Positions 1 through 51,824 of a stretch of DNA of 51,824 bases are shown in pieces (position 1 is the first letter of the stretch; every line of letters begins with the position of its first letter). Under the pieces are notes generated by a model. It saw only the letters and a program-made list of their open reading frames with translations. It was not told the DNA's origin and made no database searches. Location of the stretch: assembly GCA_008932935.1 (NCBI GenBank), contig WBXD01000001.1, positions 1 to 51,824 of the forward strand, read 5' to 3'. This DNA comes from Verrucomicrobiota bacterium. Its GTDB lineage: Bacteria > Verrucomicrobiota > Verrucomicrobiia > Verrucomicrobiales > Akkermansiaceae. The position numbers were made by a program, and so were the translations under genes.

Positions 1-240
1 CACACCCGCAGCAACGCCGTGGCGAGCGACATCACTGCGATCTATCAGTGGTCCACCGATCTCGTGAACTGGTTCAGCTCTGGCCAAACCAACAGCCAGG
101 GTGTCTCCGCAACCATCACCAGTGCGGTCATCACCGCCGCCAGCGCGCCGGACAACAACGTGATCGAGGCCACTGTGGCGCTCACCGGCGGGACTGCCAC
201 CCGCGTGTTCGCGAGGATCCAAGCTAGCCGAGCTCCATGA
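1..240 (+). CDS. C-terminal end of a secreted or surface protein (5'-truncated by the window edge), with a verrucomicrobial C-terminal domain
   Basis: Frame 1 is open from base 1 (HTRSNAVASDITAIYQWSTDLVNW...RVFARIQASRAP*). The 'YQWSTDL..W ... FARI' ending resembles the C-terminus of the next ORF. Confidence 0.7.
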   Translation, partial: HTRSNAVASDITAIYQWSTDLVNWFSSGQTNSQGVSATITSAVITAASAPDNNVIEATVALTGGTATRVFARIQASRAP

Positions 241-3200
241 GTGAACTGCGATACGATATGAAAATTGCCCCTACTGATCTCCGGCTGCCAAGTTTTTTCC
301 AAGCAACCTATCGATATTCACACGCTATGAACCAGCATAGAGTCCTTGAAAAGTCAATGCTGCTGTCGTTAGGTCAAATGTTCTTGGCTTGTGTCTACAA
401 GTCTTGGGTCTTGGGGCTGAGGCTAAGCGTCGCTAGATTATCCCGTGCGGCGGCTGCCGCGGTATGCTTCGCCACCGGAGTTTGCCTGCTGATGGGCCAG
501 GCGACGGCACAGGGCTACCTCGACAATAATTCGATCTATTCTAACCAGGACCCGAACACCGAAACCCGCCGATCGGACCATTTCCGGATGAACTTCGGCC
601 ACTTCAACCGCGATACCGGCACGCCGATGACCGAGCAATTGGCCCAGGGTAACCTCCAGGAGTACGAGCAAATGTGGAACCGCTGGGTCGTCGAAATGGG
701 CCTGCACGACATCAACGAGTCGGTGACTGCCCCCGACGGCAACAAATACCGCGCCAACTTCAATTTCCTCATGACCTGGGATGACGGCGGCGGCGGCGGC
801 GCGTATTCGAGCATGGACCCGGGCGGATTTTTCTACGCCATGTCCAATACGAGTAATGACCGCTATGATCCGCCCTCGGGTGCCACTCCGCATGAGTTTG
901 GCCACGTCTGGGAAGGTAGTTGCGCGGGCTTCAATGGCACGGATAGTTCGGGCTCTTGGTGGGAATGCACCGCCAACTGGATGTTGCTCCAGCTCCTCAA
1001 CGCCTACCCGCAGTCAGGTGGCTATCTCTATAACAGCGTGTTCTATCCGGCCCACGGCAGGGATTACTATGACTCTTGGATGATCTACGAAGCGGCGAAG
1101 GATGACCCGCGTTATGGCGCGGCCTGGGTTAATGAGCTGTGGACTAACGCCACCGCCGACCAGCGTGCACACGAATACATCCTCGACCGGATGATCCGGC
1201 TCGACACCTCGGGTTCCGCCGACAAGGCCGGTGCCATGAAAGACTTGTGGGGCGATATGGCTAAAAAAATGGTCACCTGGGATTTTGCGCGACAACGCTG
1301 GCTGGCCCAGGCCAACACCCCGTGGAATGGCGATACCTGGGAATGGTACACCCGCTGTCGCGCCCCCTTGGTCAAACTTGCCGGTACCACCGGCTGGTAC
1401 CGCCCGGCCCGCGAACACATCCCCCAACAATTCGGCTTTCATTTCGTCCCGCTGGCCGTGACGCCCGGCACCACTGTGAGCTGTAATTTCCAACCACTCA
1501 GTGATTTTGTTAGGCAGAGCGACTGGCGTGCCTGCCTGGTGGCCGTCAATACCCACGGCGAAGCCAGCTATTCGTCGCTGTGGAACATCGGCACCAACTC
1601 AATCACGCTTTCGGCAGACCAAAGCCAGCTTTATCTGATGGTCATCGCGGTGCCCAAGCCGATGAAAATCGGCGACCCGGTGTGGGCCGAATACACCCGC
1701 GATTCCGGTCTGCAATTCCCCTACACGGTGGCCTTTACCAATGCGACCCCTCAAAATGTCATCTATCCGGCGCAAAGCCACAGCGGGATGGTTCAGCATG
1801 CTAATGGCGGCGGGTGGAAAGCCACCAGTGCCAGCGTCGATGCCAGCGCCTACGTTGGGCCCAATGCGCAGGTGCTTGATACAGCCCAGGTCAGGGGCAA
1901 TGCCCGCGTCGAGGATTATGGAGTTGTTAGAAACGCTGCGCAGGTGCGGGACAACGCGGTGGTGTCTGGGCATGGGATGGTGTATGAGAATGCGCAGGTC
2001 TATGGCAATGCGAAGGTGAGGGATTGGGCGATGCTTTTCGGGAGCACCAAGTTATATGAAAACGCCAAAGCCATTGAGCACGCAGGTTGCGGCGGCACCA
2101 ATGATGTTGCCGGCAACGTCGTCTTGAAGGGCGTCACCTCGGTGTATAGCCCGTCCACCTTCAGCGGCAGCCTCATCACCGACGGCGACACCGCCAACGG
2201 CGGCACCGGCGACCACGGCGTGCATTTCGGCTGGCAATGGGGGCAGAATCCCGCGATTTTTCCCGCGCTAACGGACAATAAATACCAATACAGTGGGCTC
2301 ACCTTCGAGCGCGACAACGCGGTGTTCGCCTGCGACGAGTTTGGCATCAATCACGGCTATCTGATGAACGGCTGTCGCACGGCCAATGACACCGTCGCGC
2401 CCACCCGCGGCGGCCGGGTGCTGCCCTTGGACGGGGTAAGCCAGTATGTTGAACTGCACAATTCCGTCAATGATTTCAAGGACAGCACGTTTGCCGTGTG
2501 GTGCAAGCGAACCGGCGGCGCGGCCGACCAGCGCGTTTGGTCGCTGGGTGATGGCGGCAACAAAGTGATGTATCTAACACTAAACGCCGCCGCCACCGGC
2601 ACCTTGCGCTTTGTCATCAGCGACGGCACCACCACCCAGACGCTCGACGGGCCAGTGATTGCCGCCAATACCTGGCGACATGTTGCAGTGGTGTTCTCAA
2701 GCAGCACATGCACGCTGTATCTCGACGGGGTGGCGCTGTCCAGCAACGCGGCCATGTCTTTGCTGCCCGACAGCCTCAACGCGCCGTTGATGGAGAATGC
2801 CAACTACCTAGGCCGCGGCAATGCCGGCAACTATTTCCAAGGAAGCATGGATGAATTCCGGGTATTCAACAAGGCCCTGAGCGCCGCAGAAGTGACCGCT
2901 TTGTTCTCCACGGCCGCCCCCGCGCCGATCACCATTGGCGCCGACACCACCCCTCCGTCGCCCAACTCCGCGACCTGGCTGGTCGAACCCATGTCCAACG
3001 GCGACAGCTCCGCGACGATGAGCGCCACGCCCGGCACCGACGCCAGCGGCTGGGTGGAATATTTCTTCACCTGTGCCTCCGGCGGCGGGCATGACTCCGG
3101 CTGGGTTTCGTTCAACAAATACACGGATGTCGGTCTAACACCAGGATCGGCGCCAAGTTATACTGTCAAGATGCGCGACCGCTCGGGCAATACCACCGGA

Positions 3201-6200
3201 GTTTCCGCTACGGTCACCGCCACCCTCGCCACATCCAGTGCTGGCAGCGCCGGCTTCAGCTACGGCCCCATCGGCACTGCCGACGGCCAGATCACGATGA
3301 GCGCCACCAAGGGCAGCAGCCCCACCGGCAAGCTCGAGTATAAGTTTGACCGCACCCTGCCCACCACCGCCAGCAGTGGCTGGCAGTCAACGCCCACCTG
3401 GACCCAGACCGGTCTAACATTAGGAACGAGTTATACCTATACCGTCACCATCCGTGACGGCCGTGGCAACACCAGCAGCCCTTCGGTGCCAGTATCCGCG
3501 CTCGCCAGCGACACCGCCAGCCCCGCGCTGCCGATCACCGTGGCCCACTGGCAGATGCAGCCCTACGCCACCATCGACAACAAGGTCTGCATGACCGCCA
3601 CTCCCGTTCTCGAAAGCGGCGCGCAGATTTATTACCAGTGCGTGAGCGGCGGCGCTCCTGACAGCGGATGGCTTGCCGCGACGACAAGCGATGACGGCGG
3701 CAAGTCCTATTATGTCCGCTGGACCACACCCAAGGCGCAGGCCGACGGCACCTATTCCTACAAATACAAACTCAAGGATGCGGCGGGCAACGAATCCGCC
3801 TATTCCACCACCTATTCCGCAAAAATCACCCCTACCACAGGGTATCACAGTGCCACTTTCGCCGAGGTGGGCAGCTTGCCGGACGACTCTCTGGTGACGT
3901 TCAACGGAGTGGTCATGCAAACGTATGCTGATCATTATGTGGTCAAGGATGTGGCTAGCAACGCCACCATCACCGTCCGCTCTGATCTGTACGCCCAGGC
4001 GACCGATCCTACCAAGGCGCTCAAGCTCTGTCTGATCAAAGGCCACTTGTGGACCTTCAGCGGAACGCGCGTGGTGACCTATGCAGCTCTCACCCCGATC
4101 ATGGATCCACCGGCGTTCGCCGTCTCGGGCAAGATCCGCGATTCCAGCAGCGGCGCGGGCCTCGCCGGGGCGAGCGTGTTTTTCGCGACGCTGCCAGGAG
4201 CCGCGGCGAATCCAGCGCTCACGGCCACCACCGACGCCAACGGCAACTATTCCCAAGCGCTTCCCAACGGCTTATGGTATGTGGCGGCTGCGGCCCCTGA
4301 TCATTTCCCGGCGGCCGAGCAGACGCTTACGGTCAACGGCATGCCACTGGCCAACGTCAACTTTAGTCTGAATGCGGCCTCCACCATCAGCGCAAGTGTC
4401 GGAGCGGGCGGCTTGGTCAGTCCGTTCGGAGCGGTGCTGCTTAGCTACGGAACCAACCAGACCTTTGGCATCACGGCCAATAGTGGCCAGAGCATTGCCA
4501 GTGTCTTGATTGATGGGGTCGAACAGGGCTCGATCTCGAGTTATGTGTTCACTAACGTGACGAGCAACCACACGCTCGCCGTGACGTTCACCGCCAACTC
4601 CACACACATCCCGCAGACGGCCGGGCTGATCGACTCGGCGCTGGCCGCAAGCTTGCCGGCCAGTGGCCCGAGCGGCAATTGGGCCAGCTACCTGCCAGCA
4701 GGCAAGACCTACACTGCAATGGGGACGCCGACTCTGAACACGCTCAACAACGCGAAGTGGTCTCTCAATCTGCATAGCGACGGGGATGGTTTTGATTGCG
4801 GCGATCATGGTTCGACGGCTATTGCGTGCAACGGTGCCAGCATCGTGGCGGTTGTGAAGCCGCTGCGCAATACGACCACTGACGGCTGGAACTCGGTGGT
4901 GGATATCTTCTATGATCGGCTGGTGCTTGGCGTCATCAACGGCACCGGACAGATCTGCGTCAGGCGCAACGGCAGCAGCGATAGGAGCACCACCACCATC
5001 CCCGACGGCCAGATTACCGTCCTGACTTTGATTGTGCAGCCAGACGGATCCTACAAACTCTATGCCAATGGCACACAGGTCACCATGCCTAACAGCGGTG
5101 CCGTTGCCGGCGGCTTCACCTCGCTGGTGCCGGGTGTAGCGGGAGCGTATGCCACCCACATCAACATCGGCCGCAACAACCCCGACGGCTGGACTACGTT
5201 CAATGGCGATATGGGCGATTTCTTCATCTTCAACCTCGCCTTGAGTGATGCCGAACGCCAAACGCTCGAGGGTGACATGTCAAGCAAGTTCGGGGCCGCC
5301 GCACCGCGCATCATCACCGCGTCCGCCGGTTCGGGCGGTATCCTCAGCCCGAGCGGCAATGTGAGCGTGGCCAATGGTGGCAGCGCGACGTTCGTCGCTA
5401 AGCCCTTGACCGGTTATGCGCTTGCCCAACTCACGGTGGACGGCGTAAACCAGGGCGCGCTCACCAGTTACACGTTCAGCGACGTGGCAGCCAACCACAC
5501 GCTTACGGCTGCCTTCACCAGTGTGCCCACTTATACGCTCACGGCTGCCGCAGGGCCTAACGGGTTGATCAATCCCGCTGGCGCGCTGGAGGTCAATGCC
5601 GGCTCAAGCCAGACGTTGAGCCTGAGGCCGGCCACCGGCTATCAGGTGGCTGACGTGCTGGTGGATGGAGTGTCGCAAGGTGCGCTCACCAGTTACACGT
5701 TCACCAATGTGCAGGCGGCGCACACGGTAGCAGCCACCTTCACCCTGCAAATCTGCACCATCAGCGCATCCGCCGCAAGTGGTGGCTCCATCAGCCCAAG
5801 CGGCACCGCAAATGTGAATTTCGGATCTAACCAAACATTCACGTTTACGCCCAACACGAACTACGCCATTTCCAGCGTGCTGGTGGACGGCGTGGACGTT
5901 GGGGCACCGGCGAGTTATACCTTCAACTCGGTGATTGCCAAGCACACGATAGCGGCAGTGTTCATCGCCGGCACGCGCAAGATTCCGGCTGCGGACCGGC
6001 TTTTTGTCGCCCTGGATACCAAGGATATTGTTGGTAGCAGCGCGATCACGTCCTGGCCGTGGCTGTGGCCGACAGGTAAATCCCTGACGAACATCGCCTC
6101 GCCCACGGTGCAAACCCTCAACAGTGTGAAATGGGAATGGAACATGCGCACCGACAGTGACGGCTTCCGCGTCGGCCAATATACCACATCAATCCCAGTC

Positions 6201-9200
6201 ACCGGCGGCACCATCATCTGCGCCATCAAGCCGACCCGCAACACCACCGCCGACGGTTGGAACTCGGTGGTGGACGTGATGTATGGTGAAATGGTGCTCG
6301 GGGTCAACAACGCCACCGGCCTGCCGCAGCTCCGCCTTAAAAAAGCCATGGTGACGGGCACCACGGCGATTCCCGACGGGCAAAAAACCATTTTGACGTT
6401 GGTGGTTCAACCCGGTGGAGCCTACACGGTCTATGCCAACGGCGTGTCGATGATGACCGGCAGCAGCGCGGCGATGACCGAGTGGCTGCCCGGTAATACC
6501 ACCGGCAATGCTAGCGCGTTTGACTCTTATATTGACGTCGGGCGCAGCGACCCCGACGGCTGGTCTGCGTTCAACGGCAACATTGGCGATGTGTTCCTGT
6601 ATAAAACCGCGCTAACCGATGAGCAGCGGCAGCGCCTGGAGGCGGACATGATGAGCAAGTTCGGTATCAGCGGCGCTAGCAGTGGCACTTACGCCATCAG
6701 CGCCTCCGCCGCCAGCGGCGGCGCGATCAGCCCGGCGGGCGCAACGCAGGTGAACTCGACTGCCAACCAGCCATACACCATCACACCCAATGGCGGCTAT
6801 GCCATTGCCGACGTGCAGATTGATGGCATTTCCGTCGGCGTGGCCGGTAGCTATACTTTCACCAACGTGCTCGCCAACCACACGATCACCGCGGCGTTTG
6901 TCACGGCGACGTCCTGCACGATCAGCGCTTCCGCCGGTGGCGGCGGCAGCATCAGTCCGAGCGGCGCAGTCGTGGTGAACCTGGGAACCGACCAGACTTT
7001 CAGCATCACGCCTGACCCGGGCTACACCATCGCGCAGGTAATGGCGGACAGCGTGCCGCTAGGAGCGCTTGCCAGCTACACTTTCAGTAATCTGCTTGCG
7101 GACCACGTGATCAGCGCCACGTTTGCAGCCATGCCGGTGCCGTCGCTCGCACTGGCCCGCCACGCCGGCAGCGCCAGTTCTTCTAACTATGGCGACGCAG
7201 TGAGCTTCGATGTGAGTGTGAGCGGAGTTCCAGCAGCGACCGGCAGCGTGACCCTCAAAGACGGCGGTGCCAGCGGAACGAGTCTCGCCAGCGCCACTCT
7301 CAGCAGCGGTGCCTGCACCATCACCACGAGTGCGCTGGCAGCTGGCAGCCACCCTAACATCGTTGCGGTCTATTCCGGCGATGGCAACTTGGCCCCGGGC
7401 ACTTCCAGCGCTGTGAGCGGCCAAACGGTTAGCCAGAAAGCTCTCACGGTGTCAGGGGCGGTCGTCACCAGCAAGCCCTACGACGGCACCGCCGCCGCGC
7501 TCATCAGCAACGGCAGCTTGAACGGCTTGGTCGGCAGTGACGCGGTCACTCTCGACAATGCGAGCGCCGGCACCTTCGTTAGCAAAAACGCAGGCTCCGG
7601 CCAAGCCGTTGGCACGGCGATGACAATCTCGGGCGCGGCGGCGACTAATTACTCACTGGTGCAACCGGCGCTAACAGGAACGATCACCGCCAAGGGCTTG
7701 ACTGTCACCGGCACGCTGGTCACCAGCAAGCCCTACGACGGCAGCACGGCCGCCACTCTCAGCGCCGGAACCTTGCTCGGCGTGCTCAGCGGCGAGACGC
7801 TTAACCTGCTGCCCAGCGGCACTTTCAACACCAAAGACGTCGGTACCGCCAAGCCGGTGACATCGACCTCGACTCTATCCGGCACGCAGCTGGCTAATTA
7901 TGCGCTCACCCAACCCACCGACTTGACCGGTACCATCACCGCCAGAGTGGTGAGTCTTACCGGGAGCCGGAGCTATGACGCAACGTCGGGCGTGACAGCC
8001 GCAAACCTGACAATTTCCAACAATGTGGACGCGGCCAGTCTCAGTCTGACGGGCAGCGCCACGCTGGCCGGCAAGGATGCCGGGTCGCAGGCCATCGTTA
8101 CCAGTTATGTGACGCCGGCCCGCGTGGGAAGTGCCGCCACCGGCAGCACGGGTGCCGCGGCCGCGAGTGCTTTAGCGGTGACCCTGGCCGCGCCCACGGC
8201 TGGAAATACGCTCATCGCGGTGATCTCGACGCGCAGTGCGAGTGCCAGCGCGGTTAGCAGCATCGCCAGCAGCGGCACGGCCTTGACCTGGATACGTGCG
8301 GTGCAAACCACGCCATCGATCTCCACGACAACCGAAATCTGGTATGCGCCAGTGCTTGCCGGTGCGGGTACGTCCGTGACGATCAGCCTGTCTGCCTCAG
8401 TGTTTGCCGCCGCCGTGGTGACGGAGTATTCCGGCGTGCTAACGGCCAATGCGGTGGACGTAACGGCTAACAATAGCAACGGATCCAACGGCACCGCGGC
8501 CTCCACCGGTACCACCACCGCCACCACCCAGGCTAACGAATTGGCGGTCGGCGGCATCGGCCTCAGGTCCAGCGGCTATACCTTGGGGACTCCGACCAAT
8601 GCGTTTTCTCTAATCACCAACGCCGCCTCCTCCAACGCCACCGCAGTCAACAACGCCAGGGTCTATGCGTTTGACAAAATCCTCACGACATCCGCAACCG
8701 TCACCTCTGGCGGCACCGTCAGCACCACGTCGCGCTGGTCCGGCGCGCTTGCCACCTTCCGTGCGGCAAGCTCCGCAAGCCTAGCGCTGGCCGGCCCGGC
8801 AGCCACTAACTACACGCTGGCCGGGGTCGGCGGCTCGGTGAAGATTAACCCTAAGCCACTGCTGCTCACTGGCCTGGCCACCCCTAACCGTGCCTACAAT
8901 GGCAACGCCACCGCCGCCCTAACCGGATCTGCGGCGCTGCTGACGGCAGAGGCCGCCGGTGCCGGCACCAGTGATGACGGCAAGCCCCACGCCGGCGACA
9001 CGCTGACTCTTGGCGGCACGCCCAGCGGCGCGTTCGCAGACAAGCACGCAGCCACTAGCAAACCGGTGACAGTCACCGGCCTGACCATCGGCGGCGCACA
9101 GGCCGCCGACTACACCCTTGCCCAACAGTCGGGTCTAACAGCAAATGTCGCGCAGCTCCCGGTCACGGTGACGGCGGTGACCGCCAGCAAGCCGTATGAC

Positions 9201-10025
9201 GGCACGACTGCCGCGGCGGGTACGCCGACGCTCGCGCCGCCGCTTGCCGCCGGGGACACTACAACCGAGCTCTCGCAGGCGTTCTTGGACAACAATGCCG
9301 GCGAAGCCAACAAGGTGATTGTGCCAAACATCACGATCAGCGACGGCAATGGCGGAGCCAACTATGCGCCGACGCTGGTGAACTTCAGCAGCGGCTCGAT
9401 TGCCAAGGCCCCAGCTACCATTACACTTACAGGCCTAACACGAGTTTTCGATGCCACGCCCAAATCCGCCACGGCGACGACCGTCCCGGCGGGGCTAGCG
9501 GTGGCTCTAACCTATGACGGGGTGCCCGCCCCGCCCAGTGCGGTGGGCAGTTACGCGGTGGCGGCGAGCCTCAACGAGGTGAACTACATCGGCACGGCCA
9601 GCGCCACCTTGGCTATTACGGCGGATCCGCTCAGCGCCTGGCGTGCCGCCCATTTCACGGCCGGGGAAATCGCAGCGGGGCTGGCGGCGGATGGTGCCGA
9701 TCCGGACGGCGACGGTCTGACTAACCTAACAGAATACATCCTCGGCACCGATCCGCGTGTTTTCAGTCCGCAACCGCTGGTCATTACATCCGCCGTAGGC
9801 AAACCTTTCACGCTGTCCTTGCTCGCACGCGCTGCGAGCGGCACCGGTTACGCCGGCGTGACCCGGAAGTATGCCGTGGAAACCACCGCTGACCTAGCCA
9901 ATGCCTCCTCGTGGCAGGCGCTTGCCGGGTACACCGGCATTGTTGGCGGCGACCAGACCGTCGTCGTCACCCTGCCCATCGATGTATCGAAAAAATTCTA
10001 CCGTCTCAACGTCCGCCTGGAATAG
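237..10025 (+). CDS. Giant secreted multidomain protein: Svx/AvrXca-like (DUF6055-type) HExxH metallopeptidase, hexapeptide beta-helix, LamG domains, FN3-like and Ig-like repeats, YDG/MBG repeats
   Basis: 3262-aa ORF. Signal-like segment ending ATA-QG near aa 90, so the true start may be a later ATG (e.g. 329-378). Motifs: PHEFGH...WWE zinc motif; HANGGGW...AYVGPNAQV followed by (A.V.GNA)n repeats; LamG (LDGVSQYV, WRHVAVV, YLGRG..FQGSMDEFRVFNKALS); six ~75-aa ISASAG.GG.ISPSG...SYTF.NV repeats; SKPYDG repeats; DPDGDG motif; C-terminal KKFYRL. Confidence 0.85.
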   Translation: MSELRYDMKIAPTDLRLPSFFQATYRYSHAMNQHRVLEKSMLLSLGQMFLACVYKSWVLGLRLSVARLSRAAAAAVCFATGVCLLMGQATAQGYLDNNSIYSNQDPNTETRRSDHFRMNFGHFNRDTGTPMTEQLAQGNLQEYEQMWNRWVVEMGLHDINESVTAPDGNKYRANFNFLMTWDDGGGGGAYSSMDPGGFFYAMSNTSNDRYDPPSGATPHEFGHVWEGSCAGFNGTDSSGSWWECTANWMLLQLLNAYPQSGGYLYNSVFYPAHGRDYYDSWMIYEAAKDDPRYGAAWVNELWTNATADQRAHEYILDRMIRLDTSGSADKAGAMKDLWGDMAKKMVTWDFARQRWLAQANTPWNGDTWEWYTRCRAPLVKLAGTTGWYRPAREHIPQQFGFHFVPLAVTPGTTVSCNFQPLSDFVRQSDWRACLVAVNTHGEASYSSLWNIGTNSITLSADQSQLYLMVIAVPKPMKIGDPVWAEYTRDSGLQFPYTVAFTNATPQNVIYPAQSHSGMVQHANGGGWKATSASVDASAYVGPNAQVLDTAQVRGNARVEDYGVVRNAAQVRDNAVVSGHGMVYENAQVYGNAKVRDWAMLFGSTKLYENAKAIEHAGCGGTNDVAGNVVLKGVTSVYSPSTFSGSLITDGDTANGGTGDHGVHFGWQWGQNPAIFPALTDNKYQYSGLTFERDNAVFACDEFGINHGYLMNGCRTANDTVAPTRGGRVLPLDGVSQYVELHNSVNDFKDSTFAVWCKRTGGAADQRVWSLGDGGNKVMYLTLNAAATGTLRFVISDGTTTQTLDGPVIAANTWRHVAVVFSSSTCTLYLDGVALSSNAAMSLLPDSLNAPLMENANYLGRGNAGNYFQGSMDEFRVFNKALSAAEVTALFSTAAPAPITIGADTTPPSPNSATWLVEPMSNGDSSATMSATPGTDASGWVEYFFTCASGGGHDSGWVSFNKYTDVGLTPGSAPSYTVKMRDRSGNTTGVSATVTATLATSSAGSAGFSYGPIGTADGQITMSATKGSSPTGKLEYKFDRTLPTTASSGWQSTPTWTQTGLTLGTSYTYTVTIRDGRGNTSSPSVPVSALASDTASPALPITVAHWQMQPYATIDNKVCMTATPVLESGAQIYYQCVSGGAPDSGWLAATTSDDGGKSYYVRWTTPKAQADGTYSYKYKLKDAAGNESAYSTTYSAKITPTTGYHSATFAEVGSLPDDSLVTFNGVVMQTYADHYVVKDVASNATITVRSDLYAQATDPTKALKLCLIKGHLWTFSGTRVVTYAALTPIMDPPAFAVSGKIRDSSSGAGLAGASVFFATLPGAAANPALTATTDANGNYSQALPNGLWYVAAAAPDHFPAAEQTLTVNGMPLANVNFSLNAASTISASVGAGGLVSPFGAVLLSYGTNQTFGITANSGQSIASVLIDGVEQGSISSYVFTNVTSNHTLAVTFTANSTHIPQTAGLIDSALAASLPASGPSGNWASYLPAGKTYTAMGTPTLNTLNNAKWSLNLHSDGDGFDCGDHGSTAIACNGASIVAVVKPLRNTTTDGWNSVVDIFYDRLVLGVINGTGQICVRRNGSSDRSTTTIPDGQITVLTLIVQPDGSYKLYANGTQVTMPNSGAVAGGFTSLVPGVAGAYATHINIGRNNPDGWTTFNGDMGDFFIFNLALSDAERQTLEGDMSSKFGAAAPRIITASAGSGGILSPSGNVSVANGGSATFVAKPLTGYALAQLTVDGVNQGALTSYTFSDVAANHTLTAAFTSVPTYTLTAAAGPNGLINPAGALEVNAGSSQTLSLRPATGYQVADVLVDGVSQGALTSYTFTNVQAAHTVAATFTLQICTISASAASGGSISPSGTANVNFGSNQTFTFTPNTNYAISSVLVDGVDVGAPASYTFNSVIAKHTIAAVFIAGTRKIPAADRLFVALDTKDIVGSSAITSWPWLWPTGKSLTNIASPTVQTLNSVKWEWNMRTDSDGFRVGQYTTSIPVTGGTIICAIKPTRNTTADGWNSVVDVMYGEMVLGVNNATGLPQLRLKKAMVTGTTAIPDGQKTILTLVVQPGGAYTVYANGVSMMTGSSAAMTEWLPGNTTGNASAFDSYIDVGRSDPDGWSAFNGNIGDVFLYKTALTDEQRQRLEADMMSKFGISGASSGTYAISASAASGGAISPAGATQVNSTANQPYTITPNGGYAIADVQIDGISVGVAGSYTFTNVLANHTITAAFVTATSCTISASAGGGGSISPSGAVVVNLGTDQTFSITPDPGYTIAQVMADSVPLGALASYTFSNLLADHVISATFAAMPVPSLALARHAGSASSSNYGDAVSFDVSVSGVPAATGSVTLKDGGASGTSLASATLSSGACTITTSALAAGSHPNIVAVYSGDGNLAPGTSSAVSGQTVSQKALTVSGAVVTSKPYDGTAAALISNGSLNGLVGSDAVTLDNASAGTFVSKNAGSGQAVGTAMTISGAAATNYSLVQPALTGTITAKGLTVTGTLVTSKPYDGSTAATLSAGTLLGVLSGETLNLLPSGTFNTKDVGTAKPVTSTSTLSGTQLANYALTQPTDLTGTITARVVSLTGSRSYDATSGVTAANLTISNNVDAASLSLTGSATLAGKDAGSQAIVTSYVTPARVGSAATGSTGAAAASALAVTLAAPTAGNTLIAVISTRSASASAVSSIASSGTALTWIRAVQTTPSISTTTEIWYAPVLAGAGTSVTISLSASVFAAAVVTEYSGVLTANAVDVTANNSNGSNGTAASTGTTTATTQANELAVGGIGLRSSGYTLGTPTNAFSLITNAASSNATAVNNARVYAFDKILTTSATVTSGGTVSTTSRWSGALATFRAASSASLALAGPAATNYTLAGVGGSVKINPKPLLLTGLATPNRAYNGNATAALTGSAALLTAEAAGAGTSDDGKPHAGDTLTLGGTPSGAFADKHAATSKPVTVTGLTIGGAQAADYTLAQQSGLTANVAQLPVTVTAVTASKPYDGTTAAAGTPTLAPPLAAGDTTTELSQAFLDNNAGEANKVIVPNITISDGNGGANYAPTLVNFSSGSIAKAPATITLTGLTRVFDATPKSATATTVPAGLAVALTYDGVPAPPSAVGSYAVAASLNEVNYIGTASATLAITADPLSAWRAAHFTAGEIAAGLAADGADPDGDGLTNLTEYILGTDPRVFSPQPLVITSAVGKPFTLSLLARAASGTGYAGVTRKYAVETTADLANASSWQALAGYTGIVGGDQTVVVTLPIDVSKKFYRLNVRLE
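4380..7130 (+). repeat. Intragenic protein repeats: six Ig-like 'bacterial repeat' units interleaved with two paralogous LamG-like domains
   Basis: Units start near 4382, 5310, 5530, 5757, 6690 and 6917. The LamG-like pair (~4605-5295 and ~5980-6665) shares 'KP.RNTT.DGWNSVVD', 'IPDGQ', 'GR..PDGW..FNG..GD.F' and 'L.D..RQ.LE.DM.SKFG'. Confidence 0.85.
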
Positions 10026-10043
10026 CCCGCGAGCCGACGCTCC

Positions 10044-10070
10044 GGAGGGACACGGCCAGCTTGGCCGTGT
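10044..10070 (+). terminator. GC-rich hairpin after the giant gene (terminator-like or REP-like)
   Basis: ACACGGCCA-gct-TGGCCGTGT, a 9-bp stem at 10050-10070, preceded by GGAGGG. No U-tract follows. Confidence 0.35.
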
Positions 10071-10290
10071 GTGAGAGCGGGGGTGATCCATCGTTGTGCG
10101 CTTTGGCTGTGCATTGGCACACGCCGCCGCAGCAGCATCGTCATCCCTTGGTCATTTCGCAAATTGGGCAGCGAATTCGCGCATTGGCCATTGTCCCGCC
10201 TAGCAGCCTGATGTTTGATCGATCCCAAGCACTGGGCATGCAGTCATCCCGCATGCCGAGTGCTGCCATCCCATTGATCCAGCAGCCCCC

Positions 10291-12897
10291 ATGCAGCCAC
10301 CACCCCGCCGCGCCGTTCTAGCCATTTTACTCGGCAGTTTTGCTGCCATCAGCCAGCCCGTGGCCGGGCAAGCGCCCAGCGCGAGCATTCACGTCGATGT
10401 GGCGCAAGCGCAGCAGCCGGTATCGCCGACGCTATACGGGATCTTCATGGAGGAGATCAGCCATGCCTTTGATGGGGGAATTTATGCGGAACTCATTCAG
10501 AATCGCAGCTTTGAGGAAGGGGTGTTGCCGCCGGGCATGCAGCTGGTGAAGAAGGATGACGGGGGTCTCAAGATGGAGTTGGAAAGACTTCCAGCCGGGG
10601 TGCCCAAGGATAAGTGGCCCATCCCTTGGCCGTGGTTCAACAATTGCGCCTGGCAACCCGAGCGCGCCTTGTTGGGCTGGACGCTGGACAAGCGCGGCGG
10701 TGCCAGCGGTGCGATGCAACTCACCGAAGCCAATCCGATGAATGCCGCTTCCAGCCGCTCGCTCGCCATGAAGGTCGGCGCTCCCAGCGAATCCAACGGC
10801 CGCTGTGCCTTGATCAACAGTGGCTACTGGGGCATAGCAGTGCGGGCCGATACCCGTTATAACCTGAAATGGTACCTGCGCCCCGGCACCTTTCAGGGCA
10901 CCGTGAGCGCCACCCTCGAATCGAAGGATGGCAAGGTGCTCGGCCAACACGACTTCGGCAAGCTCAGCCCGGGCAACACCTGGCAGTGTCTAACGGCAAA
11001 ATTGGTAGCCACCGCCAGCGATCCCGAGGCGCGCTTCGTGTTGTCGTTCTGCGGTACGGGTGAGCTGCAGGTGGACTGGGTGTCGTTGTTTCCACCGACC
11101 TATAAGAACCGTCCCAACGGGCTACGGGTGGATCTGGCGAAGCATTTGGAGGCCCTCAAGCCGTCGTTCATCCGCTATCCCGGGGGTTGTTATGTGGAGG
11201 GCTTGTCGTGGGAATCGGCCCCGGATTGGCGCAAGATGGTGTGCCCGCCCGAACAACGGCCAGGCCAGTGGGGGTATTGGCAATACCGCTCCACCGATGG
11301 CTTCGGCTATCATGAATTCCTGCAATTCTGCGAGGACATCGGCTCCGACGCAATGTACGTGGCATTTTGCGGCATGACCGTGCACCCGGACAACAGCGTG
11401 CCGCTCGACCAACTCGACCCGGTCATCCAACAGGCGCTCGACTCAATCGAATACGCGCTCGGACCGGTGAACTCGAAATGGGGCGCGGTGCGGGCCAAGA
11501 TGGGCCATCCCAAGCCGTTCCCACTCAAATACATTGAGATCGGCAACGAGCACCCGCCCGCCAGTTACGGCGAGTATTACAAAAAATTCCGTGCCGCCAT
11601 CAAGGCGAAGTATCCGCAAATAACCGTCATCATGAGCATGTTCTGGAGCGGTCTCAACACACCGGCCATCGCCGCGGCCGGCGATGAGGCGATCGACGTG
11701 GTCGACGAGCATGCCTACCGGCCGTCGGGCTGGATCCGCAACAACTTCGATTACTTCGACAAATACCCGCGCAAGCCCTGGAAAATCTATGTTGGAGAAT
11801 ACGCCCATCACCACGGCGGCGGCGATTGGAGTGCGGCGATGGACGACTCGGTCTATCTGATGATGCTGGAGCGCAACGGGGACTTGGTCAAGATGGCGAG
11901 TTATGCGCCGCTGTTTGTCAACGTCCACAATAGTTGTTGGGGCGTGAACCTCATCGAGTTCGATTCCTCGCGCAGCTTCGTGCACTCGTCCTATCAGGTC
12001 CAGAAGGCCTTCGTGGAAAATCGCCCCGACGTGAATCTGGCCACCGCCGTGGAGGTGACGCCCAAGCCGGATCCGGCCCAACCGTTGTTTGAAGGCAAGT
12101 TCGGCCTGGGCTCTTGGAATACCGCCAATGAATTCAAGGAATTGCGTATCTATGACGCTCACAACCAGCTCGTGCTTAGCGAGGATTTCGCCAATCTGGA
12201 GCGCTGGGACACCCCTGGCACCGGCCAATGGAAAACGGAAAACGGCGTGCTCAAACAGACCGACACCACCCTCGGGCCCATCAGTTTGTTCCTCAAGGAG
12301 AAGCTCAAGTCTGGGCGTGTCACGGTCAAGGCACGCCGGGTGGGCGGCAGCGAAGGATTTTTGATGTTCTTCCACGCCGTCGGGCCGGAGCGCTACATGT
12401 TCTGCAACTACGGCGCCGCTCAAAACCACTTCTCCGCCATTCAGGGCACCCCGTCCAATTCCATCGCCACAAAGGGCGGCGGCGATCTCCAGGGCCCCAT
12501 CGACAACGAGCGTTGGTATGACATTAGTCTCGTTCTAACAAACAATTCGGCGGAGGCGTTGCTCGACGGCAAGCGCGTCAGCAAGCTCGAGGCGGACGTG
12601 ATGCCGGCGTTTTTCGCCAGTTCCGGTTATCAGAAAAAGGACCACACCGTCGTGGTTAAGGCCACCAACTACAACGCCACTCCATTGGTTGCCTCGATCC
12701 AACTCGCCGGGGTGACCAGCGTAGCTGCCAAAGGCCAGCATATCGTCATTCGCGCCGCCAAGCCGGAGATCGAGAACTCCCTCGATGCTCCCAACCGCAT
12801 TGTGCCGCAGGTGCTGCCTCTCGCCAATTGCTCCAAGAGTTTCCAAGTGACCCTGCCGCCATACTCGGTCAACGTGCTACGCCTCCAAGCCCAGTGA
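10291..12897 (+). CDS. GH51 alpha-L-arabinofuranosidase, secreted
   Basis: Signal peptide; LYGIFMEEISHAFDGGIYAELIQNRSFE; IRYPGGC; YIEIGNE (acid/base); VDEHAY; YVGEY (nucleophile); ERNGDLVKMASYAPLF; C-terminal LPPYSVNVLRL. Confidence 0.92.
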   Translation: MQPPPRRAVLAILLGSFAAISQPVAGQAPSASIHVDVAQAQQPVSPTLYGIFMEEISHAFDGGIYAELIQNRSFEEGVLPPGMQLVKKDDGGLKMELERLPAGVPKDKWPIPWPWFNNCAWQPERALLGWTLDKRGGASGAMQLTEANPMNAASSRSLAMKVGAPSESNGRCALINSGYWGIAVRADTRYNLKWYLRPGTFQGTVSATLESKDGKVLGQHDFGKLSPGNTWQCLTAKLVATASDPEARFVLSFCGTGELQVDWVSLFPPTYKNRPNGLRVDLAKHLEALKPSFIRYPGGCYVEGLSWESAPDWRKMVCPPEQRPGQWGYWQYRSTDGFGYHEFLQFCEDIGSDAMYVAFCGMTVHPDNSVPLDQLDPVIQQALDSIEYALGPVNSKWGAVRAKMGHPKPFPLKYIEIGNEHPPASYGEYYKKFRAAIKAKYPQITVIMSMFWSGLNTPAIAAAGDEAIDVVDEHAYRPSGWIRNNFDYFDKYPRKPWKIYVGEYAHHHGGGDWSAAMDDSVYLMMLERNGDLVKMASYAPLFVNVHNSCWGVNLIEFDSSRSFVHSSYQVQKAFVENRPDVNLATAVEVTPKPDPAQPLFEGKFGLGSWNTANEFKELRIYDAHNQLVLSEDFANLERWDTPGTGQWKTENGVLKQTDTTLGPISLFLKEKLKSGRVTVKARRVGGSEGFLMFFHAVGPERYMFCNYGAAQNHFSAIQGTPSNSIATKGGGDLQGPIDNERWYDISLVLTNNSAEALLDGKRVSKLEADVMPAFFASSGYQKKDHTVVVKATNYNATPLVASIQLAGVTSVAAKGQHIVIRAAKPEIENSLDAPNRIVPQVLPLANCSKSFQVTLPPYSVNVLRLQAQ

Positions 12898-12932
12898 TGC
12901 CCACCTATCATTCAATCAATCATCACAACCCC

Positions 12933-15326
12933 ATGTCCAAACCATACAATCGTACTGGAATGAAAAATACCGCAACATGGACCGCGACGGTCTTGCTGGC
13001 ATGCGCCGCCGCAGTTGCCGCCCAAGGCACCATCACGGTGGGCGTCGACAAGCCCGGCGTCAGGGTGAGTCCCACGCTGTGGGGTATTTTCTTTGAGGAC
13101 ATCAATCTTTCCGCCGACGGCGGACTTTACGCCGAGCTTGTTAGAAATCGTTCGTTCGAGGACTCGGATCAAGCGGAAAGCTGGGTCATCAAAGCCGGCG
13201 GCACGGCCAAGGCTGAAATGACCGTCGTGGCTGATCAGCCCGTGAGCGCCACAAACCCGCATTCGCTCAAGGTTACGGTGAGTGGCAGTGGCAGTGCGGG
13301 AGTGGCTAACAGCGGCTATTACGGCATGTCCGTCGTTCAGGGAGATACATACATTTTGACGCTGGATGCCCGCGCCGGCACCGACTTTACCGGCCCTCTC
13401 ACGGTCACGCTGGAGGCTGCCGATGGCACGGTGTGCGCGGCGGGACAAATTGCCGGCCTGACGCCCGCGTGGCAGCCCTACAAGTTGTCGCTTAAGGCGG
13501 CGGCCACCGACACCAAAGCGCGTTTGGTCATCACTGCGGGCAAGCCCGGCACATTATGGTTAGATATGGTATCGCTCATACCGGAGAAAACTTGGAAGGG
13601 TCATGGCTTCCGCAGTGATCTGTTCGAGATGCTAGTGGCGCTCAAGCCCGCATTCGTCAGATTTCCCGGCGGTTGTTGGGTTGAGGGCGACACGATGAAG
13701 GAAGCCTATCGCTGGAAACAGACCATCGGTGATATTGCCGAACGGCGCACTCAGAATAACATCTGGGGCTACAAGGCCACCCACGGCATCGGTTATCATG
13801 AATACCTCGTGATGTGTGAGGACCTCAATTCAGAACCCCTGTTTGATATCAACTGCGGCATGTCCCACCGCGAAAATGTCCCCATCGACCAGATGCAGGA
13901 ATACGTCCAGGACGCCCTCGACGCCATCGAGTATGCTAACGGCCCGGCCAACAGCACTTGGGGCGCATTGCGTGCCAAGGCCGGCCATCCCGCACCGTTT
14001 CACCTCAAGATGATGGAAATCGGCAACGAAAATGGCGGCGCCGCCTACAACGAACGCTATGCCTTGTTTCATGATGCCATCAAGGCCAAGTACCCCGACA
14101 TGCAACTCATCGCCAACGTCTGGGGCGGCATGCCATCCAACCGGGAAATCGGCATCGTCGACGAGCACTACTATAGCAACCCGGAATTTTTCATCGGCAA
14201 TTCGTCGAAGTACGACAGTTATGACCGCGGCAAGTTCAAGGTGTTCGTGGGTGAGTACGCGGTGACCGAGGGCACGGGGCAGGGGAGTCTGCGTGGGGCC
14301 GTCGGCGAGGCTGCGTTCATGACCGGCATGGAACGCAACTCCGATGTTGTGGCGCTCGCCTCTTACGCGCCGCTGTTCGTCAATATCAATCACAAGCGCT
14401 GGAATCCCGATCTGATTAACTTTGATAGCTCGAGGGCCTATGGCATCCCATCCTATTATGTGCAGAAGATGTTCGCCGAAAACCGCGGTGCCGTCGTTCT
14501 GCCCGTCGAAGTCCAGACGTCCGACACGATTGATGCTATCATCGGAATGGTCGGGGTGGGCACTTGGAACACACAGGCGGAATACAAGGACATCAAGGTG
14601 CAGCGCGGCAACGAAACGCTGCTCAAGTGTGATTTTGTGGATGGCACCAAGGGCTGGGATCTCCACGGTGGTGAGTGGAAGGTGCACGACGGGGTGCTTG
14701 GGCAGACGGCGAGCGGAAAAGACTTCCGCGCCGTCATCGGCGACCCCGCTTGGAGCGACTACACCTATACGCTCAAGGCGCGCAAGACCGGCGGCGATGA
14801 GGGCTTCCTAGTGATCTTCGGGACGGATGGCAGCACCAGTAAATCATGGTGGAATATCGGCAGTTGGGGCAATTCCAAGCATACCATCGAGATGGCAGGC
14901 GGTAACAGCCAGGGTGTGGATGGTCACATCGAGACCGGCCGCTGGTATGATATCAAGGTGGAAGTGATGGGGTCCGGAGTGAAATGTTATCTGGATGGCA
15001 AGCTCGTCCAGGAAATGCATCGGCCTGCCGTGCGCTCGCTTCATGTCTCCTCAACCCTCTCGTCAGATGGCAAGGACATCATCCTCAAGGTGGTCAATGC
15101 TTCAAGCGCCAACCAAGCCACGGCCATCAAGCTGAACGGTGCAAAAAACATCGCCGCCAGCGCCAAGGTGATCGTGCTGACTTCGGTAAATTCGAGTGAC
15201 GAAAATTCGATCACCGAGCCTGCCAAGGTGGTGCCCGTCGCAAGTGAGATTTCCAATGCGGCGGCGAGTTTCACCCACACGTTCCCGCCTAACTCGGTGA
15301 GCGTACTCAGGATCCGCAAGAATTAA
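12933..15326 (+). CDS. GH51 alpha-L-arabinofuranosidase, secreted (paralog of the previous gene)
   Basis: LWGIFFEDINLSADGGLYAELVRNRSFE; VRFPGGCWVEG; MEIGNEN; VDEHYY; FVGEYA; ERNSDVVALASYAPLF. Start taken as ATG 12933 (alternative 12960), just before the signal peptide. Confidence 0.92.
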   Translation: MSKPYNRTGMKNTATWTATVLLACAAAVAAQGTITVGVDKPGVRVSPTLWGIFFEDINLSADGGLYAELVRNRSFEDSDQAESWVIKAGGTAKAEMTVVADQPVSATNPHSLKVTVSGSGSAGVANSGYYGMSVVQGDTYILTLDARAGTDFTGPLTVTLEAADGTVCAAGQIAGLTPAWQPYKLSLKAAATDTKARLVITAGKPGTLWLDMVSLIPEKTWKGHGFRSDLFEMLVALKPAFVRFPGGCWVEGDTMKEAYRWKQTIGDIAERRTQNNIWGYKATHGIGYHEYLVMCEDLNSEPLFDINCGMSHRENVPIDQMQEYVQDALDAIEYANGPANSTWGALRAKAGHPAPFHLKMMEIGNENGGAAYNERYALFHDAIKAKYPDMQLIANVWGGMPSNREIGIVDEHYYSNPEFFIGNSSKYDSYDRGKFKVFVGEYAVTEGTGQGSLRGAVGEAAFMTGMERNSDVVALASYAPLFVNINHKRWNPDLINFDSSRAYGIPSYYVQKMFAENRGAVVLPVEVQTSDTIDAIIGMVGVGTWNTQAEYKDIKVQRGNETLLKCDFVDGTKGWDLHGGEWKVHDGVLGQTASGKDFRAVIGDPAWSDYTYTLKARKTGGDEGFLVIFGTDGSTSKSWWNIGSWGNSKHTIEMAGGNSQGVDGHIETGRWYDIKVEVMGSGVKCYLDGKLVQEMHRPAVRSLHVSSTLSSDGKDIILKVVNASSANQATAIKLNGAKNIAASAKVIVLTSVNSSDENSITEPAKVVPVASEISNAAASFTHTFPPNSVSVLRIRKN

Positions 15327-15342
15327 CAATAACATCACCCCT

Positions 15343-18300
15343 ATGAACACCTGTTATAGATTCGCGCAAGCCGCCGCCGCGCTGCTCATCGGCCAGTGCC
15401 TGTTGGTCGGCAACTGCCTGGCTCTGACCAAACAGGTTTCGCTCATCACCAAACAGCCAATCGGCGACTTGGCGGTGGCGGGCCTCCTCTCGATTGACTT
15501 GCACGCTGAGTTTATGGTGTCGCGCACCTACGAGAAGGACACCGTCCTGAATTGGTATAACTGCGGCTATTCCGGAGGCGGCAATAACACCTCTGTCGGC
15601 GGCGACTTCGGCGACTTCGGCTTCCAGGTGCCATACAAGGAGCGCGATGCGAAATACCCGCGCGCCGTAACCATCGGCAACGTGCGTGCCGTGCACTTCG
15701 ATGGCAATGATATCCTGAAGGGGAACTTCAGCGCGGAATCCCAACTCGTCGGCACCAAGGATATGGCCATCGAGGTCTGGCTGCGCAACGAAAAACCCGC
15801 CAAAGGCGAAGTCATCCTCGGCTGGCAGTCGCGGGACGGCGCTGAGGCCTCCGCGCCGTTGATCTATCCGAATGGATTCAGCGGTTCGGACAAATGGCGC
15901 CACCTGGTGGTGAACTGTTCTGCCGCCAAGGAACAGTGGTATCTCGACGGCGTACTGGTTTCCAGCGGCAAACGCATGATGATCCTCAAGGAAGTACACG
16001 TCATGGTGTTAGGCGGCGCATCCGCCGACAAGCCGTCGTTCAAGGGCGATCTGGCCGCGGTGCGACTGCACGACGCAGCCATGACCGAGGAGCAAATCGC
16101 CCACAACTTCAAGGGCGGTGTCATGCTGGGCACCGAAATGCACAACTGGTGGCGGACCGAACCCGACAAGTGGTGGGTGAAGGAATCTGAGCATTTCCGC
16201 CACTGCGTGGACAAGAAGGAAATGGCCGCATGGACGTCGCAACAGTTGAAGGAATTCAACGAACAGGTTCCCCTCATGTTCGACATGGCAGAGATGGTCT
16301 ATCATACCTATTCGGAGCGCCTCGCCATGCGCAGTTCCGTGGTGAGCGTGCAACGGCAGGACCGCGGCGACGGTATCAAATATAAGATTCCTATCCAGCC
16401 CAATGAAGGCAGCGTCATGGGGTCTGACGGTCATTTTGGCTGGTCTTGCCAGGGCGCTGGGCACATCAATCCACATGAACTGGTGCACGGCTGGCAGAGT
16501 ATGACCGGTGGTATGGCGGGCAGTTTTTGGGAGGCACACGCGAATTTTCCCCAAACATATAACGGGATCTATCAGACGTTGCCGCCCAGCCTCGTTAGCC
16601 GGGTCTGCATGTATTTCCCCGCCCACGGCCGCAATTACTATCATGATCGTCTGATGTTTGAGCATCTCGCACAGACGCCCGAATACGGGCCGATGTCGGT
16701 TTCCAAGCTCTGGTATGACGGGCCGACCGCAACCGAAAAAAACCCTTATCCATGGATCGTGTTCGATCGGGTATTTCCGCACGCACGCCTGTCATTTTCC
16801 GACGAATACATGCGGATGTTGATGCGCAATGTCACGTGGGATTATATCACCTATGTGGAAGCGGCGGCTGGCAAGGGCAACACGCCCTATGGCAATGACC
16901 ATGTGGTCAGTCCCGTCAACCGCTATCAGGAGGATGCCAAGGGCGCTGAAAAAGACATTCAGCGCTATTCCCGCATCACACTCGAGAAGATTCCTTATGA
17001 ACCGGAGTGGTGGCGCGTCCCCAAAGAAATGGCACCTCAACAATTGGGCTGGAATATCTGCCCCATGACCGCCAAGCCGGGCAAGGTCTCGGCTATGTTG
17101 TCAGGATATGTCGATCCGCAACACGGGGCCGACTGGCGCGCGGGATTCGTTGGGGTGGATGCGGACTCCCAACCGGTGTACGGCGAAATCGCCAAACCGG
17201 GGCAGCTCATGCAGTTTGAGGTCGGCAAATCCATCAAGCAGCTCTACCTCGTCGTCTGCGCCACCCCCAGCAAACTCAGCAGCATCAACATGGTGGGTGA
17301 TTTCCGCTCCTTCGAACAGGAACCCTTCCCTTACAAGGTGAAACTGGCGGGCTGTGAACCGCTCAACTTGATGATCTCCGACAAAGCGCATCTCAAGGGA
17401 GCTCACCACGCCAATGGCGGCGGGTATGTCGAAAGCAGTGCCAAAGTGGATGCCACCGCATTTGTCGGACCCAATGCGCGCGTCTTGGGCAATTCAAAGG
17501 TGTTAGGAAATGCGAGTATTCTGGACTATGCAGTCGTCCAGGACTCGACGGTGTGTGATCGTGCGGTGGTCAGCGGCTTTGCCCTCGTCAGCGCCAATTC
17601 CATGGTTCAAGACGATGCCAAGGTTAGGGATTATGCGAGGGCGACGCACGCCATCATCAAGGATGATGCTAAAATCCTTGAGCACGCCGAGCAACATGAC
17701 AAAACATGCAGCGGCAACGCCGTGCTCAAGGGCGGAGCGTCCTCGGCAGGCAATGTGAGCGGCACCGCCATGATCGATGGATCATACGCCAAAAGCAACG
17801 AAGTGACTAAAGGCAAATGGTTCACGTGGAGTTGGAGCACTGGCAAGAACGATGGCGAACTTGACGAGGAGTTTGGCGGATTGTATGCCGATTATCTTTT
17901 CACCATTGAGCATCCATGGATGGCGCATGACGTCTTCGGCGCGACCTGGGGCTATCTCGTCAACAATCCGGCATTCGCGGTCGTCTCGGATATGGAGCGG
18001 GCCAAGCCCATTGTGGCGGATGCCGGTGCCGGCACCCCCCCTGCCAACCGCGTGCTGGTTTTGAACGGCAAGAACCAGTTCGTCGAACTGCCTAAAGATG
18101 TCGCGGATATGGGAAAATGTACTTATACTGCGGAATTCAAGTGGGATGGCGCCCGCGACGCCACCCGCGTATTCGAGTTCACCAATTCTAACGGCGACGC
18201 GTTGTGGCTGAGTCCTTCGGAAAAAGGTCGCTTGATTTTTGGCATCCGCAAGGGCGCTAAAATCGAAGGTGTGGCAGCCACCAAGGCCGCCAACAAAGGG

Positions 18301-18522
18301 GAGTGGGTCACTGTGCGAGTGGTGCTCAACGGGCCGCGTGCGTCGATTTTTCTCAACGGGGTGAAGGTCGGGGAAAACCCCCGCATGACCCTGCGTCCTG
18401 ATAGTGTCGCCGCTACGCAATGTTACCTCGGACGCGGCCTGAAGGGCGGATTGTTCGGCGGCATGATCGGCAGGTTCACCATCCACTCGGTGGCGCTCAC
18501 GGATCGCATACCTCAAAAATGA
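15343..18522 (+). CDS. Second Svx/AvrXca-like (DUF6055-type) HExxH metallopeptidase, with N- and C-terminal LamG domains and a hexapeptide repeat
   Basis: Signal peptide; N-terminal LamG (FDGND, WRHLVV, FKGDLAAVRLHD); PHELVH...FWE; YFPAHGRNYY; PQQLGWN; DWRAGFV; HHANGGGYV...AFVGPNARV. These blocks are all shared with ORF 237-10025. Confidence 0.85.
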   Translation: MNTCYRFAQAAAALLIGQCLLVGNCLALTKQVSLITKQPIGDLAVAGLLSIDLHAEFMVSRTYEKDTVLNWYNCGYSGGGNNTSVGGDFGDFGFQVPYKERDAKYPRAVTIGNVRAVHFDGNDILKGNFSAESQLVGTKDMAIEVWLRNEKPAKGEVILGWQSRDGAEASAPLIYPNGFSGSDKWRHLVVNCSAAKEQWYLDGVLVSSGKRMMILKEVHVMVLGGASADKPSFKGDLAAVRLHDAAMTEEQIAHNFKGGVMLGTEMHNWWRTEPDKWWVKESEHFRHCVDKKEMAAWTSQQLKEFNEQVPLMFDMAEMVYHTYSERLAMRSSVVSVQRQDRGDGIKYKIPIQPNEGSVMGSDGHFGWSCQGAGHINPHELVHGWQSMTGGMAGSFWEAHANFPQTYNGIYQTLPPSLVSRVCMYFPAHGRNYYHDRLMFEHLAQTPEYGPMSVSKLWYDGPTATEKNPYPWIVFDRVFPHARLSFSDEYMRMLMRNVTWDYITYVEAAAGKGNTPYGNDHVVSPVNRYQEDAKGAEKDIQRYSRITLEKIPYEPEWWRVPKEMAPQQLGWNICPMTAKPGKVSAMLSGYVDPQHGADWRAGFVGVDADSQPVYGEIAKPGQLMQFEVGKSIKQLYLVVCATPSKLSSINMVGDFRSFEQEPFPYKVKLAGCEPLNLMISDKAHLKGAHHANGGGYVESSAKVDATAFVGPNARVLGNSKVLGNASILDYAVVQDSTVCDRAVVSGFALVSANSMVQDDAKVRDYARATHAIIKDDAKILEHAEQHDKTCSGNAVLKGGASSAGNVSGTAMIDGSYAKSNEVTKGKWFTWSWSTGKNDGELDEEFGGLYADYLFTIEHPWMAHDVFGATWGYLVNNPAFAVVSDMERAKPIVADAGAGTPPANRVLVLNGKNQFVELPKDVADMGKCTYTAEFKWDGARDATRVFEFTNSNGDALWLSPSEKGRLIFGIRKGAKIEGVAATKAANKGEWVTVRVVLNGPRASIFLNGVKVGENPRMTLRPDSVAATQCYLGRGLKGGLFGGMIGRFTIHSVALTDRIPQK

Positions 18523-18551
18523 GTGTAATCAACAGAATCAATTTATCTTAC

Positions 18552-21014
18552 ATGAAAACAACCTATAGTATAACTCTCTCCGCCGTCGTCTTGACGCTCG
18601 GTGTTCTCCCGGCTTTCGCCGATACGGTGGAAGTCGTGGAGCGTCCCGATATGCAAGGCGCCAACCCGTATTATCCCGGCAACAAGGCTCCACTGTTGCC
18701 CAGTCCTTATATCCGCCTGCCGCTGTGCGCCGTCAAGCCGCAGGGCTGGCTCCTCAAACAACTGCAACTCCAAGCCAACGGGTTTCACGGCCACCTAGGC
18801 GAAATTAGCTCCTTCCTCAATAAGAAAAACAATGCTTGGCTCGACCCCGCCGGCAAAGGTGACAATTTCTGGGAAGAAGTGCCGTATTGGCTGCGCGGAT
18901 ATGCGGCGGCGGCGTTTCTGCTCGATGATCCCAAACTGGTGGCCGAGGCCAAGGCCTGGCTCGAGCCGTCGATCATCGGCCAGCGTGCCAACGGGTACTT
19001 CGGCACCGAGTCGCTGTCCGGTCTCAACGGCCAGGAACCGGACTTGATGCCGCATTTGAACATGATGTATGCCTACCGGTTCTACTATGATTATAGTGGT
19101 GACAAGCGAGTGCTCGACCTGCTGACAAAATTCTGTCACTACGAGCTGACGCTTGATGACAGCAAGTTCTTCCGCGGTGGCTGGGGTGTGTCGCGCAACA
19201 GTGACAACATGGACATGGTATACTGGCTGTATAACCGCACCGGCGATCCCAAGCTGCTGGAACTCGGCGAAAAGCTCATGCGCACCGGCCAAAAGTGGAT
19301 GGATCGGATCGGCGGTGGTCACAACGTGCAGACCAGCCAGGGCTTCCGCAAGCCGGCTATTTTCTATCAGCAAAACAAGGATCCCAAGTACCTCGAAATC
19401 GCCGATTCCAATTGGACGGCGCTCTACGACCAGTACGGGCAGGTTCCCGGCGGCATGTTCGGTGGCGATGAGTTCGCCCGGCCAGGCTATGGCGACCCGA
19501 AGCAGTCGATCGAAACCTGCGGGGCGGTGGAGATGATGTTTTCCGAGCAAATCCTCTTCCGCATCACCGGCGACCTGAAATGGATGGACCGCTGCGAAAA
19601 TATCGCCTTCAACACGTTCCCGGCCACCATGACCGCCGACGCCAAGGCGCTACGCTATCTAACCAGCCCCAACCAGTCTAACTCCGATGCCCGCAGCAAG
19701 GCCCCCTCGCTGTGTAATGACGGCGAGATGCAGGTGATGGATCCGCACAACCACCGTTGCTGCCAGCACAACGTCGGCGTCGGCTGGCCGCATTTTACTG
19801 AAAGCCTGTTTGAGGCGACCCCCGACCGCGGCCTGGCCGCCGTGATGTATGCGCCCTGCACACTCAGCGCGCAGGTCGGCGACGGCACCAAGGTGACCAT
19901 CGGGGAGCTGACCAAATACCCGTTTGAGGAGAGCATTCAGTTCAACATCAAGCTGGCCAAGAGCGTCGCCTTCCCGCTCTATCTGCGCATTCCTGCGTGG
20001 TGTGACGCCCCGGCCATCAAGATCAACGGCAGCGCCATCGCGCTGGCGGCCAAGGGTGGGCAACTGGTTTGTGTCAAGCGCACGTGGAAGGACGGTGACA
20101 AGCTCGCCCTTAATCTACCCATGGTTATCAAGCTCAGCCGCTGGGCCAAGAACCATGACAGCATGTCGGTTAACCGTGGGCCACTGACGTATTCTATCAA
20201 AATTGGTGAGAACTACGTGCGTCATGGCAACATGGATCCACAGGCACCATGGCCGGCCTGGGAGATTAAGCCGAGCTCGCCATGGAATTACGGGCTGGTG
20301 GTGGACGCCATACAACCCGCCAAATCCATCACGCTGGTGAAAAAGGCCTGGCCCGCAGACGACCAGCCGTTTGCGTTAGAGTCCGCGCCGCTTGAGTTGA
20401 AGGCCAGCGCCAGGCGGATTCCCAGCTGGGGTGAAAACTACTGGGGCACTGTGGACCGTCTTCAGGCTTCTCCAGTCAAAGTTGATACCAAGACTGAGAC
20501 GGTGACGATGCTGCCGATGGGCGCGTGCCGCCTGCGCATGACTGCGCTGCCCGTCATTGGTGAGGGCCCGGACGCCAAGCCGTGGTCGAAGTATCAGGAG
20601 CCGGTGTCGTCGTGGTCCGAGGATGTTGGGATTTTGAAAACCATCACGGATGCGTCCGATCCGAAGAATTCGCACGGCGATGACAAATGTTTTTTGATGT
20701 ATGGCTCAAGCCTGAGTGGCTCTAAACAGTGGATCATCATGCCCTTCGACAAAGCCCGCACCCTGTCAAAAAGCCGCACTTACTGGATGGATGAGCAGTA
20801 TCCCACCGGCGGCGTGCGCGTGCCTCAAGCCATCGCGCTGTTCTACAAGGACGGCGACGCTTGGAAGCCCGTGCCCAACCCCAAGGGCCTGGCTTGCGAG
20901 ATGGATAAATACAACGACGCAACGTTCACTCCGGTCACCACCACCGCGATCAAGATGGAAATCCAGTTCCAACCCGGCCGTTGCGGCGGCCTGTTCCGCT
21001 GGCGCTTGGAATGA
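18552..21014 (+). CDS. GH127-like (HypBA1-type) beta-L-arabinofuranosidase with a C-terminal F5/8-like domain
   Basis: VKPQGWL; WEEVPYWLRG; GHNV; IETCGAVEMM; RCENIAFN; RCCQHN (Cys/Zn catalytic motifs); TKYPF; YLRIPAW; RGPLTYS. Start ATG 18552, or 18519 coupled to the upstream stop. GH127 versus GH146 cannot be resolved by eye. Confidence 0.85.
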   Translation: MKTTYSITLSAVVLTLGVLPAFADTVEVVERPDMQGANPYYPGNKAPLLPSPYIRLPLCAVKPQGWLLKQLQLQANGFHGHLGEISSFLNKKNNAWLDPAGKGDNFWEEVPYWLRGYAAAAFLLDDPKLVAEAKAWLEPSIIGQRANGYFGTESLSGLNGQEPDLMPHLNMMYAYRFYYDYSGDKRVLDLLTKFCHYELTLDDSKFFRGGWGVSRNSDNMDMVYWLYNRTGDPKLLELGEKLMRTGQKWMDRIGGGHNVQTSQGFRKPAIFYQQNKDPKYLEIADSNWTALYDQYGQVPGGMFGGDEFARPGYGDPKQSIETCGAVEMMFSEQILFRITGDLKWMDRCENIAFNTFPATMTADAKALRYLTSPNQSNSDARSKAPSLCNDGEMQVMDPHNHRCCQHNVGVGWPHFTESLFEATPDRGLAAVMYAPCTLSAQVGDGTKVTIGELTKYPFEESIQFNIKLAKSVAFPLYLRIPAWCDAPAIKINGSAIALAAKGGQLVCVKRTWKDGDKLALNLPMVIKLSRWAKNHDSMSVNRGPLTYSIKIGENYVRHGNMDPQAPWPAWEIKPSSPWNYGLVVDAIQPAKSITLVKKAWPADDQPFALESAPLELKASARRIPSWGENYWGTVDRLQASPVKVDTKTETVTMLPMGACRLRMTALPVIGEGPDAKPWSKYQEPVSSWSEDVGILKTITDASDPKNSHGDDKCFLMYGSSLSGSKQWIIMPFDKARTLSKSRTYWMDEQYPTGGVRVPQAIALFYKDGDAWKPVPNPKGLACEMDKYNDATFTPVTTTAIKMEIQFQPGRCGGLFRWRLE

Positions 21015-21019
21015 TCCCG

Positions 21020-21476
21020 GTGAGGCCCGCGCCACAGCTGGCCGGCGGCACGCTTGCCGATATCAACAACGCCACGCTCACCATCAACAGCAGCGGTCTG
21101 CTGGGGGCTGGGGCTGGCAACGTGGCCTCAGGCGCATCAAGGTTGATGGGCAGTAGCGTGGTACCTTGAACGGTGGCGACAACAAGATTGGCTATAACAA
21201 TGCCGGCGCCATGGGCTACGAGGAAATTTCCGGGACCGCGACGCTCTCAGCCGTCAACTTGTATGCAGCGCAAGTCGGTAAAGATGCCATCGTGAACATC
21301 CGCGCCAACTCCAGCGTGACAATGAGCGGAACCTTGTCGGTGATGGATGCCTTCGCGGTTGCCAATTCGCAAGGAATACTGACAGTTGCCGACAGCGCCG
21401 CCGTGAGCGCCGCCACCATGAAGGTGGGGAACACTGCTGGGGCCAGCGCAACCCAAACCGGACAGTTTACGATGTG
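21020..21476 (+). pseudogene. Frameshifted remnant of an autotransporter or adhesin-like beta-helix passenger
   Basis: QLAGGTLADINNATLTINSSG... in one frame, then LNGGDNKIGYNNAGA...ILTVADSAAVSAATMKVGN...GQFT in another. There is no proper start, and it is cut at the 23-bp repeat at 21477. Confidence 0.55.
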
Positions 21477-21499
21477 CATGGTGACAGATAAATAGTAGA
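21477..21499 (+). repeat. Left 23-bp inverted repeat
   Basis: catggtgacagataaatagtaga; perfect inverted copies at 22789-22811 and 22943-22965. Confidence 0.95.
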
Positions 21500-21542
21500 G
21501 AATCGTTCTGGATTGTGCGGTTTTTGGTGGTATCGTGCTAAT

Positions 21543-22640
21543 ATGCGCAGGTTACGATGGCTGGCGGGGTGGAAGGACTCGGGCACGAAGCCGGTGATTT
21601 ACCATTGTATTAGCCGAGTGGTGGATCGGCGGTTTGTGTTTGAGGAGAGCGAATGCGAGGCGTTCAGGATGTTTTTTCGGATGTATGAGAATTTCTCAGG
21701 CTGCCGGGTCCTGGCGTATTGCGTAATGTCCAATCATTTTCACTTGCTGCTGGAGGTTCCACCGATGGCGGATGGCGGGCTGAGTGACGAGGAATTACTG
21801 CAACGTCTTGGCGGGCTATATTCCGAAGTGGTGGTGGCGGGAGTGGCAGCGGAATTGGTGGAGGCGAGGAAGAGTTCTATCGGCGCGGATGATGGAGCGG
21901 GTAAGGAGCGGGTGGCGGCGATTCACGCTCGGTTCACCTACCGGATGCATGATTTGAGTGAGTTCATGAAAGGTTTGTTGATCCGGTTCACGCGGTGGTT
22001 CAACCGGGTGCATTCGCGGTCAGGAACACTGTGGGAAGAACGGTTTAAAAGCGTGATCGTGGAAAGCGGGGTGGCGGCGCGGACAATGGCGGCCTACATC
22101 GACCTCAATCCGGTGCGGGCGGGGATGGTCAAAGATCCGGCGGATTATCGCTGGAGCAGTTATGGGGAAGCAGTGGGAGGTGGGAGCAAAGGGAACGGAA
22201 AAAAGGCCCGCGAGGGGTTGGTGCGGGCGTATTTGTGCGATCAGAGAGTGGGCTGTGAGGCGGATAAATGGCTGGAGGTCTCACGCCTATACAGACGTTT
22301 GATGGGGCTGGCTTTGGGGCGCAAATCGGGACTGGCCGGGGTGACTGGAGGAGGCGATTATGCGGCCCAAACAACGCTGAATACGGCCGAAATGTTAGAA
22401 AGCATAACTAGCGGCACGGCCTTGAAGGACCATGGATTCGCGAAGATGTTGCATTGCCGGGTGAGATATTTCACCGATGGAGCGGTGATTGGCAGCAAGG
22501 AGTTTGTGAACGAGGCGTTTGCACGGGCACGGGAGCGCTTCAGCACTAAGCGCAAAGATGGAGCGCGGGCGATGCGGGGAAACGGCAGCAGTGCAAAGGA
22601 ACTGTTGTGGAGTGCCAGGGATTTGCGCGTGGGAGTTTGA
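21543..22640 (+). CDS. REP-associated tyrosine transposase (RAYT, Y1_Tnp/HUH family), long form with a C-terminal extension
   Basis: IYHCISRVVDRRFVF; LAYCVMSNHFHLL (HUH motif); DLSEFMK; RSGTLWEERFKS; YIDLNPVRAGMVKDPADYRWSSY (catalytic Tyr); RVRYFTDGAVIGS. The coding strand is G/T-rich, unlike its neighbours. Confidence 0.92.
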   Translation: MRRLRWLAGWKDSGTKPVIYHCISRVVDRRFVFEESECEAFRMFFRMYENFSGCRVLAYCVMSNHFHLLLEVPPMADGGLSDEELLQRLGGLYSEVVVAGVAAELVEARKSSIGADDGAGKERVAAIHARFTYRMHDLSEFMKGLLIRFTRWFNRVHSRSGTLWEERFKSVIVESGVAARTMAAYIDLNPVRAGMVKDPADYRWSSYGEAVGGGSKGNGKKAREGLVRAYLCDQRVGCEADKWLEVSRLYRRLMGLALGRKSGLAGVTGGGDYAAQTTLNTAEMLESITSGTALKDHGFAKMLHCRVRYFTDGAVIGSKEFVNEAFARARERFSTKRKDGARAMRGNGSSAKELLWSARDLRVGV

Positions 22641-22657
22641 ATTCCACTCCCACCTAC
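22629..22657 (-). repeat. REP-like element (GTAG plus hairpin) overlapping the RAYT stop codon
   Basis: The minus strand reads GTAG-GTGGGAGT-ggaattcaa-ACTCCCAC: a GTAG tetranucleotide directly 5' of an 8-bp stem. Confidence 0.7.
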
Positions 22658-22661
22658 CGCC

Positions 22662-22969
22662 TGAACTCACGCCCCAAACCCGAACCGCAGGCACGGGGGG
22701 GATGATGGCGACAAGAACCTTCGTCTGCCTGACGCATCAATCGGTGTGCCTCGCCTAGGAAATCGCTCATCGCCTGCTGCCGGGCTTTTCTACTATTTAT
22801 CTGTCACCATGTTAATGAACTCACGCCCCAAACCCGAACCGCAGGCACGGGGGGTATGATGGCGACAAGAACCTTCGTCTGCCTGACGCATCAATCGGTG
22901 TGCCTCGCCTAGGAAATCGCTCATCGCCTGCCGCCGGGCTTTTCTACTATTTATCTGTCACCATGTTAA
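22662..22969 (+). repeat. Tandem direct repeat, 2 x 154 bp
   Basis: Unit 1 is 22662-22815 and unit 2 is 22816-22969. They differ at two positions (gggggggat/ggggggtat and cctgctgcc/cctgccgcc). Each unit ends with the 23-bp repeat followed by TTAA. Confidence 0.95.
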
Positions 22970-23150
22970 GGAGCTAGCACGGAGGGCCTACTTGTGGCCA
23001 GCATTGCCTGCGTAGGCGACGAATATGACTGGATACCGCCCAAGGACAAGAAAGCCAAGGTTCTCTCGCTCGTTCCGGCCCAGATCGGCCTGATCCGCGC
23101 TTGGATTGAGCAAGGTGCCCGCAGTAAGTCCCCGCATGCCTCCCGCCTGA
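22970..23150 (+). pseudogene. Remnant of a planctomycete-type cytochrome c (PSCyt1-like) domain
   Basis: ...IPPKDKKAKVLSLVPAQIGLIRAWIEQGA matches the 'MPP....L...QI.LIR.WI.QGA' domain ending. The N-terminal CxxCH half is absent and the fragment begins right after the repeat. Confidence 0.55.
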
Positions 23151-23416
23151 CGTCAACGCCCCTCACGCTAATGCAAGCCCGGCCAGTCGCTTCGACCGCC
23201 CACTGATGGAGCCTTGCGGCTAGGTATGGACGATGGGCGAAAAAACCGACATGGAACCAGAAAATTAAGATTTAGAGAATTTTTTTGATAAAAGGGCGGG
23301 TTTCTGGTGTATTGGACTGCAGCGCGATCCGCCATCTTCCTATTCAATGCCAGCAGCGAGGCTGCACGAATGTCATTGCAGGGCAGGGGGGGGCCGCCGC
23401 GAATTCCACAAAAATC

Positions 23417-26400
23417 ATGAGATCAACCTGTCTTCGAATTGCCACTCTGCTCCTTGCAGCCGCCTCCAGTCTGGCCGCCGTCGAGAAAAAACATGTCGTA
23501 TTGATTGCCGGTCGGCCCAGCCACGGGCCCGGCGAGCATGAGCACAATGCGGGGGTGTTGCTGCTGGCAAAATGCTTGCAGGAGAACGCGGCGCAACTGG
23601 TGGATGTGAAGGTGCATTTGAATGCCGAGTGGCCTGCAGCGGAAGAATTGCGCCAAGCGGACACGATTCTCATCTATTCTGACGGGGCGGGCGGTCACCC
23701 GGCCTTGCAGGACGATCATCTGCAACAGCTAACCAAGCAGATGGAGCGGGGTTGCGGGTTTGTGTGCCTGCACTTTGCAGTGGAAGTGCCGGTGAAACCG
23801 GGCGGTGCGGAGTTTAAAAATTGGCTCGGTGGATATTTTGAAACGTTTTGGTCGGTCAACCCAGTGTTCGATGCCAGCTTCAAAGACCTTCCCAAGCATC
23901 CGATTTGCAAAGGGGTCAAGCCCTTTGCCACCCACGATGAGTGGTATTTTCACATGCGCTTCCAGGACGCAATGCGGGGCGTAACCCCGATCCTAAGTAC
24001 CACGCCAGCACCCCAAACCGTCAGCGACAACGACGGCGACCGCTGCGGCAACCCGGCCGTGCGCCTCGACCTCAAAAACCACGTGCCACAGACCACCGCC
24101 TGGGCCACCGAGCGCGCCGACGGCGGCCGCGGGTTTGGTTTCACCGGGGGGCATTACCACCAGGGTTGGTCCAACGACCAGCAACGCAAGCTCGTGCTCA
24201 ATGCCATCGTCTGGAGTGCCAAGGGTCAAGTACCGGCTGACGGCATCAATTCCAAACTCAGCGCAGAGGACATATTGAAAAATTTGGATGACAAGGGACA
24301 GGGCGCTGCGAAAAAGCCCGCCGCGCCCGCCGCGCCTGCGGCAGCGCAAGTGCCACCCGGTGTCGGCTATGGCGTAGCGGATGCCATCAAGAACATGGCC
24401 ACGTTCCAGACGCCAGCGGGGCTGGAGGCCACGCTGTTTGCAGCGGAGCCGATGATCCAGAACCCGACCAACATTGATATCGATCATCGCGGCCGGGTGT
24501 GGGCGACCGAGTGCGTGAATTACCGCGGACGAAAGCTGCGCGATGAGGGCGACCGCGTGGTCATCCTCGAGTCCACCCATGCCGACGGCGTCGCCGACCG
24601 TGAAAAAACGTTTTTTCAAAGTAAAGAGCTCATTAATCCGCTGGGCATCTGCGTACTCCCCCAGGCCAAAGGCACCAAGGTGATCGTCAGCGCGGCGCCC
24701 AACGTCTGGCTGCTCACCGACAATACTGGCAACGATGTAGCCGACGAGTCGGTGGTCATCTTCAAGGTTGGCGGGTCGCCGGATCACGATCATCAGATCC
24801 ACGCCTTCTCGCTCGGGCCAGATGGTAAGTTTTATTTCAACGCGGGCAATGCGCTCAGCGAGTTGATGTGGCCTGACGGCTCGATCGTCAAGGACATCGA
24901 TGGCAATGAGGTCACCGGCCGTGGCAAACCTTATCGCCAAGGAATGGTGTTTCGCTGCGATATCGACCTGAAAACCGGCAAAGCAAGCCACGTCGAGGTG
25001 TTAGGGCACAACTTCCGCAATAACTACAAGGTGGCAGTGGACTCGTTTGGGACCCTCTGGCAGAGCGATAACGACGATGATGGCAACCAAGCCGTGCGCA
25101 TCAATTACGTGATGGAATACGGCAATTACGGCTACTCCGACGAGATGACCGGTGCGGGCTGGTCGAGCGCTCGGACCAACCTGGAGAAGGAGATTCCACG
25201 GCGTCACTGGCATCTGAACGATCCTGGCGTGGTGCCCAATCTGCTCCACACTGGCGCCGGCGGCCCCACCGGCATAGTCGTCAATGAAGGCAAGCTGCTC
25301 GGCGAGGCGTTCACCAACCAAATCATCCACTGCGATCCCGGTCCGCGCACCGTGCGCGCCTATCCGGTGACCAAAGATGGTGCGGGCTATGAAGCCACCA
25401 TGGTCAACATTCTAACGGGAACCGACAGTTGGTATCGCGCCAGTGACGCGGCCATCGGCTGCGACGGTTCACTTTTTGTAGCTGACTGGTATGATCCAGG
25501 CGTCGGCGGCCATGGCACGGGTGATAACGTAAAAGGCCACATCCGCGGCCGCGTCTACCGGGTGGCGCCAACCGGGTCGCAGCTCAGCACGCTCAAGGTC
25601 GACGTGAGTACCCCAGCCGGTGCCATCGTCGCACTGGAATCACCTAACCGGGTGGTGCGCGGCATGGCCTGGCAGGCGCTCCACGCCCAAGGCGAGGCGG
25701 CTATCGGTGCGCTCGGCAAGCTCTGGCGCAATCCGTTGCCGCGATTGAGGGCCCGCGCACTTGGCGTGCTGGCACAGACACCTGGCCACGCAATAAGCGC
25801 TCTCACTGCAGGTTTCAAGGACCCTGATGCCGACGTGCGAATCTGGGCCCTGCGCCTCACTGCCACTCTCGCACGCAGCGAGGTCTTCGATGCCGCCCCT
25901 CTGCGTGAGCCCATCGCCAAACTGCTTCACGACCCGAGCCCGGCAGTGCGCCGTCAGATCGCCATTTACCTGCGCGGCCAAAAGGATATCGGGAAATTTT
26001 GGACCGCGCTTGCCCTGCAGCACGACGGCAAGGACCGCTGGTATCTGGAGGCTTTAGGCATCGGCTCGGCGGGCAATGAGGACGCTTGTTTCGAGGCCTG
26101 GATTGCCGCCGTCGGCAAGCAGTGGAATACTCCTGGGGGACGCGATATCGTGTGGCGGCTGCGCTCTAGCAAGACTGCTGCCTATCTGGTAAAAATCCTC
26201 GCAGATGCGTCCGTCCTCAGTAGTGACAAGCCGCGGTTTTTGCGTGCCTTCGACTTTTTGCCAGCCTCGGCGGAAAAACAAGCTGCACTGATTGAATTAG
26301 CCCGCAATGGCAGCAGTGTCGAGATTGCCAGAGAGGCGCTGGTTCGCTTGAAGGGCAGCTCAAGCCCTGAACTGGCCAGTATGGTACAAGCGGCTCTAAC

Positions 26401-27337
26401 AAAAGCCGTGGGCACCCCACAGTTTGTGCTACTGGTCCGCGATTTCGGCGCTACCGGCCAAGCCGCTGCGTTGCTTGAGACGGCTGTGGCCATCGCCAAT
26501 GATCCTGCGGCCAACGATGCCATCCAGTTGCTCTATCAAGACGCCGGGGCTGACGCACTTCTCGATACCGCGCTCACCGGCAAGCAGGCCGCCGGCGTCA
26601 TAGCGGTACTCGGCAGCAGTGGCACCCCCCGCGGGTTGGCACGCCTTGGCACGCTCCTGTCTAGCAAGCAAGCCGCGCTGGAGTTGCGCCAGCAAGCGGT
26701 GCGGGCCCTCTCCCGCAGTCAGACGGGAGCTACCACGCTGGTGCAGTTGGCTAAAGACGGGCATCTGCCTGCCGAACTGGCACCAGCGGCTGCCAGCGCG
26801 CTGCGTATGGTGCAATATCCTACGCTCACGGGTGACATCAACACGCTCTTTCCCGCCCCAGCGGCGCTCGGTGGCAAGGCGCTTGCTACCATCCCCGAGC
26901 TCGCCAAAATGTCAGGCGATGTGGTGAAAGGCCACGCTGTATTCGAGCGGCCGGAAAGTTCGTGCATCACCTGCCATCGCATTGGCAAACTCGGGGTCGA
27001 CGTCGCCCCTGCGTTAGACCTAATTGGCGCGAAGCTCACCAAAGAGCAACTCTACGACGCCATCCTCAATCCTAACGCCAGCCTCAGCATGGGCTTTGAA
27101 ACCACCCAACTCGCCCTCAAGGACGGCAGCACCGGCTTTGGCATCATCCGCAGCGAAACTGCCCAAGAGTTAGTTCTGGCTTTGCCTGGCGGCAGCACCC
27201 AGAAATTCGCCCAGGGCAACATCACTAAGCGCGAAAAGCTCACCACCTCGCTCATGCCTAGCGGTCTCAGCCAGATCCTCAGCCAGGACGAATTGGTCAA
27301 TCTCGTCGAGTACCTCGCCTCGCTCAAAGGCAAGTGA
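23417..27337 (+). CDS. PVC-type membrane-associated dehydrogenase: ThuA-like domain, beta-propeller, HEAT repeats and C-terminal CxxCH cytochrome c
   Basis: Signal peptide; ThuA (LIAGRPSHGPGEHEH, DEWYF, FTGGHYH); FAAEPMIQNPTNIDIDHRGRVW; GHNFRN; DNDDDG; VADWYDPGVGGH; RGRVYR; HEAT-like repeats; CITCH; ILNPNA; SLMPSGL. Confidence 0.9.
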   Translation: MRSTCLRIATLLLAAASSLAAVEKKHVVLIAGRPSHGPGEHEHNAGVLLLAKCLQENAAQLVDVKVHLNAEWPAAEELRQADTILIYSDGAGGHPALQDDHLQQLTKQMERGCGFVCLHFAVEVPVKPGGAEFKNWLGGYFETFWSVNPVFDASFKDLPKHPICKGVKPFATHDEWYFHMRFQDAMRGVTPILSTTPAPQTVSDNDGDRCGNPAVRLDLKNHVPQTTAWATERADGGRGFGFTGGHYHQGWSNDQQRKLVLNAIVWSAKGQVPADGINSKLSAEDILKNLDDKGQGAAKKPAAPAAPAAAQVPPGVGYGVADAIKNMATFQTPAGLEATLFAAEPMIQNPTNIDIDHRGRVWATECVNYRGRKLRDEGDRVVILESTHADGVADREKTFFQSKELINPLGICVLPQAKGTKVIVSAAPNVWLLTDNTGNDVADESVVIFKVGGSPDHDHQIHAFSLGPDGKFYFNAGNALSELMWPDGSIVKDIDGNEVTGRGKPYRQGMVFRCDIDLKTGKASHVEVLGHNFRNNYKVAVDSFGTLWQSDNDDDGNQAVRINYVMEYGNYGYSDEMTGAGWSSARTNLEKEIPRRHWHLNDPGVVPNLLHTGAGGPTGIVVNEGKLLGEAFTNQIIHCDPGPRTVRAYPVTKDGAGYEATMVNILTGTDSWYRASDAAIGCDGSLFVADWYDPGVGGHGTGDNVKGHIRGRVYRVAPTGSQLSTLKVDVSTPAGAIVALESPNRVVRGMAWQALHAQGEAAIGALGKLWRNPLPRLRARALGVLAQTPGHAISALTAGFKDPDADVRIWALRLTATLARSEVFDAAPLREPIAKLLHDPSPAVRRQIAIYLRGQKDIGKFWTALALQHDGKDRWYLEALGIGSAGNEDACFEAWIAAVGKQWNTPGGRDIVWRLRSSKTAAYLVKILADASVLSSDKPRFLRAFDFLPASAEKQAALIELARNGSSVEIAREALVRLKGSSSPELASMVQAALTKAVGTPQFVLLVRDFGATGQAAALLETAVAIANDPAANDAIQLLYQDAGADALLDTALTGKQAAGVIAVLGSSGTPRGLARLGTLLSSKQAALELRQQAVRALSRSQTGATTLVQLAKDGHLPAELAPAAASALRMVQYPTLTGDINTLFPAPAALGGKALATIPELAKMSGDVVKGHAVFERPESSCITCHRIGKLGVDVAPALDLIGAKLTKEQLYDAILNPNASLSMGFETTQLALKDGSTGFGIIRSETAQELVLALPGGSTQKFAQGNITKREKLTTSLMPSGLSQILSQDELVNLVEYLASLKGK

Positions 27338-27409
27338 TTGCTCGCAGGCATGCCTCACCTTAATTTTTTTACTAACCCCGATCCAAACCACCCTATTCCA
27401 TTTCATCCC

Positions 27410-28105
27410 ATGAAACTACTCCCCTCGCTAAGCGCCCTGATACTAAGTGCCACACTCGCCCATTCCGCCGAAAAATCCATGTTCAACGGCAAGGACCTAA
27501 CTGGCTGGAAGGGCCAACCTGAATTCTGGAGTATCAAGGACGGAGCCATCACCGGCCAGACCAGCAAGGCCGTGCCGGCCAAGGAAAACACCTTCCTCAT
27601 CTGGGAGGGCGGCGAGCCAGGAGATTTTGAACTCACCTGCAAATTCAAAATCACCGACGCCAACGGCAAGTCCGACGGCTTCGGCAACTCCGGCATCCAG
27701 TACCGCAGCAAAGTGGTCAATCCTGCGTATAGCGTGGTCGCCGGCTATCAGGCAGATATGGAATGCGGCAAAACCTATTGCGGTATCCTCTATGAGGAAA
27801 AAGGCCGCGGCGTCCTTGCCCAGCGCGGCCAGAAAGTGGTCATCAGGGAAGGTAATAAAATCGACGTCACCGGCGAAACCGGCAAGAGCGACGTCATCCA
27901 GGCCGCGATCAAACCGGCCGACTGGAACGACTACAAGATCATCGCCAAGGGCAATCATCTCCAACAATTCATCAACGGCGTGTTGACCGTTGACGTGACT
28001 GACGAATCGAGCGTCGGCGCCAAGAAGGGTGTGATTGCGTTGCAATTGCACGCCGGTGAGCCGATGACGGTCCAATTCAAGGACATGATTTTGAAAAGCG
28101 AATAA
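27410..28105 (+). CDS. DUF1080 family protein (3-keto-disaccharide hydrolase-like)
   Basis: Signal peptide; MFNGKDLTGW; DFEL; NSGIQYRS; GYQAD; WNDYKIIAKGNH; GVIALQLHAG. Confidence 0.9.
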   Translation: MKLLPSLSALILSATLAHSAEKSMFNGKDLTGWKGQPEFWSIKDGAITGQTSKAVPAKENTFLIWEGGEPGDFELTCKFKITDANGKSDGFGNSGIQYRSKVVNPAYSVVAGYQADMECGKTYCGILYEEKGRGVLAQRGQKVVIREGNKIDVTGETGKSDVIQAAIKPADWNDYKIIAKGNHLQQFINGVLTVDVTDESSVGAKKGVIALQLHAGEPMTVQFKDMILKSE

Positions 28106-28129
28106 CCCACACTAACAAGAAATCCGATT

Positions 28130-29569
28130 ATGGCCAAAATAGCAATGATAGGAGCAGGCAGTTTGGTGTTCTGCAAGACGCTAATGTCTGACTTTCTCGC
28201 GACCCCTGCGCTGGCGGGTAGCGAGTACCGCTTGATGGCCCTGACCCACACGCGGCTGGATAAAATGCACGCGTTTGTCAGCCGCATGATCAGTGATAAC
28301 GGCGTCGATGCCACGGTGATGTCCACCACCGACCGTCGTGAGGCACTGCGCGACGCGGATTATGTGGTGGTGATGTTGCAGGCCGGTGGAGTCGAGGAAT
28401 TTCGTCAGGATTACGAGATTCCGTTGAAGTACGGGGTGGATCAATGCATTGGCGACACGCTGGGGCCTGGCGGGGTGTTTCGCGCGCTGCGGCACATTCC
28501 GGCACTGCTGGATATCGCCAAGGACATGCAGGAACTCTGCCCTAACGCCATCCTGTTCAACTATGCCAACCCGATGGCAATGTGCTGCTGGGCCTTGGGC
28601 CGGGTGCCGGGACTCCAGTTCGTCGGACTCTGCCACGGCGTCCAAACCACCATGGATTTGATCGCCAGCTACACCGGCGTGGCTAAGGACAAAATTGATT
28701 TTGTGGCCGCCGGCATCAACCATATGGGCTGGTTTTTGCGCCTCGAGCATGAAGGTCGCGACCTCTATCCGATTCTCAAAGCCAACTTTGAACAACCCGG
28801 GTACTATGTGAATGAAAAGGTGCGCGGTGAGGTGATGCGCCACTTTGGCTACTTCATGACCGAGAGCACCGGTCATCTATCGGAATATTTGCCGTACTTC
28901 CGTAAAAACCGCAAGGCCCTCGATCTGTATTGCGACGAACCGTCGTTCGGCGGCGAGTCCGGTGCGTATTACAAGTATTGCGCCATGCTGGCGGAGAAAT
29001 TTGCCAGTACTGATCCGCTGTCTATTGAGTCGACGGAGCTGGCGGCGCGCAGTGCAGAGTACTGTTCGCATATCATTGAGGCCAGGGAGACTGGCGAGAT
29101 TTTCCGCTTTAACGGCAACATTCGCAACGATGGCTACATCACCAATCTGCCCCAGGGTTGCTGCGTGGAAGTGCCAATCTATGTCGACCGGCTCGGCCTA
29201 CACCCGACGGTGGTGGGCGATTTGCCGCCGCAGTGTGCCGCTCTCAATCTAACCAACGTGTTGGTCCAAGGCCTCACCGTTGAAGCGAGCTTCAGCGGGG
29301 ATCCTGAATTGGTGATGCAAGCTGTGGCGCTCGATCCGCTGACCTCTGCGGTGCTGACGCTTGCGGAGATTCGCTCGATGGTGACTGAAATGTTCGAGGC
29401 GCAACGCAGCTACCTGCCGCAATTTGCCGGCCGCTCGCTGCGTGCCGTGCCCGCCATCAGCGTGCCGGCTGACGTCAAACGCCAGGAGGTTCCAGTCGAC
29501 CCGGCGCTGGCCATTGCCCATCGTTTCGGGACTCTCGCCAAAAGTCTGACGCCATCCCAGCAGGCTTAA
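28130..29569 (+). CDS. melA: GH4 NAD+/Mn2+-dependent alpha-galactosidase
   Basis: KIAMIGAGS; KYGVDQCIGDTLGPGG; NYANP; GLCHGV; GINHM; TESTGHLSEYLP; NIRNDGYITNLP; CVEVP; ALDPLT. Confidence 0.88.
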   Translation: MAKIAMIGAGSLVFCKTLMSDFLATPALAGSEYRLMALTHTRLDKMHAFVSRMISDNGVDATVMSTTDRREALRDADYVVVMLQAGGVEEFRQDYEIPLKYGVDQCIGDTLGPGGVFRALRHIPALLDIAKDMQELCPNAILFNYANPMAMCCWALGRVPGLQFVGLCHGVQTTMDLIASYTGVAKDKIDFVAAGINHMGWFLRLEHEGRDLYPILKANFEQPGYYVNEKVRGEVMRHFGYFMTESTGHLSEYLPYFRKNRKALDLYCDEPSFGGESGAYYKYCAMLAEKFASTDPLSIESTELAARSAEYCSHIIEARETGEIFRFNGNIRNDGYITNLPQGCCVEVPIYVDRLGLHPTVVGDLPPQCAALNLTNVLVQGLTVEASFSGDPELVMQAVALDPLTSAVLTLAEIRSMVTEMFEAQRSYLPQFAGRSLRAVPAISVPADVKRQEVPVDPALAIAHRFGTLAKSLTPSQQA

Positions 29570-29755
29570 TGATGGTGGGGTAATTTGGCAGATGGTGGCG
29601 TGAATCAAGCGCTCGACGGCTGTCGCGTCGGGCGAGCGCAGCTTCACGATGAGTTCGTAAAACTGCGTGGTGACAAGAGTCGCAATATTCACCGTGAGCA
29701 CGCGGCCACCCTGTCGGAGCGGTGACACCCTAAGTGGCGTCGTCGTTGATCCGCG

Positions 29756-30067
29756 CTAACTGCGCTTGGCGAGTTGCTTGCGGAACAGCGGGATGAGTTC
29801 GGCATTCATCCAGTCAAAGGCGCCTTCCAGCCCCCCTTCCAGATAGAGTTTGCCGATGGCGGCCTCGACGCGGGTGGGATTGCCGAACGCGCTGAGAAAC
29901 TCATTGGAGGTCAGGCGGGTGAACCACACACCGTCCATGGTTTGGCGTTCGCGCAGGACAAATTGGCGGGCAAACAGCGCCAGCACGGCATCGCCGATCC
30001 ATGCTGCTTCACGTTCTTGGCGGAGTTCTTCGTCTTTACGGCTCACGCGGGACAGCATGTGGGTCAC
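29756..30067 (-). CDS. Very short ribonuclease III-domain protein (Mini-III-like)
   Basis: AAWIGDAVLALFAR and TRVEAAIGKLYL match the two Mini-III/RNase III catalytic motifs. No dsRBD; about 100 aa. Confidence 0.65.
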   Translation of the reverse strand: MTHMLSRVSRKDEELRQEREAAWIGDAVLALFARQFVLRERQTMDGVWFTRLTSNEFLSAFGNPTRVEAAIGKLYLEGGLEGAFDWMNAELIPLFRKQLAKRS

Positions 30068-30642
30068 ATGGTAGGTCGTGCGAGCTTATCTATGCGTTCG
30101 CGTGAAATTCGTTCGCGCAGACGTGTTTCTGACTCCGCATCCCAGTATCCGGGCTGCAGTTCGATGAACACGGAGGTGTAGGGCAGGGCGGTGGGCGTGC
30201 GGATGACCAGGATGTTGAAATTCTGACTGGCGTCTTCCAGCAGTGTCAGCAGTGATTGCTGCTCGAGTTCGGTGGTCTCATGTGAACGCAGCGCCGTGGC
30301 GAGTTGCCTGCGGTGTTCGTCAATGCCGGGGGTGTACTCATTGTCGATGGCACGCTGCTCGCGGGTCAGATAAATTTGCGGTCGCACCCGTTGGGTTTGT
30401 TCCAAGGTATCGAGCACATAGTCAACGACCTCGGGGATCTCGACGTTGGTGGTCACCTGGCGGATGCCGGGGCGGTTTTGTGCGGGCAGCGAGGGCTCGG
30501 CAATCACGATCCAATTGCGATAACCCAGTTGGCCCACTTGGTTGGCCACCGCTACTTTCCACGCGTCTCCATGATGCACCAGCTCGCATCCGAGTGATGA
30601 CACCGCCAGTCCAAGCACCATCAAGCTTTGGCCAATACGCAT
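30064..30642 (-). CDS. RbsD/FucU-like (pyranase/mutarotase fold) lipoprotein
   Basis: Lipobox-like SSLG-C; LGYRNWIVIAEPSLP (compare RbsD LGHxDxxxIxDAGLP); VIRTPTALPYTSVFI near the C-terminus. Overlaps the next gene via GTGA. Confidence 0.6.
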   Translation of the reverse strand: MRIGQSLMVLGLAVSSLGCELVHHGDAWKVAVANQVGQLGYRNWIVIAEPSLPAQNRPGIRQVTTNVEIPEVVDYVLDTLEQTQRVRPQIYLTREQRAIDNEYTPGIDEHRRQLATALRSHETTELEQQSLLTLLEDASQNFNILVIRTPTALPYTSVFIELQPGYWDAESETRLRERISRERIDKLARPTM

Positions 30643-30780
30643 CGGCTGTAAGTTAAGACGTGCCCGGGCAAATTGTCAATACCCCTGCTGTCGGGTTGTC
30701 GGAACAAGTGCTTGAACCAGCATGGCGGCGGCGGTGGATTGCCGCTTGCTCCCGCGGCGGCCGCGGGCCATCCTCAGCCT

Positions 30781-33126
30781 ATGAAAACGCTGCCATTGAA
30801 AGCCGCAATGTGCCGGTGGATTGCAAGTTGCTGTCTGCTGCTGGGGAGTTTGCCTCATCCCGCATCCGGTCAGGTCGCCGCTTTGAAACAGGCCGCCGAA
30901 AGCCTAGAGGCTGCCAAACCCAAGCCCCCGGAAACGGCCGGTGACGCCCGCTCCCGCATAGCTCAATGGGATCAGGAGGCCCGCGACGCGCTGGCACACT
31001 TGGATGCCCCCGGTGCTGCTGCCGCCCTGCCCGAGGGCATCAGCGCCGAGGAGTTGGACGAGCGCCGTCGCGATCTGGAGCGTATGCTGCAGGACAGCAC
31101 CCGCACGCTCAAAAATTTCACCGTCATTGAGGACGCCCGCAAGGGGCTCGAAACCTCGCGTGCCAACGCGGCCGCATGGACTGGATTCAAGCAAAAGCCG
31201 CCCTACTCGCTGTTGCTCAGCGACGATCTGCTCACCGAGCGCGATGCGATCAGCGCCACCCTTAGCTCGTTTGCCTCCTCGTTGGCCAATTACCAGCGTC
31301 TCCTCGTCAGTGTCTTGGTGGAAACTAAAGCCGCGGAGGAGGCTGTTAACGAAGCTCTGGGCCAATTCCACAATGCCGCCCCAGCTGCCGTGGCCGCTGC
31401 CAAGTGGCGCCTCGACGCCGCCCGCGGTCACTCGCGGGTGTTGGCGCTGCAGGGCGGCTTGATCCAGAACTTTATCGACAGCTACCAGGATCGTATCGCC
31501 GCCGCCAACATCGATCTCACGTTGCTTGAAAGACAGGTGAAAATCGTCAAGACCAATGCCCGATTCGGCGACGAGGATTTCGTCAAACTCGGCAAACTTG
31601 CCGCTGAGCGCAAACAAGCGATCCGCAAGGACCTCGACGCAGTTTCCAAAAAGCTCAAAGCGGCCCTAAGCCTCCGCAGTCAGGCGCAAGCGGCCCTCTC
31701 GGCCCTCACCGCCACCGCCGCCACCGCCGCCACCGCCGCCACCGCCGAAGCGCCCGGGCTCGAACTTGCCAAGTATCGCGTGGAGGTCGCCGAAGGCCGC
31801 GTGGAAACCATGCAGGCGCTCACCGAGGGCATGGAGAGCTTCCAGCAACTCGAAGCCCTCGCCATCCAAGCCTATCAGGACCGGCGGACCCTGGTGGAAG
31901 CCAAAACCCCCCGTCAGCGGGAGCAGGCGCTCGCCGCCCTGAGCGTGCCGCGCGAATACCTGTGGGCCTGGGTCAACGTGGTTGATGACGAGCTCACCAG
32001 GACCGCTGCGGATTTCGGCAAGCTCGAAGCGCGAGCGGTGGCGCTGAGTTCCGAGGATCCGCGCTGCGCCCTGCTCAACGAACAGCGAGCCTACACCGGG
32101 GATAAGCTCGCACTGTTCCAGCGACTGTCCCAAGCGGTCGAGGCCCAGCGCAAATTGGTCAAACTCTGGATCCTCGAGTATGCACCGGCACCCGCCAACC
32201 AGGGATTTTCAGCCCGCCTCGCCAGCTTCGCCACCGCCGCTTGGACCACGGTGAAAAGCATCTGGTCCTTCGAGGTGATGAGCTTCGATGACAAGGTGGA
32301 GGTGGACGGCCAGACGATCACTGGTAAGATTCCCGTCACCCTCGGCATGCTGTTGCGAGCGGCGGTGCTTTTTCTGATCGCTTACGGGGTGTGCTCACTC
32401 ATTGCCAGGCACCTCCATCGCGAATTGGTCGCCCGCGGCCACCTCGCCGACGCCCAGGCCCGCACCCTGCGCAACTGGGGCATGATCGTCGTAGGCGTGT
32501 GTCTCGTCATCGCCACCCTCGGCTTTCTGCATATCCCGCTCACCGTGTTTGCTTTCTTCGGTGGTGCCCTCGCCATCGGTCTGGGCTTTGGCACCCAATC
32601 CCTGATCAAAAATTTCATCAGCGGCATCATTGTCCTAGTGGAGCGCAAGGTGCGCGTAGGGGACATTGTAGAAGTGGATGGCATTGCGGGCACCATCGTA
32701 GAAATCAACACTCGCTCGTCGGTATTGCGCGGGTCCGACGATGTGGAAACGATGATTCCCAACTCGGTGCTTCTCGATAGCCGGGTGACTAATCGCACCC
32801 TCTCCGATACCCGGATGCGCCGCTGCCTGCGTCTTAGCGTCGCCTATGGCACCCCGCCCGCGCAGGTGATGGATATTCTCACCGAGGCGGCCGCACGCCA
32901 TGGCCTCGTCTGTGCCGACCCTGCTGCCTTCGCTGTTTTCGAGGAGTTTGGCGACAGCGCCCTGCTTTTCTGCCTCTACTTCTGGCTCGACCTCGCCGGC
33001 CCCGGCAACGCCCAAGTGGTCGCCAGTGACCTGCGAATCATCATTGAAAAACGCCTTGGCGAAGTGGGTTTTGGCGTGCAACTGCCGCAACGCGACGTCC
33101 ACCTCGCTACCCTCCAGCGCCTCTAG
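30781..33126 (+). CDS. MscS-family mechanosensitive channel with a long periplasmic coiled-coil N-terminus
   Basis: Signal peptide; long helical region; FFGGALAIGLGFGTQSLIKNFISGIIVLVERKVRVGDIVEVDG; INTRSS; IPNS; FEEFGDSAL; PQRDVHL. Confidence 0.9.
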   Translation: MKTLPLKAAMCRWIASCCLLLGSLPHPASGQVAALKQAAESLEAAKPKPPETAGDARSRIAQWDQEARDALAHLDAPGAAAALPEGISAEELDERRRDLERMLQDSTRTLKNFTVIEDARKGLETSRANAAAWTGFKQKPPYSLLLSDDLLTERDAISATLSSFASSLANYQRLLVSVLVETKAAEEAVNEALGQFHNAAPAAVAAAKWRLDAARGHSRVLALQGGLIQNFIDSYQDRIAAANIDLTLLERQVKIVKTNARFGDEDFVKLGKLAAERKQAIRKDLDAVSKKLKAALSLRSQAQAALSALTATAATAATAATAEAPGLELAKYRVEVAEGRVETMQALTEGMESFQQLEALAIQAYQDRRTLVEAKTPRQREQALAALSVPREYLWAWVNVVDDELTRTAADFGKLEARAVALSSEDPRCALLNEQRAYTGDKLALFQRLSQAVEAQRKLVKLWILEYAPAPANQGFSARLASFATAAWTTVKSIWSFEVMSFDDKVEVDGQTITGKIPVTLGMLLRAAVLFLIAYGVCSLIARHLHRELVARGHLADAQARTLRNWGMIVVGVCLVIATLGFLHIPLTVFAFFGGALAIGLGFGTQSLIKNFISGIIVLVERKVRVGDIVEVDGIAGTIVEINTRSSVLRGSDDVETMIPNSVLLDSRVTNRTLSDTRMRRCLRLSVAYGTPPAQVMDILTEAAARHGLVCADPAAFAVFEEFGDSALLFCLYFWLDLAGPGNAQVVASDLRIIIEKRLGEVGFGVQLPQRDVHLATLQRL
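31708..31747 (+). repeat. In-frame (ACCGCCGCC)n microsatellite encoding a Thr/Ala linker
   Basis: acc gcc accgccgcc accgccgcc accgccgcc accgcc translates to TATAATAATAATA. Confidence 0.75.
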
Positions 33127-33157
33127 GTTGAGTGGATGGCCCAGCCCGATTGCTAGC

Positions 33158-33859
33158 TCAATCGGCGCTGAGGTATTTGTAATCCTGGAGGTTGAGAGCC
33201 TGCAGGGCGCCTGCGGCATCGTCATAGAGGACGACGACATAGTTGCCGGGTTCGCCGACGGGGATGGATGGGAGGTTGCGGGCGTTGCAGCGCAGCGGCA
33301 CGTAGCCCTCGGGATAGAGGATCGGGGATTGAGCCACGCTTAGGCGTTTGACTGTGACGGCTGTCCATTTCCCATAAGGCGCGCGGATTTCCAGGTTGAG
33401 CTCGGGAGTTTGGGAAACCGACACAAAGGTGGCTGAGCGTTGGGTGACGGGATCAATTTGGCGCAGTCGTAGAATGCGCATCGCCCAGTGGGCTGGCTTA
33501 TCGTCGGTGGCGGCCACCCGTTCGGCAAAGGGAATGAGGGTGATCGTGTGCTCCGATGCTAGGTTCAGGTGGGTGACGCCCTCACTCACGCCGGGGCGTT
33601 TGAGTGAAATTTCATGCGTGCCGGGTTGCAGACCCATGCCACCGGTGACGTCGCCTAACACGTAGCCATCCGGATTCATCAACTCGCCATCGATAAACAG
33701 CAGCAACTTGTCCCGACCTTGCGCCACCGCATCAACGAGGCGGACAAACCCGGGTTTGTCTGCGGCAGCTGCGGGATCGGATGAGTATGTTAGAAAACAG
33801 CCAAGTAGCCAGGCTGTCAGTGGCAGGGTGCGGGAAAAAATGTCAGAAGTTGTTTTCAT
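33158..33859 (-). CDS. Secreted hypothetical protein (DUF4397-like beta-sandwich), last gene of the pseudopilin cassette
   Basis: ATG 33859 overlaps the end of the upstream gene; signal peptide; GFVRLVDAV, LFIDG, GTHEISL, GNYVVVLY. Confidence 0.6.
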   Translation of the reverse strand: MKTTSDIFSRTLPLTAWLLGCFLTYSSDPAAAADKPGFVRLVDAVAQGRDKLLLFIDGELMNPDGYVLGDVTGGMGLQPGTHEISLKRPGVSEGVTHLNLASEHTITLIPFAERVAATDDKPAHWAMRILRLRQIDPVTQRSATFVSVSQTPELNLEIRAPYGKWTAVTVKRLSVAQSPILYPEGYVPLRCNARNLPSIPVGEPGNYVVVLYDDAAGALQALNLQDYKYLSAD

Positions 33860-36800
33860 GGGTGATGGCAGTTTGACATTTGTTAGAGTCGATAGTGCCA
33901 TCGCTGTTGCGCAGGCCCGGATCGGCAAACAGAGTGAAGACCTTGCGGACTTCGGCGAGGACTTGCGGCGCGGCCGTGGGACTGGCGGTGGGCGCAAGGG
34001 CTTGACCGATGACCCAGACGCGGAAGTTGCGTGAGCGCACAGTTGACGCTTCATAGACCCGGGCGAACACCTCCTCGGCGGCGGCATCACTCCATTGCAC
34101 GCGTGTTTTGTTAGGAATGTGGATGCTGGGCCGGTACACGCCCGGGTTGCCGAATGCCGGTTTGCCATCCTGATCCTTGGCTAGGGCGAGTTGCGAAGGA
34201 CTGGCAAACGGTCGGGCGCGGACAATGGCGTCGGCGATGCGGTCGGCCTCGGATTGGGTGCCGCTGGACGGGGCGTACAGGGTGGTTAGGGTGGGGGGAG
34301 GAGCCATGAGCGGAGCCGCCTGATGGATGAGGGTGTCGGGCACGGTAGCCAGCGCTGGATCCTGTCCCAAGGCACCGGCAGCCATGGCACGCAAGACCTC
34401 TCTGGTGGCGGTGTTGACATTCACGTGGCCGCGAATTTCCACTAGATGGCCTTCGCGCAAGGCCGCTTCAGGGGAGCGCGAGCGGCCGGCGTGAAATAGA
34501 TCGAGCAGATGAATAGCGCGCTTGCCGGGTTGGTCAAACGCCGGGTGTTCCGGTCGGCCGATGCGCAGTGAATTGCCGCCGCCATAGTCGGGGCTGGAAG
34601 GGCTGGCGGCGAGTACGTCGGGCCAGGCGCCGCGGTTGGCAGGCATGATGCCCTTGCGGAGGGCGGCGGTATCCTGCGGGTTGTCGTAGGTGGGTTGCCA
34701 CAGAATCGGGTCATAGATGCGGCCGAGTTCGGTGGCGCTGTAAAACCGTCCGGCATTGGATAGGCGTTGCGGGGCCTGGCTGGCGAGGGGATTTTGGTTC
34801 CAGAGGTATTGCGGATCGGTGGGTGTGACTTGGTCATTCTGGCTCAGCGGCCAAGAGCCGACGGCGGAATCGTGGCCACCGTCGGGCCACTCGGATGGCA
34901 GCACCCGGCCGTAGGTTTTGGGTTTGCGGGGGGAGTCGGCATCATAGATGGTGCTGCGGCGGATATTGCGGCGGTTAGGGCTGGAGTTTTCCGGATAGGC
35001 ATTTTCCCCGAGGGGGGTACTACGCAGATAGTAGGAAATGCGCGGGTCGCCGAGGTTGTCAATTGGGGAGTCATAAGTGCCGAAGCTCAGTGCGGCGACG
35101 GTGGCTTTGGAGGCGTAGCGTGGGTCTGAGATATCGAACTCGAGGCCACTTTTCTGGCGGATGATAGCGGTGGCGCGGTCCACTTCCTGGCCGTTCCACA
35201 GCAGGGAAATGCCGGCGGCACCTATCGGCTCGGTAAGGCTGAAATGATTGGCAACCGCAATGCTGGTGGGGCCGACATCCAGCGCATAGGTAACCTCGGC
35301 GGCCTCATAGGTCTTGTATTCATTGGCCCGCATGCTCACCGCGATTTCCGGTGACCAGAAGCGGCCGGCGATTTTCGTCAGGTGGTGGCTGGTTTTGGCG
35401 GAGTCGTCGAGCAGGGAGGGGTCGTCGAAGCGTTTGGAACCGGTGCCGGCGCCGATGCCGTCCATCTGCAGTGCGACCTCGTAGCTGAGGCGTGCGGAGG
35501 CGCTGACGTCGATGTTGGTCATGTTCCAGAGTTCGGCAAACACCTTGAAGTGCCAGTTGAGGATGCGCCGGCCCTTGAGTTCGGTTGCACCGGCATAGCG
35601 GATCTGCAAGACGACTTCGCTGAGGAGCGGGAAGGCATCCAGGCCGCGGTGGCTGCCGGCTAGCAGTGTGGATTGGCTGTCTGTGTCGGCGTAGTCGATG
35701 GCGTTGGCGGCGAGGGTTTGCAGATAGTCGTCGGGAAAACCGCCTTTGCGGTTAACAAATTCCGGCAGCGCTTGGGTAATGAATGCGGCCATCGGAGCGA
35801 CCCCCGCCGAGCCCTGGGCCAGCAGCGCGTTGAGGTTGAGCTTAGGCACGCCGGCCACTGCGGCGTCGATACCGGGGACGTAGGGGACGCATGGTTGTTC
35901 TAGATATGGCTGCGGGGTGGTTGCTAGGTTTTCCTCGATGGCGCGGGCGGCCGGGTTGCTTAGATGGCCGCTGGGGTCGCGGCTCAGAGGTGCTTGGACG
36001 GCGGCTGCGGCGAGCAGCGAGTCTGGGGAAATCATTCCATTGCGGTTGGCGATGAGGGTTGTGGCGAGCTTGCTGGGCTTGGCGGGGGTGGTGGCCGGGT
36101 CGATGGCGTGGAGGGCGAGTGGAGCGAGCGCGGGATGCGAGGGGTTGGGATCGAGAGCGGGTGCGGGAAACGGCCAGGTGGCGGCGATCGGGGAGGCATC
36201 TTGGCCATCGGCATTGCCGGTGGTCTTGGGATCGAGTTTGCCCTGCAAGTCTTCAACCCAGAAGGCATAACGGGCGACGAGTTGATGCCGCTCGTCAAGG
36301 ATGGGAATCCAGGCGAGGCGCAGCGGCCCGCAGTAGGGCAGGGGACTGAGAGCAATATAGGCGTCCGTTGCAGCTGGGATGAGCGGCTCAATATCCGGGG
36401 CGGCGAGCCGGGGAGTGGCGGGGAGTTGTTCGGTGGCGCTGAAGAGCGGCAGGTAACTGAAGGTGACGGAGTTGTTGTGGGTTGACTTGACTTGCGCTAA
36501 CAACACATATGGGGCGGCTTGGCGCGCGCTGCGGACGGGTTGCTTGAGCGTGGCTTGGAGCACCAGGAAGGTGTCGTTTGAGGTGGCTTGTTTGAGGCTG
36601 GCTTCAACTTGTTGCAGTGCGGCGCTGGCAGCCAGTTCGGCGCGCTGGTACTCGACGTAAGAACGAGCGGTGCGGCGTTCGAGGCCGACGCCGAGGAGCA
36701 GTGCTACGGCGAGGATCAGCAAGGCGGACACGATGAAGAGCAGCGCCGGCAGGATGAAGGCCGGGACTGTCGCCAGACATCTGAAATGGCCTGTAGCGGC

Positions 36801-36881
36801 GCTCTGTGAGCGCCGGTGTGCATGAAAAGGCGATTGTCGCAACGGCGGGTGCTTTGGCGGTTCATGGGCTGCGGCGGTCAT
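33843..36881 (-). CDS. Verru_Chthon cassette protein A-like large PilX/GspK-type pseudopilin
   Basis: N-terminal hydrophobic helix FILPALLFIVSALLILAVALL lacking Glu5; RAELAA; RYAFWVEDLQGKLD; LAANAIDYADTD; GHVNVNTA; C-terminal EEVFARVY..STVRSRNFRVWVIGQ. Start uncertain (36881 or 36974). Confidence 0.72.
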   Translation of the reverse strand: MTAAAHEPPKHPPLRQSPFHAHRRSQSAATGHFRCLATVPAFILPALLFIVSALLILAVALLLGVGLERRTARSYVEYQRAELAASAALQQVEASLKQATSNDTFLVLQATLKQPVRSARQAAPYVLLAQVKSTHNNSVTFSYLPLFSATEQLPATPRLAAPDIEPLIPAATDAYIALSPLPYCGPLRLAWIPILDERHQLVARYAFWVEDLQGKLDPKTTGNADGQDASPIAATWPFPAPALDPNPSHPALAPLALHAIDPATTPAKPSKLATTLIANRNGMISPDSLLAAAAVQAPLSRDPSGHLSNPAARAIEENLATTPQPYLEQPCVPYVPGIDAAVAGVPKLNLNALLAQGSAGVAPMAAFITQALPEFVNRKGGFPDDYLQTLAANAIDYADTDSQSTLLAGSHRGLDAFPLLSEVVLQIRYAGATELKGRRILNWHFKVFAELWNMTNIDVSASARLSYEVALQMDGIGAGTGSKRFDDPSLLDDSAKTSHHLTKIAGRFWSPEIAVSMRANEYKTYEAAEVTYALDVGPTSIAVANHFSLTEPIGAAGISLLWNGQEVDRATAIIRQKSGLEFDISDPRYASKATVAALSFGTYDSPIDNLGDPRISYYLRSTPLGENAYPENSSPNRRNIRRSTIYDADSPRKPKTYGRVLPSEWPDGGHDSAVGSWPLSQNDQVTPTDPQYLWNQNPLASQAPQRLSNAGRFYSATELGRIYDPILWQPTYDNPQDTAALRKGIMPANRGAWPDVLAASPSSPDYGGGNSLRIGRPEHPAFDQPGKRAIHLLDLFHAGRSRSPEAALREGHLVEIRGHVNVNTATREVLRAMAAGALGQDPALATVPDTLIHQAAPLMAPPPTLTTLYAPSSGTQSEADRIADAIVRARPFASPSQLALAKDQDGKPAFGNPGVYRPSIHIPNKTRVQWSDAAAEEVFARVYEASTVRSRNFRVWVIGQALAPTASPTAAPQVLAEVRKVFTLFADPGLRNSDGTIDSNKCQTAITHENNF

Positions 36882-37024
36882 AGGCGCGCCGCTACAATGC
36901 GGCAGATATTCTCGCGCGGCTCTTGATCTATCAAAACCGCGCGTCCTCCCCAAGGTGAATGCCATGATACTCATAACTCTCGATTTTATCCGTGCAATCC
37001 GTGGTTTCTATTTTCTTCTTCAGG

Positions 37025-37795
37025 CTAAAGCCCGCGTTCCGTTAGGGCCGGATGACCGAAGCGGATCATGGTTGAGTACACTTCAAGGTGGCGGTTGGCG
37101 GTGGCCTTGGCGGCTTCGCCTAGCAATCCGGCGGCACTCCCGCAGCCATCCCACGAGTTGGCATCGGTGAGCTTGGCGGCGAGTTCGCGGCGGGCGATGA
37201 CGAGTCGCACGGCGATGACGGCAGGAGCTAGCGCCATGGTGGGTTGCCACGCCTGCCATTGGCCCGTGGGGTTGCGGATTTGCGGGCGGGCCTCGAATGC
37301 GAGGATGCCAAAGGCGACTGGTTCGTCGATCTGGGAGCGGGTGAACAGAGCGGGGGCATGGTTGCGGCGGAGGGCTTGGAATGTGTCGCTGCTGCAACGG
37401 GAGCCGCGCATCAGGCAGCGCACGGTTTTACCGGAGATGCGCAGATCCTTCAGGTAATAATGAATCGCGCAAAGGTCGCCGATGCTGCCCGCCGGCCCTT
37501 GTGCGTCTGGGTCCTGGAGGCTAAAGAACCCGATCCGATCGCCGGGCCAGGCGGCGTGGCTTTGCTCGAACACGCTGCCCTGGTGGAACGAGGCGCTGTG
37601 TAGATCGGCGGTGAGCTGGGTAAGCACGGCGCGGGCTTCTCGCTCGGCGGCGATACTACCGTTGAGGTGTGCGGACGCATCACGGGTGTGGCCCAGCATG
37701 GCAAGCGCCAAAACCAGCACCAGTAGGCCAAGAGTCATCGCCAGCAACATCTCGACGAGGGTGAAACCATGCTGTGAATTGCGGTTAGTAGTCAT
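37025..37795 (-). CDS. Prepilin-type protein (PilW/GspJ-like; Verru_Chthon protein C-like)
   Basis: QHG|FTLVEMLLAMTLG N-methylation motif; EARAVLTQLTADL; GDLCAIHYYL. Confidence 0.8.
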   Translation of the reverse strand: MTTNRNSQHGFTLVEMLLAMTLGLLVLVLALAMLGHTRDASAHLNGSIAAEREARAVLTQLTADLHSASFHQGSVFEQSHAAWPGDRIGFFSLQDPDAQGPAGSIGDLCAIHYYLKDLRISGKTVRCLMRGSRCSSDTFQALRRNHAPALFTRSQIDEPVAFGILAFEARPQIRNPTGQWQAWQPTMALAPAVIAVRLVIARRELAAKLTDANSWDGCGSAAGLLGEAAKATANRHLEVYSTMIRFGHPALTERGL

Positions 37796-38427
37796 GGGAT
37801 GCAGGTGTGAAAATCCAGGTGCCGGCGCTGTGCCAGTGGAGCTGCCGCCGGGTACTCGAGGGAGATGCGCAGGCTGAGCATGGCTGGCATATTAGGCAGG
37901 ATGGGTGCAGGACTGGTGTGCAAGGTGGCGAGGAAGCGGACCGGTTCGTTAGCGAGTTGGCGGACGCCGGCGAGATAGACCTCGGGTGCGACGTTGCCAA
38001 GCAGGTGGCCATCCCGGGCAAAGGCGAGGGTGGCAGCGGCAGCAGGGAAGGGGCTGTGGCGGTTAGAGGGGGGCAAAAAGCGGGCTATCCCATGTTGGGC
38101 GGCTTTGATTTCATCCATGCAGGCGGGCAGGATTACCACGCAGCGGGTTTCGGCCTGGGCGGCAGCACAGCTCATGCCGGCGCGGGCCAGCACTGCAAAT
38201 ACCAGAGGCAGCGCCACCGCCAGCACGCCCATGGCAATGAGCACCTCGATGAGCGAGGAGCCCGCACGCATGCCGCTGCTCTCTACGCCATGGGTTTCCA
38301 TAGTCCTTTCTAGCACCGGGACCCGGCTTGCGGGTGTGGAACGTTGAGTCACTGCCAAATGCTTACTGTGCCCCTTTGCGGCCTTTGCGACTCTGCGGTC
38401 AATCGTCGAGTGAGTCAGGAGGTTCAT
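37792..38427 (-). CDS. Prepilin-type protein (PilV/GspI-like; Verru_Chthon protein B-like)
   Basis: RAG|SSLIEVLIAMGVLAVAL; FARDG; LRISLEYPAAAP. Start is either 38427 (ATGA-coupled) or 38301. Confidence 0.75.
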   Translation of the reverse strand: MNLLTHSTIDRRVAKAAKGHSKHLAVTQRSTPASRVPVLERTMETHGVESSGMRAGSSLIEVLIAMGVLAVALPLVFAVLARAGMSCAAAQAETRCVVILPACMDEIKAAQHGIARFLPPSNRHSPFPAAAATLAFARDGHLLGNVAPEVYLAGVRQLANEPVRFLATLHTSPAPILPNMPAMLSLRISLEYPAAAPLAQRRHLDFHTCIP

Positions 38428-39083
38428 CGGTCAAATGGATAGGGACGGGCCGTGAGACGGCCGATTTGCAGGAGGTTTTCCGCGACGGCGTGGGAGCGGT
38501 TGCTGATATTGGCAGTGGCCTCGCCGTTGCGGTAGCTGCCCTCGGCGATGCGCAGGGCCAGCGGTTCCGCGCCAGGCGGCCACAGTAGAGTGCCGCGCGG
38601 CGAAAAGGCGAGGAGTCGGAAGCTCCCTGCAACCGGCCGAGTGGCCGCGAGGTAACGGATGGTTACGGGGGGCTCGTCACAGGGATTGTGCAGGCCATTG
38701 ACGCTGCCCGGCAGCATGACCACGCCGTCGGGCAGTGCTTGCCAGCGGCCGACAAGGGTGCCATCCAAGGCGGTCGGGGCGGCCGGCCAGTCGTGGATTT
38801 TGAACAACCCGAGGCGGCAGCGCGCGTCGCCGCTTGGCAGTTCGTCTGGCCCGGCCAGCGCCAGTGCCACCACGCAGCGCGAGGTAATTGCGGTGGCCCG
38901 CGCCTGCTCGAGCATACCGGTGATGCTGTCGGTGGCTGCCTGGCGGGCTTGGCCCCTAGCGTCGCCTAGCGCGTGGATACCGACGCTGAGCAGTAGTGCC
39001 ATGACCGACATGACGATCACCATTTCGACGAGCGTAAACGCCCGGGTGCGTGATTTCAGACTGGATAACAGGCGAGTTTTCAC
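38424..39083 (-). CDS. Prepilin-type protein (FimU/GspH-like; Verru_Chthon protein D-like)
   Basis: TRA|FTLVEMVIVMSVMALL; LEQARATAI; WQALPDGV; FSPRG; C-terminal IGRLTARP. GTG start at 39083 assumed. Confidence 0.8.
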   Translation of the reverse strand: MKTRLLSSLKSRTRAFTLVEMVIVMSVMALLLSVGIHALGDARGQARQAATDSITGMLEQARATAITSRCVVALALAGPDELPSGDARCRLGLFKIHDWPAAPTALDGTLVGRWQALPDGVVMLPGSVNGLHNPCDEPPVTIRYLAATRPVAGSFRLLAFSPRGTLLWPPGAEPLALRIAEGSYRNGEATANISNRSHAVAENLLQIGRLTARPYPFDR

Positions 39084-39179
39084 ATGGCGCTGGTGGCAGC
39101 GGCGCCACGGGCAAGCGGCACCATCCACTCCAATGAAAACACAAAACCGTCGCGCCTAGCAAGCGCAAAATCCCTGGCT

Positions 39180-40748
39180 TCAATAGTTGTGATTACCGAC
39201 GCCGGTGCTGAGGAAGCGGTAGTACACTTCTAACATAAGCGTGCACAAGCAGGTGCGATATACTTTGTCGTTCTGATAAGTGGGCACCGCGGCACGGATT
39301 CTGCCGCCGCCGCCGGGGGGTTTCCACGAGCCATCCGTGTCCTGGTTCTTGAGAACTTGGTCGCGGAAGATCTCATTGTAGAATTTCCAGTCCTCACCGC
39401 CGCTCTGCATCATGGCCTGGCTTTCGTAATAGTGGCCGTAGAGGTCGCTGCACACTCCGTTGTAGTCGAACTTGGTATTTTCACGGATGTATTTGATGGC
39501 GTGGCGCACTTCAGCGCCGTTGCCCTTATCCCACATTTGCTGGCAGAGGGCCCCCACGCCGGTAAGCGTCGAGTAGTCTGCTACGCTGGAGTTGGGGCCG
39601 GAGTAGCCGTAGCCGCCGTTGCTGCTCTGGCAGGAGGTGATGTACTTCCAAGCGCGGCTAAGGCAACCGCCGCGGCCCTGAAACTTGAGTTTCGTGTGGT
39701 CGCCGGCTTTCAAGGCCTGGATTTGCCAGCCGACGACCGACATGTCGGTATGGCCTTCGCTCACGGCATAGGAATACGCCCAGCCACCGTTTTTATTTTG
39801 GTGGTCGATGATGTATTGGCCGGCTTTTTGGGTGACTTCCTCGAGTGAGGGGACGGGCTGGCCGATTTCTTTGCAGAAGGTGTAGGCTTCGGACAAGGCA
39901 TAAGTGGCGATGCCATGTTCGTAGGACCAGGAATTGGTGGAGTAATTATCGGCGATTTTGCCATCGTTGCGCATGCCGATTTCCACGAGATAGACGATGC
40001 CTTTCAAGCAAGACTCGCCGTAATCTGGGGAGGCGGGGGTTTCGCAGTGGCCGAAGTAGGCGAGCAGGGCCAGTCCGGTCATCGCCACCGAACTCTGACC
40101 GCTCCAAGAACCATTGGCATTTTGATTGGCCTTGAGCCAGTCCAGGCCCTTGACGACCGCTTTCTCGCAGTCGTCCACGCCACCATTTTCTTTGATGCGT
40201 GCCAAGCGGTCGCCTTTGGAGCAGCGCTTGCTCATGGATGGGGGGATGAGGCCGAAGAGTTTGCCAGTGCCGTGGCCGTTGCCCATGCCACTACCGTTGC
40301 CTTTGCCAAAACCTTTGCCTGAGCCCGAACCGCCCAATCCGCCGGACATGCCGCCGCCGCCCAGCGACACCAAGGGGGACATTTCGCCAAATTTATCGCC
40401 TTGGTCGGGAATCGTGTAGGTGGCGCGGGCACCTTCCGCGACCACCCGTTTTACCTTGGAGATGGGCACAATGACCTTTTTTTTCTTTTCCTTGACGGCG
40501 TGATCGGCGCTGCGTTCGCCGCCGCCGCCACCCGGGGGCGTGAAATCAGGAATGACTTCCTGCGGCTTGATGATCTGGAAAATCCAAAATGCGCCTAAGG
40601 CGAGCACTAGCAAGTGGACCACTACCGCGATGGATAGGGCACGTCCGCCCATTTTCTCCCACAGGCTCATCTTGGTGACGGGCACGTGGTCCACGGCATA
40701 GTAGTGCTCTTGGTACGGCTCCTGGTCTAATTCTTCTTGTTGGTCCAT
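39180..40748 (-). CDS. Membrane-anchored prenyltransferase/squalene-oxidase-repeat (alpha/alpha barrel) protein
   Basis: TM helix SIAVVVHLLVLAL; Gly-rich linker; GLDWLKANQNANGSW; MTGLALLAYFGH; YEHGIATYALSE; QNKNGGWAY; DMSVVGWQIQALK; QDTDGSW; LMLEVYYRFL. Confidence 0.85.
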   Translation of the reverse strand: MDQQEELDQEPYQEHYYAVDHVPVTKMSLWEKMGGRALSIAVVVHLLVLALGAFWIFQIIKPQEVIPDFTPPGGGGGERSADHAVKEKKKKVIVPISKVKRVVAEGARATYTIPDQGDKFGEMSPLVSLGGGGMSGGLGGSGSGKGFGKGNGSGMGNGHGTGKLFGLIPPSMSKRCSKGDRLARIKENGGVDDCEKAVVKGLDWLKANQNANGSWSGQSSVAMTGLALLAYFGHCETPASPDYGESCLKGIVYLVEIGMRNDGKIADNYSTNSWSYEHGIATYALSEAYTFCKEIGQPVPSLEEVTQKAGQYIIDHQNKNGGWAYSYAVSEGHTDMSVVGWQIQALKAGDHTKLKFQGRGGCLSRAWKYITSCQSSNGGYGYSGPNSSVADYSTLTGVGALCQQMWDKGNGAEVRHAIKYIRENTKFDYNGVCSDLYGHYYESQAMMQSGGEDWKFYNEIFRDQVLKNQDTDGSWKPPGGGGRIRAAVPTYQNDKVYRTCLCTLMLEVYYRFLSTGVGNHNY

Positions 40749-40791
40749 GAGGATTGGGTGAAGGGCGTTGAGTTGAAACGGCGCAATTGCG

Positions 40792-41247
40792 TTAATCCGG
40801 GGCGACAGCTTGAAACGTCACATTATCGATTTTGGCCCGAGTGAGTGCATCGAGTACGTCGATGACACGCTCATAACGGGCGAGCTCATTGGCGTAGATG
40901 GTCACCATCACCTCGGATTGTGCGGCGACGCTGATGTTGTGGAGTTCGATGAGGGTTTTGGCCAACTCTGGCAGCGTCTTGTCGGCCGGCGCCGGGCGAT
41001 CCACTGGATCGTCATTGAGAAACACCTGGCCGTCATCCTCAATGCGGATGCTGATTTCGTCGGGTGCCGAGGTGGGGGTCTTGGCTTCGATGGTGCCAGG
41101 CAATTTGGTGTTGTGGCTGTTTTCCGTCTGCACGGCACCAGCCAGCACCATGAAAAATAGCATGATGACAAATACCACATCGACCATCGGCGCGATTTGG
41201 AAGCCAAGATTGACTTCCGAGGATTGCTTTCTGTGGCGCTTTTTCAT
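40792..41247 (-). CDS. exbD: ExbD/TolR family protein
   Basis: FQIAPMVDVVFVIMLFFMV (conserved Asp); ARYERVIDVLDAL; IDNVTF. Confidence 0.85.
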   Translation of the reverse strand: MKKRHRKQSSEVNLGFQIAPMVDVVFVIMLFFMVLAGAVQTENSHNTKLPGTIEAKTPTSAPDEISIRIEDDGQVFLNDDPVDRPAPADKTLPELAKTLIELHNISVAAQSEVMVTIYANELARYERVIDVLDALTRAKIDNVTFQAVAPD

Positions 41248-41699
41248 TTGGTTTTTTCCTTGCTGGCGGCCGAGAACGCAATGTCCGAGTAGCCGGCCTG
41301 GCCGATGAGATCCATCACTTTCTGAATTTCGGCGGCGGGCAACATGCGGTCGCCGCGGATCAGCGCACGCAGGTTGAGTCCGGGCTTGGCTTCCCTCCGG
41401 CTTATGAGATATGACACCATCTCGGCAGGCACCTTGAATTCCTTGTCTTCCACCAAGAAGGCGGCCTTGCTGGTCTTGGCATCCCAGCGCACGTTGACGG
41501 CGACTTCCTGTTTGGTCATTTTCGGGTCATGCGGTTTAGCGCTGGCCGATACTGGCAAGGTGATAGACGAGTCTACCTTTAAAATCTCCGCCGTGGTGAT
41601 GCACATGAAGAAAATGAGCAACACCAGCAACACGTCGATCATCGGCGCGATCTGGAACTCCGGTTCGCCACTTTCAGTTCCGCCGCCGCCGCTAGCCAT
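41244..41699 (-). CDS. exbD: ExbD/TolR family protein
   Basis: FQIAPMIDVLLVLLIFFM; LIRGDR; VMDLIGQAGYSDIAF. Confidence 0.85.
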   Translation of the reverse strand: MASGGGGTESGEPEFQIAPMIDVLLVLLIFFMCITTAEILKVDSSITLPVSASAKPHDPKMTKQEVAVNVRWDAKTSKAAFLVEDKEFKVPAEMVSYLISRREAKPGLNLRALIRGDRMLPAAEIQKVMDLIGQAGYSDIAFSAASKEKTK

Positions 41700-41734
41700 G
41701 GTTTGGTATTGTTAGGGTTTGGAGGGGCTTGTCG

Positions 41735-42535
41735 TTAGATGGATTCCTGTGCCGAGGCCTGCTCGGTTTGCAACCACAGTGGCATCGCGGCGAAGGTCTC
41801 TTCTTGGCCGACGTCCGCATCCCTCAGGTAATCGTAGGGGGCGTTGCGGAACAAGGCCAAGGCTTCGATTTCGAGATTATGGATGGCGGTTTGGAGCTTG
41901 TTGCGCAGGAAATAAAACCCCATGAACGCTGGAATGGCGATGAACAGACCCGAGGCGGTGGCGATGAGCACTTCGCCGATGTGTCCGGCGAGCTTGGAAG
42001 TGTCGCCAATGCCCGAAGTGCCCAGCGCGGCGAAGGCCCCGCGCATCCCGGAGACGGTGCCGAGCAACCCGACCATCGGGCTACACACGCCGATGACGGA
42101 TAGGTAGTTGACGCGGGTTTGCAGGGTTGAGCTGATTTTGTCCACTTCTGCCTGGAGGGCTTCCTCGGTGGCATCCTTGCCATGACCGACGGAGTTGAGG
42201 CCGGACTGGATCACTTTGGCGAAGGGACTGATGGCGGCTTTCATGGCTTGATAGGCCGTGACATAATCGCCCGCCATAAACGCCTGCTTGGCGGTGACCA
42301 CATCGGCTTGAGGGGTCATGTTTTTGGCGTTGGTGCGAATCCACAAGTCGATGATGAGCCAAACCGTGCCAATAGAGAAGGCGCCGATGGGATACATACA
42401 CCACCCGCCTTCCTTGAGGACTTGGATGAAGGTTTTTTTGACGGCAACGGATTGCTCGGCACCATCGGCACCAAAGGCGATCATGGGCAGTAACATCAGG
42501 GCCGCGAAGGCGGCGAATTTAGCGGCTTTTTTCAT
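41735..42535 (-). CDS. exbB: MotA/TolQ/ExbB proton channel protein
   Basis: GGWCMYPI; YLSVIGVCSPMVGLLGTVSGM; LAGHIGEVLIATASGLFIAIPA. Confidence 0.88.
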   Translation of the reverse strand: MKKAAKFAAFAALMLLPMIAFGADGAEQSVAVKKTFIQVLKEGGWCMYPIGAFSIGTVWLIIDLWIRTNAKNMTPQADVVTAKQAFMAGDYVTAYQAMKAAISPFAKVIQSGLNSVGHGKDATEEALQAEVDKISSTLQTRVNYLSVIGVCSPMVGLLGTVSGMRGAFAALGTSGIGDTSKLAGHIGEVLIATASGLFIAIPAFMGFYFLRNKLQTAIHNLEIEALALFRNAPYDYLRDADVGQEETFAAMPLWLQTEQASAQESI

Positions 42536-42554
42536 TGAGTTGGAGGTAGGCTAG

Positions 42555-43523
42555 TTAGTTGGGAATTGCTTGAGAGTCGGGTTGCTTGATGCTGTCGTAA
42601 AGTTTGCTGGCCTGATCACGGGCCACGGTACCTTTGGTGTAGCGCATGGCGGATTGCATCAGGCTGATGGCCTCGGCCAAGCGGCCTTCGATGGTTAGAA
42701 ACTCAGCCGCTTTCATCTGTGCCACTCCGTTGAGGATCATTCCGCCGGAGGGGAACAGGCAGGGTACTGCCAGATAGGCTTCCAGCGCCTCGCTGTTGTG
42801 TTTGTCACTCTGCAACAAGCCAGCCAGAAAAAAGCTGGCGTAGGCACACACATCGGCGGGTTGGGCGTCGGTGGTTAGGGCCTTGAGGGCGGCTTGGCGT
42901 TCGGTGAGCTTGGTGGCTTTAGGCATCAGCAGTGCCTTGCCCAGGGCGACGAATGACTCGTTGTCGGAGGTCGGATCGACTTCCAGCAGTTCCTTGCCGA
43001 TGGCGATGCAAGGGGGGGCAGTACCTTGCAAGGCGATAGCCACTAGCGAGACGCGGGCCGCTTCTAGCCAGAAGTTGCCCGCCAGCTTGGCCGTATCCTT
43101 GTGCTCGGCTAGAATCGGAATGAGCAACCTCTCGCCGTCCGCCGGTTTGCCGGTGAGCAGCATGGCGACGGCTTGGTTGATGGCCGGCGGCTTGTCGCCA
43201 AACACATGATCTACTGCGGCCATGGGAATGAGTGTGCCGACAGCGAACCTCCCGACTGCGGTCTTGAGCTCGTAATTGTCGCCTTTCAGCAGCACGGCAG
43301 ATAAGGGCAGGGCGAAACCGCTCTGCATCACGATTTGGGTGGCACCAAGCGGCGGCGCTGGCTGGGCGGCGGGGGCAGGGGCAGGGGCAGGGGCGGTCGC
43401 CGCAGCCGCACCCGCGGTGGCGGGAGCTGCCTGAGCTTGGGAGAAGGTCAGCGCGGCCAGCGTGCTGAGTGAGAGCCGCACGCGGCGGGAGAGGCGTGGG
43501 TAGAACATGGCTCGAGAGTTCAT
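42555..43523 (-). CDS. Secreted TPR-like hypothetical protein
   Basis: Signal peptide; Ala/Pro linker (APAPAPAP); small beta domain followed by helical repeats (ALEAYLAVPCLFP). Coupled to the upstream gene. Confidence 0.65.
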   Translation of the reverse strand: MNSRAMFYPRLSRRVRLSLSTLAALTFSQAQAAPATAGAAAATAPAPAPAPAAQPAPPLGATQIVMQSGFALPLSAVLLKGDNYELKTAVGRFAVGTLIPMAAVDHVFGDKPPAINQAVAMLLTGKPADGERLLIPILAEHKDTAKLAGNFWLEAARVSLVAIALQGTAPPCIAIGKELLEVDPTSDNESFVALGKALLMPKATKLTERQAALKALTTDAQPADVCAYASFFLAGLLQSDKHNSEALEAYLAVPCLFPSGGMILNGVAQMKAAEFLTIEGRLAEAISLMQSAMRYTKGTVARDQASKLYDSIKQPDSQAIPN

Positions 43524-46471
43524 AAGGATTTGTCCTTGGCTTCTTTGGCACGCTTGGTGTTTTGAAGCTTGGGATGGTTGGCGAGCACTTTCAGGTTTTC
43601 CGCGGCGAGGTCGCCTTCCTTGAGGGCCTTGGCGGTTTCACTCGCCTGCCAATAGGCTTCGGCGCAAATATCCGGGAGACTTTGATAGACGACGTACATC
43701 CGCTGGTAGGTGTTGTAGGCTTTGCGCATCAGTTCGTCCCGCTCGGTAACCGCCTCTGGCCGCGCCGCCTCGATACGGTAACTGTCTGCCATCATTAGAT
43801 AGGCTTTGCCGGCCATCTCGCCGCGGTACGTCTTATCGCTCACCACTAGCTCGGCCAATTTGCGGGCTTCGGCGAATTGCCCGAGGTCGATGAGTGCCCG
43901 CAATTTGCCGATGGTGGTTTCGCAGTAGCGGGAAGTGCCCTTATTGTTGACCAGGGTATCTTCAAATATTTTGAGGGCGGCATCGGGTTGTTTGCGGGCC
44001 AGCGCCACGTTGCCCAGTCCGAGCGGGCCGGCATCTGAGAACAGCGAGTCCTTGTAGCGGTCATTAAGCCGTTGGTACATCGCTTGCGCCGCATCCAATT
44101 TCCCGTCTAGCAGCAAAATATCGCCACACACCGAGAGGAGGGTCGGGCTGAGCACCGCCGGTTCGCTGGAGTAGTTGGTGGCGATGCCCTTGAGTAAAAG
44201 GTCAGAGTGGTCGGTACGGCTGGCGTGATACAACAACTGGCTGAGGCGCGCCTGAGCGTAGAAGGTGCGGGCGGTGGCGGTGGGATTGGGCTTGTCGATC
44301 GCTTTGGCTAGGGTTTCGAGCAGTTGCTTCTCGAGTTTCTCGGCGGTGGCTTCCATCTCATCCTTGACGGGTCTTTTGCGCGGGACAAGGGTTTGGACTA
44401 ACAGGTCTAGGAGGTACTCGGCCTGTTCGACGGCTGGATTGCTGATGCTGGTGCGCAGTGCCTCGGCGAGAATCTGCGCGCCCTCCTCGCTCTTGCCTAG
44501 GCGGTTGTACATTTGCACGATCTTGCCGGCGGATAGCGGTGCTAACTGGCTGTCGGGATGCTCCTTGAGAAAGGCACCATGCATCTCGGCGATGGTGCTC
44601 CAATCCTTCTTGGTTTGCAAAATCGTGGTGGCCGAGTCCATCGCGTATTGGATCACGTCATCGGGGCTCTTGCTCCGGGCGGCCTTGATGAACGCTTCCA
44701 ATGCCGAGTCTTCTTGGTTGTTCTTCTTATAGGTGTCAGCCAGCAGGCACAGCATCGAGCCGTTGGAGACGTCTGTCGGATGGTCCGTCATGAACGCTTC
44801 CAGCTCTGTGATGATCTTGTCTGGCTTAACCCGCGGATCATTCGAATCCACAAAGGACAGGCGGTACTGCATGTCCCCGGCGTACAGGCCTTTGGGAAAT
44901 TTGCTGAGGTATGCGCTGCAGGCGCCCAAAGTTTTCTTGTAGTCGTTGCTCAGGAAATAGGTCATCGCCAGATGATAGAGCGCGGCTTCGTACAGCTTGC
45001 TGTTAGGGTAGTCTTGGGTGACTTTTTCCAGCAGCGGGGTGGAGCGTGCAAAGTCGGCGGTGTCCCCGGCGCTTAGGAAGTAGGCGAGTCCTTGGTAAAA
45101 GAGGAAGCTGTCGAGGTTGGCGGATTTGGGGAAGCGGGTTTCGAGGTCGGCAAAATAGGTGGCCACTTCCGGCCATTTGGCCTGCTTGACGAGCAGTTCG
45201 CCGGCGAGGGTGGCGACGAGTTCGACATCGCTGGAATCCGGATAGGTAGCGAGGTAGCTCTTGCACAGGTCGAGCAACTCGGTGCTTTTTGCGAGATCTT
45301 GCATGATCATGATCTCGGTAAAGGCCGCGGTTTTGATAGCCTTGTAGGTGGGGAATTTCAAGCGCAGTGTGCTGAAGCAAAGCCGGGCTTCCTCGTAGCG
45401 TTTGAGCTCATAGAAACAGTGACCACGGCGCATCAGCAGACCTGCATCGAGATCTTTCAGCTCCTTGATGGCGGCCAACGCCTTTTCATTCGCTTCAATC
45501 GCGGGCCTGAGGTTAGATGCCAGTTCCCGTGCTACCGAGCGCACAATCGGCGCCTCGGGTTTTCTCTTTTCTTCTGCGTCTTCCCTAGCGATGGTGCGCT
45601 CGAGAATCGCCAGATTTTTGCGCTGGATGTCTAGGGATTTGGTCTGGGTGCTCAATATCTGGCTGCGCGCGGGCGCCGTCTGAAAGATGGCCAGCGCCGT
45701 ATCAAAGTCTCTCGAGTCCAGGCACTCGTCACCTTTTACAATCACTTGGTTCGTGTACCAGGCAATCGCGTCGCGCACCCCGGCCTGGTTGGTCAAATGG
45801 TCCAGGTAATAGGTTAGATCTTCGAGTTTGCCTTCATCGGCGAGCAGGTTGATCACGCCCACGGCGGCGGCGGTTTGGTTGGCGCTGCGGATATCCGAGC
45901 CCATCAGTGCCTTGAACACTTCCATGGCTTCCTTGCGTTTGCCGCCTTCGCTGTAGAGTCCGGCCAGAGCCAAGCCGGCTTCGGCGTTGAGTCTGGGATC
46001 CTTCATCGCCATCTTGAACAATTTGATCGCCAGGTCTTTCTTGGTTGGCGTATCTTGGCCCATGCAGGCCTTGCCAACCCCTAGGGCGCAGCGACTCGCG
46101 TACATGCCGGCCGGATACTTGGTGACGTACTCAGTGAAGGCTCTCTCGGCTTCCGCAAACTGGCCGGCGAGCAGATTGGCGAGGCCGATTTTGTAGATCA
46201 GATCCTCCATCATTTCGTCCTTGGGGTCCTTGAGCGTTTGCGGCGGGAGGGCTTTGATGAGCTCATCGAGCTTGGTCACGGCCGTCGCGTATTCCTTGGC
46301 CTCAAAAGCCGCATCGACGTCCTTGAGCATCCGGTTGAGCGCCGCGATGGCAATCACCTTCACCGGGGCTGCCGGGGGTGTATTTTGCCCTATAGCGGAA
46401 TCAATCAGGACTGTAAATAAAGCGGTCCAGGCAATTAGGGCGAGCAAAGATGAGAGGGTTCGGGCAGCCAT
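43520..46471 (-). CDS. Large periplasmic TPR protein (BamD/CpoB-like repeats)
   Basis: Signal or anchor sequence; many TPR units ending in KYP, KFP, DYPNS or EHPDS; AYWQA near the C-terminus. Confidence 0.85.
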   Translation of the reverse strand: MAARTLSSLLALIAWTALFTVLIDSAIGQNTPPAAPVKVIAIAALNRMLKDVDAAFEAKEYATAVTKLDELIKALPPQTLKDPKDEMMEDLIYKIGLANLLAGQFAEAERAFTEYVTKYPAGMYASRCALGVGKACMGQDTPTKKDLAIKLFKMAMKDPRLNAEAGLALAGLYSEGGKRKEAMEVFKALMGSDIRSANQTAAAVGVINLLADEGKLEDLTYYLDHLTNQAGVRDAIAWYTNQVIVKGDECLDSRDFDTALAIFQTAPARSQILSTQTKSLDIQRKNLAILERTIAREDAEEKRKPEAPIVRSVARELASNLRPAIEANEKALAAIKELKDLDAGLLMRRGHCFYELKRYEEARLCFSTLRLKFPTYKAIKTAAFTEIMIMQDLAKSTELLDLCKSYLATYPDSSDVELVATLAGELLVKQAKWPEVATYFADLETRFPKSANLDSFLFYQGLAYFLSAGDTADFARSTPLLEKVTQDYPNSKLYEAALYHLAMTYFLSNDYKKTLGACSAYLSKFPKGLYAGDMQYRLSFVDSNDPRVKPDKIITELEAFMTDHPTDVSNGSMLCLLADTYKKNNQEDSALEAFIKAARSKSPDDVIQYAMDSATTILQTKKDWSTIAEMHGAFLKEHPDSQLAPLSAGKIVQMYNRLGKSEEGAQILAEALRTSISNPAVEQAEYLLDLLVQTLVPRKRPVKDEMEATAEKLEKQLLETLAKAIDKPNPTATARTFYAQARLSQLLYHASRTDHSDLLLKGIATNYSSEPAVLSPTLLSVCGDILLLDGKLDAAQAMYQRLNDRYKDSLFSDAGPLGLGNVALARKQPDAALKIFEDTLVNNKGTSRYCETTIGKLRALIDLGQFAEARKLAELVVSDKTYRGEMAGKAYLMMADSYRIEAARPEAVTERDELMRKAYNTYQRMYVVYQSLPDICAEAYWQASETAKALKEGDLAAENLKVLANHPKLQNTKRAKEAKDKSL

Positions 46472-46488
46472 GCGAAAGCGGTTTGAAG

Positions 46489-46517
46489 AGGCTAAGAGCA
46501 GCAACTTGCCCGGTCAA
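46489..46517 (-). promoter_or_regulatory. Putative sigma70 promoter of the TPR-exbBD operon
   Basis: Minus strand TTGACC-17 bp-TAGCCT, ending 18 nt upstream of ATG 46471, with an AT-rich tract further upstream. Confidence 0.45.
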
Positions 46518-46597
46518 TGCGAAATCAAACGTTTTTTTAACTTATTGCCTCACGACGAAACTCACGTCGTCGCTGCTCAACGCGCCGCTGTCAAGCG

Positions 46598-46837
46598 TCA
46601 GCCCAGACTGCGGTGACGGCCGCGTGCGGTGGTGGCTCCGCATGCTGGACACACGACGGTGCTACCGTGAGAGGAGTCCTCGAAAGCATGCAAGCAGAGG
46701 CGGCAGATGACTCGGCGGGCCATAGCTTGGCGCTTGCTGCGGGCATGAAAAAAGCGCGAGATCAAGGCGCTGAGCAACACCAGCGTGAGCGAGCCGGCCA
46801 GCGCCAAACGCACAAACTCAATGAGGGTGAGTTCCAT
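46598..46837 (-). CDS. Small membrane-anchored zinc-ribbon protein
   Basis: N-terminal TM helix, then CRLC...CPAC; overlaps the upstream gene. Confidence 0.65.
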   Translation of the reverse strand: MELTLIEFVRLALAGSLTLVLLSALISRFFHARSKRQAMARRVICRLCLHAFEDSSHGSTVVCPACGATTARGRHRSLG

Positions 46838-47612
46838 CGGTGGGTTGATTGTTGAACTTGATCCCTACCGCTAGCCAGCCGCCGTCTGCCGCCAGCTTTG
46901 GATCAAACACCACTCCGCGCAGCCAGGTTTCTACCGGTGTAGCCTCAGTGGCCGCCGCTTTCGTCAGCGAGACCGCTTCGGCCACCCCGCCGGTGGCATC
47001 GAGCCGCAGCACAAATCGCCACTCCGTCGCGCTCATCGCCGCGTCAATTTCGCCAACAAACACTGGCAAGTCTCGCGGCAGACCCACCGCCCCAACCTCG
47101 GACAAGGGGTAGAGCACAGGAGCTAGGCGGCCCGCTGGCAGCTCGTGCCGCGCAGCGTAAGGTGGCACGCGGCGCGGCAGCACCGGTGCGCTGTTGTTGG
47201 CGAGCGCCTGGGGGTGGGCCAGCGGGGGGCTTGGCAAGTCCCGCAAACTCGGCACGTAGGTGTGGCAAGTAATGCGCGTGGCCTGCAGCACGTCTTGCGC
47301 AAGTGCGGCGTATGCCTGCCATTGGGCCGCTTCGTAGCGCGCCAGCAAGGGGCCGCCTTCCTTGGCCCGCAGCACCCACGACACCCCGTTGCCGCTGGCG
47401 GGCAGTTGAATCCATGACGCCTTGCTCGCCATTTTGAATTGGGGAGCGGCCACCTTGATGCGCACCAAGCCGAGCAGCACGGCAAAGGCCAGGGAGGCCA
47501 GCAGGAGGTGGACGCCGGTGGCAATGAGCGAGCGGGGCGCTCTGCGCCAATCGAACAGCAGCTCTGCGGGTGTGCGGCTCCGATCCTTGGCGCTGATGTG
47601 GGCCTGGTTCAT
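46818..47612 (-). CDS. Membrane-anchored hypothetical protein, possibly a divergent TonB-like energy transducer
   Basis: Single TM helix; Pro-rich middle; C-terminal RFVLRLDATGGVAEAVSL...WLRGVVF resembling a TonB_C fold; coupled to exbD. Confidence 0.5.
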   Translation of the reverse strand: MNQAHISAKDRSRTPAELLFDWRRAPRSLIATGVHLLLASLAFAVLLGLVRIKVAAPQFKMASKASWIQLPASGNGVSWVLRAKEGGPLLARYEAAQWQAYAALAQDVLQATRITCHTYVPSLRDLPSPPLAHPQALANNSAPVLPRRVPPYAARHELPAGRLAPVLYPLSEVGAVGLPRDLPVFVGEIDAAMSATEWRFVLRLDATGGVAEAVSLTKAAATEATPVETWLRGVVFDPKLAADGGWLAVGIKFNNQPTDGTHPH

Positions 47613-48070
47613 GAATCCGGTAGGCCTGGGTCCGGACTGGCTGTCGTCCGTGGTGTGGGTGGCGACTGGCCCACCATCGCCAGCCGAAACCCCTTGCCCA
47701 CAATGAGTTCCGCCACCGCACGCTCCTCACCCACCGGGGTTGCCGCATCGGTTTGCAGCAAAATAACCGCTTTGGCCGCCACCCCGTCGGCACGCAAGCC
47801 ATCGAGGCGCGCCGCCAATTCGTCTAGCGTCACTGGATGGCGTTGCAGGTGAATGCGCGGGCCGCCTTGGCCGGGGCTCAAGGTAACCACCAAGGTCTCG
47901 CGGAAGCGCTCCATCTGAAACTTAGAGGGCGGCAAATCCACCATCACCCCTGACTGCGAAACCAGCGATGGCCCTAACATGAAAAACAGCATCAGCAACA
48001 AAAACAGGTTGAACGCCGGCAGCGCGTGCAGGAAGCCGGGGCGTTCGGGCAATGTCAGCTCCAACTTCAT
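47609..48070 (-). CDS. Divergent ExbD/TolR family protein
   Basis: ALPAFNLFLLLMLFFML; VDLP; ILLQTDAATP. The usual TM Asp appears to be replaced by Asn. Confidence 0.75.
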   Translation of the reverse strand: MKLELTLPERPGFLHALPAFNLFLLLMLFFMLGPSLVSQSGVMVDLPPSKFQMERFRETLVVTLSPGQGGPRIHLQRHPVTLDELAARLDGLRADGVAAKAVILLQTDAATPVGEERAVAELIVGKGFRLAMVGQSPPTPRTTASPDPGLPDS

Positions 48071-48777
48071 GGGGTGGCATTGAGCGGTGGGGGGGGCATG
48101 GCTTTGCCCGCGCTCACCTCACCGCGGAACGGCGCGAATTGCGACTCTTCACGAGCGTCTGAGATCAGGTGGACCATTTCAATGCCGGCCCGTTCGATGC
48201 GGTGCACCAGGCGCTTGGCCCGGCCCAGAAAATATAGGTAAAACACATACATCGGCACCGCCACCGTCAGCCCCACCACCGAGGTGATCAAGGCGGTGAA
48301 AACACCGCCGGAAAGCTCGCCGGGGCCGGAGAAGCCGCCTTGTTCGCTGACCCGTTGGAAGGTTTCGACCATGCCGACCATGGTGCCGAGCATGCCCACC
48401 AGTGGTGCCAACAGCGCCACGCCGAGGATGGCGCGGACGTTGTTTTCAATCTGCGGCACCTCTAGCTGGCCCGCTTCCTGCACCACATCGCGCAAATCCT
48501 GCCGCGGCAAATAATACCGCAGCAACGCCGCATGCGCCACCCGCGCCACTGGCCCCGGTGCCCGCGCCGCCTCGTGCACGGCCTCGGCAAACGCCCGCCG
48601 CCGGATGTGATGCGCCAGCCCCACCAGCAAATCGCCGACGTTGATGCGGGCCCGGTGAAAATAAAACAAGCGCTCGATCACACAGACCGTGCCGACAAAC
48701 GCCAGACCGAGCAGAATCCAGACCAGAGGCCCGCCACGCTCGATCAAACCCGATGGTTCCATTAATCCTAAGATCAT
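48067..48777 (-). CDS. MotA/TolQ/ExbB proton channel protein
   Basis: RGGPLVWIL; VIERLF; LAPLVGMLGTMVGMVETF; LSGGVFTALITSVVGLTVAVP. Confidence 0.85.
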   Translation of the reverse strand: MILGLMEPSGLIERGGPLVWILLGLAFVGTVCVIERLFYFHRARINVGDLLVGLAHHIRRRAFAEAVHEAARAPGPVARVAHAALLRYYLPRQDLRDVVQEAGQLEVPQIENNVRAILGVALLAPLVGMLGTMVGMVETFQRVSEQGGFSGPGELSGGVFTALITSVVGLTVAVPMYVFYLYFLGRAKRLVHRIERAGIEMVHLISDAREESQFAPFRGEVSAGKAMPPPPLNATP

Positions 48778-48865
48778 CCGGGGACAAACTACGCTGCCTA
48801 TCCGGCCGCTGACCAGCACCAAAAGCTTGCCACCCGCGCCACCCCCGCCCCAGCATCCCCCGCGC

Positions 48866-49513
48866 ATGCTCCAACTCGTCATTACCGGCGGCGGCGGCGG
48901 GCTCGGCCGCGCCCTGCTCGCCGCCTTTCACGGCCCGCCGTGGCAACCCGCCGCGCCCAGCCACGGCGAGCTCGACGTCACCGATGCGGCCGCCGTGCGC
49001 GGGTTTTTCGCCGGACGCAGGGTGGATTTGCTGGTTTGCGCGGCGGGCCTCACCCGTGATGGCCCGCTGGCCCGACTGACGGAAAGTGCCTGGGATGAAG
49101 TCATCGCCGTGAATTTCGGTGGTGCCCAGGCCTGTGCCGCGGCGGTGTTGCCAGGCATGCTGGCACGCGGCAGCGGCCACATCGTGTTCATTTCCAGCTT
49201 TGCGGCGCACCACCCGCCGCCAGGCCAAGCCGCCTATGCCACCGCCAAGGCCGGCTTGCTGGGCCTCACCCAACAGTTCGCCGAGCGCCACGGCCGCCAC
49301 GGCATCCGCGTCAACGCCATCCTCCCCGGTTTCCTGGAAACACCGATGACCCGTCCGGTGTCCGCCGCCCGCCGTGCCGCCGTCCTTGCCGGGCACGCCC
49401 TGGGTGCTTTCAACACGCCCGCCGCCGTCGCCGGCTTCATCCACTATCTTCACCACCAACTCCCTCATACGTCCGGCCAATTTTTTCAATTGGACAGTCG
49501 GCCCGCCACCTGA
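48866..49513 (+). CDS. Short-chain dehydrogenase/reductase (FabG-like)
   Basis: ITGGGGGLG; CAAGLTRDG; ISS; YATAK; IRVNAILPGFLETPM. Confidence 0.85.
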   Translation: MLQLVITGGGGGLGRALLAAFHGPPWQPAAPSHGELDVTDAAAVRGFFAGRRVDLLVCAAGLTRDGPLARLTESAWDEVIAVNFGGAQACAAAVLPGMLARGSGHIVFISSFAAHHPPPGQAAYATAKAGLLGLTQQFAERHGRHGIRVNAILPGFLETPMTRPVSAARRAAVLAGHALGAFNTPAAVAGFIHYLHHQLPHTSGQFFQLDSRPAT

Positions 49514-49609
49514 GGGTCGAGTTTTTTGAAGATTGTGCGGGCAAAAGGTTGTGTCGCGCTGTGAAATCCTGTTCAATTTCGCTACCCCAACTCACAAAAT
49601 AACTGACCC

Positions 49610-49909
49610 ATGAAAATCGTCAAAACCACCTTTGCCAATGAAGAAGTGCTGCTCGACTTCCACGAATACGACACCTGCGTGTTCCGCGATTGCCGCTTCG
49701 TGGTGCTCGGCTACGGCGCGTTCGTGCTCAACCAATGCGAGGTGATCAATTGCACCTTCAACTTTGCCGGTCCCGCCGCCAATACGATCCAGACGATGTC
49801 CGCCATCTATAACAACAACGGCGACCAGGGCAAACAACTCATCGAAGCCACCTTCGACAATATCCGCAAAGGCATCGCCGCCCCCGCCCAGCCCGCCACC
49901 CAAGCCTGA
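49610..49909 (+). CDS. Small hypothetical protein with Cys/Phe-rich beta-helix-like repeats
   Basis: Clean ATG after an AT-rich leader; host-like codon usage; F..C.F.DC.F...C...NC.F.F.GPAANT pattern. Confidence 0.65.
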   Translation: MKIVKTTFANEEVLLDFHEYDTCVFRDCRFVVLGYGAFVLNQCEVINCTFNFAGPAANTIQTMSAIYNNNGDQGKQLIEATFDNIRKGIAAPAQPATQA

Positions 49910-49973
49910 GCCCACGGCCGCGCAACGACACTTGCCAAGTGGCGTGATAGAGTGGCACTGCAATCGTCTGATT

Positions 49974-49993
49974 GTAGTGCCGGTCTGTGACCG
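49974..49993 (+). repeat. Possible solitary REP-like element
   Basis: GTAG-tgc-CGGTC-tgt-GACCG in intergenic DNA. Confidence 0.35.
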
Positions 49994-50035
49994 TCTCTGC
50001 TTCTGCTCCATTCCCATGCGGCGCTAGCGCATTTG

Positions 50036-50084
50036 TGTCTGATATGAAAGACATTGCTTGACGCAATGTCCGCCATAGCGGATG
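50036..50084 (+). promoter_or_regulatory. hipBA-like promoter with two candidate operators
   Basis: TGTCT-N8-AGACA (50036-50053) and TGTCC-N8-GGATG (50067-50084) flank a -35-like TTGACG (50058-50063). Confidence 0.55.
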
Positions 50085-50408
50085 GTCATTCGCGTGTCAC
50101 CGATACCTTCTATTCCGCTGCCAGCCGCCCATGCGTTGCTTAAACTGGGCCGTGATCTGGCGCTCGCGCGGCGCAAACGCGGCATCTCCACCGCCGATAT
50201 GGCCGAGCGCCTGCTGGTGAGCCGCGATACGCTGTGGCGCTTGGAGCGGGGGGATCCCAGCGTCGCCATGGGCACGCTGGCCACCGCTGTGTTTGTCCTC
50301 CAATTGCACGAGCGCCTCGGCAATCTTGCGGCTCCGGCCAGCGACGCGCTCGCCCTCAGTCTGGATGAAACCCGCCTGCCAAAACGCATCCGCCGCAGCC
50401 GCTCATGA
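50082..50408 (+). CDS. XRE/HTH antitoxin (HipB-like)
   Basis: LGRDLALARRKRGISTADMAERLLVSRDTLWRLERGDPSV; overlaps hipA via ATGA. The start may be GTG 50094. Confidence 0.85.
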   Translation: MVIRVSPIPSIPLPAAHALLKLGRDLALARRKRGISTADMAERLLVSRDTLWRLERGDPSVAMGTLATAVFVLQLHERLGNLAAPASDALALSLDETRLPKRIRRSRS

Positions 50409-51628
50409 GTGTCGAAGTTCACATCGACTGGGCGGAACAGACCCGGTTCGTCGGGATCATCCACAGCGCCACACGCAGTCCGACGGTCACCTTCGAGTAT
50501 GCGCCCGAATGGCTCACCAGCCAAGACGCGTTCGCCATCGACCCGACGGCGCTGCCGCTACGCCGCGGACCGCAGCACAGTCCGGCGCTTTTTGGCGCGA
50601 TGCAGGACTGCGGGCCGGATCGCTGGGGCCGCCTCCTCATCGAGCGGGCCGTGTGCAAACAAGTTCTCGACCGCAAACCCTATCAGGATCTCGATTATGT
50701 GCTCGCGCTTGACGACGCCTCGCGCATCGGTGCGCTGCGATTCCGTGCCAGTGCCGACGCTCCGTTCCTTGCCGCAGGCAATGGCAACATCCCTCCCTTG
50801 GTGAAACTCGCGGCCCTGCTCAACGCCGCCGCCGCCGTTCATGGTGAAACCGACACGGCCAGCGATCTGCGTTATCTGCTGGGGCAGGGCTCGCCACTCG
50901 GTGGTGCGCGGCCCAAGTCCGCCATCGCGCTCCCGGATGGCCGGTTTGCCATCGCCAAGTTCCCCAAGCCCGATGATATTCGCGACATTGCAGCAGGCGA
51001 AATTCTTGCCCTCACCCTCGCGCAGCGGGCCGGTATCCGGGTCGCGGATCACCGGCGGGTTACGGTTGCTGGGAGCAGCGTCGCCTTGATCACCCGCTTC
51101 GACCGCGAGGGCGCGCGGCGCATCCCGTTCATCTCGGCCAATAGCTTGTTAGGTCTGCCGCCGGGCGAGGCCGGGGCCTACACCCTGCTTGCCGATGGCA
51201 TTCGCCAATTCGGCCATCACGTCACCGCCGATCTGGGTGAAATGTGGCGTCGTCTTGTCTATTCACTTCTCGTCAGCAACTATGACGACCACCTCCGCAA
51301 CCACGGTTTTCTCATGCTCGCACCCGGACGTTGGGCGCTTTCCCCTGCCTACGACCTGAACCCCGTGCCGGAAATGGATCGAACGCAGATGCCCGCGACA
51401 CCCATTTCCGAACGGCAGGAGCCACCCGCCATCGCCGCCGCACTTGCTGCCGCGCCCCGCTTCGGGCTACACGCCACCGCCGCACGGGCGATTCTCCGCG
51501 AAGTCTTTACCGCTGTCTCCGGCTGGCGCCACGCCGGCAAAGCCTTGCGCATCAAGGCCTCCACACTCGATGCCTACGCCACCGCCTTCGACAATCCGCT
51601 CATGGCGCAAGCCCGGAAACACGCGTGA
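50405..51628 (+). CDS. hipA: HipA-family Ser/Thr kinase toxin
   Basis: FEYAPEW; PDRWGR; SRIGALRF; GSPLGGARPK; IAKFP; RFDR; NYDDHLRNHGF; LSPAYDLNP. Confidence 0.9.
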   Translation: MSVEVHIDWAEQTRFVGIIHSATRSPTVTFEYAPEWLTSQDAFAIDPTALPLRRGPQHSPALFGAMQDCGPDRWGRLLIERAVCKQVLDRKPYQDLDYVLALDDASRIGALRFRASADAPFLAAGNGNIPPLVKLAALLNAAAAVHGETDTASDLRYLLGQGSPLGGARPKSAIALPDGRFAIAKFPKPDDIRDIAAGEILALTLAQRAGIRVADHRRVTVAGSSVALITRFDREGARRIPFISANSLLGLPPGEAGAYTLLADGIRQFGHHVTADLGEMWRRLVYSLLVSNYDDHLRNHGFLMLAPGRWALSPAYDLNPVPEMDRTQMPATPISERQEPPAIAAALAAAPRFGLHATAARAILREVFTAVSGWRHAGKALRIKASTLDAYATAFDNPLMAQARKHA

Positions 51629-51784
51629 GCTACACGGTCTCGTCCCGCACCCTGGGGTGACTGGAACGCAACCGGGGTCAGGTAGCCTCCTTGCCACCAG
51701 GCGCTGCGGCCACCCCCCGGCAGCAGGCGGCTCTTGTCGTTTTTTCCGTGGCGGATGAGCAGCGTGCGGGCGGGATGCTTCACA

Positions 51785-51797
51785 ATTTATCTGTCAC
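51785..51797 (+). repeat. Partial copy of the RAYT-associated repeat core
   Basis: ATTTATCTGTCAC is a 13/13 match to the core of the 23-bp repeat; CTGTCAC recurs at 51817-51823. Confidence 0.55.
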
Positions 51798-51824
51798 TCT
51801 GTACTATCCGTCAAAACTGTCACA

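Follow-up and report, generated by a model that had tools for sequence, protein, structure and literature searches.

Peptidases of the Svx/AvrXca family have been described in Pectobacterium, Dickeya and Xanthomonas (PMC9266454, PMC10815107, PMC13164431). The best characterised of them, Pba Svx from Pectobacterium, is a zinc gluzincin (PMC13164431, PMC9266454); it breaks down a carrot extensin fraction rich in arabinose (roughly half of it carbohydrate, 82% arabinose) and does not act on mucin or ConA (PMC13164431). Removal of the β-helix abolishes extensin cleavage, the binding of arabinan by this β-helix rests on docking, and azocasein is also cleaved (PMC13164431). The zinc motif of Svx is given together with a predicted sugar site, W136/G137/N171, in a report whose available part also records Svx-like genes in free-living proteobacteria, with no function assigned to them there (PMC9266454). 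The M60 O-glycopeptidases (ZmpB/ZmpC, mucin utilization) are likewise gluzincin glycoprotein peptidases that work with glycosidases, but they differ from Svx in acting on animal GalNAc glycans and in having no β-helix.

Two further systems are relevant here. Sets of enzymes for the degradation of Hyp-arabinosides, comprising HypAA (GH43), the β-L-arabinobiosidase HypBA2 (GH121) and HypBA1 (GH127/146), are described for Bifidobacterium longum and Xanthomonas euvesicatoria (PMC6085000, PMC10850190); terminal α-1,3-Araf is assigned to the GH43 enzyme, which a prolyl oligopeptidase pseudogene adjoins (PMC6085000), and a Cys3-Glu zinc site is described for the GH127/146 enzymes (PMC10850190). Hydroxyproline (Hyp) itself is broken down by an anaerobic pathway involving HypD and by an aerobic epimerase pathway, and the enzymes that free Hyp from glycoproteins are named in the available text as unidentified, an open challenge (PMC6219649). 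Extensin-like glycoproteins, the potential substrate, make up the greater part of the cell wall in Chlamydomonas and similar algae, and they are a component of all plant walls (PMC5371791). The gene cluster described here combines Svx-like peptidases with arabinofuranosidases, and it probably serves to feed the cell on glycoproteins rich in hydroxyproline (HRGPs), of the extensin-like type found in plant and green-algal walls.

Organization of the gene cluster

The window, a stretch of DNA of 51,824 nucleotides, is contig C1 of a Verrucomicrobiota assembly of 2.24 Mb that is 71% complete. Five co-oriented ORFs fill positions 237–21014, and ORF calls and Pfam agree on the order proposed in the initial annotation: a DUF6055 HExxH peptidase (pep1), two GH51 enzymes (GH51a and GH51b), a second DUF6055 peptidase (pep2) and a divergent GH127 enzyme. 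All lie on the + strand. The pep1 gene (237..10025, likely start 327 or 378) encodes a predicted Svx-like DUF6055 metallopeptidase of 3262 amino acids, and pep2 (15343..18522) a second one of 1059 amino acids. Two predicted α-L-arabinofuranosidases, GH51a (10291..12897) and GH51b (12828..15326, likely start 12933 or 12960), are located between them, and a predicted, divergent GH127/146-like β-L-arabinofuranosidase (18420..21014, likely start 18552) closes the cluster. The apparent ORF overlaps are due to over-long start calls; when the likely starts are used, genes 2 to 5 are 16–35 bp apart. A distance of 265 bp separates pep1 from GH51a, and a search of this interval for a sigma-70 promoter or a terminator found neither. 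The products, earlier described as secreted, are probably Sec-exported, as judged by eye from their signal peptides.

The idea that the five genes form one conserved unit is not supported by comparison with other genomes. The two closest relatives retain only GH51a, pep2 and GH127, which are kept together, GH51b is missing from both loci, and close pep1 orthologues occur without such neighbours. The window sequence is strongly represented in two freshwater metagenomes, a source that fits an algal or a plant-litter substrate and does not separate the two; no RNA data set was listed among those containing the sequence.

Structure and relationships of the peptidases

Both peptidases score well above the gathering cut-off of 27 bits for DUF6055 (PF19527; 130.8 bits for pep1 and 122.1 bits for pep2, Pfam), and they are 31% identical to each other. 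The zinc motif of pep1 (HEFGH-x19-E, then xxxN; 891..977, +) supplies the ligands H219-E220-x-x-H223 and E243 (HExxHx19E), and that of pep2 (HELVH-x14-E, then xxxN; 16474..16545, +) the ligands H378-E379-x-x-H382 and E397 (HExxHx14E). The HExxH..ExxxN/D pattern is kept in 28/28 and 32/36 aligned homologues of the two peptidase clades. The hexapeptide motifs HANGGG and AxVGP, which had been noted alongside HExxH...E, are indeed present in pep1 and pep2 alike and mark the start of the β-helix. In pep1, a signal peptide is followed by the predicted gluzincin domain, a β-sandwich, a left-handed β-helix, three LamG, four YDG and an MBG domain; the protein is probably located at the surface or extracellularly. 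In pep2, the predicted gluzincin domain, β-sandwich and left-handed β-helix are flanked by a LamG domain on either side.

Structure models of both peptidases display a helical catalytic domain, a β-sandwich and a left-handed β-helix. The β-helix of the pep2 model gave a clear match to LpxD (Z = 17.4, r.m.s.d. = 2.9, 160 aligned), and that of the pep1 model was matched with Z = 13.8 (r.m.s.d. = 2.4, 120 aligned). The match of the pep1 model (pLDDT 80) to M1 aminopeptidases was middling (Z = 9–10, r.m.s.d. = 3.4–4.8, 202–282 aligned). Foldseek searches returned no significant match to the catalytic domain of either model (for pep1, none at E 0.001), and the M60 O-glycopeptidases appeared in weak rows only (E 7e-3). 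A wide structure search with the pep2 model was dominated by β-helix matches, and a PDB sequence search with pep1 returned only β-helix proteins.

The likeness to Svx/AvrXca claimed in the initial annotation holds for the architecture and not for membership of the family. The window peptidases share with Svx the order of (predicted) gluzincin domain and C-terminal left-handed β-helix, probable export, an HExxH-x(8,28)-E motif (x19 and x14) and a conserved Asn four residues past the third zinc ligand. Their scores on the Svx/AvrXca equivalog model NF040510 are 136.3 bits (pep1) and 146.1 bits (pep2), below the cut-off of 625 bits, and their identity to a Xanthomonas Svx is 25–30%. A quick IQ-TREE analysis of 68 rows (domains), with SH-aLRT support only and a midpoint root, places them in two separate clades outside an 11-row Svx clade (support 99). 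Because of the low identity, the sub-cut-off scores and this branching, we regard pep1 and pep2 as Svx-like, not as Svx. A paralogue on contig C3 of the same genome, by comparison, scores 620.8 bits on NF040510 and branches inside the Svx clade. Of the predicted sugar site, the window peptidases keep the Asn and lack the W-G pair (predicted α-Gal-Ser binding), which is found in 0/28 and 0/36 homologues of the two clades; it is also missing from the C3 paralogue and is therefore not a strict Svx marker. Whereas Svx has about 600 amino acids, pep1 and pep2 are enlarged by LamG modules and, in pep1, by YDG and MBG modules, and unlike Svx they belong to a free-living freshwater host and are encoded together with glycosidases. 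The peptidase family is large: a search at E 0.001 gave 4326 cluster representatives, and pep2 has 381 relatives at the stricter E 1e-10. DUF6055 is nevertheless patchily distributed, scoring above cut-off in 8/120 family genomes and 7/400 phylum genomes.

The predicted arabinofuranosidases

The family assignments made for the three glycosidases are borne out by both domains and motifs, for gene 5 at the level of GH127/146. Genes 2 and 3 combine ASD1_dom and Alpha-L-AF_C, the Pfam domains of GH51, with NE and GEY motifs in place, which we take to be the acid/base and nucleophile motifs, respectively. The best PDB match of GH51b is MgGH51 (E 7e-91). Gene 5 has a GH127 catalytic domain (PF07944, 141 bits, Pfam) and the middle domain, and its Cys3-Glu zinc ligands, E365-x-C367 and C447-C448, correspond to E723, C725, C804 and C805 of Bll3HypBA1. 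Its best PDB match is distant (5mqo, E 8.5e-18), it has no close characterised or solved relative, and it forms a branch of its own among its neighbours.

GH51 had also been presented as the known remover of terminal α-Araf, which is not supported, since the characterised bacterial enzyme is a GH43 in PMC6085000. Neither GH121 nor GH43 HypAA is among the five window genes (Pfam). Like the Bifidobacterium and Xanthomonas sets, the window co-encodes predicted α- and β-L-arabinofuranosidases and has the Cys3-Glu site in its GH127-like enzyme; unlike them, it has GH51 where they have GH43, lacks GH121, and includes a divergent GH127-like branch and predicted endopeptidases in the set.

Genomic neighbourhoods

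A scan of GTDB genomes yielded 46 pep2-type loci in Verrucomicrobiota, Lentisphaerota, Planctomycetota, Armatimonadota, Bacteroidota and Bacillota. Forty of these, one per genome, were used for counting; two near relatives of the window (L032, L070) and four second loci (L051, L062, L075, L077) were left out. Neighbours were labelled with Pfam (136 proteins of at least 400 amino acids) and by BLAST with labelled seeds, a procedure that can miss weak members and did miss the GH127-like gene of L015. A GH127/146 gene lies within the fetched locus in 8/40 pep2 genomes, compared to 0.91 expected from genome copy number, and the GH29 control in 4/40, compared to 0.99 expected. Since the control is raised as well, the GH127 enrichment, though real, is in part a sign of the overall tendency of CAZyme genes to cluster, and 32/40 pep2 loci are without a GH127 neighbour. 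Sulfatases adjoin 10/46 pep2-type loci (raw count). The host genomes are general glycan degraders, with GH127 in 35/40 and GH29 in 36/40, and GH127 co-occurrence at the genome level was dropped as evidence because GH29 is equally frequent. In the family sample, 4/8 DUF6055-positive genomes had no GH127 match (p 0.058).

For pep1, 56 metagenome loci were available, many of them on short and redundant contigs. GH127 or GH51 was nearby in 0/31 loci of close orthologues (55–92% identity), in 0/17 of those whose flanks reach 5 kb or more, and in 7/25 loci of distant homologues. The anticipated enrichment of peptidase neighbourhoods in GH127 and GH51 is seen for pep2 through GH127/146, and not for the close pep1 orthologues. 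A motif scan of the neighbour loci gave no further information. Elsewhere, a DUF6055 gene on a Clostridium felsineum plasmid has no GH127 neighbour, and 4/8 Bacteroidota matches have no CAZyme neighbour among the seeds used, two of them on short contigs. A Novosphingobium plasmid (L030) carries a true Svx (834 bits) with DUF5695, DPP IV, GH127/146 and GH43, and at L015 a pep1-clade gene is accompanied by M24, GH36 and GH127-like genes.

Within the window's own genome, two of the four other DUF6055 loci adjoin GH127-family genes, on C3 together with DUF5695 and on C30 together with a GH36 α-galactosidase; the locus on C116 adjoins GH2, and that on C22 has no such neighbour. An AbfB domain, which binds arabinofuranose, is present in three homologues of the C3 paralogue. 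GH127 pairs on C4 and C18 adjoin an oligopeptide symporter and an M24-like peptidase, respectively. DUF5695 and two recurring uncharacterised neighbours were considered as GH121 and rejected, as no PDB match was obtained. In the Atlas, clusters of DUF5695 and a single set of six-hairpin glycosidases stand at 0.96, which we treat as a lead only.

Link to hydroxyproline catabolism

HypD scores above cut-off in 24/40 pep2 genomes versus 8/400 sampled phylum genomes. In the phylum sample it is present in 4/7 DUF6055-positive and 4/393 negative genomes (p 2e-6), and in a class sample centred on genome G303 the figures are 6/9 versus 7/162 (5/8 without the centre genome); these samples overlap, and kin genomes are not independent. 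HypD also serves collagen breakdown, and an anaerobic glycan-degrading lifestyle may account for part of the association. The co-occurrence with hydroxyproline catabolism is nevertheless stronger evidence than the neighbourhood counts.

Physical linkage is seen as well. At L040, a pep2 orthologue and HypD (1227 bits, cut-off 1100) are separated by about 3 kb. Genome G303 (L158/L084/L159), which consists of one contig, has a pep2-clade peptidase among four GH127/146 genes, together with P5C dehydrogenase, DPP IV, HypD and its activase, aminopeptidase P and an MFS transporter. In the Bacteroidota genome G590 (L161/L147), the DUF6055 peptidase gene ends a run whose catabolic part holds DHDPS-like, aldehyde dehydrogenase, Pro-racemase-family epimerase, FAD oxidoreductase and amino-acid permease genes, and whose degradative part holds DPP IV, GH127, DUF885, DUF5695, GH42, GH43, M24 peptidase and GH36. 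The first four of these catabolic genes presumably constitute the aerobic Hyp pathway, and two kin genomes share the fetched part of the locus. Two unrelated loci, G303 and G590, thus combine the peptidase, GH127, proline-specific peptidases and hydroxyproline catabolism. The bonds and residues addressed by such loci (α- and β-Araf, α-Gal, X-Pro bonds and Hyp) match the composition of extensin, as far as it is given in the available text of PMC5371791.

Both pathways of PMC6219649, the aerobic one as presumed above, are encoded in loci or genomes that also hold relatives of the window peptidases, and are absent from the window, which contains no proline-specific peptidase and no hydroxyproline gene. 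A search of the window's 71%-complete genome did not turn up any HypD-like gene. An epimerase-like Pro-racemase-family gene of this genome scores 406 bits, under the cut-off of 450; it was rejected as evidence, as such genes are common in the family (74/120 genomes; 24/51 in a further count).

Discussion

The nutritional role on hydroxyproline-rich glycoproteins put forward in the initial annotation is backed by the links to hydroxyproline and proline catabolism in other genomes: because relatives elsewhere adjoin hydroxyproline-breakdown genes, the cluster likely digests wall glycoproteins of plants or algae, and the window is most likely a partial utilization locus for them. That pep1 and pep2 may cleave extensin-like glycoproteins is supported by the activity of their characterised relative Pba Svx, both domains of which are predicted in them. 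In our working model, cleavage of the arabinosylated backbone would fall to the two predicted zinc endopeptidases, and removal of its sugars to the three predicted arabinofuranosidases. The large, modular pep1, with its adhesion-type repeats, may bind the still intact glycoprotein at the surface of the cell and cut it there with the help of its β-helix, in the manner of Pectobacterium Svx, and pep2 may cut the resulting fragments further. The GH51 enzymes would then take terminal α-Araf, and the GH127-like enzyme β-Araf, off the glycopeptides, with sugar removal occurring during or after cutting and not before. Uptake and breakdown of peptides and sugars would be left to genes elsewhere, for example the C4 symporter and C18 M24-like peptidase loci.

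The initial annotation had inferred the opposite order: the chains would first be removed by the arabinofuranosidases, outside the cell, and peptidase cleavage would become possible only afterwards. GH146 enzymes able to release the Araf bound to Hyp in the backbone of a glycoprotein do exist (PMC10850190), Nakamura et al. anticipated that HRGP would become more sensitive to proteases once deglycosylated (PMC6085000), and pep1 and pep2 are without the W-G pair of the Svx sugar site. However, Pba Svx degrades extensin that still bears its arabinose and requires the β-helix to do so (PMC13164431), the window peptidases keep this β-helix, and the surface-type repeat domains of pep1 are absent from all three glycosidases (Pfam). 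We therefore prefer cutting before or during stripping, and consider the reverse order unlikely. It is also rather unlikely that the cluster is a general carbohydrate island, with GH51 and GH127 acting on side chains of arabinan, arabinoxylan or arabinogalactan next to broad peptidases that share no substrate with them. Consistent with such an island, arabinan and AGP are substrates of GH127/146 enzymes as well (PMC10850190), Svx cuts azocasein (PMC13164431), GH29 and sulfatases are common neighbours too, and pep1 and GH51b lie outside the conserved core. Yet the cluster has no endo-arabinanase or xylanase gene (Pfam), GH127 is enriched roughly twice as strongly as the GH29 control, and if the substrates were pure polysaccharides, one would not expect the association with HypD and proline-specific peptidases.

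The deep, well-supported split from Svx in the tree, the altered sugar-site residues and the fucosidase and sulfatase neighbours could also indicate that both peptidase clades now act on a different glycoprotein or Hyp source (AGP-type, sulfated or fucosylated algal, or collagen-like), and pep1, which consists mostly of binding repeats, could be mainly an adhesin. We hold this to be very improbable, as the zinc ligands are conserved throughout both clades and, for a collagen source, β-L-arabinofuranosidase neighbours indicate plant-type glycans.

Taking digestion of extensin-like glycoproteins as the preferred reading, we lean, by a small measure, towards a wider interpretation: Svx/DUF6055 peptidases would provide the backbone-cutting step of hitherto undescribed HRGP-utilization loci that are widespread among free-living members of several bacterial phyla. 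Such loci would couple the endopeptidase with α- and β-arabinofuranosidases, α-galactosidase, proline-specific exopeptidases and Hyp catabolism; the virulence factor of phytopathogens would have been co-opted from among them, and new pathway enzymes would be represented by DUF5695 and the divergent GH127 branch. Relatives are known for every part; what appears to be new is their coupling into a glycoprotein-utilization locus, with as yet unstudied Svx-like clades. In a literature search that covered few subscription papers and main texts only, no paper was found that connects Svx or DUF6055 with loci for arabinofuranosidases or for the catabolism of hydroxyproline, although a prior mention is possible. 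The loci supply candidate enzymes for each step of Hyp release from wall glycoproteins, and may be a source of glycoproteases for the analysis of plant wall proteins. DUF6055 thereby gains a likely role and DUF5695 a lead, and a nutritional origin is suggested for a virulence peptidase of crop pathogens.

Genes downstream of the cluster

Downstream of the cluster, a gene for a Y1 (IS200/RAYT-like) transposase (21513-22640) lies within the stretch 21477-22969, in which a 26-nt inverted repeat is found on both flanks of the gene and a 154-nt tandem duplication at its right end. Approximately 48 occurrences of this repeat, allowing up to 4 mismatches, are distributed across the genome, together with about 20 full or partial copies of the transposase that share 80-91% identity, many of them at contig ends.

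A GH4 α-galactosidase (28130-29569; NCBIfam score of 548 bits, above the cut-off) is encoded 7 kb downstream of the cluster. The predicted enzyme could serve to remove Ser-linked α-Gal inside the cell. The minus-strand genes at 33843-49576 resemble a type II secretion/pilin set in which N-methyl motifs are present; a protein with a prenyltransferase fold is encoded there as well, along with ExbB/ExbD and TPR genes. The gene hipA lies at 50405-51628.

Related loci in this and other genomes

The peptidase encoded on contig C3 of the same genome (in locus L006, which covers 30181-37521) is a near-cut-off member of the Svx/AvrXca family (620.8 versus 625 bits), and is closer to Svx than either peptidase of the window, pep1 or pep2. 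Its operon also encodes a GH127/146 enzyme and DUF5695, a trio that recurs in the Novosphingobium locus L030. Two further operons of this genome contain GH127 pairs. One (C18, 357-10097; L154) combines the pair with an M24-like peptidase and an unannotated 969-aa protein, which also adjoins the pep2 orthologues in L035 and L074, while the other (C4, 12090-19700; L155) includes an oligopeptide:H+ symporter.

Among the DUF6055 genes of other genomes, that of L079 (G314, contig C24) contains one internal TGA and may be either broken or recoded, and eight of the nine DUF6055 matches in a single 3.1-Mb genome (G910) are partial. DUF885 is recurrent in the loci of this set (L030, L138, L161), and in L030 a single open frame (3485-6355) covers both an Ldh_2-family domain and DUF885.

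DUF5695 repeatedly adjoins DUF6055 peptidases in several lineages (L006, L030, L125, L130, L146, L161). A sequence search of DUF5695 against the PDB returned no match, and an Atlas hint points to a six-hairpin glycosidase. DUF5695 is a candidate for a new enzyme acting on the glycans of these DUF6055 loci.
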